A DNA stretch of 63,543 nt, filler included, from Stramenopiles sp. TOSAG23-6 (taxonomy: Eukaryota): NCBI GenBank assembly GCA_900128565.1. It is 11 parts of 11 records of this genome, joined end to end, with 100 filler letters (N's around TTAATTAATTAA, not from the genome) between each part and the next. Parts side by side here need not be neighbours in the genome. Positions count along the whole stretch, not along the records: positions 6,852 to 13,593 come from LT636654.1; positions 13,694 to 20,432 come from LT636655.1; positions 20,533 to 27,259 come from LT636656.1; positions 27,360 to 34,084 come from LT636657.1; positions 34,185 to 40,900 come from LT636658.1; positions 41,001 to 47,710 come from LT636659.1; positions 47,811 to 54,511 come from LT636660.1; 4 more parts are not named here. One strand, 5' to 3'. The stretch's first letter is position 1, and every line of letters starts with the position of its first letter. The notes under the pieces were generated by a model. It was not told where the DNA came from and did not search any database. It saw only the letters and a list, made by a program, of their open reading frames with translations. Positions 1 to 63,543 of the stretch are shown in pieces. A program made the position numbers and the translations under genes.

Positions 1-59
1 GAAATTTTGTACCTAACAAATTTTAGTTTTTTTTTTTGAAATATTTTTCCAAAAAGCAT

Positions 60-222
60 ACACCGTGCTAAACAAATAGGAGTGACTAAAAGTTTAGAAA
101 TAGGACCAGGTAACGTTCTTTCTGGATTAATGAGAGCTGAAGGAATTAAAAGTGTATCGTGTAATGGTGATCATCTTTGTGATTTGGCTAGTTTAAATGA
201 AATAGTAAAGTTTATGAAATGA
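60..222 (+). CDS. Terminal exon of malonyl-CoA:ACP transacylase (FabD/MCAT-like)
   Basis: Manual translation HRAKQIGVTKSLEIGPGNVLSGLMR...MK*; EIGPGxVLSGL is the FabD C-terminal motif; preceded by the 3' end of a family intron (1-59). Confidence 0.7.
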
Positions 223-283
223 TTAATAAAAAAAATGTTTTATTCTTTTATTCTACGTAAATTATTTAATCTTCATCATCTTA

Positions 284-3211
284 TCATAATTCTTCATCGT
301 CTTCGTATTCACTTCCCGTATACTCTTCATAAGAATCATCATCTTGATTATTTTTACCATCCGTTAGAATAGGAAAGTCTGAATTTTGAATTTGCTTTTC
401 ATTTTCATCATATACAAATTGTTTTGGGCCACTTTCAAAAATCAAACTTTTTCCGAAAATATAACTGAATTTTTCGAGTCGTAGCCATCGCCCGTATTGA
501 TCATTCCATTTTTCACGATTCGATTTCATCAATCCTCGCAATTTTGTTTTTCTTCGAAGATGGTGTTTTTTATACAATGTATTCAATTTTGTATTTATCC
601 CTTTTTTCGAAATATATAAAGGCAATAATGAAGCCAAAAAGATAAAACTTGCAATCATAAAAGTTGTTAAGATTGTACCATTTGTATCATTTTGAGTAAC
701 TCTATAATAACTATGTCTTACTTGCAAGCCTTTGCCATACGTTTCAACTCGTCCATTGAGTGGATCTCTTCGTAGAACATTGACATAATAACTGACATTA
801 TTCTTGACGTAAATATCTTCATACGCCCAACCTGATACAGTCCAATTACCACCACCATGACCACCTTCACTACCAGTACGATGCGCACTAGGTTCATTCA
901 TATTCAAACTATTTGTATTCCAAAGTCTTTCAGAAGCAGCAGCTACAGTCTCATATACACGAGAACTTGCCATGATATTTGATGGTTCGAAGTTACCGAT
1001 GCTCATCAAATATTTCAATCTTCTATTTCCTTCATTTTCTGATTTATTATCTGTACTATCCGTATTATCTGTATCCGTGACATTTCTATCTTTAAATGGC
1101 GTACTTTCATGACGATTTGTAGCTTGTATTGAAATACCATTTCTTTCAACACCACATCCTGTCCACATCACACAGTCAGTAGGTGGAACATTTACACCAC
1201 AAGAACCTCTCTCACGAATATTTGCGTTACAATCACTTCCATCTTCATGTATCAAAGTATGACCAAAACTATCCATTTCCGATTTGCAATCTGGCCGCTC
1301 AACATAATTTAATAAGTATTGCTCTCGCTCTACATTTGTAGTTTTCCAAAATACTCTAATCATAGGCAAATTTCTACTAGGAATTTCCACTGCACAAAGC
1401 GAGTCGACTAATACTGTTGGTACACATTTACCTTGGTGAGAAGTCTTGTTTTTATTTGTATTCAATGATTCTTTTGGTAATTCTGAACCATCTCGTGAAC
1501 TATCTAATAATCCCCATAACCATCCCGGTGATTTAGGAAGAACCCAATCAAAATTTACTATAGAATCCTTCTTTGTATCTGGTTGAAAATTACAGCAATG
1601 TAATAAACATTTCGATTCGTTGTCGTCAAAGTCGCTACACTTCATTGTACTATCTATGATTGCATCAGTCATGTTGACATAAAGAGGATGTGCATTTGGT
1701 ACATGAAGAGATTGGGCATAGGTATAATCTTGTACACCTATAGGATTGGCATCACTTAATGTACTTGCATCATTTGCCTTGAGTTCGACACTTACTGAAA
1801 ATGAACTCGATGATAATCCATACACGGATATTAACCATCCCCCATGGGTTACTGGTAGAGATATAGTTTGTATTGAAGAAACGTAGTTAGATTGACTTAC
1901 AATAGGTGAATGACTTACAGGTCGGTATTTAGAACTGATTTGAAGTTTGAGTCCTCCGAGATCTGTTATTGATGCTTTTGTCAATGTAAGAACTATTTCA
2001 CATGCAGAATCACATTGTGCTTGAAGTATTGAACTCTGACTTCCTAAAATATTTATTTCAAGAATAATATCATCAGAATCAGTTAACTCTGTTTCAAATT
2101 TTATCTGCGTAGATGTAATTCCAAATCCTGCAACATTTGCAATTTTTTCTTTCAAACTTATTAAAGTAGCATTATCTTTCATTTTCGATACTATGTTATC
2201 TCCTGTAGCTTTTAAACGAATGATCACATCCTTTATTCCATGAAACCCCCAACAATTTTCACCAAAATTTAAAGCAGGATATTTAACAGAAGAATGTGAT
2301 AAAGCTTCAGCAGCCGCAATATCCGCAGCTTCTTTTGCCTTTTCTATTGCAGCATTTACATCCACTGTACCAAGACCATCATTTTGAGCCTTTACCTTTG
2401 CATCAAAGAGTGTCTTTGATCTCGCAGTGTTTTCAGCTGAATACCTTTCAATATCAACCAAAAAGTCATCAGGTCCTTGTGGTAAATATCCAGTATTCTT
2501 ATCTGGAAATGGCCACGTCATTTTAGATCGAGTACCCTTTACCGTTGTGTTGTTCCCAGTATGTGATGCCGGAGGTGTAGTTTCGAATAATTGCCACATT
2601 TTTTGTCCTTTCCAAAGAATTTGTGGTTTCACAAAAATTTCAGATAAACCAGAACAAGGTTCCAGTTTAAATGTAATAGTAGCACCACTTGGGTTGTGTA
2701 GTGCTTTTATATTCTCTGCGTCTAAAACATAGTGATAATGTTTATATCCACCAACATCAACGGTATCTCTAATTTCATCCCAATAACCAGAAAGAGGAAT
2801 ACATTTAATACCTTTCTCTACAGTAACTTTCTCTTCTTTTAAGTCTTTATCAAACACTCGTTTTTCATATGACAACATAGAGTTTGGGTTTTTATACAAT
2901 TTTGCTGTACTAAGAGAGTTTATCCCTGAAATTTGTAAATCTTTTCCATCAAGTAATCCCAGAGGATCTTCACAGGCTTTATAACGATAAGGGAATAAAT
3001 GAGGGTCTTTCAGACCAATATCCATCCCAGTATCGGAAAGATCTGTGGGTTGTTGAACAATTAATATATCTGATGGATTTTGAGAGTATGCTACATTAGT
3101 TGCAATAACTATTCCCACTTGAGCATTGGGTAGAGTTATGAAAAAGTTATACACAAAGAAGACATTAAATGCAAATATTACTACACCACAACTATTGCGA
3201 AAGCAGGACAT
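284..3211 (-). CDS. Large single-pass membrane protein of unknown function
   Basis: ~975 aa intronless ORF; hydrophobic N-terminus, Cys-containing ectodomain, TM segment (ILTTFMIASFIFLASLLPLYI), basic then acidic tail. Confidence 0.7.
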   Translation of the reverse strand: MSCFRNSCGVVIFAFNVFFVYNFFITLPNAQVGIVIATNVAYSQNPSDILIVQQPTDLSDTGMDIGLKDPHLFPYRYKACEDPLGLLDGKDLQISGINSLSTAKLYKNPNSMLSYEKRVFDKDLKEEKVTVEKGIKCIPLSGYWDEIRDTVDVGGYKHYHYVLDAENIKALHNPSGATITFKLEPCSGLSEIFVKPQILWKGQKMWQLFETTPPASHTGNNTTVKGTRSKMTWPFPDKNTGYLPQGPDDFLVDIERYSAENTARSKTLFDAKVKAQNDGLGTVDVNAAIEKAKEAADIAAAEALSHSSVKYPALNFGENCWGFHGIKDVIIRLKATGDNIVSKMKDNATLISLKEKIANVAGFGITSTQIKFETELTDSDDIILEINILGSQSSILQAQCDSACEIVLTLTKASITDLGGLKLQISSKYRPVSHSPIVSQSNYVSSIQTISLPVTHGGWLISVYGLSSSSFSVSVELKANDASTLSDANPIGVQDYTYAQSLHVPNAHPLYVNMTDAIIDSTMKCSDFDDNESKCLLHCCNFQPDTKKDSIVNFDWVLPKSPGWLWGLLDSSRDGSELPKESLNTNKNKTSHQGKCVPTVLVDSLCAVEIPSRNLPMIRVFWKTTNVEREQYLLNYVERPDCKSEMDSFGHTLIHEDGSDCNANIRERGSCGVNVPPTDCVMWTGCGVERNGISIQATNRHESTPFKDRNVTDTDNTDSTDNKSENEGNRRLKYLMSIGNFEPSNIMASSRVYETVAAASERLWNTNSLNMNEPSAHRTGSEGGHGGGNWTVSGWAYEDIYVKNNVSYYVNVLRRDPLNGRVETYGKGLQVRHSYYRVTQNDTNGTILTTFMIASFIFLASLLPLYISKKGINTKLNTLYKKHHLRRKTKLRGLMKSNREKWNDQYGRWLRLEKFSYIFGKSLIFESGPKQFVYDENEKQIQNSDFPILTDGKNNQDDDSYEEYTGSEYEDDEEL

Positions 3212-3532
3212 CTTTTTGAAAATCACAAGGTTATGATTCTGCAATTATTTGATTTGTTTATTGGTTATTATTGAAGAATTGACATTGTTAAATGAATTTT
3301 ACCTATAATTACCGGCAGTAGTAGTGTGTAAGCAAAAATAAATACTGTCAAATACTCTCAAGTTCGACGGTTTCGTACTATAGGTACCGGGTATCGGTAT
3401 TTCAATTAAGAATATTTATTGTTAAATGTCAACAAACAATGAATGAAAGATGAAAGTAAAAGTGTCAATACATTAATTCACAGATCTGATAGTAGAATGA
3501 AGACCAAAAATTTATAAAATAAAGACTCCAAT

Positions 3533-3868
3533 TTACTTTTTGTCTTTCTTTTTCTTCTTTTTCTTCTTCTTCTTCGTATCAAGATTAGCCATTAAATCTT
3601 CTATAGACGCATCTTTTCCTTTACTCTTTGCGGCTTTCGCAGCAAGTTTCTTCTCAGCTTGTCTATCTGCGATCTCTTTCTTTTTTTTCGCTTCCTCTCT
3701 CAAGCGTTTCACTTCCTCGCGCTTTGCTTTAGCATCTGAAGCTTTGTCTGCGTTAAACGCACGGTCTCCTATTCCCGATTTACCACCACCGCCAGCTGCT
3801 TCAGCAGCAGCTTTGGCTTGATTCCGTGCCCTAGCAGTAGCTGATTTTTGTCCATTTCCTCCTCCCAT
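3533..3868 (-). CDS. Small basic SERF/4F5 (At2g23090-like N-terminus) protein
   Basis: MGGGNGQKSATARARN start, Lys-rich. Confidence 0.65.
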   Translation of the reverse strand: MGGGNGQKSATARARNQAKAAAEAAGGGGKSGIGDRAFNADKASDAKAKREEVKRLREEAKKKKEIADRQAEKKLAAKAAKSKGKDASIEDLMANLDTKKKKKKKKKKDKK

Positions 3869-4347
3869 AGTATTCTTGAACTGCTTCTTTGAATTAAAAT
3901 GTGTGCTTATTCGTGACGTTCACTGTAAAAATTTAGACACCGTGGTTACTAATATTTGTGTATTGTGGTGGTGTGCTCTGTGCTGCTGCTCTGTGCGCTG
4001 CTGAATAAATACGTTCACTTCCGTTCACTTTTTCGCACTGGATGAAAAAGCGAGAATTGCGATTGCCGGATTGGTACAAAAATCCGTACCTAAACCAAAA
4101 AAAGAAAAATATATCGGTTAGAAAAAAAAACAAAAAGATTACTACCTACGATACACACTATAGTTGTTGTTGTTGTTGTTGTTGTTATTGTAGACCCTGA
4201 TTATCAAGGTGACAAATTATTTGCAGTCTTTTTCGATTTTATTGTTAGAATGAAAAAACATTGATTCATTGTACGATTAGCCCTTTGCGAGGATTCTGTA
4301 TCATAGTCAAATTAGTTAGTATATAGTATATAGTAAAGTAGTAGATA

Positions 4348-6314
4348 ATGGCAAAAGTAGTACAATCGAGAGAGACAAAAACAATACAGGCATTGGACAT
4401 TCGCGCTCGCGCATCAAGCGACCCTCTTGATTATACTCCAACATTTCTACGACATAGTTCTAAAAATAGAGATCAGAAAACCATAGTTGTATCAGATATT
4501 CATAATAGTAGTAATGGTAGTGAAATAATGGGCTTTTCGCCTGACGAAAAAGTAAACCTTCGTTCAAAAATAGCTCTTGGTATTGGTGAAGCAGCGCAAA
4601 CAATATGGGTACTTGTTGCTGGATTTTATCTTAATATTTTTCTTCTAGAAACATTGTGTATGTCAACGTCAACGGTTGGTATATTTCAACTCTGTGGGGG
4701 AATTTGGGACACAATTAATGATCCGTGCATAGGAATACTTAGTGATAAAACAAATACTCGTTTTGGTCGACGCCGGCCGTGGCTTCTAGGTGCTGCTATC
4801 CCTGCAGGGTTTTCCTATTTTTGTATTTGGATAGGACCAGATATGGGAGAAACAAGTTTATTTGCGTATTGTTTGACTTGTTATATGTTAATATCAGCAA
4901 GCATCACTTCGATTCAAGTTCAAATATCGTCTCGTACGTTTTCAAAATTGATTTTTGTACCTACAGTTTTTTTCATAGACAATTTTGTACCTAACAATTT
5001 TTTTTTTNCGAAAAAAAAAAAAAAATATCTCTTCACAAAATTTTCACTCCAGAGTTAACGCGTGATTATGATGAAAGAACTGAGCTTGCCATGTGGCGAT
5101 TAGGTATTGGCAATGTACTTGGATTAATTGCTGTGTTTTTACATTCACTTATAGTTCAAGCTTATCCTGAAAGTTCAAAATTGGATGGATTTCGAATTTC
5201 AGGTTTTGTGATGGGAACAGCAATTTCTTGTTTCGCACTTTTTGCATTTTTCAATATTAAGGAAAAATTTGATATATCAACAGAGTCAAAGGACGAAATA
5301 CCTTTTCTAGTTGGTTTAAGACATGTTTTTTCCAACTTTGCTTTTATTTGTGTTGAGGGTGTTTATTTATTTGGTCTAACCGCAGTGGTGATAGTGCAGA
5401 CAAATCTAGTATTATTCTGTAAATATATTTTAGAAGATGAAAGTCAGGTTTCTTATCTAATTTTACTTGTCCAAGGAATGGCAATGTTGTCTCTTCCCTT
5501 TTGGAATTGGTTCAGCCAAAAGTATAACAAAAAAATAATGTACCATGTTGGTTCACTAGTAGTTGCAATATCATTAGGAATGATGTTTTTAATTGATAAA
5601 GGGGATATAATATTTGGATATTTCATAGCCGGTGCACTTGGTTTTTGTCTGACTGTTGTTTATTTAGTACCGTACGCAATGTTACCAGATGTTATTGAAG
5701 AAGATGAATTGAGAACTGGTAAAAGACGAGAAGGCATATATTGTGGCTTTTTTGTTGTATTTATGAAACTATCAGTCACAGGATCTTTAGCTCTTTCAAA
5801 TTTTGTACTTGGTATTTCAGGTTATAAATCCCCAACTGCTTTGTGTAGCACAGTGTCAACTGATTTGAAAGCAACTGAGTTTTTAGAAACTCAAAAGGAT
5901 TCAGTTTTGTTGGCAATTAGATTAATGATAAGCCCTGTGGCTATTGTGTTTCTAATAGGGGCAAATATTTGTGTACGAAATTATCCAATTACTCGAGAAA
6001 GCCACGCGAAATCTGTAGAATTAGTAAAAGCTAGGAAACAACATGCAAGCCAGGAAAAAACAAATATAAAAACAATGCGTTCTTTAGGAGCCATTGACGG
6101 TTTGAATACATTGGGTGAAACAAAATGTAGTACTCAACATATTGGATTTGGGAAATTACCCGTGGCTGTAAATGATGTAGGTATACGAATTCATGGAGAT
6201 ATTGAATTTGGGAAATTACCCGTGGCTGTAAATGATGTAGGTATACGACTTCATGGAGATATTGAAGATCATGATGAAAGAGATAATGTTAATGATAATG
6301 ACATTGAAAATTAA
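4348..6314 (+). CDS. MFS glycoside-pentoside-hexuronide:cation symporter (MFSD2/MelB-like); exons 4348-4933 and 5044-6314
   Basis: WDTINDPCIG, TRFGRRRPW, MLPDVIEEDELRTGKRREG motifs; splicing restores SSLTPELTRDYDERT. Confidence 0.9.
4934..5043 (+). other. Family intron, inferred GT-TT
   Basis: GTACGTTTT start, TACCTAAC, end 21 nt from AAATAT; restores LTPELT. An in-frame AG at 5052 would delete the conserved LTPE. Confidence 0.7.
6145..6267 (+). repeat. 60-bp tandem duplication in the MFS C-terminal tail
   Basis: FGKLPVAVNDVGIR(I/L)HGDIE occurs twice. Confidence 0.9.
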
Positions 6315-6418
6315 AATGTAATGTAAAGGTATTTAAAATAGTAACATATGAAGTAAAATATGAAGTATAATGAAATCAAATTAATTTGATGAGCAAATTT
6401 ATATATTAATTTGTTTTC

Positions 6419-6751
6419 TTAAAATTTGACTTTATTCAATAAATTTAAAGATACTTCAATTCCTTCTATATACAAACAACTTTTCTTTACAAAAACTCTT
6501 TTTGTGTTATATTTTGCTTCATATTTTGCCAAATATTCATTCATTACTTTGAGTAAATCTGTATATGAAGATTGTTTCTTTTTCAAAACTCTATAAAAGG
6601 CAACGATTGTAATCCAAATAATATGTTCTACAACAATTCTCATTTGCGATGGAAACGAATTTGTTTTATTGTTTTCATTTCGATTTGTTTCATTATTTTG
6701 CGATGGAAACGAATTTGTTTTATTGTTTTCATTTCGATTTGTTTCATTATT
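6419..6751 (-). CDS. 3' fragment of a gene cut by the contig end
   Basis: Open frame running to stop at 6419. Confidence 0.45.
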   Translation of the reverse strand, partial: NNETNRNENNKTNSFPSQNNETNRNENNKTNSFPSQMRIVVEHIIWITIVAFYRVLKKKQSSYTDLLKVMNEYLAKYEAKYNTKRVFVKKSCLYIEGIEVSLNLLNKVKF

Positions 6752-6851
6752 NNNNNNNNNNNNNNNNNNNNNNNNNNNNNNNNNNNNNNNNNNNNTTAAT
6801 TAATTAANNNNNNNNNNNNNNNNNNNNNNNNNNNNNNNNNNNNNNNNNNNN
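6752..6851. other. Artificial contig linker (also 13594, 20433, 27260, 34085, 40901, 47711, 54512, 61309, 62427)
   Basis: N44-TTAATTAATTAA-N44 six-frame stop spacer. Confidence 0.98.
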
Positions 6852-6917
6852 CGTACGAAATTTTGTACCTAACAATTTTTTTTAGATTTTTTTTTGAAAT
6901 ATTTTTTCAAAATACAT

Positions 6918-9188
6918 ATACACCCATGACTAATTGTCTCACTCAGGTGAAAAGAGCCGTTGGTGTTTTATTACTACAACCGAGAAATAATCGAAGAAAT
7001 GGTGGACGAAACCCTAACCCTAATTCTGATGGGAAACTAAATATCACAAATGGTAGTGTTAAGCCTACTATACTATCAGATCCATCAGAAATATTCCGAG
7101 AAACAGGTAAAATTACTTCACTCAAAGAATCGTATGTTTTTTTTTGTAAACCCTAACCCTATTAGTATGAATTTCAAATTTTTAACTTTTTTTTTTTTTT
7201 TAAATTTTTTTTAATTTTTTTTTTTTAATTTTTTTTTGTACTATGAAAATTTGGTACCTAACATTTTTTTTTTTACTGAAAAAAAAAAAAAAAAAAATAT
7301 TCCTTCACAATACATCTTTGGTTTTATCAAGTCCACTGAAAGAACAAAAGATGTTTTTTTTCATTTTTCAGATATTCTTCCAAATTATAATCCTACAATC
7401 AATGATGATGACACTCTTACCCCTAACCCTAGGGTTAACCCTAACCCTAGCACAACGTCTACAAGTAGGAAAATGTTATCTAAAAGTCAAATTTTAGCCA
7501 TAGAACAAGGCAAAAAGGCAATGCATCCTGATGTATGTATCCCGGAAACACCGTTTCAAGTAGGATCAGAAGTTGAGTTTGAGCTTAAAAATTGTAACCC
7601 TAACCCTAACCATCATTCAGGACATTCAGAACGGCGTTCAAATCGAAAAGAGAGATTGACGGCTACCCGCATATGCTTATTGCCACGTGGCACTATTAGT
7701 TTTGATGAAATTGTTGCTGAGAATGTCATTTGTACGATCAAAAGAGCTTTGCTTCAAACAAATACATGTACGTTTTATTTTTTTTTTTTNAAATTTTTTT
7801 TTTGAATTTTTTTTCATACGAAATTTTGTACCTAACAAATTTAAATATTTTTTTTTGAAATATTTTTTCACAATACATCACGACATTCAAAAAAACAGAA
7901 TAATAAGGGAGGTCGTGGTCTTATTGGATGGATGTGTTCAAACGATTTTGAGCAAACGTTTTCGAAGAATCAATCGAATCTTTCTACTAACCCTAACCCT
8001 TCTAATAATTCCAAGGTTGATAACCCTAACCCTAATTCTAAGGTCGATAACCCTAACCCTAATTATAAGGTTGATAACCCTAACCCTAATTATAAGGTAG
8101 ATTCAACTTTAGTTTCAACATTGTCTACTATTTCTAATCATTCAATGGTAGATTCAAAAATGACGTCATCATCGAAACAACAAAACAAATGCATTAATCT
8201 CTATTTTACTGCACGAGATGTAAACAAAGTAAATGGTGAAAATGTTGCAAAAACGCTTAACCCAATGGATGAAATTAAATGTATGTATTATTTTTTTTCA
8301 ATTTTTTTTTTTACAAAAAAATCGAATTTTTTTTTTTTTTTTTTGGTAAAAAAATTTTGTACCTAACAATTTTTTTCAAATTTTTTTTTTTGAAATATTT
8401 TTCCAAAATTCAGGGACGCTCCGACTCATTCTTAAAAATGAAGGTGAGATTTGGCCAATTTTAAATTATATTTCTAATTTATATGAAAACAACACGAAAA
8501 ACAGTGAAACATTTATGTATTCGTATTTAGATCTAAAAAATAAAATTAGGAAAAAATTTGGTACAAAAATGTGGAATTCGTGTAAAACACGAATTCAAGA
8601 GTTTTTAGTATTATTATCCAAAGAATACGAAATGAAACATAAAACAAAAGAGGAAAATCCAAAAAATCCAAAAAATGAATTACATCAAAAAAGATTTTTA
8701 CATATGACTTCAAATGTATATTTTATTTTCAATTTCGAATTTATTTTTTTTTTGGTTTTTTGGTTTTTATAAAAATTTTGTACCTAACGATTTTTTTAAA
8801 TTTTTTTTTGAAATATTTTTCCAAAACAAATGCTATCACTAAAGCGACTATCGCCTCTGCATCTAGAAACGGTTACATACGTCACAAAAATCTTACCCCT
8901 ACAAATGACACGTGTCAAAAAAACACGGAACAAAGAAAAAAAAGTAGAATGTTTATTCCAACGGTACATAATGAGGGTATGCACTGGTTGTACGTATAAT
9001 TTTCATTATGATTTTTTTTTTTTTTTGAAATTTTTTTTTGGTATGAAATTGTGTACCTAACTTTTTTTTTTTTTTTGAAATATTGTAACAAAAACATACC
9101 AATTGTATTAAAAAAAGTTCCATTGACACCATTGTATATTCAATCAGCAATGGGGCTTCGAGTATGCATAGATATGGATCCACATTAA
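6918..9188 (+). CDS. Cold-shock-domain (CSDE1/UNR-like) protein, partial, multi-exon: 6918-7131, 7316-7767, 7879-8280, 8414-8715, 8832-8989, 9098-9188. Exons after 8413 may belong to another gene
   Basis: GKITSLKESFGFIKSTERTKDVFFHFSD, VGSEVEF, ATRICLLPRGTISFDE; all five junctions are phase-compatible. Confidence 0.7.
7132..7315 (+). other. Family intron GT-AT
   Basis: Restores the RNP1-like motif LKESFGFI; no AG is available before that motif. Confidence 0.85.
7768..7878 (+). other. Family intron GT-AT
   Basis: Phase 1; joins ORF 7236 to ORF 7932. Confidence 0.75.
8281..8413 (+). other. Family intron GT-AG
   Basis: Same internal motifs; ends TTCAG; phase 1 into ORF 8515 frame. Confidence 0.75.
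8716..8831 (+). other. Family intron GT-AT
   Basis: Phase 0; joins ORF 8515 to ORF 8760 frame. Confidence 0.7.
8990..9097 (+). other. Family intron GT-AT
   Basis: Phase 2 into a short terminal exon. Confidence 0.6.
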
Positions 9189-9493
9189 TCCACATTAAAC
9201 ATTACTATTTACAATAAAAAAAAAAAAATTGTTTAAAATTGTAAAAATTTCGTTTATTAGAAAATTTAGATGGGACTATGTCATTCTTCATATTATCCCA
9301 ACTTATCTAACAAATTCAACTCAATTATCATGGTGTTTTTCATATCGTATATATGAATGAATATATATCCCAAATCATCATTAATAATAATGAAAACATA
9401 AGTACGTACAAAATTTGTCAATTTTTTGGAAAATATCCAAAATATCCAAAATATCCAAAAAAAAAAGCATTTTGCTCAAATCCTCAAAGAGTT

Positions 9494-10697
9494 CTAGCTG
9501 TATCCTCTCCCTTCACATACTTTTCGTTGGTTGTTAAAAGGATTCATTGGAGGTTTATAAATTGTGCGGAAATTAGGAATTGGAGTATTTTTATTCCAGA
9601 CAACTTTGGTTCCTTCTGTATGTATTTTGGAAAAATACTTCAAAAAAAAATTTTTTAAAAAATCGTTAGGTACGAAATTTCGTATGAAAAATAAATTTGA
9701 TTTTTTTGTTAAAAAAAAAAAAAATACATCTGTATGAGTGCCACATCTTTCTAAGTAGTTTTTGTCAGCATATTTCTCGATGAATAAAAGACCAAGGTAT
9801 GTTGTGTCAAAGAATATTTAACAAATCTGATTTTTTGTTAGGTATATATAGTATTGTATATAGTATAAACATAGAAGTACATTTGAAATTAAGAATGGAA
9901 ATGTACATGAAGCAGCTTCTTTGCACCATACAATGTCCATTGTATAAGCGTCTGGAGGGCAGGCACTGTCCAATCCTGTTTCATGCACCACATAATAGCT
10001 TTGTGTTGTTTTGAATGTCAAGAAGTGTAACATGTAAATAAAAATATCATCAAAATATAAAAAACATTCAATGCATACCCATCATCGTATACAACATACG
10101 TTCTGTTATGTGCATTATATTTTAATCTTTAATTGAATGGTTAAAATGAAAAATGATGTAATAATCAAAATATGTAGGATATGGTGAAAGAGAAAAGACG
10201 AACCTCGGTGTAGGTGTGGGTGCAGTTGTGGGTGGAGGAGGAGGCGGTCCCGGTGTTGGCGCAGGCGTTGGTTGGTTCAAGGCTTTAAGAAGATCCATTT
10301 GCAAACCCTCAAGCCGATTTTGGACTTTTTGGATTTCAGAATCGGCTTTCTTTATTGGGTCGTATCTCGGGGGAGGTGGGCCAAGTCTACCATTACCCAC
10401 AAATAGTGGAACGCTGTCCATTCCATGTGGTAGAGGATCACAACCACCGTCACAACCTTTAGATGGAGTATCATCTACAGCAATTGGTGATGTCAAAGGA
10501 TCTGCCGTTGTCTTACCCACCGATTGCTCTGATGAAGCTCTTTGTGCTTCTGAAATGTGTTCTTTATGAGTTGCAGAAACGCGATTGCGAACAAGTTCCA
10601 TTTGTTTCGTTTGAAGAATCTTTGACTTTGAAACTTTTATCGCATTACTTTGGAAAAAAATCATCATAAGAACTGTACATATTTGTATGACTCGCAT
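9494..10697 (-). CDS. Secreted Pro-rich/Cys-domain protein; exons 10697-10204, 10102-10079, 9998-9907, 9798-9728, 9619-9494
   Basis: Signal peptide MRVIQICTVLMMIFFQSNA; spliced C-terminus CPPDAYTMDIVWCKEAASYLGLLFIEK...CGTHTDTEGTKVVWNKN; two canonical GT-AG introns (10103-10203, 9999-10078) plus two family introns. Confidence 0.65.
9620..9727 (-). other. Family intron GT-AT
   Basis: Phase 0; open frames on both sides. Confidence 0.65.
9799..9906 (-). other. Divergent family intron GT-AT
   Basis: GTACATTT...TACCTAAC...AAATAT-15nt; gives CKEAASYLGL. Confidence 0.65.
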
Positions 10698-10996
10698 TCT
10701 CTGTTTTGCTGTGCACGTAAAATGGATACACTTACGATTACTCACAATGTTAGAGGCCAATCGATGAGGGTAAGGTACGAACGACAATACAAAAAGAGAA
10801 TTAAAATTTGAATTTTTTTGGAATTTCAAAATTTCAAAAAAAAAATGTAGCGCAAAACTGCTTCAAAAGCGAACGCAAACAAACTTATAATTAATTAAAT
10901 TTTTTATTAAAATTTTTATTAAAAATTCCATGCTACGTCCGCAACATTGGAATGCAACCCTTTTCAACGTTTTTGTATAAAATCAAATATAACCAA

Positions 10997-12001
10997 TCAA
11001 AGTTTTTTTACTTCTTCGTATGTATCGTATCCCAATTCGCAGTAATGAGACACCGGTGGCTTTGGATATGGCATTCCATGAACATCTCTCTTGTTAGGGT
11101 CATAGGGTGGTGGGCCCTTTCCTGCCAGATTTACATTCCAATAACATTTTGTGTAACGAGCATCTTTTGCATTTGGTTCATAAGTACATCCAGGCAATTT
11201 ATCCGGAAAACCAAGTGTTCCTTGGCGTCCTGGTTTTGACCAAAGTTTTTCCTCAGGCTCTACTCCAAGACAAAAGTGTTTACAGTCGTTTTTTGTGGTG
11301 CATTTGCCAAACGGTTTTTTTGGTTTTAGCCGTGTTCGTTGACATTGACGAAACAGGTGTGTGTCTAAGGAAGCTATGCTTTTTTTATTGGCATTCCAGT
11401 AACATTTAGATTCAATTGGCGGCAGATTTTGTCTTTTTCTTTCCTCTCGTATTTTTGGATCGACTTCTACAGTAGCAACACATCCGTACGGTATATCCAT
11501 ACGGTTTTCGTATGTCGCCATTACCTTACAGTAGGCACCACATGTTTCTTGCGTCGGACATACTTTATTAGAGTTTATCAATTGATCAACTTTAAAAGAT
11601 AGCTCTCTAGTTTTTATTTTCAATTTATACAGTAACTGAGATGAATTTTCTGGCAAAAGTGGCATTTTCTTGGCTTGTACTTCTGCATCTTTACCACAAC
11701 ACCCGGTTCCTTCTGCCTCCACAGCAGCCGCAGTATCAGCCTCTGCTGTTTCAACCTTAGAATGCAAATCTTGAACTTGTGTAGGTTTGAAGACAACATT
11801 TTTCCCCATTGTCGTAAACGTGGAGGTTGTGACGCCTATTCCCATTTTAGGATCAACGCCACAAGGAACTCCTTTGTTTGTCAAACAGTCTTTCTGCATT
11901 AGTTTTTGCTTTTTTAAAATCCCCGCTTTCAAAGCGGTACATTGCTTTTCGGAGATAAAAAGTGCAATCAGTGATAAGCGTATTAGTACCGCGCCCATCA
12001 T
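10997..12001 (-). CDS. Secreted Cys-rich protein with two P-x-GC...KCYWN repeats
   Basis: Signal peptide, short coiled coil, IPYGC..SKCYWN and LPGC..TKCYWN. Confidence 0.75.
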   Translation of the reverse strand: MMGAVLIRLSLIALFISEKQCTALKAGILKKQKLMQKDCLTNKGVPCGVDPKMGIGVTTSTFTTMGKNVVFKPTQVQDLHSKVETAEADTAAAVEAEGTGCCGKDAEVQAKKMPLLPENSSQLLYKLKIKTRELSFKVDQLINSNKVCPTQETCGAYCKVMATYENRMDIPYGCVATVEVDPKIREERKRQNLPPIESKCYWNANKKSIASLDTHLFRQCQRTRLKPKKPFGKCTTKNDCKHFCLGVEPEEKLWSKPGRQGTLGFPDKLPGCTYEPNAKDARYTKCYWNVNLAGKGPPPYDPNKRDVHGMPYPKPPVSHYCELGYDTYEEVKKL

Positions 12002-12519
12002 TTACAATTTCAATCCAAAAGTATCTTTTATGTAGTAGAGCAACCAAAATGGATTCGAATTTCGAAACATCTACTCGATTTTCGAAATTCGAACTCGAAG
12101 TACATTTTTTGAAATTTCAAATTTTGAAAAAAATCCTTCTGCAAACACAGGTATTTCGTGTTTTTTTTTATTTTGTTTTTTTCTTTTTTGTTTTTCCTCT
12201 TTTTCGTGTTTTGCTGGACGTGCTTCGTTTTCATATTTGCAAACGACTCATCGTTGTGTGTTTTCGTGTTTTGGGTATCAATTGAGAATAAACAGAATGT
12301 AACTTACTGACTTTTATTCTGTAGATCTGAATTTCAGAACATCATAAAACGTAAATCATTCATGTTTTCATTGAAAAAAAAGAAAAAAACAAAATTAAAA
12401 TTCAAAAAAATTTTAAAAATTAAAATTTCAAAATTTGTTTCACACTATAGGATCATTGGCGTTCTGAATGAATAAAACAATTAGCAAAAATCGTCAAAAA
12501 TCATTTTATTATATGTATG

Positions 12520-12735
12520 TGTATCTTACTTCTCATCATCATCATCATCAGAAAACAACAAATCTTACTTTTCCTCGTCATCGTCATCAGAAAATAACAA
12601 ATCTTACTTCTCGTCATCATCATCATCAGAAAATAACAAATCTTACTTCTCCTCATCATCATCATCATCATCAGAAAATAACAAATCTTACTTCTCATCA
12701 TCATCATCATCATCATCAGAAAATAACAAATCACA
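12520..12735. repeat. Minisatellite of ~33-45 bp units with variable (TCA)n, overlapping the 3' end of the minus-strand gene
   Basis: CAGAAAATAACAAATCTTACTT..(CAT)n repeated about 5 times. Confidence 0.9.
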
Positions 12736-13207
12736 TTCAGCCACTTTTTCAAGTAAAATATGCTTTGATGTATCTAGAGCATGTTTGTCCATTGCTCTTT
12801 TTTTTGTACTAGAACCAAACCCTAACCCTAACCCTACATTTCTTTTTGTACTAGTACCAAACCCTAACCCTACATTTATTTTTGTTGAAGATTTTATCAT
12901 TCTGATTTTATATACCCAAATACAAAATGCATTTTGTATTTGTCTCTGTATGGAACGTCTACAAAAACATTTAAGTAGAAAAGTTTTTGCTTTTTTATTC
13001 ATTTTCAAATTTTTTGAAATTTCGTTTTTCAATTTTTCATTCATTTTCAATTTTTTTGAAATTTCGTTTTTTAATTCTTCATTTTCTGTTTTGTAGAATG
13101 TCATTTCTTTTTTCAAATCAACACAGACTTTGACAACCTGTTTATATCGTTGTACATTTATTCGACTTTTAGGGTCATTTCGAGCATTGGTTGTACCGAC
13201 ATTTAAC
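12688..13207 (-). CDS. Terminal exon of a coiled-coil protein
   Basis: Open frame preceded on the minus strand by a family-type 3' end (TTCACAATATAT). Confidence 0.55.
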
Positions 13208-13438
13208 ATATATTGTGAAAAAAAAATAATTTAAAAATATCATGAATTTTTTTTTCATACGAAATTTTGTACCTAACAAAAAAAAAAAAAAAAAAAAAAT
13301 TCACATATTTTCAATTAAAATTCAAAATTTAAAATTTAAAATTAAAACCAATATATATACTATAGTATAGTATGTACTATAGTAAAATTTCAGAAGCACA
13401 AAAAAAAAAAAAAAAAAAATGAAGAAAAAAAAAAAAAA

Positions 13439-13469
<31 letters not shown>

Positions 13470-13782
13470 TTAAAAAAAAAAGGGGAAAAAAAAAAAAAAA
13501 AAAAAAATTCCGAATAAAAAATTTCAAAAATTTTTTTTTTTTTTCTTTGAACAAAGAAAAAAAAAATTTAAAAAATTGAAAAACGAAATTTCANNNNNNN
13601 NNNNNNNNNNNNNNNNNNNNNNNNNNNNNNNNNNNNNTTAATTAATTAANNNNNNNNNNNNNNNNNNNNNNNNNNNNNNNNNNNNNNNNNNNNTATTTTG
13701 GAAAAATATTTCAAAAAAAAATCGTTAGGTACAAAATTTCGTACGAAAACAAAACTCGAATTTGAAAAAAAATAAAACATAC

Positions 13783-14382
13783 ATGGACATTAATATGTGA
13801 CAAATTAATCATCCAATCATTAGCCTGTGTTTTGATATTCATAAGTGTTTGTTTCACTTTTCCTGATGGCATTTCATATATATCTAAAGTTTTTGTTGGG
13901 ATCGATGAAGCATCTGGGAGAAATCGATTTGTAAAATAACCGGAAATTTTCGAAGGTTCGAAGATTTCTTCCACAGCCTCTTCTATTGGAGGAGCATTTA
14001 ATCGCTCACGCGTTTGTATTAATGCAGTCTGATGTGATGGCAAACGATTGAGGATAGATACGACTTCCGGTGATACAGGAAAATATCTGCGAATATCACC
14101 ATCTTGGGTTTTTCGTGCTAGTCTTTTATATAGATTATCACGAGATTCTTTTCCCCCAACTTGTTTTGGTTGTTTCTTTGCAGTAATTGCCAATCCTGCC
14201 AAACCCCCAGGATTGATTTTATCTGGAACATCTCCAGTGTGAGCGCTTTTCGTGTCTTCATTTGATCCGTATTTCATTTCGATAAGTCTATTAGTCCACA
14301 TTTCGATATAATGCTCTGCTGAGAAACGACCAGTTAATACATTCATTTTTATGACCTTTATGCTTTCAATATCAATACCTGG
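13783..14382 (-). CDS. Internal exon of unknown protein between two family introns
   Basis: 200-codon open frame PGIDIES...HINVH bounded by TACAT| and |GTATGTTTT. Confidence 0.65.
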
Positions 14383-14494
14383 ATGTATTTTAGAAAAATA
14401 TTTCAAAAAAAAAAAACTTAAATTTGTTAGGTACAAAATTTCATAGTAAAAAAAAAATTCGAATTTCAAATTTAAAAAAAAAAATAATACATAC
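14383..14494 (-). other. Family intron GT-AT
   Basis: Full consensus, phase 0. Confidence 0.75.
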
Positions 14495-15514
14495 ATTTTT
14501 TTCTTTTTTTTTTTTTGAATGTAATTTTAAATGTAATGTTGCATTAGGGTTAGGGTTCATTTCATGGAAAATGTAACCTTCGTTTTGTAGTGTTTTCAAA
14601 TCAGCTCTATATAAAATAGACTCTACAAAACCATCTTTATTTACTTTATATGTATTTTGGAAAAATATTTCGAAAAAAAAATCTAAAAAAAATGTTAGGT
14701 ACAAAATTTACTATGAAAAAAAAAATTCATACAAAAAAAAAATATTTCGAAAAAAAAAAATCTAAAATTTTTTGTTAGGTACAAAATTTCGTATGAAAAA
14801 AAAATTCATACTAAAAAAAAAAAAATAAAAAAAAAACATACATGCGCCATGTTCTAATGCTGCGTATTGTGGAGCACAAGGTACAGCAAGGACAGTTATA
14901 CCAGGCTTTGAAAAGTTAAAACCAGTATTGGTATCAGTATCAGTATCAGTATATTTTTTTTTTTTTTTTTCATCATAAAGATTGTGTTTATATTGTGCAA
15001 TTAATTCTTCTGAAAGCCGAAGATCAGAATCAGCATTTACTACCCAAAAACCAGGAGGTGAGTTGGAAATATGTCGAATTGTGTTGAGTACGGACAGTGC
15101 ATTGCCAATGTGTCCAAACAATTCCGACGGGTAACCATGTTTTGAAGGAAATGATGAAAAAAGAGGAACACGTTTGAGAGCAGTGTCTGTAGAGAGGAGA
15201 AGAATGTGAAGACCTTCCAGACGATCAGAATTTATAAATGTGTCTCCTGCAATTGCACTGAGATGCTCTGCAATGACAAGATTGGCATTAATAAAAGCCC
15301 CACCAGATCCAACGTATTGTGTACCAGGATCTGCAACAGCAATGAACTTTGTTTTTTGATGTATTTCTCCACAACGTTGCCGGCGAATCAAATCAGATAC
15401 GTGAGCATGAGCGTGTTCTTCTTTTGATGAAGAAACAGCAATAATATCCCACGGAGCAAGATCCATTGAAGATGCCACAACTTTTTCATTTGAAACTATT
15501 GAGGAAGATGTCAT
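14495..15514 (-). CDS. L-fucokinase/GDP-fucose pyrophosphorylase-like N-terminal region; exons 15514-14842 and 14649-14495
   Basis: WDIIAV, VADP..VGSGGAFINA, SPPGFWV; spliced HGAYKVNKDGFVESILYR resembles FCSK HGVYLTDPQGLVLDIYYQ (recalled). Confidence 0.75.
14650..14841 (-). other. Family intron GT-AT with duplicated internal core
   Basis: Two TACCTAAC cores (~14695, ~14775); restores HGAY. Confidence 0.8.
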
Positions 15515-15795
15515 TGGTATGAGTGTGTGAAGTACAAATGGCGTACAAATGTCTCAATAATATTCTTTACTTCAATTGTTTCATATATAATATTAGTATT
15601 ATATGTTTGACATGTCACCACAAAAAAATGTCATATATGAATTAATTGAAATTGAATTATTGAACCGACGAATTTTCTATACGAATTTGCGAATTTGCTA
15701 CGAATTTCGAATTTAAAAAAAAAAAAAAACAAAGTCAATATTGAATATTGAATTTTTTTATTCATACAAAAATACATAATAAAAAAAAAGAAGAT

Positions 15796-16362
15796 TCAAC
15801 TCATCTTTGGATGTATTGGATTATCGTTATATGAAGCATATTCTGCCCAACTACCATCATAGAGAGAGACTAACTTCATTTTGTCATTTGTTTTGTCATT
15901 TATTTTGTCATTTATTTTGTCATTTATTTTGTTAGGGTTAGGGTTACATTGCTCATTCACTTTTCTCTTTTTATTGTGATTAACCGACAAAGATTGAAAT
16001 TGAGTTGATTCAGACTGTATATAATTTACTGCCAAGGCAACAATACACGCTGTGATACCACTACCACATGTAACAACAATTGGTTTATTTACATCTACTT
16101 TTGTTTCGGAGAATATTTTAATCAATTCAGTTTTATTTTTGATAAAGACATGATCACTAGGGTTAGGGTTTGTTTCTTTTTCTTCAAAAAAATTTGTAGT
16201 TTTTGCTAATAATGATGTATATGGAATATTGAAACTTTTTGGTATATGCCCACTAGAAATATCATGTATTGTAGAGGAAGAGAAAATGTAGTTCAAATAT
16301 TTTGTTAGATACAAAAAACCGAAAAAACGAAAATATTGTGCTACTTTTTATGAAAAAAAAAT

Positions 16363-16393
<31 letters not shown>

Positions 16394-17132
16394 AGTCATT
16401 TGGAAAATGTACTTTTCGTGGTTCTGGTTCTGTTCCATTAAATCGACCTGGAGATCGAGCATCCACCACTTGTACGGTATTTGATGTAATATTATCAATC
16501 ATTTGTTTCATAGTAAACACAGTTTTTGAATCTTTCTTGAAAAATTGTTGAAATTGTGTTTCATCTAATGATTGTGTTTCATCTAATGATTGTGAGATAG
16601 TAGAGGTAGTAGTCGATTTCGATTTTTTTAATGAACCTTTTTCTAATGGAAACCCAGAGGAAATCCAGAAAGGTAACCCACCATTCAATACAGCAATACG
16701 GTTAGCAGGTATACCAAATAAGCGAAATGTATACCATACTCGAGGAGCGCTGAATATACCATGGGTGTCATATACCACAATTGTAGAGTTTGGTTTAATT
16801 CCTAGTGATCTGACATGGTTTATAAAGGAATCATTTGTAGGTAGCATATGTGGAAGAGTATCATTTTCAAGATCACTTATTGAATCAATATCAAAGAAGC
16901 GAGCTCCAGGAATGCGTCTTTCTTCAAAATGTAACTTTGCATCCAATTTGCTATTTGGCATGAACCAAGTGGCATCAAGAATAATGAGATCATTTGTTTT
17001 CTTTGTTATTTCCTTGTGTAACCACTCACATGAAACAAATCCAGATGTATTCATCGAACTAAAACGATTTAATGAAAATTGACGACAATGTTGATTACAA
17101 GACAAAACTATATTACGAACATACTGTTTCAT
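15796..17132 (-). CDS. 3-mercaptopyruvate sulfurtransferase/rhodanese; exons 17132-16413 and 16263-15796
   Basis: RIPGARFFDID, LPHMLP, DARSPGRF, CGSGITAC active site, LYDGSWAEY. Confidence 0.95.
16264..16412 (-). other. Family intron GT-AT containing a telomeric tract
   Basis: Restores EPEPRKDISSGHIP (family pattern EPEPRxGxRSGHIP) without an indel; no AG near the 3' end gives an in-phase stop-free join. Confidence 0.85.
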
Positions 17133-17705
17133 GTAAATAATCTTTTTTCGACGTAATAATTATTAAATTTTTGGTGATACAAAAGTATCGACTGTGACTA
17201 TCATTGTCATGTCTGTTATGACCTGTCAAAATTCAGTATGTATTTTGTCCAATGTTTCGTGTTATTCTTACTGCAGCTAGCTAGAAAACTACTACTACTA
17301 CTACTACTACTACTAGCTAGCTGTAGAGTACCAGTAGTAGTGCTATACGAATTATAATATATAGTTAGTTTAAATGTAAGATTATAATATATACTACGTA
17401 GTTAGTTTAAATGTAAGCAAATTTATAAATTTATAAATTTGCTATTACGTAATATAATATAATATAATATAATATAATACAAAAAAAAAGATTATTTTTG
17501 TTGATATGTGCGAAGAAGACCTATAACAGTTCTGATTATTATAGATATTATGGAAAACGCAAAAAAATCAACAAAGTCATTTTTAAAGAGAGAGTTTTAT
17601 TCATTCCAACTCTTCATAGAGTATAATATACAGGTTCCTGAGGGTTTGCCACGAAATATATTTTTGATTAAGTTTCTCACCCAATGACAATAAACAAATG
17701 TCATC

Positions 17706-18488
17706 TTAATTTGTCAGAGAAAGTAACAAAGTAGCGAAAAGTAATACCAAAGAAGGGACAATAAGTGATGGATTATTATTACAGAGATTTCCGCTGCAAG
17801 TTTTGAAAGATGTACATTTTACAGCCGTAACACCCTTGAAGTACTCTTCAGCTTTGTCTGCCGAATCCAGGAATTTCTGATAATCTTCACAACTTTTAAA
17901 CTGTTTTCGAGAACAAAAACCACCTTCCCCAGTTATGCTTGTACCATCCTCCTTTGTGCCCGAAACTTCCATTATCGCACAGTCATAAGTACTGTTGTCA
18001 CAAGTCACTTCTGTTTTTTCAGCATCGGAAGATTGTTTTGGAACGCTTTTATACCAAGAATAACACCTCTTCTCATTTCCCCCATCATCTACCCCATCAT
18101 TACAAAGATTTCCGCTGCAAGGTATGAAAGATATACAAGCTATCTTCTTAATATCCCCAAAGTACTTTTTATATGAAGTGGTGTCCATCGCCTTCAGCTC
18201 TTTCTCAAAAGCTTCACAATTTTTCCACTCTTTTGGAGCACACGCACCAAGGTCCCCAGTTATGCTTGTACCATCCAATGTGCCCGAAAGTTTCATTGTC
18301 GCACAGACATAAGTACTGTCTTCACAAATCATTTCTTTTTTTTCAACATCGCCAGTTTGAACGTTTGTTTCCCATTGATAACACGTCTTCTTCTCATTTC
18401 CCCAATTGCTTTTAGCGTCAGCACTGGCATTACCGGCCTTACTGACAATGATCAGTGCAGAAAAGGTAATCAATGGTAAAACTTTCAT
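17706..18488 (-). CDS. Putative GPI-anchored surface protein with two Ly6/uPAR-like Cys repeats
   Basis: Signal peptide, two ~105-aa repeats each ending CSGNLCN, hydrophobic C-terminus. Confidence 0.75.
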   Translation of the reverse strand: MKVLPLITFSALIIVSKAGNASADAKSNWGNEKKTCYQWETNVQTGDVEKKEMICEDSTYVCATMKLSGTLDGTSITGDLGACAPKEWKNCEAFEKELKAMDTTSYKKYFGDIKKIACISFIPCSGNLCNDGVDDGGNEKRCYSWYKSVPKQSSDAEKTEVTCDNSTYDCAIMEVSGTKEDGTSITGEGGFCSRKQFKSCEDYQKFLDSADKAEEYFKGVTAVKCTSFKTCSGNLCNNNPSLIVPSLVLLFATLLLSLTN

Positions 18489-18784
18489 GTTCTGTGGAAA
18501 AAGTAAAGTACAACCGTAAGATATTCTACCCGTAACGCTGTAGTAGTAGTACTAGTCAAAAAATTTAAAGATCGTAAAGTTTGATTAAAAAAAAAAAACG
18601 TTGGTACCGGGTACGTAAATTTATTCGATGAAATGACGTTGACCACCAAAACCTAAACAAACAAAAGAGCAAAAAAAAAGAAGTGAAAAACAACAACAAC
18701 ACTAACTTTTGATATAATACATTGAATATTCGTTTTGTCGTGGCACCGATAAACCTATATAGGAAACTAAATCATTCAACTTCA

Positions 18785-20376
18785 ATGACAGATTCATCCT
18801 TGTATTCAGTGTTTCAGAGCACATTTTGTTTTGTACGTCGTGGCCAATACATGGATGCTCTGGCAACATTCAAGAAAATATCCGCAATCTCGATATCTTC
18901 AGATTTGAGTGTTCCAACATATATAGCAGAGCTTCTTGTAGCAACAAACACTGTCATTATTTCTCTACAGGTACATTCTGACAACACTACATACGATAAC
19001 CGTAGTGAGAAAGTATTGTATCTTCTCCGACGTGTTCCTGGACTATTTGAGTTTACTAGACAACACCATGAGTTGATGCAAACACATGTCGAAACTTTAA
19101 TTGTTGACATTGTTTGCGGTATCACACAGCTCGGTTTACTCTACGACATTCCATTGACACATTCTATTATAGATATGTCACTTGAATGGTTTCATTCATT
19201 TCATTTATTGAGAATGAATCATACTCTGACAAAATCTAAATTACAGACACATGTCACTGAAGCAAAGTCATCATGAACGTTTTATTTATTTTTTTTTTTC
19301 CGGTAAAAAAAAAATCGAATTTATTTTTTATAGTAAATTTTGTACCTAACAATTTTTTTTTTATAGAAAATTTTGAAATATTTTCCAAAATACATTGTTG
19401 TCGAATTATAATTCTTCTCATGGCACAAACTCCAATCTAGATTACTTGATACAAAAAATACAACATCTGTGTATAAGAAAAACATTATCATGTTTGTTTC
19501 AATGATACATTTCAATTTTTTTTTTCGTACGAAATTCTGTACCTAACAAAAAAAATTTCGATTTTTTCTACAATATTTTTTCACAATTCATTGAACCTAT
19601 ATATTCGATTTTTGTTACTCATCATGACATCTAGTTTAAAAAGGAAACGTTTTGATTTCGTGCTTTTGACGAGTACGAAGTTGTGTGCGGCACTGCGAAA
19701 CCCTAACCCTAAAGATTGTAACAACACTACTAAAAATGAACAAAATGAAACAAATAAACATTACAAAAAAAATTTTCAACACGAGGAAATTTGTTATGAT
19801 ATTGATGAGATTATAAGTATATCTTTACTAAAGTCTTCCTATCTACAGACAATTTCATTCATTCATTTTGAAAAACTCCAAGAAGCAATTTGTTGCATTG
19901 ATCGTGTATGTTTTTTTTCAATTTTTTTTCAATTTTTTTTCAATTTCGAATTTTTTTTTTTTTTGGTTTTTTGGTTTTCGTACGAAATTTCGTACCTAAG
20001 AAATTTTACAAAAAAAATATTTTTTCACAATACATGCAATTCAAGAATTTCAAGAATTTCAACAAACCCTAACCCTAAGTGGAACGATTCCAAATGAAAA
20101 TATAACAAATAATTCAAACAAAACAAACAATTCAATATATATAACACAAGAATATCGTACCTATGGTGCTTCTTTATTTTTATCTGGTTGTATACATTTT
20201 TCTTTATCTTTTGACAAAAACCCTAACCCTAATGAAAACAAACATAAAAACCCTAACCCTACCACTGAAACAAAAAAAGCAAAACAAAAACATTGTACAT
20301 TAGCTCTAGACCGGTTCCAGCGTTGTGCACGAAATCGCTTATATTTACCTATCATTTCAACATTTATGTCTGGACT
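18785..20376 (+). CDS. TPR-like helical protein, 5' part; exons 18785-19274, 19396-19491, 19592-19905, 20036-20376
   Basis: Continuous open frame after removing three family introns; a fourth starts at 20377. Confidence 0.65.
19275..19395 (+). other. Family intron GA-AT
   Basis: Starts GAACGTTTT (family GTACGTTTT); removal eliminates a TGA and keeps frame. Confidence 0.65.
19492..19591 (+). other. Family intron GT-AT
   Basis: Phase 1 into ORF 19591. Confidence 0.7.
19906..20035 (+). other. Family intron GT-AT
   Basis: Phase 0 into a 113-codon open exon. Confidence 0.75.
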
Positions 20377-20593
20377 GTATGTTTTATTTTTTTTTTTTAC
20401 AAAAAAATCGAATTTATTTTTCGTACGAAATTNNNNNNNNNNNNNNNNNNNNNNNNNNNNNNNNNNNNNNNNNNNNTTAATTAATTAANNNNNNNNNNNN
20501 NNNNNNNNNNNNNNNNNNNNNNNNNNNNNNNNACGAAATTTTGTACCTAACAAATTTTAGTTTTTTTTTTTGAAATATTTTTCCAAAATTCAT

Positions 20594-20753
20594 GTTGTAT
20601 GCCGTGCCAGAATTATTTTTGATAGATATCTTGTTTTTATTACTGTATAAATTTGTCCTCATGTCTGGTTTCGTACAAGCGAAACTTCAATTATTTCATA
20701 GGAATCGAAGTAAACTGGAACAATTTGAAGAAATGAAGGATCTTGGGAAATAA
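20594..20753 (+). CDS. Terminal exon with a hydrophobic segment
   Basis: LYAVPELFLIDILFLLLYKFVLM...GK* follows a family 3' end. Confidence 0.45.
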
Positions 20754-21243
20754 TAACCTAAAAAACAGACGTATTGTTTTGTATATATTTTTTGTTACCA
20801 AAGTGAACAGCCAGTGAGATTCAAGGATAATTAGCACGATAAATTATATGGGGACGTAAAAAATAAAGGAATACTTTAAATATATTTATATGTGTAGTGA
20901 CCGTATATTATTTCACAATATTGTAATACTACCTATATACATTTTGTGTTTGAGGAAACTCAAAAACTTTCATTGCCACAGTATAAAAAAAAAGTAAGTT
21001 GCTTTACATATCACTATATTATATTACATTATTATCATAGTGTACAGCGTGTTCCATTGCAATAGTAGTTTTATGACATTAACCCTAATCCTAATTATTA
21101 TCATAGTGTACAGCGCGTTCCATTGCAATAGTAGTTTTATGACATTTTCGTAAAATAGCCTCGTGTCCCTGTATATGTTTATGTATATAAATGTATGCAT
21201 AATAAGTAAAACGTGGAGGGTTGTTTATCAAAGCGAATTAAAA

Positions 21244-24200
21244 TTAACAAATGAAATTTCTGAAATATTCAATTACATCTGTCATAATGGTTAGGTATTG
21301 ATCCGAGAAAGTTTTTGAACAATTGCATTCTTTTGCAAGTGTTATAGCTGTACGCACTGCAAACTCTGCGTCTTTGTACTTATGCCGTCGCGATAATGCG
21401 ATTCCAATATTGAAACATTTTACAACAAAAACTTCTATGAATTCTGATGGAATTGGGCCAAGATTTTCATTTGAAATTCTACTGGTATCAAAATCTGTGC
21501 AAATATCTGTATCAATATCCATATTTACACAAAACATTTTTGGCGTATGAAGAGATGTCGAAGTACATGATTTTAACATAGAATCAATTTTCAATATTTG
21601 TTTGTACCACTTTATTTCTTCCTCAAAAGTGTTACAATGCTCAATTAATTTGTGAATTAGACTAGCAATATGCCGACCGCTCCATTCATTCAATGGCTTC
21701 TTCATATATGTTTGGAGACTTAATTCTAATGCTTTTAACGCTACTTCGAAAATAATACTTTTGCATACAACTTTTAAAGACGCTTGATAGTTTTTTTCAA
21801 GTTCAATTGTGATTATATTCGTATCAGTATATACTTTAAGAAGCCACGTAAAAATAAGTTCGTATAACTCTTCATTTGGTTTGCATGAAGTGACCAACTT
21901 TTCAAATGCCAAATGTAAACTAGTTCCTTCATCAGAGACAACGAAAGTAGCAGCTCGCAATTGAAGAATTGCAAATACCTCGGAAGCTTCAAGTGAAGGT
22001 AGATTCGAATCAAAAATCATAGAGAAATTAAAGACAATTTTGTCAGATGTAAAATTTTGCTTTCCAAAAATTTCAATGGGAGTGTATTTGTCAATCAATA
22101 ATTGTAACTGCGAAATAGAAGCCAAGGCGTTTTTAGCGTGTTTTTGCAGAGAAGAAATTTGGGTTTTATATGTATCAATACTTTGCATATCATCAGTAGT
22201 ATTTGAAGATTTTGTATTGACACTTTCCATCAGCGCTGCCCAAGTAAAATTACAACACTCGACATATGTCGCTGAGCAAAATAAGTGAACTTCTATTTTA
22301 TACTTTTGAACTTTTTGTTTGTCGGTTTGTATTTTTTCCAAAACTTCCAAAAGTTGAAAGGTTATACTAGCAAATTTAATACTAATTTCGCATTGTTCGA
22401 AAGTATCTATACCGAAATTCACAGCTATTGACCAACTGCAATCAATAAAATAGTTTATCTCCGTAATAAATTTTACTAATACGTGATCTTTGTCATTATC
22501 AATAGTATCACTATTAATCTCTTTACCATTTGGGTTACTGCAAGTTTTTTCTACGTCATGAGTAACAGCATCTATTAAACTTAAATTTTCTGTCGTTTCT
22601 TTCAGAAATAAAATGAATACATTAAAACACCTTAATTGACGCATCCAGATAGGAACTGTATATGGTATTAATTGCATATATTTTGAATTTGATTTACACA
22701 TGGTTATAGTATTCGTAATACTACACACATACGAGAGATCATGATCATTTTCAAGATTTGTCAATTCTTTTAGAAGTTTTGTGAAAAATATTTCAACAAA
22801 AATCTAAAAACAATTGTTAGGTACGAAATTTCGTATGAAAAACAAATTAAATTAGAAATTCATATAAAACGTACAAGTTCATGAATAATTCTAGGTTTCT
22901 TATAATCGACTTGAATATTTTGAACTATTTTCCGTTGATTTGTATTTATCGATGATTTTTCATTTTTGTGAAATACACATAACTCTAAAAGTATTGCCAT
23001 TGTTTTGGGGAATTTAGATGATGATTTACTTTGGATAATATATTTTAGATTTGAAATAACTTAGATATGAAATTTGGATTTGATACAAAAAACAAATATA
23101 ACAAAATGTCGTATGGAAAAAAAATAAATTTGGAATTCATGATGAAAAACGTATTGAAATAAAAACTCAAAAAAAATGTTTTTGTTTCACAAAATTTCGT
23201 ATGAAAAATAAATTTGAAATTCATGATAAAAACTTACTTGATACTTTCACTGATCGAATTAATGCTATAATTAAATCTTGTGAATTAGGAAAAGTATTTA
23301 AAAGTATTTCATAAAAGAGAGATGCAACTTCAATACATTTTGATACAGGAGATGCGAGCATTACATGAAATAATTCAATTTGATAGTCAACTGTTTTTTC
23401 AGAACTATTTCGAATCAATTTACTACAACGATATTCTGTGTATTGTATAGCAGAGCGACCACACCGAATTGCGTCATGATCATATATTGTGAAAAAATAA
23501 ATCTAAAAATTAATTCTTTAGTTAGGTATAAAATTCCGTACGAAAAAAAAAATTTGAAATTCATAATGAAAACGTACTTGTGAGTGATTACACCAAACAG
23601 ATGAATACAACAGTGACATGGAGTGATACAAATTTGCAAGTAATTGTCGTACAAAATCAATAAATGTATCTGAGAATTCATTACTACATTTCGTCAAAGA
23701 AGAATCTTCATACAATAATAGTTTTTCAAACAAACGAAAAAACTTCAGTATTATTGAAAAATATTTTACATTTGGAATTCGTTAGGTACAGAATTTGGTA
23801 CAAAAAAAAAAATTCAATTTTCAAAACGTACAACAATATAATCAAAATAATTGGAGACATCTTTTTCATTATTGTGTTTTGAGTTAATGATGTCCGATGC
23901 ATCATGTGAAATTTCAGAATCTTTTAAAGAAGATGTATCAGCCTCTTTTGTTCGAATGATTGAGTTTGAAGTTTTGATCACAGAATGAAAGTTTGTTAAA
24001 TTTCTATGTGAATAATTCCAAAGAAGATTTAAAAATGAAGTTAGTAAGGTTTTATCATCCATTCCCACTAAAAGATCATTATCTTGCATTATACCTGCTT
24101 TATCAGTTCTGTCAGTTATGGATACTCTTCCAGCTGATCTTTCAAATAACAATTTATTACCTTTGCAGTGTTTTTCAATGATAACTGCAGCAATGGTATA

Positions 24201-25637
24201 CGCATGGTTATGAATTGACTGACATCTCTTATAGCCCATAGTATTTATCAATTTATCAGAACAAATTTGTTCTTCGCCATTCATCATAATATTTTTATTT
24301 TCACTATTATGATCAAGGTCATACATCTTACCTTGTGCATTATTTAAGTCATTTTCTTTTGTTATTGATTCACCACCATCTATTTTACATATCAGTTTTT
24401 GAAATAAATTCACATAAATTTGACCGGAATAGTTCTTACAACATGAAGCGAAATTCTTATTCAAAGAAATCGCCTCTTCATTCCAAAAAAGCGCCTCCGA
24501 GACAGCATTATGTGCAGATCTTAGAATATAAAAAGTTGCTGTTTCCATTTCTCGAGATATTGATGATAAATTGTCTGATGTAGTTATGAGCATTTGTTGC
24601 AACATTTTCGAAGCATCTTGGATTTTCTTTTGACGACATAAGATTAATATATGAACAAAACACGTACTTAAATGCAAAGGATCTGAAATAAATTCATTTG
24701 TTTGTGCTGCGTTATATTTCTGATGTATGTCCTTAGATCGATCAATACAAGTCAGTGCGGCTTCGGAATCTCCAATACGAGCAAAACATTCCGCTGCAAG
24801 CAGTAATGATTTTTGCATTATTGAAATATAGAAAAATGTCATGTTTGCATTTTGCCCAGTTTTTTTATTACACATCATATTTGCAATAGAAAAAGACTTC
24901 TCAAGCCACCATGTCGCAGCTTCATACTTGGCTTGTATAGAAAGATCACTACCTGAGGTATAGAATGATGAAATAACTCGAAGGGAAATTTCCATTGGAA
25001 GTAATAGTAGAGAAAGAGATTGTATTTTTTCAACAGAAGTTTTTGCACTTTTTTCATCATTTTTATGTAAAGAACATTTTATATGACCAAGGAGAACATC
25101 ACAGATACAGTGAAGCATCATCTCACGTTCGACAGTATCACCCATAATCCCACATATTCCAACGGTTCCTCCTGCTTTATCAAGCATTTGTAAAGCCATT
25201 TCAAAACAATTATCCGCTTCATGAAAACCTGGGGGTATACCTTTCAGCCAAGCTCCACCACATTCTCCATACATACGTATAATATTCAATGCATCTTGTC
25301 GAGTAGGAGGATTACAAGAAGTGATATCAATGATAATAACTGCTATTTCACACAACTCTATTACAATAAGAAATCTTGGTTGAGTAAACCTTTTGCAACA
25401 ATTATAAAGTTGCAACGCTGTGTTGCGAAGCTCTCTGACATCTCCATCAAATTCTGATTCATCAAATGTATCTAGCGTAGATTGAATATCCATTTTTGCG
25501 TTTTCTAGACATTTTTGCAAGTTTTCGTGATGATCTTTATCTGACGTTGACTCAATTAAAGAGACTGCACGAACAAGTTTAGAAATGAGTTCTTTGTATC
25601 TAGCAGTTGAAAATTTACTCCCTTCATGACCAGGCAT
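21244..25637 (-). CDS. Meiotic ZIP4/SPO22/TEX11-like TPR protein; exons 25637-23832, 23745-23578, 23481-23238, 23023-22875, 22773-21244
   Basis: YEAATWWLEKSF and C-terminal KCFNIGIALSRRHKYKDAE resemble TEX11/ZIP4; four phase-compatible family introns. Confidence 0.7.
22774..22874 (-). other. Family intron GT-TT
   Basis: CTT|GTACGTTTT...CACAAAACTT|CTA, phase 0; the next AG is out of phase. Confidence 0.7.
23024..23237 (-). other. Family intron GT-AT with internal duplication
   Basis: GTAAGTTTTT start, two CATGAATT/CATACGA modules, phase 1. Confidence 0.6.
23482..23577 (-). other. Family intron GT-AT
   Basis: Phase 0; joins ORFs 23518 and 23221. Confidence 0.75.
23746..23831 (-). other. Family intron GT-TG (or GT-AG 3 nt further)
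   Basis: Phase 0; TG lies 21 nt from AAATAT; AAG alternative ends at 23743. Confidence 0.6.
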
Positions 25638-26043
25638 ATTTCGCAATTTTGCCGAACAAAGTCAAAGGTCTCTTTAATTAAATATGAGCAATGCCTTTGT
25701 TTCGGTGTATACCTCTAAAGCTTCTTACTTGGCACTATTAGTACTCCAGTATGTACTAGCTAGTATTATTTATACTGTGTGTAAGTACGACAAAAAGTAT
25801 CGATCGACCCAATGGTCAAAATCGTGATCTGATTGGCTTGGGTATCAAAAATATCAATTAAATTTAAATTCGAATTTCGATTTTTTCGGACATCAAACAA
25901 GGTCAACATCATGCGCATGTTGTTGCATTACCGGATTACCATACCAATCCAATCTCGAATCCATATAATATATATGGAAATCAATACAGTAATTGAAACT
26001 AACAAACATCAGCACGGTTTCAAAATAATATAGCCATTTTAGA

Positions 26044-26475
26044 ATGACAAAAACATCAGTGGCTTTTCCGCATTGTAACGAGCCAAAATCGTTCACTTAC
26101 AATACTCCATTTATCCTAATAGCACGTGTCCAAGTAAAACCAGGTAAAGTAAAGCAATATCTCGAGATTGCCAACAAGACAGATGAAGGAGTCCAAAATA
26201 CGGAGCCTGGCATGCTTCACCATACATTTGATGTTTCACCAGATGATGATCATTCATTCACGTGGAGCGAAGTATATCAGAATGATGCTGCATTAGGTGC
26301 ACATCTATCGTCGTCAGTTGTTGCTGAGTATTTAGAAAAACATGCTCCATTCTGTGAAAGTTTTGCAGTCGAAATATACGGAACTCTTGGCGAAGAAACT
26401 GCTACAGCAGTAACAAAACTACCATTTCCCGTAAAGGTCTGGAAGACGATGTTAGGTTACTCTCGCATTAAGTAA
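26044..26475 (+). CDS. ABM (antibiotic biosynthesis monooxygenase)-like dimeric alpha/beta barrel protein
   Basis: IARVQVKPGK...EPGMLHHTFD...WSEVY...AHL. Confidence 0.85.
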   Translation: MTKTSVAFPHCNEPKSFTYNTPFILIARVQVKPGKVKQYLEIANKTDEGVQNTEPGMLHHTFDVSPDDDHSFTWSEVYQNDAALGAHLSSSVVAEYLEKHAPFCESFAVEIYGTLGEETATAVTKLPFPVKVWKTMLGYSRIK

Positions 26476-26650
26476 TTAAATTAAAAAAATATGGAATATT
26501 GATGAAATTATGTCGTGAATATTCCGTATCATAACAACCAGTCTACCACACAATTTAACAAATTTGATTGAGATTAAATTCTTTATACTTTTATATTATA
26601 TATACATATTGATGATTTATCGAGACATACCCATCATAATTCGGAGCTCC

Positions 26651-27205
26651 TTATTTTTTCTTACCCCGATTGCTAATAATTTCCTCAACTTCTTTTCGAA
26701 GGTCAAGAATCGTTTTCGCTGCTTCAACTAACACTTCAGCTTTGTTCATCTTCGGTCTTTGCTTTTCAGGGCTGCCTCTGCTAAAATTGCGCCAAGTACC
26801 GACAGGTAGTTTTTCAATCGGTGTCTTTGGATAAAGAAGCATCATAAGATCGTCATAGCGATCGTTCATTGCTTGGCGTCGACGTTTTTCTCTACCATTT
26901 TTCCTTACTCTTCCACATGGAAGAAGATCACCATCTATATCCTTTTTTGATTTGCTTATTTTTTCTTTACGGCCCAATTTATCACATATTCCAGAGTCTA
27001 CGTCGGGCTTTGATGAATTTTCCCGGTTGAGAATTGTTGATTTCTTTGTAGTCATCTCTTTCTTATTTCGGACTTTTGTCGATTTTGACTTCGTCGTTTT
27101 CCTTTTTTTCTGCTTTTTTGTCGATTTTCGTCTAGCACTCGGGTTGGAAGCATTAGATGTATTCATTTTATCACTATTCTTATATTGACCGATTCCATCA
27201 TGAAT
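26651..27205 (-). CDS. bHLH transcription factor, last exon
   Basis: KNGREKRRRQAMNDRYDDL...KMNKAEVLVEAAKTILDL. Confidence 0.85.
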   Translation of the reverse strand: MHDGIGQYKNSDKMNTSNASNPSARRKSTKKQKKRKTTKSKSTKVRNKKEMTTKKSTILNRENSSKPDVDSGICDKLGRKEKISKSKKDIDGDLLPCGRVRKNGREKRRRQAMNDRYDDLMMLLYPKTPIEKLPVGTWRNFSRGSPEKQRPKMNKAEVLVEAAKTILDLRKEVEEIISNRGKKK

Positions 27206-27359
27206 ATGTATTTTGGAAAAATATTTCAAAAAAAAAACTTAAATTTGTTAGGTACAAAANNNNNNNNNNNNNNNNNNNNNNNNNNNNNNNNNNNNNNNNN
27301 NNNTTAATTAATTAANNNNNNNNNNNNNNNNNNNNNNNNNNNNNNNNNNNNNNNNNNNN

Positions 27360-27637
27360 TGGGCTTCAATTTAGCACTTGGATCTAAAAGAGGCATTGAT
27401 TCCTACATCTATATGTATTTGGCGGATTTTGGTCCAACGTTTTTCCTTAAGTGGGTTTTGTTTTTGAATTAAACTAATTTTAAGAGGTTTTTTGAAAATG
27501 CCATTAAAATGGCTTTCAATTCAAATAAAAAAAAATTGAGGACCACTTAAGGAAAAGCGTTGGACCAAAATGGGGCAAATATATATAGATGTAGGAATCA
27601 ATGCCTCTTTTAGATCCAAGTGCTAAATTGAAGCCCA
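27360..27637. repeat. Imperfect inverted repeat, ~94-bp arms with ~90-bp spacer
   Basis: 27360-27453 is the reverse complement of 27543-27637 with a few mismatches. Confidence 0.85.
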
Positions 27638-28066
27638 GAAAATTCAGGAAGTGAAGTTGTCTTAATTTCAATGATGCGATTTTGCTGTGGTGGAGACGCA
27701 AAAATTGCGCATTGATGGAGCAGAGATACAATATTTTTAGTAGCATTTTCTGGATCTACGGGTAAAACTATTCTAGGAAACATGTCTAATGATACAATAT
27801 ACATGAATTTATTGGGTTATTAAGCCAATTTCTAATTTTTTGATTTTTCGTGATTTCGAGTATCCGGGAGCCTTAACGTTACAGTTACAATTCTTTTAGA
27901 CACATGTCTTACCTACAGGTTTTAGCTTTAAAAATTCTAAAGTACTTTTGTGTAGCTTACTAAAATAGAAGTTACTTATAGCTACGAAAATATTTTACGT
28001 ACTTGGAGTATAGTATACACTAATATCAACTTTAGGCCTTATATTCTTTTATTTATATAAGCACAC

Positions 28067-29408
28067 ATGGGCGGATCACAAAGTATAGAGAATATCACAA
28101 TATTTCAGGATGAGGATACGATTTCTGCGTTACATTTCTTGAAAAGTGAAACGAAATTGAAGAACCTTTGGGGAAAACTAGACTTAGACTGCTGCGGATA
28201 TATAACCCTTGACTCATTAATGAATGAATTACCCCATATTCCAGGATTCGTCACAAACCCTAACCCTAGTGGGAAAAAAAAAGTCACAAACAAGTCAGAA
28301 AATAGTAAAGCTAGCCCAGTACTGCGAGCCTTCAAAGCTACATGTTATGGTAGTGGAAGGATTGGTGACAACTTTGTGGAGCCTACAGAATTTCACTTAT
28401 TACTGCGTAATATTCTATTTTTCGATCGTTTATGGTCTGTTTTTGATAGCATAGATTCAAGTAACAACGGTGCAATCGAAATAGATGAATTTAAACAAGG
28501 TTTGAAACGTCTAAAAATTCAAATTGATGATGAAACAACCAAGAAAGTTTTTACTGAAATGGACGGTCAGAAGGATGATGGCCACGTTTTGTTTAATGAA
28601 TTTTGTAAGTCTATTGCGCAGATTTTAACTCCTAAAGATAGCATTGTTTCACTGCATGAGAAACATTTTGATAATCCTCCTCAAATGCCACCGCATAAAT
28701 TAGCTAAAAAAAAGAGGAGAAATAAAGCAGGTTTGTGTTTCACCGATGCTACACAGGAAGATTTCGAATATCACGAAATGGCGACTACGGGCTTGTCCAG
28801 TATGAAAGAATTTGACGCACTTGAAAACAAATTACGACTCGAATTGAACAATTCAAATTCTTTACAATTATGTATGTTTTATTTTTTTGAAAATTTGATT
28901 TTGATTTTTTTTTTCGTACGAAATGTTGTACCTAACAAATTGTTTTATATTTTTTTTTGAAATATTTTTCCAAAATACAGTATGGAAATCATTTGATTCC
29001 AATGGCGATGGAAAAATATCGTTGAAAGAAGTTGACTCGTTGATATCAGAGAAATATCCATTGCTTAATAACAAACCTGCTTTAATACGGGCATATAAAA
29101 ACACAATACACGAAAATAAATTTGGTGATGATTGTATCGTTTTCCCAAATGGTCTAAAAACGCTTATTGGAAACATATTTTCTTTTAATAAACTATTGAA
29201 AGTGTTTAGTGATATTAATGTCAGTGAAGGTCGACTCCTTGACTTTGGAGAGTTTTGCAGAGGTATCTCAAGAGTAGGAATTTGTCTACGTATTAAAACG
29301 GCTCAAAATGAATTCGAATTGATGGACGAAAATGACATTGGTAAAATTTCTTTTGATGATTTTTGTGTGTGGATTGCGCAGCAGAAGTTGAGTAGTTCAT
29401 TAAAATGA
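28067..29408 (+). CDS. Myristoylated multi-EF-hand (flagellar Ca-binding-like) protein; exons 28067-28871 and 28981-29408
   Basis: MGGSQS start; DSSNNGAIEIDEF, DSNGDGKISLKE, DENDIGKISFDDF. Confidence 0.85.
28872..28980 (+). other. Family intron GT-AG
   Basis: Full consensus but ending TACAG; gives LQLLWKSFD; anchors the family register. Confidence 0.85.
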
Positions 29409-29605
29409 TTGTATGAATATGTAGAACATTTGATTGTACATAAGTTGAGTAGTACATTAAAATGATTGTATGAATATGTAGAACATTTGATTGTACATAT
29501 CATTTACTTTTACACGTTTATATTTCGAATAAAAATATTGTATACACACAAGAAAATAAATGATATTATTTTTTAATACTTTTTATTGTACAATAAGGAA
29601 ATATT

Positions 29606-31060
29606 TCAGATTTGATGATGTTGTTTAAGTGACATATTTATACCTTTAATGGCTAAAGAAATGCTATCCATTGGAACACTTTGCTTACTAGGTCGACTCT
29701 CAATTACTTTTTTACTAGATGTTTTATTCCTTGAAAAAGAATCAATCAAATCTTGCTTCGGGGATTCTCCTGGACTATCCGATTGTTTCATTTGAATGTT
29801 TTCATACAGTTTAGCTATTTCAAGAGCTTTTTCAATTTTTTTTCGAGCAATTTCTTTTTCAGCCAGTAGTGCATCAATCTGTTTTTGTGCTTCCAATGCA
29901 GTTTCCTTCCATTCGTTTTTTTGTTTCTTTTCCTTTGATTGAGCTAACCAAGCTTCTTCACAAGATTCTACTGCTTCCTCAACTTGTGTTGATGCCTCCT
30001 CAAGTGAAGTATTACGCCATTTCATATGTTCTTCTGCAAAGTTGGACATTTCAGTGGACTCATGAGACTCTCTTTGAAACATCAATTTTTGCTGCTTCAT
30101 ATTCTTATCATGTATCATGAGCTGATTTTCAAATTCACGATTTACTTGAGCAGAATACATGTGTAAATGTTCATCCCTTAATAAATGAACCTTTTCAATC
30201 GCCTCTCTGCATCGATTTTCCCATGACTTACACTCATATTGTATAACAAATTTTAAAGCTTTTGCTTCCTCTTTCTCTTTGTCTTTCAACTCATCGACCA
30301 ATAAGGAATATTTATATTCTTGTTGTACATTATTTACCCGAATTAAATTTGAATGATCTAAGGCAATTTGGTTTTTATCTTCATGATGCATTTCTAACTT
30401 TTCTTGGCAAAACTTTAGTTCTTCTTTTAGATTGGATACTTCAGATTCAAAACGCAGACGGTCTGTCTCTGCTTCTTCTGAGATTCGCCGTGCACGTGCC
30501 GCCATTGTCATTTCTTCATTTTTTATTTTGATTCTTGCAAGCGCAGTCGCTCGAAGTTGAGCCATCGTATGTGCCTGCTCTGCTTCTGCGATTTGATGTC
30601 TAAAAGAATTATTTTGGATTGCTTCTTTTGGAAATTGAACATTCGCAACAGAATGCTTAGTATTAAACAAATGTTTTTGTTTCTTATTATTAGTCGCACT
30701 TCTTTTTATTGCGCGTATTTTGGATGCATGAGCTTTTTCTTTATTTAAATTGCCCAATCCAATATGACCCAACCAAGAATCAACATCAACAACTTCGTCC
30801 TTATCATTGACACTTGACATGTTTACATTTCCTTTAGGTATGAAATCTGGTACGGATGTAGTCTTTGAGTCTTTGTTTACTTGCTGTAGTACTGATTTTG
30901 ATATTTTTTGTGTTGGAATATTTATGTTAGGAGATAATATCTTTACGTTTGTCTTTTGTCCTGAAATTATTTTCTTTGTTGTTATCGTAGTTTGACGATT
31001 GATCTGATTGTTTATTACTGGGGATGTTTTTGGAGGTGGTGGTGGTGGTAGTAAAGTATC
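29606..31060 (-). CDS. Pro-rich/coiled-coil protein terminal exon
   Basis: Long ORF following family intron 31061-31161. Confidence 0.65.
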   Translation of the reverse strand, partial: DTLLPPPPPPKTSPVINNQINRQTTITTKKIISGQKTNVKILSPNINIPTQKISKSVLQQVNKDSKTTSVPDFIPKGNVNMSSVNDKDEVVDVDSWLGHIGLGNLNKEKAHASKIRAIKRSATNNKKQKHLFNTKHSVANVQFPKEAIQNNSFRHQIAEAEQAHTMAQLRATALARIKIKNEEMTMAARARRISEEAETDRLRFESEVSNLKEELKFCQEKLEMHHEDKNQIALDHSNLIRVNNVQQEYKYSLLVDELKDKEKEEAKALKFVIQYECKSWENRCREAIEKVHLLRDEHLHMYSAQVNREFENQLMIHDKNMKQQKLMFQRESHESTEMSNFAEEHMKWRNTSLEEASTQVEEAVESCEEAWLAQSKEKKQKNEWKETALEAQKQIDALLAEKEIARKKIEKALEIAKLYENIQMKQSDSPGESPKQDLIDSFSRNKTSSKKVIESRPSKQSVPMDSISLAIKGINMSLKQHHQI

Positions 31061-31418
31061 ATGTATTTTGGAAAAATATTTCAAAAAAAATTCGTTAGGT
31101 ACAAAATTCCGTACGAAAAAAAAATTCGATTTTTTTGTTAAAAAAAATAAATAAAACATACCTTCCCTTCTAGCATACAATTAAATACATCTAAAAATGT
31201 CGGAAATGAAATATATGGGGATGCGAGCTTGCTTACTATTTGTTTCAAAAGTAGCTTTTGAGATGTAACCACAGGCCATGTCTGGTGAAAAATATGTTCT
31301 ACATTTTTCAATTGGTTAAAAAAATATAAATTTGAAATTCATGATGAAAAAAAATATTTAGGTACAAAATTTCGTATGAAAAAAAAAACTCGGTAAAAAA
31401 TTCATGATAAAAACGTAC

Positions 31419-32265
31419 ACGAACAGCGTTGAAAAATTTGTAAAATTTCCTCTTTGGGAATTTCATCCTCGGTTTTATTTGGATCTTTGAATTCTTTAGC
31501 CATTTCTATAAACGTCGGCTGGAAATGAATACGTACAAATTTGTTGGCATAATTTCTCTTATTATTGTTTGCTTGACTTTCCGAATTATTCTTAGGGTTA
31601 GGGGTAGACTTTGGTAGTGATAGGGTTAGGGCTGAAGTGTTTTTGATTTGTTTCATTGCAGATTTTGCTTTACTTTTGTTCATTTCTGATTCTTTTGTTT
31701 TTGTTTGAAGCTTCGATTTTGCTTTTGTGTCTCTTACTTTCAGTGTTGTAGGGTTAGGATTAGAAGACGAATTAGTGAGAAATGGAAGGTGCATGTCTGT
31801 TTTTGGACTAGCGTCACGAATATATCGTATTGTTGATGTCTCTGCCGCAGCTTCCCATTCGGCAATACCACCATAAACACTTTTGAACTCATCTTTTGTA
31901 TACATATGTCCATCTAATGGATCAGCGCGTCTTTCTAAATGTTTTTTATGTTTTTCTTTTGTTTTTGATAAATTATATTCTTCAAGCGAGTCAGTGCTTA
32001 ACATATGAGACTTCTCGCTGAGTAAAGTCTCTGAAGAATCTGACAAATATGAAGAATCTGACGTTTCTGAAGAGTCTGACATTTCTGAAGAGTCTGATGT
32101 TTCTGAAGAATCGGATGTATCTTTATCAGAAGTTACATTTGTAGTAGTTCCACCACTTGTTTTGACAGACTCTGCCGCATCCCATTCTTTCGTTCCACCA
32201 TACACTTCAATAAACTCATTCCTTGTATACTCTTGACCATCAAATGGATCTATTTTGGTAGACAT
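31419..32265 (-). CDS. First exon with two DPxDGxxYTxxEFxxVYGGxxEWxAA motifs
   Basis: Motif occurs twice; Ser-rich linker; ends at family donor 31418. Confidence 0.7.
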
Positions 32266-32517
32266 TACTAATTTCGCTTTCAAATAGTACAGGTTTTAAA
32301 TCGGTAAACCATGTATATATTGCCTGATAGAGCTTAAATATTAATAGAGGATGCAAGATGATATAATACGACGACGGAGGGAGAGGAGGATACGCTAAAA
32401 AAATAACGTAAACCAGAAACCCTAACCCTAATATACCTCGACCTACCTAACGCATGATCGCGAAAGACAAATAAATTCGAAATCCAAAATAATTAGCAAA
32501 ATAATATTCAGAGATTA

Positions 32518-33945
32518 TCAAACTGCTCTTTCTTTATAATTATGAAAATCACCAGCAATTAAATGAGGAATTATCATTGAAAGTGTCCATTTACCATTTG
32601 ATTTCGTAGCAAATATTGGTTCATTTGTAAATATTGAGTTGTTTACCTGTTTTTTTCCTTTAGGTACGAAATTTGGTACGGATTTCAACAGATTTTTTAC
32701 ACTATTTTTTGGATCTTTCATTTTGTCTTTTTGATTAGGGTTAGGGTTATCAATACACATATTTTGATTATAATTGTCGAGCAGAAATGTACAAAGAGCA
32801 AAACTTGAAAGTGATTTTGGTTTGATTCGCAAAATGTCTAAAAATATCATCAAAAAAAATATGTCAAATTTGAAATTCGTTAGGTACGAAAATGGAAACT
32901 CAAAAAAAAAAAAAAAAATCTTTTAGGTACGAAATTCCGTATAAAAAAAAGAAATAAAAACTGAAATGAATGATGAAAACATACACGAAATCTCAGAGTT
33001 ACGGTGATTCATAGCATATGATAATAATTGATAAAACGCATTTGATGACACAACAGAAAAATTGTTTTCATCTTTTGGTATTTCAAACCCTAACCCTACA
33101 TAATTTGTATTATTAGGTTTATTATTAGGGTTAGGGTTTCCGTCCATTTTTTTTTTTGAGTCTATTTTGAAATCATTATTAATTATTAAACATTTTTTAC
33201 TACAATTCAACGCTTCAATACACATGTTGTGTTTTAAAAGTATAGAAACGGATTCACTTAATTGTCCAGAATATCCCAATAAATAAGCATATGCGATTTG
33301 CTGTTTCTTTATTAATTTTATTTCATATTTTTTTTTAGGGTTAGGGTTTTTTTTTTCTATTTTTTCTTTTTTTTTCGATTTATTTTGAAAATAATTGTGT
33401 ATAGAATACCCATTATATGTATAAGGTAAGCAATGTAAAGCACGGATCGATAAATCACGTAAAATATTCCATTTATAACATCTATATTGTAACCCTAACC
33501 CTAAAGGCATATCTGCTGAATAGTGTAGGAAATCCGTACCAAATTTCATACCTAACGAATTTGAGGAGTATTTGGCAATAATTGTATTACACGTAAATTC
33601 AATGAATGGCAATAAAACTTCTGGATATAAGCAATAATATAATCGGCAAAGTACTTCAAATATATACGTGTATCTATCATAATCATATTTTTCATTTTTT
33701 TCATTTTTTTGTTGGTTTAACCCTAACCCTACCTTCACATATTGTTTACCGGGTACCGTACGTATATATTTCGTATGAATATTTTTCATTTGATTTGTAT
33801 GAGGAAATCCATTTAATAATAACTGATTTGATGATGGGATTTTCATGTTTTTTTTAACTCTAGGTATAGAATCTGGTACACATTTATTAGGGTTAGGGTT
33901 GAGATAGAAAGATAAATTAGGCATATCAATACAATTTTCCATATC
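32518..33945 (-). CDS. Unknown helical protein, 3' part; exons 33945-32985 and 32843-32518
   Basis: Frames joined by family intron 32844-32984 (GT-AT, phase 1). Confidence 0.55.
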
Positions 33946-34184
33946 ATGTCGTATGAAATAATATTTAAAATATTTTTTTTTAAGTACAAAATTTTGTATG
34001 AAAAAATATAATTTTTTTTTTTTTGATTTTTTTTTTTTTTTTGTTTGGTACAAAATTTTTTTTGAAAAAAAATATTTAAAAATTNNNNNNNNNNNNNNNN
34101 NNNNNNNNNNNNNNNNNNNNNNNNNNNNTTAATTAATTAANNNNNNNNNNNNNNNNNNNNNNNNNNNNNNNNNNNNNNNNNNNN

Positions 34185-37100
34185 GAGTATTTGATTCAAG
34201 TTTGTCATCCGGATTTAGTAGTGTCATATGAACAAGCAGCAGTAAAAGCAAATCAACGCGGGGATCCTTGTTTTATATGGAATAAAATGGCAGAATCGTC
34301 ACTGAGTATAAAAGGCCGAAAAGCAAAGGATTACAAGCAATTGTTTGATGATATTCGACCAAATCAAAATGAAGGAGGTCGTAGTTTCGCGGTAGAAGTA
34401 AAAAAGGGTGCGGAAGAGTTAATGCGATCAAATGTAGAACGTCGGATCCAACTGTCAATTAATCAGGTAGGAGCAAGCGAAAACGTAACAGAAAAGTCAT
34501 GTCTAGTGAATAAATTGGAAAGTGTGATAATTACAGCATATAAAAGTGCAGCAATAAGTGGTATAAATACAGCGGCAGTCCCAGTACAACTAGGACTCAA
34601 TTTAAAAGCAGACGAAGTAGAAAGAGATTTCAATTTTTTGTCGGCTGCAATTAAAGAAATAAACGGAAGGGAGGATGATAATGAAAGTGGAAGATATTTT
34701 AAAACAAAAGGTGGTACACCTTTCGTATCGAAAACTCCAAATAACAGTAAAAGTAAAGTAAATCGTTCGTTGAATGAAGTCATTGAAAAGGCAAAAGACG
34801 AATCATGGGAAAAAATAAAAGAGGGAGATGATGGAAAAGAAGATGATGGAAAAGACGATAAAAATATTGATTTAAATAAGAAGGATAACCGCGAAGAGAT
34901 AGCATATGGAACACTGAGTATGGGAAAGCAAAAGACACCAGGGCAGCACCGATTGATCTATAAACTATATAAGCAACATCAGAACGAAATGTTTCAGATT
35001 TTGCTGAAACTGGANAAGGGAAAGATCAATGTTTTCTCAGAAAATCCGAGTGAAGAAGCTGCGGCTATTAAAGTTTTGCCGCTACTAATAAGATTTATGT
35101 GGATCGAAGCGAACGATTATGAGTTACGTTTGCTATTGCAATATATTCCATCGATGAGGGAGGATCAGTTTAATTCGTATCAAGAGAAGCATAATATATT
35201 CGGAGCTCAGAATATAAGTGGAGCGGTCGGTTTTCGACTNCATCAAAGTGTGCANCTTCAAGCACAATATTATTTTAAAGCGTTAATGGTCATACCATAC
35301 ACAGAATGCTGTGACCAATTACACAAAGACCTTTCCTCGAGTGAAGGGCANGTNAATCAGCANGTTAGATATTTCGCGAAAACAGTAACTGGTATACAAT
35401 TATTTCATTTGACGTTGAATCAACTACATATTGCAAATCAATATGAAAAGTTCACTCCGAGAGTGACNAAACTGGCGAAATCAGGTTCTTTTGCACAGCA
35501 TGCCGCGCACCTCGCGCAAATGTCTGTATGTCAAGGAGCCGAATACAAGTTTGAAGCAGCATTGGCAGGAGTGAAAAGTCATTTCAGACCAAATGATAAT
35601 GGAAACAANAANAATGGTAAATATGAGAAAAATCGAAATTTAAGTACAACTAAAACGGGAATAAATCAGGATTCAATCTATGATTNGAGANGTAATATAA
35701 AATGGCAACGTGATTTATGGGAATCNGCGGTTCGAGAATTCAAAAGCGATGCTACATCTCAGACAATCGCTAACATGTGTTACAAATGTGGGGATGTGAA
35801 AAACGAGTGCCAAAGTGAAGGGAAATGTACAAAAGTTAAAGGTAAATGCGGTCATGTTATAGAAGCGGGGACACGGCAAGGGCAAGAATGTTCAGCCATG
35901 CACACGGAAAATATGCACAAAATATGGGCAAAATATAACGAGCTCAAGTGGAAACGNGTANATGAATTCAAACAGAAACGACGGGAAGGTAAAAATGTCA
36001 NGTGTAATGCAGAGGTAAATCCTAGTGATGATTCTTCGGAGTCTCAGTAGGTCCTTGTGGCGATGGGGGTGACACCTCAGCGTCACATGGAGAACATATT
36101 GGACACCGGCTCCAATACACCGGCGACGTCTACAGCTGAGGGTTTGACAAGTGTTCAAGCAACTAACGCAGACGTGAGAGGGATCGGCAGTACAGCAAAT
36201 TGCACATCAGAAGGGGTTCATAGTGGACTGGGATGTACTACATTAGTAATGCCATCGCTTAGAAGTAATGGAAAAGAAAAGGGAATTTTTCCACCATCGG
36301 CATTGATACCTAGTATTAATGTGAATGATAAAGGAAAGCAAGGGGTAGTGCCCTCAATAACAATGATGAATGGTAAGATATACGAGCAGAATGCTCGCAT
36401 TAAGGGAACAAAAGCAAACATTGAATTGCAATTAGAAAAGGATGAAATCGGTGAATGTAACAAGAATGGAATATGGGTTGTACATGATTTCAGAATGAAA
36501 GGACATAAACGTAGTCATATTATTTGTCATGCATCAACTGCAATGATAGTGGAAGATCATGAAATGACGCAAATTGAACAAGAACAGGAACGGGAAAAAG
36601 GGAATAAGAATTACATACCAGCGATCATGCATGTAGATAAATCCAATTCAATTATGGATCGAATCGGTATTGCTCATAGGAAATTGAATCATATGAGTGG
36701 ATCAGGTATGGCAAAGTTAGCAAGAGTTGGAAAACTTCGAGATTTCGGCATTAGTGAAGAAGATGTGATACATCTGGACGAATTTGACTGTCTAGATTGT
36801 CGCGTTGCCAAGGCTAGACGGAGACCAATGAGAAGGAAAATGAATAAAAACAGTAAAGAAAAATTAATGAAAAAAGAGCAATATGTAGGTAGAAAAGTGT
36901 ATTTCGATACAGCTGGACCTTTCCCTCTGAGCATCAGAGGAATGGTCTATAAAGGGGTAATGAAAGATTACGATACAGGATTGTCATTTGTAAAAGCTAC
37001 AAAAAGTAAGGCTGAAGTCAGAAATTTCGTAGTGGAAACACAGAAAACTTTCGATGCTAAATTGAGAATCTTGACAGGATTGAATAAAACTTTTAAGATT

Positions 37101-40100
37101 ATAGAACTTAAAAGCGACGCAGCAAAGGAGTTTATAGGGAAAAATGTGCGACGGGAATTCAACATTGGAGGAGCCGTCAGTACAAATACAGGAGGCTATT
37201 CTCACTCAAATCATACGGCNGAAAACGCGGTCGGAATAAACATGAGGGACACCAACGTCGAACTGACAGCTGGTGGGGCACCAGGGAATTTCTGGTGTCT
37301 GTGTGCAGAATATGTCGATCTAAAAAGGCGATACATTCCAACTAAGGATAAATTGGGTAATGAGTACAGGACGGCGATTGAGAGATGCGGCGGCCCTACT
37401 ACAGATAAGGAAACATGGGAAAAATTACATCCATTTTTTGCACCTACAATCGTTATAAAAAGGGGTAGTGATAAAAAGGATGTAGGATCAAAAGTCGGAG
37501 CAAATGCAGATGAAAGTGCCTTTTGTGGTTACGGCGAAAGTTTCGATGAAGTAATAGTATACAACTTCCGCAGCTTCATTCTTCAAAGGAGGAGTTGGCA
37601 GGATTGTCGAGTCATCAAAAATAAACAATTCCAGATNCAATGGAAAGCAAAAGTCCAACATTTATATGCCGTTGGTATCTTAGGTGAAGCTCGAATTGTA
37701 AATGGATTACATCATGAAGGTGACGAATTATTTTCACCAGACGATGTAATAGAGAAACGGGAAAATGAAAAAAGATTTGTGGAGGCAACAATCCTAAATA
37801 AAATGTATATGTTGCCACTACGAACCGAAGCAAAACCGAAAGCTATTAAAATAGAACAAGCGAATTTTGACAACTTTTGGTATGAAATTAGGGTAGAGGA
37901 TACATCTTTAAGTCCGTTNTTAGATGGTCATGTAAANGTAAAGTTCGATGATAAAATCGAACGNACAATNAAGCTCCCGTCAGATTTTGACGAAGATTCT
38001 CGGACGTTCTTGTTCAAACCAAAAGAAAGTCAATGGTTTCGAACAGCAGAATTAATAGAAATATCTGAATTGGAGGAGAAATCTAAATCGGAGGAGCAAA
38101 GTAAAATAAATGGAAATGTTNTATCCGATTCTTCCTCATTGGAGGAGAAGGATTATATGGAAAATGAAAAAGAATCGAAAATAGAATCGAAAATAGAAGA
38201 TTCAAAAATAGAAGAATCAAAAGTAAAAGATAAAGGTAGTAGTCCGAAAGTATTGCGAAGAAGTCCAAGATTTCAAGTAATGATGGCTGAAGTAAGTACA
38301 GCCGGTAAAATGGAAACGAGATTACAAATGAATTATACTCANAATATAATCTATGAATCAACGCCAGAAATTCATCTTAGAAAAAGCGATGTGTTAAAGC
38401 CACCAGGTGTATATGAACTCTTTACCAACTGCACAAATAATGTAACGTCAGTAGCTAAGAGCACTCGTACCAAAGTAGCAATTGCACTCCGAGCATCAAA
38501 AGATGAAATAAAAGCAGCAACGAATCGTAGAGCAGCAATATATACTGCATTCAGGACGCTGGAGAAAATAAATGTGAGTAATAATTCAATGAAAAGTATA
38601 AAACAAATGATAGAAAGTGAGCTAGACGCTTCAATTGATCAAAATGACCATTTGGACGCTAGTCACGCATTACAGATAAGCAACAGTTCAGTTATAATAA
38701 ATCCAAAAGATGAGAAACAAGTAATGTTGGGTAGTCTTTTATTCGAAGGAGGAGCAATAACTGCAATGTCAAATGAAGGTGTTTTTATACAAGACACCGA
38801 GATAATGGAAAATGATAGGAAATATAAAAACGAAATGTTAGAATCTTCATCAGATGAAGAAGAGGATCAAGATGCCGATGTAATAAACGGTATACATAGA
38901 GATTTAACGGTAAGAAGCAAAGTATTTGCAGAAACTCATCGAGCTAAATTAGGACCTGTGCGCGAAATGCCAGATCCACCGGAAAATAAAAAGCAATATA
39001 AGAGGTTAATACCTATATTTAGAAAAATGTTTGGTCTAGCGCAAGCAGACGAAATCTGTTCACTAATAAGAACAGGGGCAATTGAAATTGATCTATTAAT
39101 GAAACTCATAGAGAGATACAAAGGGAACTACAAGAAAATGACAAGTAAAATTGTAATGAAGATAAAATCGAATATAAACGGACAGTTAGATAAATGTAAG
39201 GCAAGATTGGTCGCGAGAGGATTCGCAATGATTAAAGGAATCGATTATACCTTTAGTTTTGCACCAGTAGCCAAAACTCTAACAATATTATTGCTATTGG
39301 CGAGGTTCGCACGAGAACGAGTCANAGCATTTGAAAAGNGTATAAAATGTATATGGAAAATGCGAACGGGAGACGTAAAAACAGCTTTCCTGAAAGGGAA
39401 ACTGGAAAAGTTAATGGAAATCATCCTAACACTACCTCATGGGTTGGATTATGATGCATTTAAAGCAACGCTAAAATTAGCAGGGTTATGGGAAAAAGAA
39501 TGGGACGATGAATCAGCTGGGCCATTGGCGATCAGACTGAGAAAATCATTATACGGGTTAGCTAACGCAGCATATCGATGGAATCGAGCGTTTGGGAAAG
39601 CAATTGCTGTAGCAGGATGGGTACCCACGAAAGTGGATCCCGCCACATATGTTTTTGACGAGTTACGCGAATGTAATACAAAAGATTGTAGGCGAATAAA
39701 AGATAAAGGAAATGGAAATGAAATTATGGATGAATTGGAAATGGAAACTGAAGTATGGTCATGCGGCTGTAAAAGATTAAGAGGGTTTATGCCTAGTCAT
39801 GTCGACGATTTTAAAATATTGTATAACGACGACGAGGTAATGGAGAGACTCGAAAGAGTACTCGAGAACAAATGGAGCGCTAAGGAGATTACATGGACTG
39901 ACTGTTCAGAGTCCTTTCTGTTTGTTGGTTTAGAGATAGTTATGCGAAAAGACGGTACAATTTATATTGGAATGGAATCTAAAATGAAAGATATAGTATA
40001 TGAATACGAAAATAAAGATTTGCACAAAATCGATTGGTTAAAAGGATGTTTTCTACCAGATGGAAAATTGAAGCCGCACGAGTTACCTTTACCGTCAGAT

Positions 40101-40900
40101 TTTGATAATGGAAAGTTTGGGAAAGACGAAGAAGCTTTTGAAGCACCGTTTAATTATAGAGCACTGATGGGAAAATTAATATTTCCGATCTGCATGTGTA
40201 GGCCGGATCTTGCGTATTCTGGAAATGCGATTGGTAGTAAAATGAATGATCCAGGTAAAAAGGATTATATAGCTTTGTTGCACGTAGCAGGGTATCTTAA
40301 GAAACACGGCGAAAAGGGATTAGTATATGGTAGAAAGTTTAATATAATTCAACGTTTAAACGTAGACGGAAGGATTGTAGAGAAATTATTGTTAGATCCA
40401 GATGCACCTTTACAGATTTTTGTAGATGCAGCTTTTTGTGGAGACGCGAAGGGAAGATCAGTATCGGGAACAATAATTGCAAGTTATGGAAGCATAATAC
40501 ACTGGAAAAGTCAACGACAAGGTAGCGTTGCATTAAGTACAGGTCACAGTGAATTAAATGCTATAATAACTGGCGCGCAAACAGGTATATGGTTGAGAAA
40601 TCTTCATATCGATTTTGATTGGAATGGCGGGAAGCCGTTGCCACCGTCAGATCTATATGAAGACAATAATTCATGCAAAGCACAATGCGAGCATGATACA
40701 AATTTCAAAGCGACAAGACACGTGACAACTAAGGTTCATTGGATGCGTGAGCACGTGAACGATCATACTTTTGATATATGGAGTTGTAGTACAGGGTTGA
40801 TGATCGCGGATATTGGGACAAAATATTTGGCAAGGATAAAGTTTCATGGATTTGTCAAGTATATGATGGGAAATCGGAAAATCAGGGAAATTAGATTTGC
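34185..40900 (+). mobile_element. Ty1/copia LTR retrotransposon internal region (LTRs not in contig)
   Basis: gag-like ORF to 36050; pol order protease (LDTGS), pre-integrase HxxLxH..CxxC, integrase (FDTAGPF), RT (KARLVARGF, KSLYGL, HVDD), RNase H (FVDA, EDN, ADIGTK). Confidence 0.95.
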
Positions 40901-41051
40901 NNNNNNNNNNNNNNNNNNNNNNNNNNNNNNNNNNNNNNNNNNNNTTAATTAATTAANNNNNNNNNNNNNNNNNNNNNNNNNNNNNNNNNNNNNNNNNNNN
41001 ACAAAATTTCGTACGAAAATAAATTCGAAATTGAAAAAAAATAAAACATAC

Positions 41052-44000
41052 ATTAACTCAATATCATGAGCAGCCTTCAATTGTAAAACATTTTGAATTT
41101 GACCTTGCAACAACATCAATTTCTTTATTAGTTTGTCCACAAATTGAGAATCTCTTGCCCGTTGATTATCGATGGATGCAGTTAATTTCTGAATTTCGTC
41201 AGTATTATCTGTAATGATGATTGATTTTTTTTCTATTTCTAGTCGATGCATTTTGTCTTCTATTGTAATTTTTGCACCCTTTTCATAAAGTTCTATTTGT
41301 GTTTCGAGGCATCGAATACAAATACGGATAGCATTTTCTTGGGTTATCATTTTCTTCTGCAGAGAGAGAGATTTTTCATGCTCCATGGCGAGCTGAGAGA
41401 CTAAGGCATCCTTTTCTTTTTCAAAGAGCAATTCATTGACATATGTGTTTTCCTTGAATGTTTCAGAGCTATGTTTGTGTAATCTTAATAATCTTGCTTC
41501 CCAATCTTTGTATTTGTGCTCATATACAGCGTCCGGGTGAGCGATATTAATAGATCCATGCTTCTGTTGCTTATCATGAAGGGAATAGTACATTGTCTTA
41601 TTAATCGATTGTTGCTTTTGTTGCTTTTCAAGTGGGGAATAATACATTGTCTTCAAATATATTTGCATACGATTTAGGTTAGTATTGACCTCATCAATGT
41701 GTTCCCGTCTTATGTCCGTTACGCGTTCTGACAAATAATCCTGCCATGATTGCTTTATCTGAACTTTATCTTCTTCATTTTCTAAAAATTGAATTTGCAT
41801 TTCTTTCAGAAAACATTCATGTAATGCAAAAAAAATATGTTAAATTCAAAATTTTTGTTAGATACAAATATTGGTACAAAAACAAATTTTGAATTCAATT
41901 TGAAAACGTACATATTTATGGCATATTTCAATGTACAAAAGAGACAATTCAGTTTCTTGTGAATTGATTCTATGCATATTAATTTGCATCTGCTTTATAA
42001 AAGCAGATTGCTTTACCCTAAGACTGTGTAATTTCAATGGACAATCTTTGAGTTGATCGGAAATTTTGGTGAATTCAATCATACGGTTCTTTGAATAACT
42101 TTGATCATTTATCAGTTGGACTTCCAAGTCTTCTATTTGTTTTTGTACCTCATATATATCCCTCTTAAATTGTACTTCTGATTTTAACACAGCATCTCTG
42201 TTGGAATTTTCACGTTCTGTGCAATCATCTTCACGTTGTCGCTTGCGTTCTTTTTCCGTGGCAATCTGTTTTTCATAGAAATGTCTCTGTTCTCCATGTA
42301 TCTGTTGCAGCAGTTCTGTCCATTCGGCCTGAAGTCTTTTAGTTACGCTTTCAATAGATTCTTTGCGCTTCCTCGCTTCTTCGATATACACTGATGTTAT
42401 CATTTTCTCCATATGACGTTCTTCTTTTATTGATAAAAGTTCGTTGCATTGGGCATTCTTTTGTTCATATTTAGAAATCTTTTTATCAAATAAATCCCTT
42501 TCCATTTTGGCAGCGAGTTCCTCCACTTGGAGGAGCTCGCATTTACTGGAGAGAACAGATATTGACCCCCCAGTGGCCAAGGTTTTCTCCAAATCATCTT
42601 CAACTGTAGCAAGACGTTTATTCACATCATCATGGGCATTTTTGAGCCTTAATAAATCTATTTCATTGGCACTCGTAAGCTGTGCTTCCTTTTTACTGAG
42701 TTCCTCTTCACTTTGTTGTAAATCATGCTCACAAACCGCCTGTTTCGTTTTGAATTCTTCACCCAATTTGGCACTAAAGTTGAACATACAAGTCTTACAT
42801 GCTGCAATCAGTTTCATATTTAATATTTTTTTATTTGCTCGCCGAAATTCATTCTCTGTTTTCTTATACTTTGCTTCCAGCCAAGTGAAATTATACTGTC
42901 GTAAAGTCTCAATAATTTTCTTATCATGGTGTAGTTTTTGAGCAGCTGTAAGCATTTGCTGCTCATGTCGATCCAGTCGACACTGTGAATCAATCAACAC
43001 TTGCTCAGATTGTGCTTGTGTTAGCTGCAGTTTTCTCAATTCTTGAATGCGTTGTTGTTTTTGTAAGTGTGCTGTCTCCAGCTCCTGATCATTCAAATGC
43101 GCACAACTTAAAAATTTATCCCGAAGATCATTGTTTTCAATATGCATAGACTGTATTAATTTTGCTTGTTTTGTGATGCAAACATCTAAAGCCGACTGTG
43201 CAGTATACTCATCATGCTTTAATTCTTTGGCCTTTTCTTCATATTCGTATTTTGCATTCATCGCATTCTTCACTAGACTGAGTTCTCTCGTAAGGGTTAT
43301 CTGCCTTTTCTCTTCCATCATCTTTTTTAAGTCGTCATCCTTTTTAGGATTTCGACTCACAAGTCTTTCGGATAATTTCATCGCTTTTTCTTGCTCAAGT
43401 TTACGGATAGCCTTTGAATTAGTATCTTGCTCGGCAGAACGTAATTCAATTTCCATTAATTGTAATGTCCTCCGCCATGCTGAATCAAGCAGTTTGCTTT
43501 CTTTGCTCAAGACTGGCTCTGAAGAAGACATTATTAGCTTTTCAACATCATCAGTTTTCTCGTAAATGTGATTTTGTCCAGTGATATCATTGGTAAAGTC
43601 TTCGCTTGTTTTCTTTGATTGCTTTTCTGATAACTTGATTTGAGTAATTTCAGATGTTGTATCTTTTTCATACTGGCAAAGTTCAAAACAAATTTTCTCC
43701 TTCTGAGAGTCAATCTTCCATTTGCGTTCGTTCAATACATTCCTGCGATGCATCGCATCCCTTTCGGCAGCAGCAAGATTTGCAAGAAACTCCTTTTGTT
43801 TCTGAATCCCAATTCTTCCTAATCTAATTTTCCATAAGGCTTTTATTTCTTTGTAAGCTTCGGATTTTGGTTCACAGCATTCTTTATCACTTTCTAATTT
43901 ACAAATTATCCCAATTTCATTTTGACTCCCCGCTTTTTGTATACAATCTTGGAGCTTAATGCGTTCGATACATTGACGTAATTTAGCATTGAAGCCTTCC

Positions 44001-47000
44001 CACAAAATCAGATTTTGTTTTTCTAATTTTACTTCTTGTTGGGCTATGTATTTTTCATTCTGCACTATTTTTTTGCGGATCATCAAAATTGTTTTCTGGA
44101 GTTTATGAGCTTTATTTTCTAATTGTATCATACTTTTTGCATGCCTTTCTTGTAAAATACATTCTTTTTTGCAAAGCTCAGTTACCTCATGAGAAGCCAT
44201 AGTATGATGTTCTTTTAGTTGGTGATTAATCAATAAAATTGCAGAATTGTTTTCCTTTACATTTAAGTCCATTTGAGTTTGGATCCGAGCAAAACGTCTC
44301 TCTACATTTTCGGTCATATTACGAAATCTGGTTTGCTGTGACCGTGCATTTTCTCTTGCTTTTACTTGCTGTGTATAAAAATCACTTTTATCTTTGGCGA
44401 TTTCATCTTCTATTTTTTTCATTGGGGTTATTAAATCTGTATCTTTGAAGGTTTTAGTTGCTTCCAACCGTTGCTTCATTTCGGCTCGTAGACTTTTTGT
44501 AGTTGTTTTACATGCCTCAATCTCAATTCTATGCACACATTTCATGATTTCAATATCATGTTTATAAAAATCCAGGTCGTTTCTCTCTGTCATTATAAAG
44601 CGTTCTCGATTAATCAGATTACTACATTGTAAAGATTTGAGTTTGATTCGTTCTGATTCAAGCTTTAGCAAATGGGCTTTGGAACGAAGAACTTTCATTT
44701 GTGCCATTTGCTTAGCCAACTTATCATTCTGAGCAATATGCAAAGCTTTCTGCTTTTCAACAAGTATCATGTATTCTGATTCACTCATTCCTTCTGTGAT
44801 TTCTGATTCACTCATTCCTTCTATGATTTCCGCGTTTAAGTCTGATTCACTCATTCCTTCTGTGATTTCCGCGTTTAAGTCTGATTCACTCATTCCTTCT
44901 GTGATTTCAGCGTTTAAGTCTGATTCACTCATTCCTTCTGTGATTTCCGCGTTTAAGTCTTTGCGATCGAATAAATTCTTTAACTTTGTATGCTCCTCTA
45001 AACTCTTCTGCAAGTCAAGTATTTTGTTGGTATTCTCTAGTTCCTCAATGCTATTTTTTTTTGCTAGTGCGATACATTTCTGTTGGCCTTTTTCAGCTCG
45101 TTTTGAAAGTTCTGTTTCTCTCCTCACATGATCTGCTTGAATTGATATAATCTTGTCAGAAAACTCCTTCACTTTCTTTTTACTTAATGTTTCTAGCTTC
45201 CCTTCCACAATGATCTTTCTCACAATCTCATTAATAGTTCTATTGTTTTTAAACTTGCTATTTTCTAATTGCAGAAGGCGATTTTCGTTTTCCTCAACTT
45301 TTTCCTGGTTGATATGGTAAAAAATTGCCTTTTCAGACATGAAGGACTGGTGTTTACCAACAATTTCTTGTTCTTGATTCTCAGCAACTAAACGGTTGAT
45401 ATATAACTCAAAACGAAGATTTAGTAATTGAATTTCAGCCTTTCTAGCTCCATTAATTGAACCAACGGTATCGAGCTTCTTCTGAAGTAAATTAATCTTT
45501 ATTTTGAGATTTTTCTCATTTTCCTTGTAAATATTAGAATCAATATTATCTTGAGTGTTTGTTTCCCTTTCGCGTTCACGTAACTGCTTCTGAAGTGATA
45601 ATAAAACACCGTTGTTCTCTGAGATATATTTTTTGAACTCAATGCGATTCCGCGGATCAAGTTCTTCCAAGCGCTTATTCCACTCGAGTTTCAAATAAGT
45701 ATCATTTCTACTTTTACTTTGACTTTGTATGGATACTTGAACATTACTTAAATCATGTTCTATTTTTTGAAGGTGTGACTGCCATGTTGAAAGTGCAGCG
45801 TTGCAAGAAACACTCATATTTGTTGCTAGATCAATTTGTCGCTGTTTTAGTTTTTCAAGCTTTTGTCTAATTTTCATGATATCCTCTTTAGCGGTTTTGT
45901 CTTTTCTCTCCAAAATTAAAATCTGGTTTTTCCATTTTAATTTAGGATCATTTACATTATCAATTAATTTCCCTATTTTATGTTGGGCTTGAATTATATT
46001 CTGTGGTATTCTACGCTGCATATCTTTCAACTCGTGTGATGTTTTCTCGGCTAAAACTATTGCTTGTCTAAGTTCAAGATTTGCCCTTTTTATGGATGTA
46101 TCTATGCTATCTAGTAAGTTCTTATAAGTATCTTCATTTTCTTTCAGTCTATGATTTAAATTATTCTCGCATGTATCGATACGAGATAAAAATGTTTTAT
46201 ATCGATCTTCCTTTATAAAAGCAGAAGAAGTCTCTATTTTTGTTCTTAGATACTTTATAATGAAAGTTCCAATCTTCCGACGGCGATCTGATTCCATTTT
46301 GCAAATATCAATTTCATTTTGCTGAAGACAATGCTGCCAGTTTTTATCCAGCAAGATTTTCTCTTGCTTTAGACGAAAAGTAAAAGCTTTCACAGAATTT
46401 TGATGTTCCAGTAAGTCATTTTCATTATCATTTTGGGCAATTTGTAAATAATACATTCGTTTCTCAAGCTGTTCTTTATTTCTTTTGTCAGAATGGGCAA
46501 GATGTTCCGCCAGATTATGAACTTCGCTAGCTAGTTGGTTTCCACGACTGACTATGGCAGCTAAGCGAAAAGACTGTGATTCTTTCTCTTGCATTTCATG
46601 AACTTTAATTGTCTCGTTTTCTTGCTTCATTTGGATGTGACTCCTTGACACTTGCTTCATAAAATTAAGGACCTTTTCATCTTCTACTTTTGCAAGACGC
46701 TGTTTCCACTGAATTTGCAATCTTTCTTCTATTTCCTTACTACTTATTTCTCGATCTTCTTGCTCCTGTCTTTGAAGCTCTAGTTCATGAGATACCAACT
46801 TTAGCCGCCACTTATTACACTGATCATCTCTTTCCTTTTGATGGATAGCTTCTAGCTCTTTTTCTTTTGCGAAATGTTCCTGTTCTTTACGCTTGCAATC
46901 GGCATCAAGAGTATCAAACTGCGAATCTTTCTGATTCATATTCCATTGGTACTCAGTCCATTTAGCGTGATGTGCTTTTTGTTTGGCAACGAGTGTTTCT

Positions 47001-47149
47001 TTTACTTTTAGTGATGGTACTGAATTATTATTTATCCTACTGACATTCTCCCAGAGACTCTGCATACTTTTATCATGTTGTACTTGCTTCTGCAGATGAA
47101 GGACTTCGTGTTTCTTCCTTTCAGCTAATATTTTCTTCTTGGTTGCCAA
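41052..47149 (-). CDS. Very long coiled-coil protein; exons to 41912 and 41818-41052
   Basis: 1763-aa and 283-aa ORFs joined in phase 0 by a family intron; start uncertain. Confidence 0.75.
41819..41911 (-). other. Family intron GT-AT
   Basis: TAT|GTACGTTTT...TATCTAAC...TTACAT|GAA. Confidence 0.75.
44775..44960 (-). repeat. 39-bp coding tandem repeat (DLNAEITEGMSES) x4 plus partial copy
   Basis: Visible in DNA and protein. Confidence 0.9.
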
Positions 47150-47544
47150 TAGTTTTAGTCCCTGTGTAGATATATCTTGTGCCTATTAAAACGTTTTGAT
47201 CACATGCAATGCTTCTCGGATTTCGCACCCAATAACACATTTTTGTGGCAATATCATAAAATGGTAACTTGATTACGTTCGAATCGCTTTCTAAACAGCC
47301 TCCAGAACAATCAAAATGAGCTTCGAGTGCTTTACACGAGTTTGTATATATTAGAGCTTCATTAACGCAATGTATTGTGAACAGTTTTGCAAAAAAGAAA
47401 AGTCTTTAGATACGATTTGTTTTTTTTTTTATAAAAATTTTGTACCTAACAAATTTTATTTGTTTTTAAGGATTTTTACGATTAGATTTTTTATTATAAG
47501 ATTTTCGTAAAAAAATAGGTAAAAAATGTATGATGAAAATATAC

Positions 47545-47652
47545 ATTTAATTTCAAAGTAGAGCATGTAATAGAACATGGTATACCATTGCCACCTTTAA
47601 TAACTTTTGTATTATCAATTGGTAAATATACTGCTAGAGGTCCAAATGAATA
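47545..47652 (-). CDS. Small internal exon between family introns
   Basis: YSFGPLAVYLPIDNTKVIKGGNGIPCSITCSTLKLN flanked by TACAT| and |GTATATTTT. Confidence 0.45.
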
Positions 47653-47889
47653 ATGTATTTTGGAAAAATATTTGAAAAAAAAACGTTAGGTACAAAATTT
47701 CGTATGAAAANNNNNNNNNNNNNNNNNNNNNNNNNNNNNNNNNNNNNNNNNNNNTTAATTAATTAANNNNNNNNNNNNNNNNNNNNNNNNNNNNNNNNNN
47801 NNNNNNNNNNAAAAAAATTAAATTCGAAATTTGTTAGGTACAAAATTTCGTACGAAAAAAAAAATTCGAAATTCATAATGAAAACGTAC

Positions 47890-48572
47890 TCTTGTTGAAC
47901 TTGTAAATTATCTGGATCTTCATCGTTTCCGTAAGAACCATTTTCTTCTTGAAAAACAACAGAATACATATTAGAAGATGAATTATATCCAACAACAACA
48001 CAAGGCTCCCATGATGCAGTTTGATTGTTTGAGCCTGTTATAACAAGTACTTTAGCTTTTGCTGATCCCGTTGCCGGATCGAGCCACTTAGAAGGTTCGT
48101 CTTTGTATTTTTCATACAAAACATCATCAAATGCAGCCAATGGCAAATAACTATCAGGTATAGGTTCACCCTCAAATGTACCATTAGAAAAATCAACCCC
48201 AACGGTGAGAAGCGCTTCTTCTATTGTAGGCTTGTACTCTTCAGATTCAGACTTTGTGTTAGGTGGACCAACGGCGAAGGCTATAGAAGTTGCCAATTTA
48301 TCAGGATGCTTTTCATCTGCTGCAATCCAAACAGTGTTATATGCCTCACGCTTAGCCCATACTTCTTCCGGTGTCGCCATTACTTCACTATCAGGCTCAC
48401 CTGGTTCAGTTATTTGCCCAAATACAGCATCTTTCCCACCAAAGGCAACATTGCCTGCTATTCCTTTCGTTCTGTTGTTTGTTTCTTGATTTTTGAAGTC
48501 TTCCAATATTTTATCGAAGCGACCTCGTTTAGGCCCTGATCGCTTCGTTTTCCTTCGGATTGNAGAAGACAT
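47890..48572 (-). CDS. Axonemal inner-arm dynein heavy chain (DNAH1-like) N-terminal exon
   Basis: YLPLAAFDD..EPSKWL..WEPCVVVGYN..MYSV resembles the DNAH1 N-terminus (recalled); ends at family donor 47889. Confidence 0.6.
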
Positions 48573-48965
48573 GTTTCACCACGGTGATACACAGTAGTTC
48601 AATGCACCTCGTGGAGAAAAAATGTTTTTAGTCTTCGTTTCTGAAGCTGTAAAGTATCTTTTTTTATGATGCGGATGTAACGGTTGTACCTATATCGCGA
48701 AGATATTTACTAATAATAATACTACGTAGTAAAATTCTATACGAATATTTAGCTACAGAATTTCGTACCTAAAAAAATACTATGTATTTTTGACAGCTGA
48801 TGAAAAATAATATCAGTCATCACTCATCATCGCGCGCGGAAGTGAAGTGTGTTTCATTCTTCTATTAACAGTTTATGTAAACAGCTCTTACATCGGATTG
48901 TGTGCAGGGTAGCTTAGGTAATATCACCCACGATTCGTTTCTGTAGTTTTTATATTTGAATAAAG

Positions 48966-50402
48966 ATGTTGTCCATGGATCTAAATACTTCCGCATTGAT
49001 GGGTGTAAATGTCGCTCTTCTAGGATTCTTATTTAGTAAGTCGTTGTCGATGGATCCTCATACTTACGGGTTATTTAGCGCAGCTGTCGCGTCTACAACT
49101 ATTCTAGGATTTGTTCTCGGTAAGAAAACTGAAAAAGATCAGCACTGGAACAAGGAGCCAAAAATCTGTGACACAATTTTAGATCATGTTGGAAATACTC
49201 CTCTCGTACGTATAAATAAAATCGCAAAAGACGAAGGCGTCGAATGTGAGATATTAGCAAAGTGTGAATTTTTTAACGCTGGTGGTTCTGTCAAGGACCG
49301 TATTGGTAAACGTATGGTTGTAGATGCTGAAAATAGCGGCCGAATCAAGCCAGGTGATACTCTCATCGAACCTACATCTGGTAATACTGGTATAGGCCTT
49401 GCTTTAGCAGCTGCCGTAATGGGATACAACATGGTGATTGCACTCCCAAAGAAAATGAGCGATGAAAAAGTAAATGTGTTGAAAGCTCTAGGTGCTATCG
49501 TGAAACGAACACCGACCGACGCTCCTTGTGTTCCAACCAAGGATATACGCGACGTTCAGGGTAAGGAAGTTGATGGCTACAAATACTCTCATATTGGAAA
49601 GGCGGCAAAAATTTGTGACCAATTGAATGAAAAAGAGCCAGGTAGCGCTCATATTTTGGATCAGTATTCTAATCCATCAAACCCTTTGGCTCACATTGAA
49701 GGTACAGCAGAAGAATTGATACGCCAATGTGATGGAAAAATTGACGTATTTGTCGCCACGGCTGGAACCGGTGGAACAATTGCTGGTATTGCAAAGAAAT
49801 TAAAGGAGGCTATTCCAGGTATTACTATTGTCGGTGTTGATCCATATGGCTCAATTTTGGCGGAATCTGGTGCAGGTAAAATTATCAACAATAAGCTTGG
49901 TGATAAGAATAATAACCCTGAAAAAACAGGCAACCCAATTGAGCATGGTTATCAAGTGGAGGGTATTGGCTACGATTTTATTCCTAAAGTTTTGTCAGGG
50001 ATTGTTGGTGTTAACGAAAATGCAAGGAAAAGTTTGGTCGATTACTGGCTTAAGACTCATGATCGCGAATCTTTTATGATGTCCCGACGTATGATTCGNG
50101 ATGAAGGGCTTCTCTGTGGGGGATCATGCGGCTCGGCAATGGTTGGTGCGGTTGAAATATGTAAGAAATTGAACCTAAAAAAAGGGCAACGAGTAGTTGT
50201 TTTGCTTGCTGATTCAACACGGAATTACATGACAAAGTTTCTGAAAGATGACTGGATGAAAGGTTATGGTTTCGAACCAAAGAGCACTGAACCGCAGTAC
50301 AAACCAACAAAAAACTTGAAAGCGCTAGCCAAGAATTCAGCAGAGCTTAAAAACTTAAATTGCGAAGATACATGGTGTGAGCAGCATATTGCAGAGTCTT
50401 AA
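48966..50402 (+). CDS. CBS: Cystathionine beta-synthase
   Basis: [58 protein letters not shown]. Confidence 0.92.
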
Positions 50403-50530
50403 TATGTCAATAGTATTTGAAATTAGGGTTAGGGTTCTTAAAAAAATAAACTTTTTCTTTGACGACTAACGTTGTTTCTCTTTCAAGCTATTATTTTTAT
50501 GACAATCAAATTTATTTTACTATAACTCTA

Positions 50531-51151
50531 TTACTGTTGTTTACAATCTGAAGGGGAATCACTTTGATTCATCTTTTGATTTCGTCTACTTCTTAGNTTC
50601 GCTTCTACCTCTCTAACTGCAGGGACTTTCTCATANGAGATTTTAAGAGTCTGATTACTATGTTCACAAGATACAAGTCTAGGATCGAGTTTTAGCTCTA
50701 ATCTCTTCAAAGCTGGAATGTCAAATCGCTTGAAATACTTTTTATTTGTAGTTCGAAGTACTATTTGTTGTTTTTCCTCATCGACAGAAAGCTGGAATAT
50801 GTTCTTTGGGTACGGCAAGTTTCGAATACGCCAAATGAAGGCACTTGAACTATCCTGGGGAATAAACACTGGGTTTTTCGCACGACTAACTTTCATTGCA
50901 CCCCCTGCAATCATTGATGAAGCTGGCTTCGTTGGTGCATCACCAATTTCAAATTCCCAGCGAGTCCAGCCTCCCAACGTAGTTTTAGAACGCCAACGGC
51001 GTACCAGTAATTCATCTGTTTTGGCATCATATTCTTCGGCACATTCTGAGGCTGTTATACCATTTTTCGCAGGCCAACTCGTTATAACACGCAANCGACC
51101 ACCTGCTGTTGCTACAGTCGACGTACCTGGTGTTTTACGAATAGCATACAT
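50531..51151 (-). CDS. DPCD: DPCD protein
   Basis: EEYD...LLVRRWR, WEFEIG, NPVF..D...FIWRIRNLPYP, LRTTNKKYFKRF. Confidence 0.9.
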   Translation of the reverse strand: MYAIRKTPGTSTVATAGGXLRVITSWPAKNGITASECAEEYDAKTDELLVRRWRSKTTLGGWTRWEFEIGDAPTKPASSMIAGGAMKVSRAKNPVFIPQDSSSAFIWRIRNLPYPKNIFQLSVDEEKQQIVLRTTNKKYFKRFDIPALKRLELKLDPRLVSCEHSNQTLKIXYEKVPAVREVEAXLRSRRNQKMNQSDSPSDCKQQ

Positions 51152-51373
51152 CTATTGATAATGTAGAAATACTAATACAGCAATAAATAATTGAAAATTG
51201 TGTGAGGATTTTGAGATTCGGAAATTTTGGGGGAGGTGGTCGGTGTCACAAACCTGTTAACTTCGATCGATTCAGCAGAAAACGAGACTCAAGAAAAACA
51301 AGGCCTCTTCTCTCGCTTCGTTGTGCGTGTTGTTGTTGTTTCCACTGATCAATATTGCAGTATAACTAGAACC

Positions 51374-52215
51374 ATGGTCGCTCACACTCTCGCCACTGGC
51401 TTAAAAAAAGGGCATGTATCTACTAAACGCCCTGCAGCAAAATCTCTCCGTGCTTCTCGCACTGCTGGACGTTGCGCTAGCCGCGTAAAGCTTGTCAGAG
51501 ATCTCATCACTGAAGTTGCTGGACTTACTCCACTCGAGAAGCGTCTTATTGATATCCTCAAGGTAAGTTATATATCTAGAAATTGTATATATTGAGCGTG
51601 TTTTCTTGTGTTATGTGTACAAAAGAGTATCTGTGATACTTTTGTTGCAATNAATTCTGCAATAACAGTTGCTATCTGTGTGTGCAATTGTTTATAGTTC
51701 TTTTAGTTTCTGTCTTACAGCATATATTTTCTATACGAAATTTTGGGTTGAGATATGAATTGGGGAATACCATTCTTATTTCTAAGCCAAGCATGTATTA
51801 CATATCGTAGATGTAGCATATTTGAGATAGAAAAGTTGCTTTAGCATATGAATTATTCAGTTATTGTACCCACGTGTTTGACTGTCCATGTTCATGACGA
51901 AGTCACCTTAGTATAATATGATTGTTTATTCAAGAGCTATAGCTATGTGTCACAAACTAAGAATTTCTACCACATTGCAAATTAATACCAAGTGTTTCCG
52001 CAAGTATTATCATTTTGTATTAGAATCATATACTCAAATACTAACTTTTAAAACATTTTTGAATATTCTTACTTAAATAGATTGGTCTCGGTAACCCTGA
52101 TAAACGTGTCTACAAGCTCGCTAAGCGCCGTCTTGGTACACACAAGCGCGCTCTCCTCAAACGCGANAAGGTCAAAACCCTTTACTCACAGATGAAAGCA
52201 CGCGGACAGAACTAA
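51374..52215 (+). CDS. RPL36: 60S ribosomal protein L36 (eL36); exons 51374-51562 and 52081-52215
   Basis: GLKKGH, EVAGLTPLEKR, KRRLGTHKRA; canonical AG|GTAAGT...TACTAAC...TAG intron. Confidence 0.95.
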
Positions 52216-52571
52216 GCACGTTAACCGCATATTTATATGCATATGAGAAGGATATATGTTTTGAAGTTTTTATAGGAATGTTTCTATATTTGTTGGACTG
52301 TGAAATCTAGAGATTTTGTATTTAGTACGAAATTTTGTATGTAACACGAAATCGACTTTATATAACATGACAATATTTACTTGATATTTCTTTATTAAGG
52401 CTTTACATCTTTGCTTTTGGTTCAGCAATAAATCTTTCAAATGATCAGCTAAAGGCTTTAGACTTTTATATATTTTTTTTCGTAGAAAATTTTATACCAA
52501 AAAAAAATTCATTTCAACTTTAAATTTTTTTATTTTTATCATCAANGCAAAGTAAATTAAATAGTACTTAC

Positions 52572-53447
52572 TTAATAGCAAGCAGCTGGATCTGTCCTAC
52601 TTCGAACTGCACGCAATGAATGTAACAATCTCTGAACCTCTGCTGATCTACTTTTCTTCTTTTTTCTATATTCTTGATACCATAATGATATTGGTTCATA
52701 TGATGACGTACTGCTTTGCGATGAGTTCGAACGCCTCGAGCCAATATTTTTTCTCGAATCAAGGAATCCACCATGTTTCCCATTAAATTTACTCAATCCN
52801 CTTAATGGCAATTTAGATAGCTGATGAGATAAAGTGTGAGNACCACTACTTTCTTTGGGAACGTCTTCTAGCGCTAACATTGCCATTCCATTTCCGACCA
52901 TGGCTTCGTCTTTTTGCAGAGACTCAGTACTATTTTTCAATTGAAACGCACTACTTTGAATACTTCTATTACGCGGCGATCGTTTAGTACTTCTTGGTGG
53001 AAGCATAGCCGCATCGTACATTTCAGTGCGTAAGGTTTCTTGAATTTGCTTTCGTATATTTTTCCTTTTTGAACCATCTGGATAATAAAGAGGTTGTATA
53101 TTGCTTTCGTGAGTTAGCTGAGACTGTATACCAGTGTGTTTCATCACAGGGACCGAAATTGGTTCCACAAAGAGTTTAGTNTGTAGTGACTGTTGATCCT
53201 TATTTGCTACCATCGTAGGATATTGTGAAGCATTTAAGGTCATAATATCCAAATATGGAGCTAACCCATTTCGTCTCTCATATTGGGACCTAAATGAAAA
53301 TGATCTTCTAGAAGCTGTGGCACGCTGTGGCACTGTCGAATCGAAATCAAAAGTACCTACATCAGATGAACGGATAACACTAAATTGTGAATCATTTTGT
53401 TGCATNTCATCGTGTGCCTGNACGGCATCATCAAGAGAATCACCCAT
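52572..53447 (-). CDS. Hypothetical low-complexity protein
   Basis: 291-aa ORF, no recognised domain. Confidence 0.55.
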   Translation of the reverse strand: MGDSLDDAXQAHDXMQQNDSQFSVIRSSDVGTFDFDSTVPQRATASRRSFSFRSQYERRNGLAPYLDIMTLNASQYPTMVANKDQQSLXTKLFVEPISVPVMKHTGIQSQLTHESNIQPLYYPDGSKRKNIRKQIQETLRTEMYDAAMLPPRSTKRSPRNRSIQSSAFQLKNSTESLQKDEAMVGNGMAMLALEDVPKESSGXHTLSHQLSKLPLXGLSKFNGKHGGFLDSRKNIGSRRSNSSQSSTSSYEPISLWYQEYRKKKKSRSAEVQRLLHSLRAVRSRTDPAACY

Positions 53448-53657
53448 CTTTTGAGAGTTGCACTTGAACTTGCTTCAAAAAAGAGGATGTATTAAAAACA
53501 TGAAACCGTAATGACCACTCGCACTACCTTCCCGAATATTTTTGGTACGGAATTTCGTACCTAACGGAATCTGTTCGAAGCGTGTGGATACTCTACCACG
53601 GGATAAAGTTTCAAAATAGAACTTTTTTACCTTCCCGTAAGAAATTGAATTTTAATA

Positions 53658-54458
53658 ATGCCTAGAAGCTTTAAGCGATGGCTACAAGCGTTTGATACTA
53701 ATTTAGGTAACTTGTATGGAGTAATGTTTGAAACATCACGGGTAAAGGTTCGTGATCTAGGTTTGTTCCCCATAGTTCCGAAGTCTACTAGTGTCATTGT
53801 TAGAAGAAACATCTTCCCAGTTCGTGTTGGGGATATCGTTGCACTTCTTCCCGGTACAAATATGCTCAACAATAGTAATAGATCAATATCTCAGAACCAG
53901 GAACAAACTATTTTTAGAAAAGTACAAGCCCTTCCGGGAGATGAAATGGATTCTGCTGATGGTATAACTCCTAGTTTTTTTCTTCCTGACTGTGAATATT
54001 GGTGTGAAGTAGAACGACCCATTGAAGATAATAATGACGTTCTAGATTCGAGTGATTTTGGACCAGTAATATTACCGATATCAGCCAGCAATGGCATTTC
54101 CGAAACACACGCATGGTTAAACCGATATGATATGGATACAACACCATACTTTATCTATATATGTTTTATTTTTTTTTCAATTTCGAATTTATTTTTCATA
54201 CGAAATTTCGTACCTAACAAATTTTTTTAGATTTTTTTTGAAATATTTTTCCAAAATACATGGTCGGGCGATATTCCGAGTTGAAGAGGCGGATGAGGAT
54301 CCAATAATAGGGAAACCAATAATTGCCTCTAATAAAGCAGAATTGGGTGAAACTAGTGGACTTCGTCTTTTACAAAATAATCCAAAGTCAATGCAGGAGG
54401 ACAAGGCTTATGCTTCTCTAGTGAAGCATTTTTGGATCGATTATATATATAGAAACAT
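53658..54458 (+). CDS. S26 signal peptidase/IMP-like fold protein; exons 53658-54158 and 54262-54458
   Basis: GDIVAL, RKVQALPGD, DSSDFGPV, spliced IYGRAIFR. Confidence 0.6.
54159..54261 (+). other. Family intron AT-AT (slides to AT-AC)
   Basis: Starts ATATGTTTT; phase 0 gives YGRAIFR. Confidence 0.7.
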
Positions 54459-54462
54459 GTAT

Positions 54463-54511
<49 letters not shown>

Positions 54512-54611
54512 NNNNNNNNNNNNNNNNNNNNNNNNNNNNNNNNNNNNNNNNNNNNTTAATTAATTAANNNNNNNNNNNNNNNNNNNNNNNNNNNNNNNNN
54601 NNNNNNNNNNN

Positions 54612-57600
54612 GAAATTTTGTACCTAACAAATTTTAGTTTTTTTTTTTGAAATATTTTTCCAAAAAGCATACACCGTGCTAAACAAATAGGAGTGACTAA
54701 AAGTTTAGAAATAGGACCAGGTAACGTTCTTTCTGGATTAATGAGAGCTGAAGGAATTAAAAGTGTATCGTGTAATGGTGATCATCTTTGTGATTTGGCT
54801 AGTTTAAATGAAATAGTAAAGTTTATGAAATGATTAATAAAAAAAATGTTTTATTCTTTTATTCTACGTAAATTATTTAATCTTCATCATCTTATCATAA
54901 TTCTTCATCGTCTTCGTATTCACTTCCCGTATACTCTTCATAAGAATCATCATCTTGATTATTTTTACCATCCGTTAGAATAGGAAAGTCTGAATTTTGA
55001 ATTTGCTTTTCATTTTCATCATATACAAATTGTTTTGGGCCACTTTCAAAAATCAAACTTTTTCCGAAAATATAACTGAATTTTTCGAGTCGTAGCCATC
55101 GCCCGTATTGATCATTCCATTTTTCACGATTCGATTTCATCAATCCTCGCAATTTTGTTTTTCTTCGAAGATGGTGTTTTTTATACAATGTATTCAATTT
55201 TGTATTTATCCCTTTTTTCGAAATATATAAAGGCAATAATGAAGCCAAAAAGATAAAACTTGCAATCATAAAAGTTGTTAAGATTGTACCATTTGTATCA
55301 TTTTGAGTAACTCTATAATAACTATGTCTTACTTGCAAGCCTTTGCCATACGTTTCAACTCGTCCATTGAGTGGATCTCTTCGTAGAACATTGACATAAT
55401 AACTGACATTATTCTTGACGTAAATATCTTCATACGCCCAACCTGATACAGTCCAATTACCACCACCATGACCACCTTCACTACCAGTACGATGCGCACT
55501 AGGTTCATTCATATTCAAACTATTTGTATTCCAAAGTCTTTCAGAAGCAGCAGCTACAGTCTCATATACACGAGAACTTGCCATGATATTTGATGGTTCG
55601 AAGTTACCGATGCTCATCAAATATTTCAATCTTCTATTTCCTTCATTTTCTGATTTATTATCTGTACTATCCGTATTATCTGTATCCGTGACATTTCTAT
55701 CTTTAAATGGCGTACTTTCATGACGATTTGTAGCTTGTATTGAAATACCATTTCTTTCAACACCACATCCTGTCCACATCACACAGTCAGTAGGTGGAAC
55801 ATTTACACCACAAGAACCTCTCTCACGAATATTTGCGTTACAATCACTTCCATCTTCATGTATCAAAGTATGACCAAAACTATCCATTTCCGATTTGCAA
55901 TCTGGCCGCTCAACATAATTTAATAAGTATTGCTCTCGCTCTACATTTGTAGTTTTCCAAAATACTCTAATCATAGGCAAATTTCTACTAGGAATTTCCA
56001 CTGCACAAAGCGAGTCGACTAATACTGTTGGTACACATTTACCTTGGTGAGAAGTCTTGTTTTTATTTGTATTCAATGATTCTTTTGGTAATTCTGAACC
56101 ATCTCGTGAACTATCTAATAATCCCCATAACCATCCCGGTGATTTAGGAAGAACCCAATCAAAATTTACTATAGAATCCTTCTTTGTATCTGGTTGAAAA
56201 TTACAGCAATGTAATAAACATTTCGATTCGTTGTCGTCAAAGTCGCTACACTTCATTGTACTATCTATGATTGCATCAGTCATGTTGACATAAAGAGGAT
56301 GTGCATTTGGTACATGAAGAGATTGGGCATAGGTATAATCTTGTACACCTATAGGATTGGCATCACTTAATGTACTTGCATCATTTGCCTTGAGTTCGAC
56401 ACTTACTGAAAATGAACTCGATGATAATCCATACACGGATATTAACCATCCCCCATGGGTTACTGGTAGAGATATAGTTTGTATTGAAGAAACGTAGTTA
56501 GATTGACTTACAATAGGTGAATGACTTACAGGTCGGTATTTAGAACTGATTTGAAGTTTGAGTCCTCCGAGATCTGTTATTGATGCTTTTGTCAATGTAA
56601 GAACTATTTCACATGCAGAATCACATTGTGCTTGAAGTATTGAACTCTGACTTCCTAAAATATTTATTTCAAGAATAATATCATCAGAATCAGTTAACTC
56701 TGTTTCAAATTTTATCTGCGTAGATGTAATTCCAAATCCTGCAACATTTGCAATTTTTTCTTTCAAACTTATTAAAGTAGCATTATCTTTCATTTTCGAT
56801 ACTATGTTATCTCCTGTAGCTTTTAAACGAATGATCACATCCTTTATTCCATGAAACCCCCAACAATTTTCACCAAAATTTAAAGCAGGATATTTAACAG
56901 AAGAATGTGATAAAGCTTCAGCAGCCGCAATATCCGCAGCTTCTTTTGCCTTTTCTATTGCAGCATTTACATCCACTGTACCAAGACCATCATTTTGAGC
57001 CTTTACCTTTGCATCAAAGAGTGTCTTTGATCTCGCAGTGTTTTCAGCTGAATACCTTTCAATATCAACCAAAAAGTCATCAGGTCCTTGTGGTAAATAT
57101 CCAGTATTCTTATCTGGAAATGGCCACGTCATTTTAGATCGAGTACCCTTTACCGTTGTGTTGTTCCCAGTATGTGATGCCGGAGGTGTAGTTTCGAATA
57201 ATTGCCACATTTTTTGTCCTTTCCAAAGAATTTGTGGTTTCACAAAAATTTCAGATAAACCAGAACAAGGTTCCAGTTTAAATGTAATAGTAGCACCACT
57301 TGGGTTGTGTAGTGCTTTTATATTCTCTGCGTCTAAAACATAGTGATAATGTTTATATCCACCAACATCAACGGTATCTCTAATTTCATCCCAATAACCA
57401 GAAAGAGGAATACATTTAATACCTTTCTCTACAGTAACTTTCTCTTCTTTTAAGTCTTTATCAAACACTCGTTTTTCATATGACAACATAGAGTTTGGGT
57501 TTTTATACAATTTTGCTGTACTAAGAGAGTTTATCCCTGAAATTTGTAAATCTTTTCCATCAAGTAATCCCAGAGGATCTTCACAGGCTTTATAACGATA

Positions 57601-60600
57601 AGGGAATAAATGAGGGTCTTTCAGACCAATATCCATCCCAGTATCGGAAAGATCTGTGGGTTGTTGAACAATTAATATATCTGATGGATTTTGAGAGTAT
57701 GCTACATTAGTTGCAATAACTATTCCCACTTGAGCATTGGGTAGAGTTATGAAAAAGTTATACACAAAGAAGACATTAAATGCAAATATTACTACACCAC
57801 AACTATTGCGAAAGCAGGACATCTTTTTGAAAATCACAAGGTTATGATTCTGCAATTATTTGATTTGTTTATTGGTTATTATTGAAGAATTGACATTGTT
57901 AAATGAATTTTACCTATAATTACCGGCAGTAGTAGTGTGTAAGCAAAAATAAATACTGTCAAATACTCTCAAGTTCGACGGTTTCGTACTATAGGTACCG
58001 GGTATCGGTATTTCAATTAAGAATATTTATTGTTAAATGTCAACAAACAATGAATGAAAGATGAAAGTAAAAGTGTCAATACATTAATTCACAGATCTGA
58101 TAGTAGAATGAAGACCAAAAATTTATAAAATAAAGACTCCAATTTACTTTTTGTCTTTCTTTTTCTTCTTTTTCTTCTTCTTCTTCGTATCAAGATTAGC
58201 CATTAAATCTTCTATAGACGCATCTTTTCCTTTACTCTTTGCGGCTTTCGCAGCAAGTTTCTTCTCAGCTTGTCTATCTGCGATCTCTTTCTTTTTTTTC
58301 GCTTCCTCTCTCAAGCGTTTCACTTCCTCGCGCTTTGCTTTAGCATCTGAAGCTTTGTCTGCGTTAAACGCACGGTCTCCTATTCCCGATTTACCACCAC
58401 CGCCAGCTGCTTCAGCAGCAGCTTTGGCTTGATTCCGTGCCCTAGCAGTAGCTGATTTTTGTCCATTTCCTCCTCCCATAGTATTCTTGAACTGCTTCTT
58501 TGAATTAAAATGTGTGCTTATTCGTGACGTTCACTGTAAAAATTTAGACACCGTGGTTACTAATATTTGTGTATTGTGGTGGTGTGCTCTGTGCTGCTGC
58601 TCTGTGCGCTGCTGAATAAATACGTTCACTTCCGTTCACTTTTTCGCACTGGATGAAAAAGCGAGAATTGCGATTGCCGGATTGGTACAAAAATCCGTAC
58701 CTAAACCAAAAAAAGAAAAATATATCGGTTAGAAAAAAAAACAAAAAGATTACTACCTACGATACACACTATAGTTGTTGTTGTTGTTGTTGTTGTTATT
58801 GTAGACCCTGATTATCAAGGTGACAAATTATTTGCAGTCTTTTTCGATTTTATTGTTAGAATGAAAAAACATTGATTCATTGTACGATTAGCCCTTTGCG
58901 AGGATTCTGTATCATAGTCAAATTAGTTAGTATATAGTATATAGTAAAGTAGTAGATAATGGCAAAAGTAGTACAATCGAGAGAGACAAAAACAATACAG
59001 GCATTGGACATTCGCGCTCGCGCATCAAGCGACCCTCTTGATTATACTCCAACATTTCTACGACATAGTTCTAAAAATAGAGATCAGAAAACCATAGTTG
59101 TATCAGATATTCATAATAGTAGTAATGGTAGTGAAATAATGGGCTTTTCGCCTGACGAAAAAGTAAACCTTCGTTCAAAAATAGCTCTTGGTATTGGTGA
59201 AGCAGCGCAAACAATATGGGTACTTGTTGCTGGATTTTATCTTAATATTTTTCTTCTAGAAACATTGTGTATGTCAACGTCAACGGTTGGTATATTTCAA
59301 CTCTGTGGGGGAATTTGGGACACAATTAATGATCCGTGCATAGGAATACTTAGTGATAAAACAAATACTCGTTTTGGTCGACGCCGGCCGTGGCTTCTAG
59401 GTGCTGCTATCCCTGCAGGGTTTTCCTATTTTTGTATTTGGATAGGACCAGATATGGGAGAAACAAGTTTATTTGCGTATTGTTTGACTTGTTATATGTT
59501 AATATCAGCAAGCATCACTTCGATTCAAGTTCAAATATCGTCTCGTACGTTTTCAAAATTGATTTTTGTACCTACAGTTTTTTTCATAGACAATTTTGTA
59601 CCTAACAATTTTTTTTTTNCGAAAAAAAAAAAAAAATATCTCTTCACAAAATTTTCACTCCAGAGTTAACGCGTGATTATGATGAAAGAACTGAGCTTGC
59701 CATGTGGCGATTAGGTATTGGCAATGTACTTGGATTAATTGCTGTGTTTTTACATTCACTTATAGTTCAAGCTTATCCTGAAAGTTCAAAATTGGATGGA
59801 TTTCGAATTTCAGGTTTTGTGATGGGAACAGCAATTTCTTGTTTCGCACTTTTTGCATTTTTCAATATTAAGGAAAAATTTGATATATCAACAGAGTCAA
59901 AGGACGAAATACCTTTTCTAGTTGGTTTAAGACATGTTTTTTCCAACTTTGCTTTTATTTGTGTTGAGGGTGTTTATTTATTTGGTCTAACCGCAGTGGT
60001 GATAGTGCAGACAAATCTAGTATTATTCTGTAAATATATTTTAGAAGATGAAAGTCAGGTTTCTTATCTAATTTTACTTGTCCAAGGAATGGCAATGTTG
60101 TCTCTTCCCTTTTGGAATTGGTTCAGCCAAAAGTATAACAAAAAAATAATGTACCATGTTGGTTCACTAGTAGTTGCAATATCATTAGGAATGATGTTTT
60201 TAATTGATAAAGGGGATATAATATTTGGATATTTCATAGCCGGTGCACTTGGTTTTTGTCTGACTGTTGTTTATTTAGTACCGTACGCAATGTTACCAGA
60301 TGTTATTGAAGAAGATGAATTGAGAACTGGTAAAAGACGAGAAGGCATATATTGTGGCTTTTTTGTTGTATTTATGAAACTATCAGTCACAGGATCTTTA
60401 GCTCTTTCAAATTTTGTACTTGGTATTTCAGGTTATAAATCCCCAACTGCTTTGTGTAGCACAGTGTCAACTGATTTGAAAGCAACTGAGTTTTTAGAAA
60501 CTCAAAAGGATTCAGTTTTGTTGGCAATTAGATTAATGATAAGCCCTGTGGCTATTGTGTTTCTAATAGGGGCAAATATTTGTGTACGAAATTATCCAAT

Positions 60601-61308
60601 TACTCGAGAAAGCCACGCGAAATCTGTAGAATTAGTAAAAGCTAGGAAACAACATGCAAGCCAGGAAAAAACAAATATAAAAACAATGCGTTCTTTAGGA
60701 GCCATTGACGGTTTGAATACATTGGGTGAAACAAAATGTAGTACTCAACATATTGGATTTGGGAAATTACCCGTGGCTGTAAATGATGTAGGTATACGAA
60801 TTCATGGAGATATTGAATTTGGGAAATTACCCGTGGCTGTAAATGATGTAGGTATACGACTTCATGGAGATATTGAAGATCATGATGAAAGAGATAATGT
60901 TAATGATAATGACATTGAAAATTAAAATGTAATGTAAAGGTATTTAAAATAGTAACATATGAAGTAAAATATGAAGTATAATGAAATCAAATTAATTTGA
61001 TGAGCAAATTTATATATTAATTTGTTTTCTTAAAATTTGACTTTATTCAATAAATTTAAAGATACTTCAATTCCTTCTATATACAAACAACTTTTCTTTA
61101 CAAAAACTCTTTTTGTGTTATATTTTGCTTCATATTTTGCCAAATATTCATTCATTACTTTGAGTAAATCTGTATATGAAGATTGTTTCTTTTTCAAAAC
61201 TCTATAAAAGGCAACGATTGTAATCCAAATAATATGTTCTACAACAATTCTCATTTGCGATGGAAACGAATTTGTTTTATTGTTTTCATTTCGATTTGTT
61301 TCATTATT
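54612..61308 (+). repeat. Duplicate of 1-6697 (same genes, offset 54611)
   Basis: Identical ORFs, and the same isolated N. Confidence 0.97.
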
Positions 61309-61439
61309 NNNNNNNNNNNNNNNNNNNNNNNNNNNNNNNNNNNNNNNNNNNNTTAATTAATTAANNNNNNNNNNNNNNNNNNNNNNNNNNNNNNNNNNNN
61401 NNNNNNNNCTTATATTTTGGTAAATCCATCAAAGGTGTT

Positions 61440-61673
61440 CTATCTGCTACAGTTGTGATTTTTATATATGTTTAATTTAAGAAGTTTCACATGTCCATCA
61501 TATTTAGAAGCTTCTTCCATAATCATTTGCAGTGAAGTTTTGCAAGGAGGACATTTTTCAGAATATGTAGTGAGTATAAGAGGAATGTGTGAATGTAAAA
61601 CAATATCTTCAAAGTTTCCCTCATGAACTTCTACGATTGGGAGGTTGGCAAATGGCATTGTAGAGAACCGCAA
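61440..61673 (-). CDS. Thioredoxin-like fragment
   Basis: NFEDIVL..P..YSEKCPPCK...YDGHVKLLKLNI; truncated near contig end. Confidence 0.55.
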   Translation of the reverse strand: MRFSTMPFANLPIVEVHEGNFEDIVLHSHIPLILTTYSEKCPPCKTSLQMIMEEASKYDGHVKLLKLNIYKNHNCSR

Positions 61674-61807
61674 TATATTAAATATGGAAGGAGAGGCATA
61701 CTGTCGAAATTACGACGGTTTCAACTTTGGCGGAATCTTATATATCGATTTGATGATTGAAAAAGATACAAGTCAAAATAATGCTGACATTCAATCAAAA
61801 TGATAGA

Positions 61808-62426
61808 ATGAGCCAAAAGGGTAAATCTGTATATGAATCAGTTACTCGCTTGCGTCAAGCAGTGCCTCAACCTCATTTTATACCAACAAACCGTATTGAA
61901 CGTAAGAACAGACAGTCCAATCAGTCGCCTGTTGGTAAAATTACAAAACCATATTCATTAACACGATTACCACATATAAAAACGACAATTATAGGAGGTG
62001 AAATACCTGTACATCGAGTTGTGCGACATCCAGTAAGAAGAATGTCTGCAATGAGTGGTGCAATGTCAAAACATCCGGAACAGCGAGTGCATAAACAAAC
62101 AACTAAACAACATATATCGAGCAACAAACAAAAACGAGGCTCTGGAAGACGAACATTACATCCACCTAAAAGTAAATATTTAGAGTCCAAAGGTTTAAAA
62201 ATATTTAGTCAATCAATACAAACACTTTGCACAGATCGATTGAGCCTTGAACAAGCCCTGGGTAATAAGCGCAGAGTAAATGCTAAAACATCTACTACTA
62301 CTGCTCAAAATCTTGCAGCTCAAGTATGTATGGCGAGAAGAAGAAAATACGAACCATTAATATCTAAAATTGTTGACCCGGGACATAATGCTACTTTTCG
62401 ACAGGCTTGTGAGGCTCGAATAGTAC
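61808..62426 (+). CDS. 5' part of a basic hypothetical protein
   Basis: Open frame to contig end. Confidence 0.5.
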
Positions 62427-62526
62427 NNNNNNNNNNNNNNNNNNNNNNNNNNNNNNNNNNNNNNNNNNNNTTAATTAATTAANNNNNNNNNNNNNNNNNN
62501 NNNNNNNNNNNNNNNNNNNNNNNNNN

Positions 62527-63495
62527 TTCACTCACCAACGCATCCTTTTCAATAAGCTTGTTGGTTGTCACATTTTGAATATTTCTTGCTGCACTTTCAG
62601 TATATATACCAGCGAATTCAATTGATTTATCTTTGTACATAGATTTTATTTTACGCATTGCACCTTCACCATCATTTGTCGCTTTATCTTGTGCATTATG
62701 TAAAACGATTTGTCTACCAAACAATTTAAATTCATCTATAGGTTTCAAAATGAGCTCAATAGTACGAGAGCCTCCTTCAGTAATTTTTGCAATATCTTCA
62801 ATTTGTTTCCGTCGAATTACATCATCAATCTTCCTCATGACACCTTCCGTTGTTTGTCCAATATTTGTAAAAACTGGTTCCAAATATTTTATATATTGCT
62901 CTTTTATATCACGATCTCTAAGAAATGTTGGAATACCACCCATTTGAATCCAACTACATCCAACACCATTATTAGGGGGAGTGTGGACAATTTTTAATTT
63001 TTGTGTTTCAAGTTTTTGAACAACTTGAGGAATAAAAACGTCCTCATCTAGGTGATACGTGTCATCATCATGGAATGTTATATAATATTCAGGATCTTCT
63101 TCAGAGTAATCTTCATTTGGATGTCTCTCACGATATGCAATTTTTTGTAATTTTATTTCGTGTTTTCGTTTTAATTGTCTTTCATTGTATTTTTTCTCTT
63201 TTAAAAATTCTTTTTCAGCTTGATCATAAGTAATTCTGTAGGTGTATTGTAATAACTCAATTCTATCATGAAGCCTAAATATTTGATTTCGTAATACTTT
63301 TTGTATTTGAGAAATGTATGAAAATTCAGTATTAATTTGATCGTTTTCTATTTTGATTGCTTGATTAATTGTTTTTAGCATTGATTTTTCCCAAATGAGA
63401 CAATTTGTCATTCGTTTCAAAGAATGAGCTGATAAACCTTTTTTTTCAATCATTTCTCGTTCTTTAAAGTCTTTAAATGTAAAATTATCTGAATT
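62527..63495 (-). CDS. Internal exon of hypothetical protein
   Basis: Open frame after a family 3' end (CCAAAAAACAT). Confidence 0.55.
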
Positions 63496-63543
63496 ATGTT
63501 TTTTGGAAAAATATTTGAAAAAAAAAAATTCTAAAAAATTTGT

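Follow-up and report, generated by a model that had tools for sequence, protein, structure and literature searches.

Introners of Micromonas pusilla and of the stramenopile Aureococcus anophagefferens have been described as MITE-like DNA transposons that create introns (PMC11282704, PMC7789003). The elements of Amoebophrya are reported to carry inverted repeats of 8-20 nt that fold to hairpins, direct repeats of 3-5 nt and very diverse boundaries, and the same account gives U1 snRNA as not detected in this organism (PMC7789003). For the tunicate Fritillaria borealis, MITE-derived non-canonical introns with AG-AC and AG-AT ends are described, and the accounts suggest adaptation of a major spliceosome to them (PMC11282704; bioRxiv 2025.08.15.670264). 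We found no published description of an introner-like family with GT...AT ends such as the one that we report here.

The window that we analysed, 63,543 nt in total with filler included, is a chain of ~6.7-kb contigs from an AT-rich marine eukaryote, which is probably a stramenopile close to Incisomonas/MAST-3; a euglenozoan (diplonemid) host was ruled out by the best named protein match, to a stramenopile, and by a bHLH domain. The window also encodes a copia-type reverse transcriptase. We catalogued 33 introns, 23 complete (in the range 1-54611, with 22 of the 23 inside the span covered by an initial annotation of this DNA) and 10 truncated by contig ends, and a single repeat family covers all of them; every recognisable intron in the window belongs to it. 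With moderate confidence, we favor the explanation that this is an introner-like repeated intron family with a non-AG 3' end, spread as a non-autonomous mobile element with short terminal inverted repeats (TIRs). The element would have brought along the 5' splice site, the branch point and the pyrimidine tract that it needs. The most likely insertion site would have been an AT, which then stood at either side of the element, so that taking out GT...ACAT would give back the exon as it was. The spliceosome of the host, presumably of the major (U2) type, would have to accept A-U where A-G stands, and a single-base change from ACAT to ACAG (cf. 28872-28980) would make a copy into a canonical intron.

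Family members are short and AT-rich (~90-190 nt, typically ~110 bases), lie in sense orientation in unrelated genes, and fall in all three coding phases. Their layout starts with GTAYGTTTT, which contains a yeast-like 5' splice site GTAYGT, and continues with a T-rich part, a palindromic core (GTACGAAATTTCGTAC) plus GTACCTAAC, with a branch-point-like CCTAAC directly after the core and ~43 nt before the end, then a T-run, GAAATATTTTT, and a conserved 3' block that terminates in (C/A)AAATACAT. The core motif TTTGTACCTAAC, allowing up to two mismatches, was matched 53 times against 7.7 expected. Among the 23 complete introns, 21 start with GT and 21 have A at position -2; the last two bases are AT in 17, TT in 2 and AG in 4, in line with the AT-ended GT introns that the initial annotation had described, and all five 3' halves at contig ends terminate in CAT. 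An unused AG lies between CCTAAC and the 3' end in 7 of 21 copies, and in 9 of the 21 introns tabulated the exon that follows begins with G. RNAalifold found 0 consensus pairs on the family alignment, and folds of six single copies gave z-scores from -2.1 to +0.7.

An alignment of 18 copies yielded a consensus of 108 nt with a mean pairwise identity of 0.72 (range 0.55-0.91), and since the copies are thus moderately diverged, most of them are not very recent. This level of identity, together with the uniformity of all recognisable introns in the window and the fact that the best-conserved columns (the initial GTA, GTACCTAAC, ATATTTTT and an A near the end) coincide with putative signals, would also suit ordinary, immobile and possibly old introns, which would be alike because splicing in this organism demands unusually extended signals (a 5' site, a hairpin with the branch point, a T-tract and a 3' block), with the exonic AT as 5' splice-site context. 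We consider this quite unlikely, however: the spacers are similar between copies too, sub-variants and internal duplications are recognisable, fragments and core-only pieces occur outside introns, thousands of contigs of one metagenome hold the element, and assemblies break within it, with 11 of 16 contig ends lying inside a copy. Moreover, 13 of 28 donors lack an exonic AT, which is therefore not required.

The truncated copies comprise 5' parts at 13694-13782 (minus strand, donor G at 13782, exon ending CAT), 20377-20432 (plus, exon ending CT), 41001-41051 (minus, AAT), 47811-47889 (minus, GA) and 54459-54511 (plus, ACAT). The 3' parts stand at contig starts on the plus strand at 1-59 (end AAAAAGCAT; the identical sequence occurs again at 54612-54670), 6852-6917 (end AAAATACAT) and 20533-20593 (end AAAATTCAT), and at contig ends on the minus strand at 27206-27259 (end AAAATACAT, upstream of the bHLH-domain exon) and 47653-47710 (end AAAATACAT).

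The position where the removed unit ends could be read from coding phase. Among the 17 copies whose ends are unambiguous, an acceptor placed after ...ACAT, or after the homologous TT, links the longest frame upstream to the longest one downstream in 16, where chance would give 1/3 per copy; frames thus stay in phase with the ACAT cut proposed initially. The 17th copy, 8716-8831 (plus), fits by its 162-nt exon length, in a frame that is not the longest open one, and 8994-9097 (plus; end AAAAACAT) was left out, as its donor is ambiguous (GTAC|GTATAA, at 8990 or 8994). Protein homology gave positions as well. At the diverged family intron 16264-16412 (minus; GTACAT...CAATACAT; exon ending AA) of a mercaptopyruvate sulfurtransferase-like gene, exon 1 aligns with chain 5wqj_A through residue 197, with one residue over, and residue 2 of exon 2 corresponds to chain residue 200; the corresponding residues of 3olh_A are 210 and 213, and because of these spacings the colinearity across the intron is exact. 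The same spacing is kept in a relative with 50% identity (P0132). Telomere-like hexamers were also seen inside this intron. In the MFS_2 transporter gene, the 3' end of intron 4934-5043 (plus; GTACGTTTTC...CACAAAATTT, TT end; exon ending TC) is set by colinearity with Pfam MFS_2, as residues 79-194 of exon 1 match profile positions 3-118 and the profile continues at 122 from nt 5046. Intron 7132-7315 (plus; GTATGT...CACAATACAT; exon ending TC; phases 2+1 fit) splits a cold-shock domain, and the CSD profile picks up again at the first codon of the following exon.

Further complete copies read AT|GTATTT...AAAATACAT at 9620-9727 (minus), AT|GTATGT...AAAATACAT at 14383-14494 (minus), CGT|GTATGT...CACAATACAT|G at 19906-20035 (plus), CAA|GTACGT...CACAATATAT at 23482-23577 (minus), AAG|GTATGT...AAAATACAT|G at 31061-31161 (minus), CGT|GTACGT...CACCAGACAT at 31278-31418 (minus) and TAT|GTACGT...GCATTACAT|G at 41819-41911 (minus). 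An internal partial duplication gives two cores to the copy at 14650-14841 (minus; CAT|GTATGT...AAAATACAT), and the family-like intron 47370-47544 (minus; AAT|GTATAT...TTCACAATACAT) holds an antisense core copy. Two copies have other donors, namely GA at 19275-19395 (plus; CAT|GAACGT...AAAATACAT) and AT at 54159-54261 (plus; TAT|ATATGT...AAAATACAT|G). AG ends are found at 8281-8413 (plus; canonical, CCAAAATTCAG; exon ending AT), where the AG site alone is in phase, at 23743-23831 (minus; ATACTGAAG; exon ending TT), at 28872-28980 (plus; AAAATACAG; exon ending AT) in an EF-hand gene, one base from the family ACAT, and in the composite intron 32838-32984 (minus), which has two cores, follows an exon that ends in GT, and is assigned by phase to an AG 4 nt 5' of the family ACAT (TTTTTAG|ACAT).

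The removed unit is the stretch that opens with the G of GT and closes with the T of ...ACAT, so that most copies have CAT| as their 3' splice site and a minority have CAG|. Protein homology does not separate the GT...AT register from a 2-nt shift (junction residues are K/N at one site and S/I at another). The dinucleotide before the donor varies (n = 23: AT 12; GT 3; AA, TT and TC 2 each; AC and AG 1 each), so this position reads as exonic, while the one at the 3' junction reads as signal because only AT, AG or TT are found there. This bears on the suggestion that the junctions could slide and be read as AT-AC, that is, as U12-type introns |ATGTATG...ATAC| displaced by 2 nt. For the 12 of 23 introns preceded by an exonic AT, the slide does yield an identical mRNA, and CCTAAC resembles the core of the U12 branch site. 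In the other 11, however, the slid 5' dinucleotide is TC, AA, GT, AG, AC or TT; a U12-type RTATCC 5' site occurs in 0 of 21 introns in either register; and CCTAAC lies at a median of 43 nt from the 3' end, whereas U12-type branch sites sit close to it. On these three grounds the U12-type reading fails, and we regard it as very improbable.

The initial annotation had counted AT at the exon end of 12 of 22 introns and a final T in 17 of 22; our independent catalogue gives 12 of 23 and 17 of 23, respectively (the latter from 16 of 21 tabulated introns plus those with donors at 4934, after TC, and 32984, after GT). Its four additional donors at 13782 (minus), 41051 (minus), 47544 (minus) and 54459 (plus) all exist and all follow AT, the one at 47544 being counted here as part of a complete intron, and two partial donors that it did not include do not follow AT (47889, minus, after GA; 20377, plus, after CT). 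Over all 28 donors of complete and partial introns, AT precedes the donor in 15, compared to a background of 0.118 (636 of 5387 GT dinucleotides on both strands; binomial P = 1e-7). The enrichment of AT beside donors is thus very strong, and the initial observation is confirmed.

The evidence for co-variation of deviating flanks on both sides of the intron is only modest. When exon flanks and intron 3' ends were shuffled as pairs over 21 introns, the summed match length was 39 versus 30.2 (P = 0.019), and matches of at least 3 nt occurred in 6 introns (P = 0.021); a flank match is absent in 9 of the 21 tabulated introns. The informative deviating copies number three to four. At 22774-22874 (minus; TT end), where CTT had been noted at both ends, the fuller match is the 5-nt AACTT (exon ...GAACTT|GT, intron ...AAAACTT|), and this intron may have an alternative in-phase AG at intron position 71; CAAAT stands at the exon flank and at the intron end of 8716-8831, and TCAT likewise at 19492-19591 (plus). 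Such pairs (AACTT/AACTT, CAAAT/CAAAT, TCAT/TCAT) favor a direct rather than a complementary repeat. In the copy at 7768-7878 (plus), the exon flank AATACAT equals the last 7 nt of the intron. The TT-ending intron 4934-5043 does not co-vary, because its exon ends in TC.

The inverted ends GTATGTTTT and AAAATAC reported before are present. The terminal inverted repeats, GTAT(G)TTTT/AAAATAC, span 4-9 nt, and become a perfect 6-nt palindromic pair, ATGTAT...ATACAT, once AT is included. As AT is self-complementary, AT...AT can be read equally well as a repeat in direct orientation, as the inverted repeat lengthened by 2 bp or as splice-site context. Of the MITE-like origin with AT duplication that had been put forward, the high-copy, transposon-like family, the short TIRs, the AT on both sides of most copies and the removal as GT...AT are supported; that the AT is a 2-bp target-site duplication is plausible from the sequence pattern.

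The orientation and location of the copies are relevant to the route of spread. The 23 complete genic copies and the 10 partial ones all lie in sense, and in the window only fragments and core-only pieces, but no full-length copy, were seen in antisense or outside genes; this counts against a cut-and-paste DNA transposon, for which full-length intergenic and antisense copies would be expected. It rather suits a spread via RNA, in which the excised intron would reverse-splice into transcripts at ...AT|G..., be reverse-transcribed and recombine into the gene, with AT reflecting the preferred site and belonging to the palindromic ends, and with no duplication. The coincidence of element limits with splice boundaries, the G that starts the downstream exon in 9 of 21 introns and the reverse transcriptase within the window would fit as well. 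By contrast, the 4-7 nt flank matches in a few copies and the short TIRs are more typical of DNA elements, and both the antisense core within intron 47370-47544 and the core-only pieces outside introns speak against such a route, which we hold to be rather unlikely.

In seawater metagenomes the element, at a depth of 10^4, was roughly a thousand-fold deeper than its unique flanks, which had a depth of 2-11. In metagenome X3, from which 8881 contigs were mapped, element bins had summed depths of 10,081-44,817, compared to 0-11.7 in element-free bins taken from 13,919-19,093. The sequence shared between metagenome copies stops at AT+GT...ACAT. Loose ends with unlike flanks (agreement 0.36-0.47) gather at 13784, the AT before a GT on the minus strand (X3, 40 contigs; X5, 12 contigs), and also at 20035, which is the T of ACAT (42 X3 contigs), and at the base after it, 20036 (55 X3 contigs). 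For the copy 13694-13782, similarity ends at 13784 in most listed cases: among the best-supported X3 joints at the 13782 donor, the match extends past GT by 1 base in 4 contigs, by 2 (AT) in 43 and by 3 (CAT) in 24. Metagenome copies of 19906-20035 likewise diverge past 20035/20036, and an unrelated metagenome contig, L052, carries one more in-phase copy with ACAT at either border. The empty sites, and the autonomous element with the same termini, by which the initial annotation had proposed to check its reading did not turn up: no empty site, insertion polymorphism (presence/absence), transposase or autonomous element was found in the window or the metagenome comparisons.

The polyA metatranscriptome X6, the only one compared and available as contigs, carries the element at high depth; no spliced exon-exon joint was found among the matches listed. 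One contig, matching 14256-14406, extends from the exon 24 nt into the intron and is therefore unspliced or DNA, and an RNA contig spans 20035-20230, where it stops with 20 unmatched letters. Elimination at the DNA level, without RNA splicing, is hardly credible. Ciliates have short internal eliminated sequences bounded by a repeated dinucleotide, and the present elements resemble them as short, AT-rich sequences that interrupt coding sequence in all phases, with a dinucleotide repeated on both sides and one copy kept. Yet their spliceosomal signals (GTAYGT, CTAAC and T-tract) are complete and lie in sense only, the best named match is to a stramenopile, a group not known to have nuclear dimorphism, and no DNA contig without the element was found among the matches listed in three metagenomes.

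Taken as an introner-like family, the window introns can be set beside the described systems. Although AT...AC is a formally valid way to write half of the copies, they depart from U12-type AT-AC introns in the 5' and branch-site consensus and in the branch-to-3' distance. With the nonconventional and "intermediate" introns described for euglenids and for hemistasiid and eupelagonemid diplonemids, they have in common ends other than AG, short direct repeats where exon and intron meet, intron ends that are complementary to each other and the suspicion that they derive from MITEs; those, according to these accounts, have no 5' site of the U1 type and depend on a stable structure between the two intron ends (PMC12621601, PMC6221363, PMC11282704), whereas the window family keeps GTAYGT and CTAAC and has no predicted stable structure. 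The Amoebophrya (Syndiniales) elements are likewise described as repeated non-canonical introns of a marine protist, with inverted-repeat ends and short direct repeats that overlap the boundaries (PMC7789003); the window family differs in its conserved GTAYGT, in being a single dominant family, in its inverted repeat of 4-9 nt and in the lack of a predicted stable fold. As reported for the introners of Micromonas and Aureococcus, many near-identical short introns with TIRs and a short junction repeat occur in unrelated genes, one splice site is element-borne and splicing restores the exon (PMC11282704, PMC7789003). Those introners are described with canonical splice motifs and with direct repeats and TIRs of constant length (PMC7789003), while the family here ends in AT in 17 of 23 introns and has a palindromic repeat of 2 nt, and its mobility and duplication are proposed from the sequence pattern. 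The introns of Fritillaria, as described, are also transposon-derived, with TIRs and target-site duplications, a 3' end that may be AT and an exonic repeat that mirrors it (PMC11282704; bioRxiv 2025.08.15.670264); in that animal the 5' end is a non-canonical AG and the boundaries are diverse, whereas in the protist family the canonical GT is kept and the departure lies at the 3' end only.

The intron family was traced through its mid-intron motif, TTTGTACCTAAC, which, with up to two mismatches allowed, occurs 53 times in the window against 7.7 occurrences expected. Alignment of the surroundings of this motif yielded a single family, which we catalogued as 23 complete copies and 10 halves truncated at contig ends. 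Read from 5′ to 3′, the element comprises GTAYGTTTTATT, a T-rich stretch that is often TTTCAATTTCGAATTT, TTTTTCRTACGAAATTTYGTACCTAAC, a T-run, GAAATATTTTT, and finally CCAAAATACAT or CACAATACAT. The length of the T-run differs widely among copies, and at one contig end a run of ~40 Ts (54470-54511) follows a donor GTATGT. Short terminal inverted repeats are present (GTAT(G)TTTT versus AAAATAC or, with the AT included, ATGTAT versus ATACAT). Pairwise identity among the window copies ranges from 0.55 to 0.91 (mean, 0.72); internal duplications occur in the copies at 14650-14841 and 32838-32984, and the intron at 47370-47544 contains an antisense core. Sub-families pairing a 5′ variant with a 3′ variant were set aside, as the association of GTATG with CCAAAATACAT and of GTACG with CACAATACAT was not significant (8/5/1/4, P = 0.29). 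The copies interrupt unrelated genes (MFS_2, CSD, rhodanese, EF-hand, bHLH, and genes with unknown products), i.e., they form the set of many similar copies by which introners are recognized.

Every genic copy in the window is sense-oriented, and between genes we saw fragments and core-only pieces alone. Directly past the stop codon of a gene, at 23100-23235(-), the 5′ half of the element occurs twice in tandem (GTAAGTTTTTATCATGAATTTCAAATTTATTTTTCATACGAAATTTTGT...), indicating that fragments persist outside coding sequence. Core-only copies (GTACNAAATTTNGTACCTAA) were found outside introns at 4069-4095, 32660-32682(-), 33535-33582, 48750-48791, and 53537-53570, where three precede a gene and share its orientation, one lies within an exon and is translated, and one runs antisense in an ORF. 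On account of the exonic and the antisense copy, a promoter role for the palindromic core was dropped. A telomere-like unit of fixed size, (A)AACCCTAACCCTA(A), resembles a further type of small insertion; it consists of two hexamers and is present at 30 sites on both strands of 1-54611 (for example at 7010, 7987-8090, 12818-12871, 16366-16393(-), 19699, 20065, 20219, 20249, and 33086-33900). Within coding sequence this unit is in frame and encodes NPNP or TLTL; in the sulfurtransferase-like gene, the NPNP belongs to a stretch of 16 residues that solved homologues lack.

The window is a chain of ~6.7-kb contigs ordered by size, joined by linkers (44 N, TTAATTAATTAA, 44 N) that carry stop codons and begin at 6752, 13594, 20433, 27260, 34085, 40901, 47711, 54512, 61309, and 62427. 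Because 54612-61308 is an exact repeat of 1-6697, one contig is present twice, and the unique sequence is 1-54611 only; scattered single Ns occur in several contigs. GC content is ~0.24-0.40 across the window, Rfam and tRNA scans of the window returned no matches, and long frames are open in the standard code. The window ORFs encode eukaryotic domains, namely cystathionine beta-synthase, MFS_2, copia-type reverse transcriptase, cold-shock, rhodanese, EF-hand, and bHLH. Two long ORFs, both rich in purines (637 and 1633 aa), fill the contig at 34137-40952(+), which contains no family introns; the copia-type reverse transcriptase domain in the second ORF marks this contig as a retroelement. DNA of the window occurs in two small runs of the coded "organism A", in seawater metagenomes, and in a seawater polyA metatranscriptome. 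For the cystathionine beta-synthase ORF, the top named relative is Incisomonas marina (EukProt; 68% identity), followed among named matches by Ploeotia and Diphylleia at 61%, while unnamed environmental proteins reach 80 to 82%. From this one protein, the probable host is a marine, uncultured stramenopile close to MAST-3. A diplonemid or other euglenozoan host, in which these would be "nonconventional" introns, was dropped, with Incisomonas marina the closest named relative (68% versus 61%) and a bHLH domain present.

The reading frame is compatible with removal of the copies as introns. When the donor was put at the G of GTAYGT and the acceptor after ...ACAT, as homology within the family indicates, the longest upstream and downstream frames were in phase in 16 of the 17 copies with unambiguous ends, where chance would give one-third per copy; in the 17th (8716-8831), the exon length fits the phase, but another frame is longer there. 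The copy at 8994-9097 has an ambiguous donor and was excluded from this count. Colinearity with known proteins offers an independent check at two loci. In the mercaptopyruvate-sulfurtransferase-like gene, the alignment of the exon before 16264-16412 with 5wqj_A reaches residue 197 and leaves one residue over, and the second residue of the following exon aligns to residue 200 (210 and 213 being the equivalents in 3olh_A), so that no residue is missing and none is extra; a relative at 50% identity shows the same spacing across the junction. For MFS_2, the profile match of exon 1 runs to position 118, with two residues remaining, and is taken up again by the following exon at position 122 (nucleotide 5046), which places the 3′ end of intron 4934-5043 after ...CACAAAATTT, the block homologous to CACAATACAT. 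A copy on an independent metagenome contig has ACAT on both sides and is likewise in phase. On the minus strand at 47160-47260, the frame of the exon that follows intron 47370-47544 does not extend into a 1774-aa ORF (41858-47182(-)); this break could be a draft-sequence frameshift or an unrecognized intron.

The last two bases of the 23 introns are AT in 17, TT in 2, and AG in 4. By phase, AG is the end used at 8281-8413 (...TTCAG), at 28872-28980 (...ATACAG, one base off ACAT), at 23743-23831, and at 32838-32984, where the AG lies 4 nt upstream of the family ACAT. Protein homology does not fix the register, since shifting both boundaries by 2 nt leaves the length the same and alters only one residue (K versus N in one case, S versus I in a second); the 50%-identical sulfurtransferase relative has P at the junction residue and so leaves K (GT...AT) versus N (shifted) undecided. 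GT stands at the 5′ end of 21 of the 23 introns, with the consensus GTAYGT, and the two bases before it vary (AT in 12, GT in 3, AA, TT, and TC in 2 each, AC and AG in 1 each), whereas the pair at the 3′ end is limited to AT, AG, or TT. On these grounds, we prefer the GT...AT register, in which the bases before GT appear to behave as exon and those before the 3′ junction as signal. A public gene model, P0131, is 100% identical to exon 16413-17159(-) except that it omits an internal stretch of this exon, and after ...EPEPRK it continues into residues of intron 16264-16412 and then stops, mis-splicing from which it follows that automatic annotation forced canonical splice sites. Searches for spliced products, with exon 19594-19905 against proteins and with the CSD exon 7317-7766 against longer proteins, returned no match. 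On contig 13694-20432, none of the listed joints, from DNA or from the RNA-covered parts, exactly skips a single intron. One metatranscriptome contig extends 24 nt into an intron, and RNA contigs end at 19271 and 20035 with 17 to 20 unaligned letters, which is compatible with, though no proof of, splicing.

The initial annotation had proposed that the introns arose by insertion of an element with a 2-bp AT target-site duplication, and its observations on the exon ends held up. AT ends the upstream exon in 12 of the 23 complete introns, it does so at each of the partial donors 13782, 41051, and 54459, and the matching ends reported at 22774-22874 extend to AACTT on both sides; two further partial donors lack AT (GA at 47889, CT at 20377). 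Overall, AT precedes 15 of 28 donors, compared to a background of 0.118 over all GTs in the window (P = 1e-7). When flanks were shuffled against 3′ ends, the summed match length gave P = 0.019. The informative copies are solely those that depart from AT, and those favoring a direct repeat are 22774-22874 (AACTT/AACTT), 8716-8831 (CAAAT/CAAAT), and 19492-19591 (TCAT/TCAT); at 4934-5043, the other intron ending in TT, the exon ends in TC. A longer duplication of 5 nt (TACAT) was rejected, since conservation is lacking at exon positions -5 to -3 and present at the equivalent intron positions. As a rough calculation rather than a test, copies ~15% from consensus would have kept a neutral exonic AT in ~0.7 of cases, and the observed value is 0.54. 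Because AT is its own reverse complement, sequence cannot decide for a target-site duplication: AT...AT fits three descriptions simultaneously, as a direct repeat, as an inverted repeat lengthened by 2 bp (ATGTAT/ATACAT), and as sequence that may pair with the exon end. The AT may be a target-site duplication. No empty site was seen among the listed metagenome joints, nor in the metagenome scan that yielded a single further copy.

Alignment of contigs from four sequencing runs to contig 13694-20432 revealed the abundance of the element and its limits. The three seawater metagenomes contributed 8881 (X3), 2970 (X4), and 3504 (X5) aligned contigs. In X3, summed depth was 10,081 to 44,817 in element bins and 0 to 11.7 in the element-free bins of 13,919-19,093; since summed depth is not copy number, we take from this only that the element is present at roughly a thousand sites or more. 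Similarity between the reference copies and contigs from other loci breaks off sharply, and the sequence beyond is unlike. Loose ends accumulate at 13784, two bases (AT) past the GT of the minus-strand donor 13782 (40 X3 contigs, agreement 0.36), and at 20035, the T of ACAT, and 20036, one base on (42 and 55 X3 contigs). Among the X3 joints listed, similarity to the 13782 donor extends two bases beyond GT in 43 contigs, three (CAT) in 24, and a single base in 4, counts that cover the best-supported joints and hence give the mode and not the frequency. These sharp limits of similarity imply that the repeated unit is AT + GT...ACAT. Across the eight full contigs, 11 of the 16 contig ends fall inside the element, an expected assembly effect of a high-copy repeat. 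A 17-nt pattern searched in public contigs hit 77 metagenome loci and 6 viral loci, of which one metagenome contig carries the element and the rest are chance matches. The 54.6 kb of unique sequence yielded neither a long element with the same termini nor a transposase domain, and the copia-type reverse transcriptase is the sole mobile-element protein domain found. As for a Helitron or a Tc1/mariner-like element as the source of the AT, the termini appear unlike those typical of these families.

U12-type introns have the 5′ splice site consensus RTATCCTT and a branch site, TCCTTAAC, that sits close to the 3′ end. A U12-type reading fails for the family: RTATCC is found at the 5′ site of 0 of 21 introns in either register, and CTAAC lies at a median of 43 nt from the intron end. 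Between CCTAAC and the end, AG is absent in 14 of 21 copies and present yet apparently skipped in 7, so that a first-AG rule does not explain the choice of the 3′ end. A conserved RNA structure joining the intron ends, for which the terminal GUAU/AUAC pairing in three of six minimum-energy folds might speak, is unsupported: RNAalifold on 18 copies gave 0 consensus pairs, and the six single folds had z-scores of -2.1 to +0.7, no better than shuffles. In the mechanism that we propose, the element would come with T-tracts, a hairpin-flanked CCTAAC, and a strong 5′ site of its own; CAU would directly precede the 3′ cut; and the major spliceosome would tolerate U for G at the last intron position, a tolerance that we infer from the failure of the first-AG rule together with the lack of supported end pairing. 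Changes from ACAT to ACAG would then give canonical descendants. The interpretation in the initial annotation is partly supported. What phase, colinearity, and depth show is an introner-like, high-copy family of introns, putatively removed as GT...AT; the AT duplication and the mechanism of mobility are what we infer in addition. The full scenario, which we put forward tentatively and hold to be somewhat more doubtful than probable, is that a marine, heterotrophic stramenopile near MAST-3 obtained most of its introns from one AT-duplicating element, that its major spliceosome routinely cuts at CAU|, that the CAG| copies are becoming canonical, and that this GT-AT system, neither U12-type nor euglenozoan, has been missed by standard gene callers.

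If RNA confirms the boundaries, the family would be a natural case of a canonical 5′ site and branch point coexisting with a 3′ end other than AG in the majority of the introns of a genome. It would raise the question how a 3′ splice site is selected without AG, with U2AF, step-2 factors, and a contact between G1 and the last base as candidates, and it would provide a path of one mutation (ACAT to ACAG) from an element-derived to a canonical intron. Gene callers that insist on AG would produce wrong gene models in such organisms, as exemplified by P0131. In the main texts of the introner literature on stramenopiles, MAST-4, or GT-AT introns, we found no description of this family. The available portions of two large introner surveys (PMC9860276, PMC12130899) make no mention of stramenopiles, of MAST, or of a GT-AT class, and one of them dropped families with unfamiliar splice sites unless these were RNA-supported. 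Two marine-stramenopile genome papers, one on single-cell genomes from uncultured lineages and one on an Incisomonas metagenome-assembled genome, contain nothing on intron ends in the portions available.

Several known systems resemble the family in part, as described in the accessible portions of the respective papers. Introners whose terminal inverted repeats and target-site duplications co-opt splice sites occur in Micromonas and in the stramenopile Aureococcus, with canonical motifs (PMC11282704, PMC7789003). Transposon-like introns with non-canonical AG-AC and AG-AT ends are found in Fritillaria (PMC11282704), and those of Amoebophrya, likewise non-canonical, carry inverted repeats of 8 to 20 nt and direct repeats of 3 to 5 nt (PMC7789003). 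Euglenids and diplonemids also have transposon-like introns with non-canonical ends (PMC12621601, PMC6221363, PMC11282704). If our reading is true, a heterotrophic stramenopile would join the few lineages whose splice-site rules were reshaped by transposon-like introns. The nonconventional introns of euglenozoans differ from the present family in two respects: they form a stable end-to-end structure, whereas the 18 window copies folded together share no consensus pairs, and they lack a conserved GT/U1-type 5′ site, whereas the window family has GT in 21 of 23 copies, within GTAYGT.

Follow-up and report, generated by a model that had tools for sequence, protein, structure and literature searches.

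The palindromic core that runs into a branch-like CTAAC in the genome of Stramenopiles sp. TOSAG23-6 (GCA_900128565.1), probably a MAST-3 stramenopile, is the middle of a larger repeated unit of the form GTAYGTTTT ... core-CTAAC ... TTTTCCAAAATACAT. On balance, we favour the interpretation that the motif provides the branch site in a family of spliceosomal introns that are self-contained and introner-like. These would be removed by the major (U2) spliceosome with an acceptor set by a conserved 3' box, and the palindrome would act at the level of DNA. Read from the genome, these introns seem to end mostly in AT and not in the near-universal AG: 20 of the 23 complete family introns in the window apparently have no AG end, compared with a single canonical intron examined. 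The palindrome itself is the less surprising part, with no conserved RNA structure and with copies outside introns that suggest a DNA-level role. All positions refer to the whole stretch of DNA analysed (the window; 63,543 nucleotides, filler included), which is a chain of contigs of about 6.8 kb joined by N linkers.

Sequence and conservation of the core motif

In the copy flagged by a preliminary description of this DNA, positions 54198-54218 read ATACGAAATTTCGTACCTAAC, with an A as the first base of the core; the consensus by majority over 31 cores reads nTACGAAATTTTGTACCTAAC. The family branch box TACCTAAC was counted 35 times in the window vs 0.96 expected by chance, and the 16-mer gave 32 matches with three mismatches or fewer, vs 0.36 expected. 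TACTAAC is not enriched (6 in the window vs 6.1 expected). A few motif copies are counted twice, since the contig at positions 1-6400 recurs at 54612-61011 with 6400 of 6400 bases identical.

The preliminary description had presented the consensus as a perfect 16-bp palindrome, exact at 19980-19995, that runs into CTAAC. The exact palindrome does occur there, within a GT...AT family intron (19906..20035, + strand, delimited by sequence and frame), but it is the only perfect one among the 30 copies in the window (two of 31 when the copy of L001, a separate marine contig, is included) and it is not the consensus; moreover, the bases that follow it are CTAAG. The core had also been described as better conserved than the flanking T-runs. 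This holds for its 3' half, since GTAC-CTAA is conserved at 94-100% across 33 copies, but not for the 5' arm, which at 43-87% does no better than the upstream T-run (61-100%). The putative branch A and the T two bases upstream of it are invariant (33/33 copies), CTAA is present in 30 of the 31 aligned cores, and the full box TACCTAAC in 25 of them. The TACTAAC noted at 52039 was found again, within the GT-AG intron of the RPL36 gene. As a whole, the earlier observation is partly confirmed, and its interpretation, considered in the following sections, is partly supported.

A family of intron-like units with mostly AT ends

The family units are T-rich and 86-192 bases long, start with GTAYGTTTT and finish in ...GAAATATTTTTCCAAAATACAT. 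We detected 23 complete copies in the window and one in L001, in host genes that are unrelated to each other, and all 23 copies in the window (23/23) are sense to the host gene. Their 3' ends are AT in 17 copies, AG in three, TT in two and TG in one. In the 21 copies that were tabulated, the ends are AT (16), AG (2), TT (2) and TG (1), and the starts are GT (19), GA (1) and AT (1); the two complete copies left out of this table, at 31418 and 32984, were resolved separately. The former (31418-31278) has an AT end that is in frame, and for the latter an AG at 32838 fits and the family AT is out of frame, its end probably being AG. When the tabulated introns were cut at the family ends, the longest upstream and downstream open frames were joined in 19 of 21 cases; in the remaining two, the frame extends as far as the next intron or the stop codon of the gene. 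Since the 3' ends were picked by their match to the family consensus, the choice is biased towards AT. That the motif belongs to introns mostly lacking an AG acceptor, which we see as the central result, is not stated in the preliminary description.

A single cold-shock-domain gene carries five family introns (7132..9097, + strand; from sequence and frame), of which those at 7132-7315, 7768-7878, 8716-8831 and 8990-9097 end in AT and that at 8281-8413 in AG. The AG-ending members keep the same register as the AT-ending ones, as in the intron of an EF-hand gene (28872..28980, + strand; from sequence and frame). The intron at 19275 starts with GA (GAACGT) and yet the frame is restored, which points to either a real GA donor or a sequence error. 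Besides, the core or its 3' half is tandemly doubled at 14650-14841, 32842-32984, 33946-34060 (minus strand) and 4934-5043, which gives these introns two candidate branch points.

In the introns that restore the frame, 34-54 nt separate the putative branch A from the 3' end. An AG is found between branch and end, 10-28 nt downstream of this A, in eight of the 21 tabulated copies. In four of these, one of them the flagged copy, this AG is not in frame and must consequently be skipped; in the other four (4/21) it is in frame. Many more copies have an in-frame AG within 60 nt downstream of the end, while five (8716, 8990, 16412, 19492 and 19906) have none up to 60 nt past it. For the copy at 23831, an AG end 3 nt later is possible.

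The flagged copy and junctions supported by homologues

The flagged intron (54159..54261, + strand; defined by frame and by comparison with the protein P0121) is 103 nt long and in phase 0, starts with ATATGTTTT, its first bases being ATATGT, and ends in TACAT. Its removal fuses open frames of 170 and 101 codons. Since the upstream exon also ends in AT, the intron can be slid by 2 nt, so that it is readable as AT...AC as well as AT...AT. It includes the imperfect 16-bp palindromic core (54198..54213, + strand; 5/6 pairs possible, -3.3 kcal/mol when folded as RNA) and the CTAAC branch core (54214..54218, + strand), whose A at 54217, the putative branch point, is 44 nt from the 3' end. Further downstream, a TAG lies behind a T-run (54228..54230, + strand) at a distance of 13 nt from the putative branch A; not being in frame, it has to be skipped. 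The conserved 3' box GAAATATTTTTCCAAAATACAT with the AT acceptor, delimited by column counts and alignment, follows at 54240..54261 (+ strand). The upstream exon of the host gene (53658..54158, + strand) has no Pfam match and contains what we take to be signal-peptidase-like motifs. Its downstream exon (54262..54458, + strand) is followed by a further family donor, which starts at 54459 and runs into a gap. A search of solved structures with the exon of this gene gave one uninformative match (E = 0.036), and no spliced protein of the gene was found among transcript-assembly proteins. Parts of 47820-54500 are matched by 11 RNA runs with shares of 0.22 or less, to which we gave no weight as evidence of splicing.

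Three family junctions are backed by homologues at the level of the predicted proteins. The first is that of the flagged copy, across which P0121, the only relative found (40% identity), aligns without gaps. In this alignment the AT end (101 bits) is barely set apart from ends placed 3 or 6 bases before it, which reach 99.0, while the closest in-frame AG falls to 85.1. The junction best fixed by homology is that of the GT...AT intron in a 3-mercaptopyruvate sulfurtransferase gene (16264..16412, minus strand), where cutting at the AT leaves five residues between two conserved motifs. The same spacing occurs in all 110 scorable homologues (of 120 fetched), which fixes the AT junction at this position. 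P0001, a public model of the gene with 93% identity, uses an AG and stops before the second rhodanese domain; public gene models of this organism would break at family introns. The third junction is in an MFS_2 transporter gene (4934..5043, + strand), probably GT...TT according to Pfam register and frame: positions 120 and 122 of the Pfam MFS_2 profile leave one residue at the junction, implying the TT end. Among transcript-assembly proteins, the sulfurtransferase search returned only the public gene model, and no spliced counterpart of the cold-shock exon was found among the longer ones.

The separate marine contig L001 has the same intron, which is 104 nt long, GT...AT and in frame. On its minus strand, at about 2390-2040, a GT-AG intron lies downstream of the family intron and has an apparent 5' arm of the core inside, possibly being a decayed member.

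Copies of the core outside introns

A weight matrix of the core (14 bits or more) gave 13 strand hits in the window, at 10 loci outside the curated introns, vs 0.13 expected under a local order-3 Markov null. Three of these loci lie between divergent genes, one between convergent gene ends and three in long open frames, and three are T-flanked remnants. The copies between divergent genes are free-standing 24-bp dyads at 53541..53564 (TTTGGTAC-N8-GTACCTAA, about 100 bp from each inferred start), at 48749..48772 (upstream of a cystathionine-beta-synthase-like gene) and at 4070..4093 (upstream of the MFS gene, with its duplicate at 58681). They have CTAA-like halves on both sides and form 6-7 of the 8 outer pairs, vs a mean of 4.7 in introns. 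The dyad is absent from at least three further regions between divergent genes in the window. The copy between convergent ends (52325..52345, + strand) follows RPL36. Those in open frames are found antisense to the gene at 33536..33556 (+ strand) and sense within exons at 32659..32679 and 30833..30853 (both minus strand); these three exonic copies, all in one contig, may be local duplicates. In one of the remnants (13257..13277, + strand), the core is inverted relative to a minus-strand, family-type 3' box near 13205, so that in 13205-13300 this box has no sense CTAAC before it.

The C that follows the putative branch A has been retained in 29 of the 33 copies located in introns vs 5 of 10 copies outside (P = 0.02), as expected if branch function constrains only the copies in introns. 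Of the interpretations first offered for the motif, that of a DNA-binding site gains support from the ten copies outside the curated introns, some of them exonic and in either orientation. Their number above chance points to a site at the DNA level, and the palindrome is most likely a dyad of this kind, either a putative protein-binding site or the relic of a mobile element.

A motif CACTTCC/GGAAGTG was seen at 4016, 48838 and 27647, i.e., in two of the promoters with a dyad and in one other upstream region. Exons throughout the window contain scattered telomere-like CCCTAA repeats in either orientation (AACCCTAACCCT 20 and 10 times), e.g., at 7430-7450, 8000-8090, 33140 and 33500, which are translated into runs of NPNP and LGLG. 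The dyad copies in exons fall within genes that have many such repeats, and TACCTAAC resembles CCCTAAC.

Proposed mechanism of spread and splicing

In the scenario that we favour, a mobile element would have spread through coding sequence, preferably into sites preceded by AT, and each copy would have brought a donor, a branch box and a 3' box of its own. Splicing by the major spliceosome would start from the GTAYGT donor and branch at the A of CTAAC, and the acceptor would be located via the conserved 3' box 34-54 nt downstream and not by scanning for the first AG. With the acceptor set in this way, AT, AG, TT and TG could all be accepted. The out-of-frame AGs between branch and end speak against scanning, and the spread in the distance from branch to end also argues against a strict ruler. 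The 3' half of the dyad would double as branch box and be kept, and the 5' half would decay. CTAAC is an ordinary branch core, and the proposal that it serves as the branch site receives positional support from its place 34-54 bases before the 3' end of the introns that restore the frame.

The predicted U2 dependence is consistent with several features of the family, namely the restored frames, the match with homologues, the sense orientation, the GT donor with a G at +5 (17/21) and a T at +6 (21/21), and the CTRAY core. On the other hand, the canonical AG acceptor is found in only 3 of the 23 complete copies. The canonical GT-AG intron of RPL36 (51563..52080, + strand; from sequence), used as the case for comparison, has its TACTAAC 36 nt before the end.

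Regarding the putative mobility, the exon ends in AT before the intron in 12 of 21 copies, vs a background of 10%. Exon end and intron end are the same in 11/21, but when the exon does not end in AT the copy is exact in only one of nine cases, and a 2-bp target duplication is hence borne out only in part and not in its strict form; position -2 does covary (P = 0.0075). The terminal inverted repeat is limited to GTAT...ATAC plus T/A runs, and the GTAC variant is unmatched at the 3' end. No autonomous partner, transposase or empty allele was seen in the window and at one metagenome locus, and a search of viral contigs with two patterns gave no matches. Matches in prokaryote genomes (13) did not exceed the number expected by chance (about 17). 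Helitrons have a 5' TC end and a 3' CTRR end just after a palindrome. A Helitron was rejected as a candidate, as the element starts with GTAYGT and its CTAA lies 34-54 nt inside its end.

Alternative explanations

The preliminary description had proposed an RNA hairpin that presents the branch site, and in this form the palindrome would fold into a stem ending just before CTAAC, stack on the helix between snRNA and branch site and expose the branch A. The stem does end exactly where CTAAC starts, a G-U pair survives the most frequent change (C to T at position 12) as well as two further ones, and folding of the flagged copy, and of some others, gives the hairpin as centroid structure. Several of these changes being compatible with G-U, there may be weak pairing; C-to-T decay at two CpG sites would, however, yield the same changes. 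The check for covariation speaks against the hairpin: among 24 distinct cores there is no double, compensatory change across the six pairs, and 72.2% of the cells are paired vs 72.6% in shuffles. The arms also decay unequally, with departures from the ideal in 42 of 155 cells of the 5' arm vs 8 of 155 of the 3' arm (P = 1.3e-7; the G-Y wobble pair is left out of this count), i.e., about five times faster in the 5' arm. Furthermore, all six pairs have zero pairing probability in 9 of 21 introns, RNAalifold gave no consensus structure for 19 introns in an alignment that is gapped in the loop, and the flagged intron, with a stem of only -3.3 kcal/mol, folds no better than shuffles (z = -0.14). 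With no compensatory change and unequal arm decay, we regard the hairpin as very unlikely. A variant U2/U12 snRNA, the other RNA-level proposal, is not needed to account for the extra C, which is the last base of the GTAC arm and is followed by an ordinary CTAAC. What does stand is that the family branch box TACCTAAC, found in 25 of 31 cores and different from the U12 consensus TCCTTAAC, pairs better with the U12 motif (-4.2 kcal/mol, vs -1.3 for a U2 motif), the order being reversed for the RPL36 intron. Blastocystis is a relative of MAST-3. It is reported to possess the full set of four minor snRNAs, along with minor introns in the hundreds (PMC10639083), and GT-AT and AT-AT appear among the known rare non-canonical U12 termini in Table 2 of PMC1557818. 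One could imagine that the family is handled by a hybrid spliceosome, or by a minor (U12) one that has diverged, with snRNAs that have co-evolved to pair with RTAYGTTTT and TACCTAAC; this would suit the very strict branch box, its better pairing with the U12 motif, and the AT...AT (or, slid by 2 nt, AT...AC) ends of the flagged copy. In the account of PMC8199999, though, the U12 donor is (A/G)UAUCCUUU and the U12 branch box lies 10-20 nt from the 3' end. None of the 21 family donors has the CC at +5/+6 of (A/G)TATCCTTT, the distance from branch to end is 34-54 nt, and a U-rich tract lies downstream of the branch box where U12 introns are without a pyrimidine tract. The spacing is much like the 36 nt of the canonical RPL36 intron, a single case. 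We therefore hold a U12 or hybrid reading to be unlikely. A search with Rfam at gathering thresholds gave no matches in the window and L001.

As for the unusual acceptors, it could be argued that the introns truly end at an ordinary AG nearby, and that the AT ends arise from the way the consensus is read or from assembly errors in T-runs. Many copies have in-frame AG alternatives, the assembly contains Ns and long homopolymers, and the public model P0001 takes an AG; nevertheless, the five copies that lack any in-frame AG as far as 60 nt beyond the end, the truncation of the sulfurtransferase before its second domain in P0001, the homologues that fix the AT junction and the same end in L001 leave little room for this explanation, to which we give scant credence. 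Even slighter are the odds that removal of the inserts takes place in DNA or, guided by proteins, without a spliceosome, with the dyad as the site of the enzyme and CTAAC as merely branch-like. Ends without AG, the short inverted repeat GTAT...ATAC formed by them and the occurrence of the dyad outside introns would all agree with it. However, DNA excision would not need the sense orientation found in 23/23 complete copies, the donor is a normal spliceosomal GTAYGT, AG-ending members share the register of the family, an independent DNA assembly also contains the inserts, and the 5' variants GTAT and GTAC are not matched at the 3' end. Finally, the 24-bp sequence might lead two lives, as a protein-bound dyad in divergent promoters and exons and, in one orientation, as the branch site of mobile introns that a changed or hybrid spliceosome would process with no need for an AG; such a spliceosome may combine U2-like reading of the donor with U12-like pairing at the branch. 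We consider this combination improbable; were it true, the element would have built its splice signal from a regulatory site of the host.

Comparison with known intron types

Non-canonical U2-type introns with ends in YAY triplets have been reported in fritillariid tunicates, where they are abundant and 3' AT is the most frequent end, at 44% in F. pellucida and 34% in Fritillaria borealis (PMC13326754, PMC11282704). According to the same reports, these introns resemble the family described here in that YAY or AT also precedes the donor, GT-AG introns coexist with them and a transposon-like origin is proposed. They differ in that their donors are also non-canonical (AG/AC, AG/AT), whereas the family has a normal GTAYGT, and in that their splicing was demonstrated by RNA, with a duplicated U2AF as the proposed cause, whereas the family is described here from genomic DNA. 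Unlike what is described for fritillariids, we are dealing with one stereotyped family with a strict branch box and a 3' box, in a stramenopile host. If confirmed by RNA, this would amount to an independent loss of the AG rule in a stramenopile that retains normal donors, and the family could then serve as a second natural system, beside fritillariid tunicates, for understanding how 3' splice sites are chosen and why AG is near-universal.

Introners have been described in fungi, dinoflagellates, a stramenopile and Micromonas (PMC11282704, PMC12130899). As in those reports, many short introns of much the same sequence recur in a marine protist, in genes unrelated to each other and in a preferred exon context; the short inverted repeat at the ends may be a further parallel. 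The large survey among them allows AG and AC as 3' splice sites (PMC12130899), unlike the family here, which has mostly AT. A search of 12 of the 14 supplements of that survey for the labels stramenopile, TOSAG, Bigyra and Opalozoa had no hits. A literature search, mostly of freely accessible papers, returned no paper on non-canonical or GT-AT introns in MAST-3.

With minor (U12-type) introns, as they are portrayed in the sources consulted above, the family shares a strict branch box with CC and the tolerance of GT-AT and AT-AT ends, but its donor is not RTATCCTTT, its box is short of one T of TCCTTAAC, and its branch lies 34-54 nt from the end with a U-rich tract. Yeast-type U2 introns have a strict TACTAAC branch box. 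The family is like these and the RPL36 intron in its GTAYGT donor, its CTAAC core and a distance of about 35-45 nt from branch to end; it is unlike yeast-type introns in its mostly AT acceptor, in the skipping of an earlier AG and in having AC and not TA before CTAAC. The 3' end of the RPL36 intron (52039-52080, TTTTTGAATATT) resembles the family 3' box by eye, a weak likeness for which alignment gave no register.

Other observations in the window

Most contigs break within a copy of a family intron, and the family probably fragments the assembly. The exon that follows a cut family intron at 54670-54830, and at 60-220, resembles what is presumably the end of a malonyl-CoA-ACP transacylase. At 27360-27640, a contig starts with an inverted repeat. 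Long retrotransposon-like frames with a Pfam RVT_2 match and many ambiguous bases occupy 34137-40952. A SPO22/ZIP4-like meiosis gene (weak Pfam match) at 21244-25661 on the minus strand contains three family introns and gives a hint of sex in this lineage.
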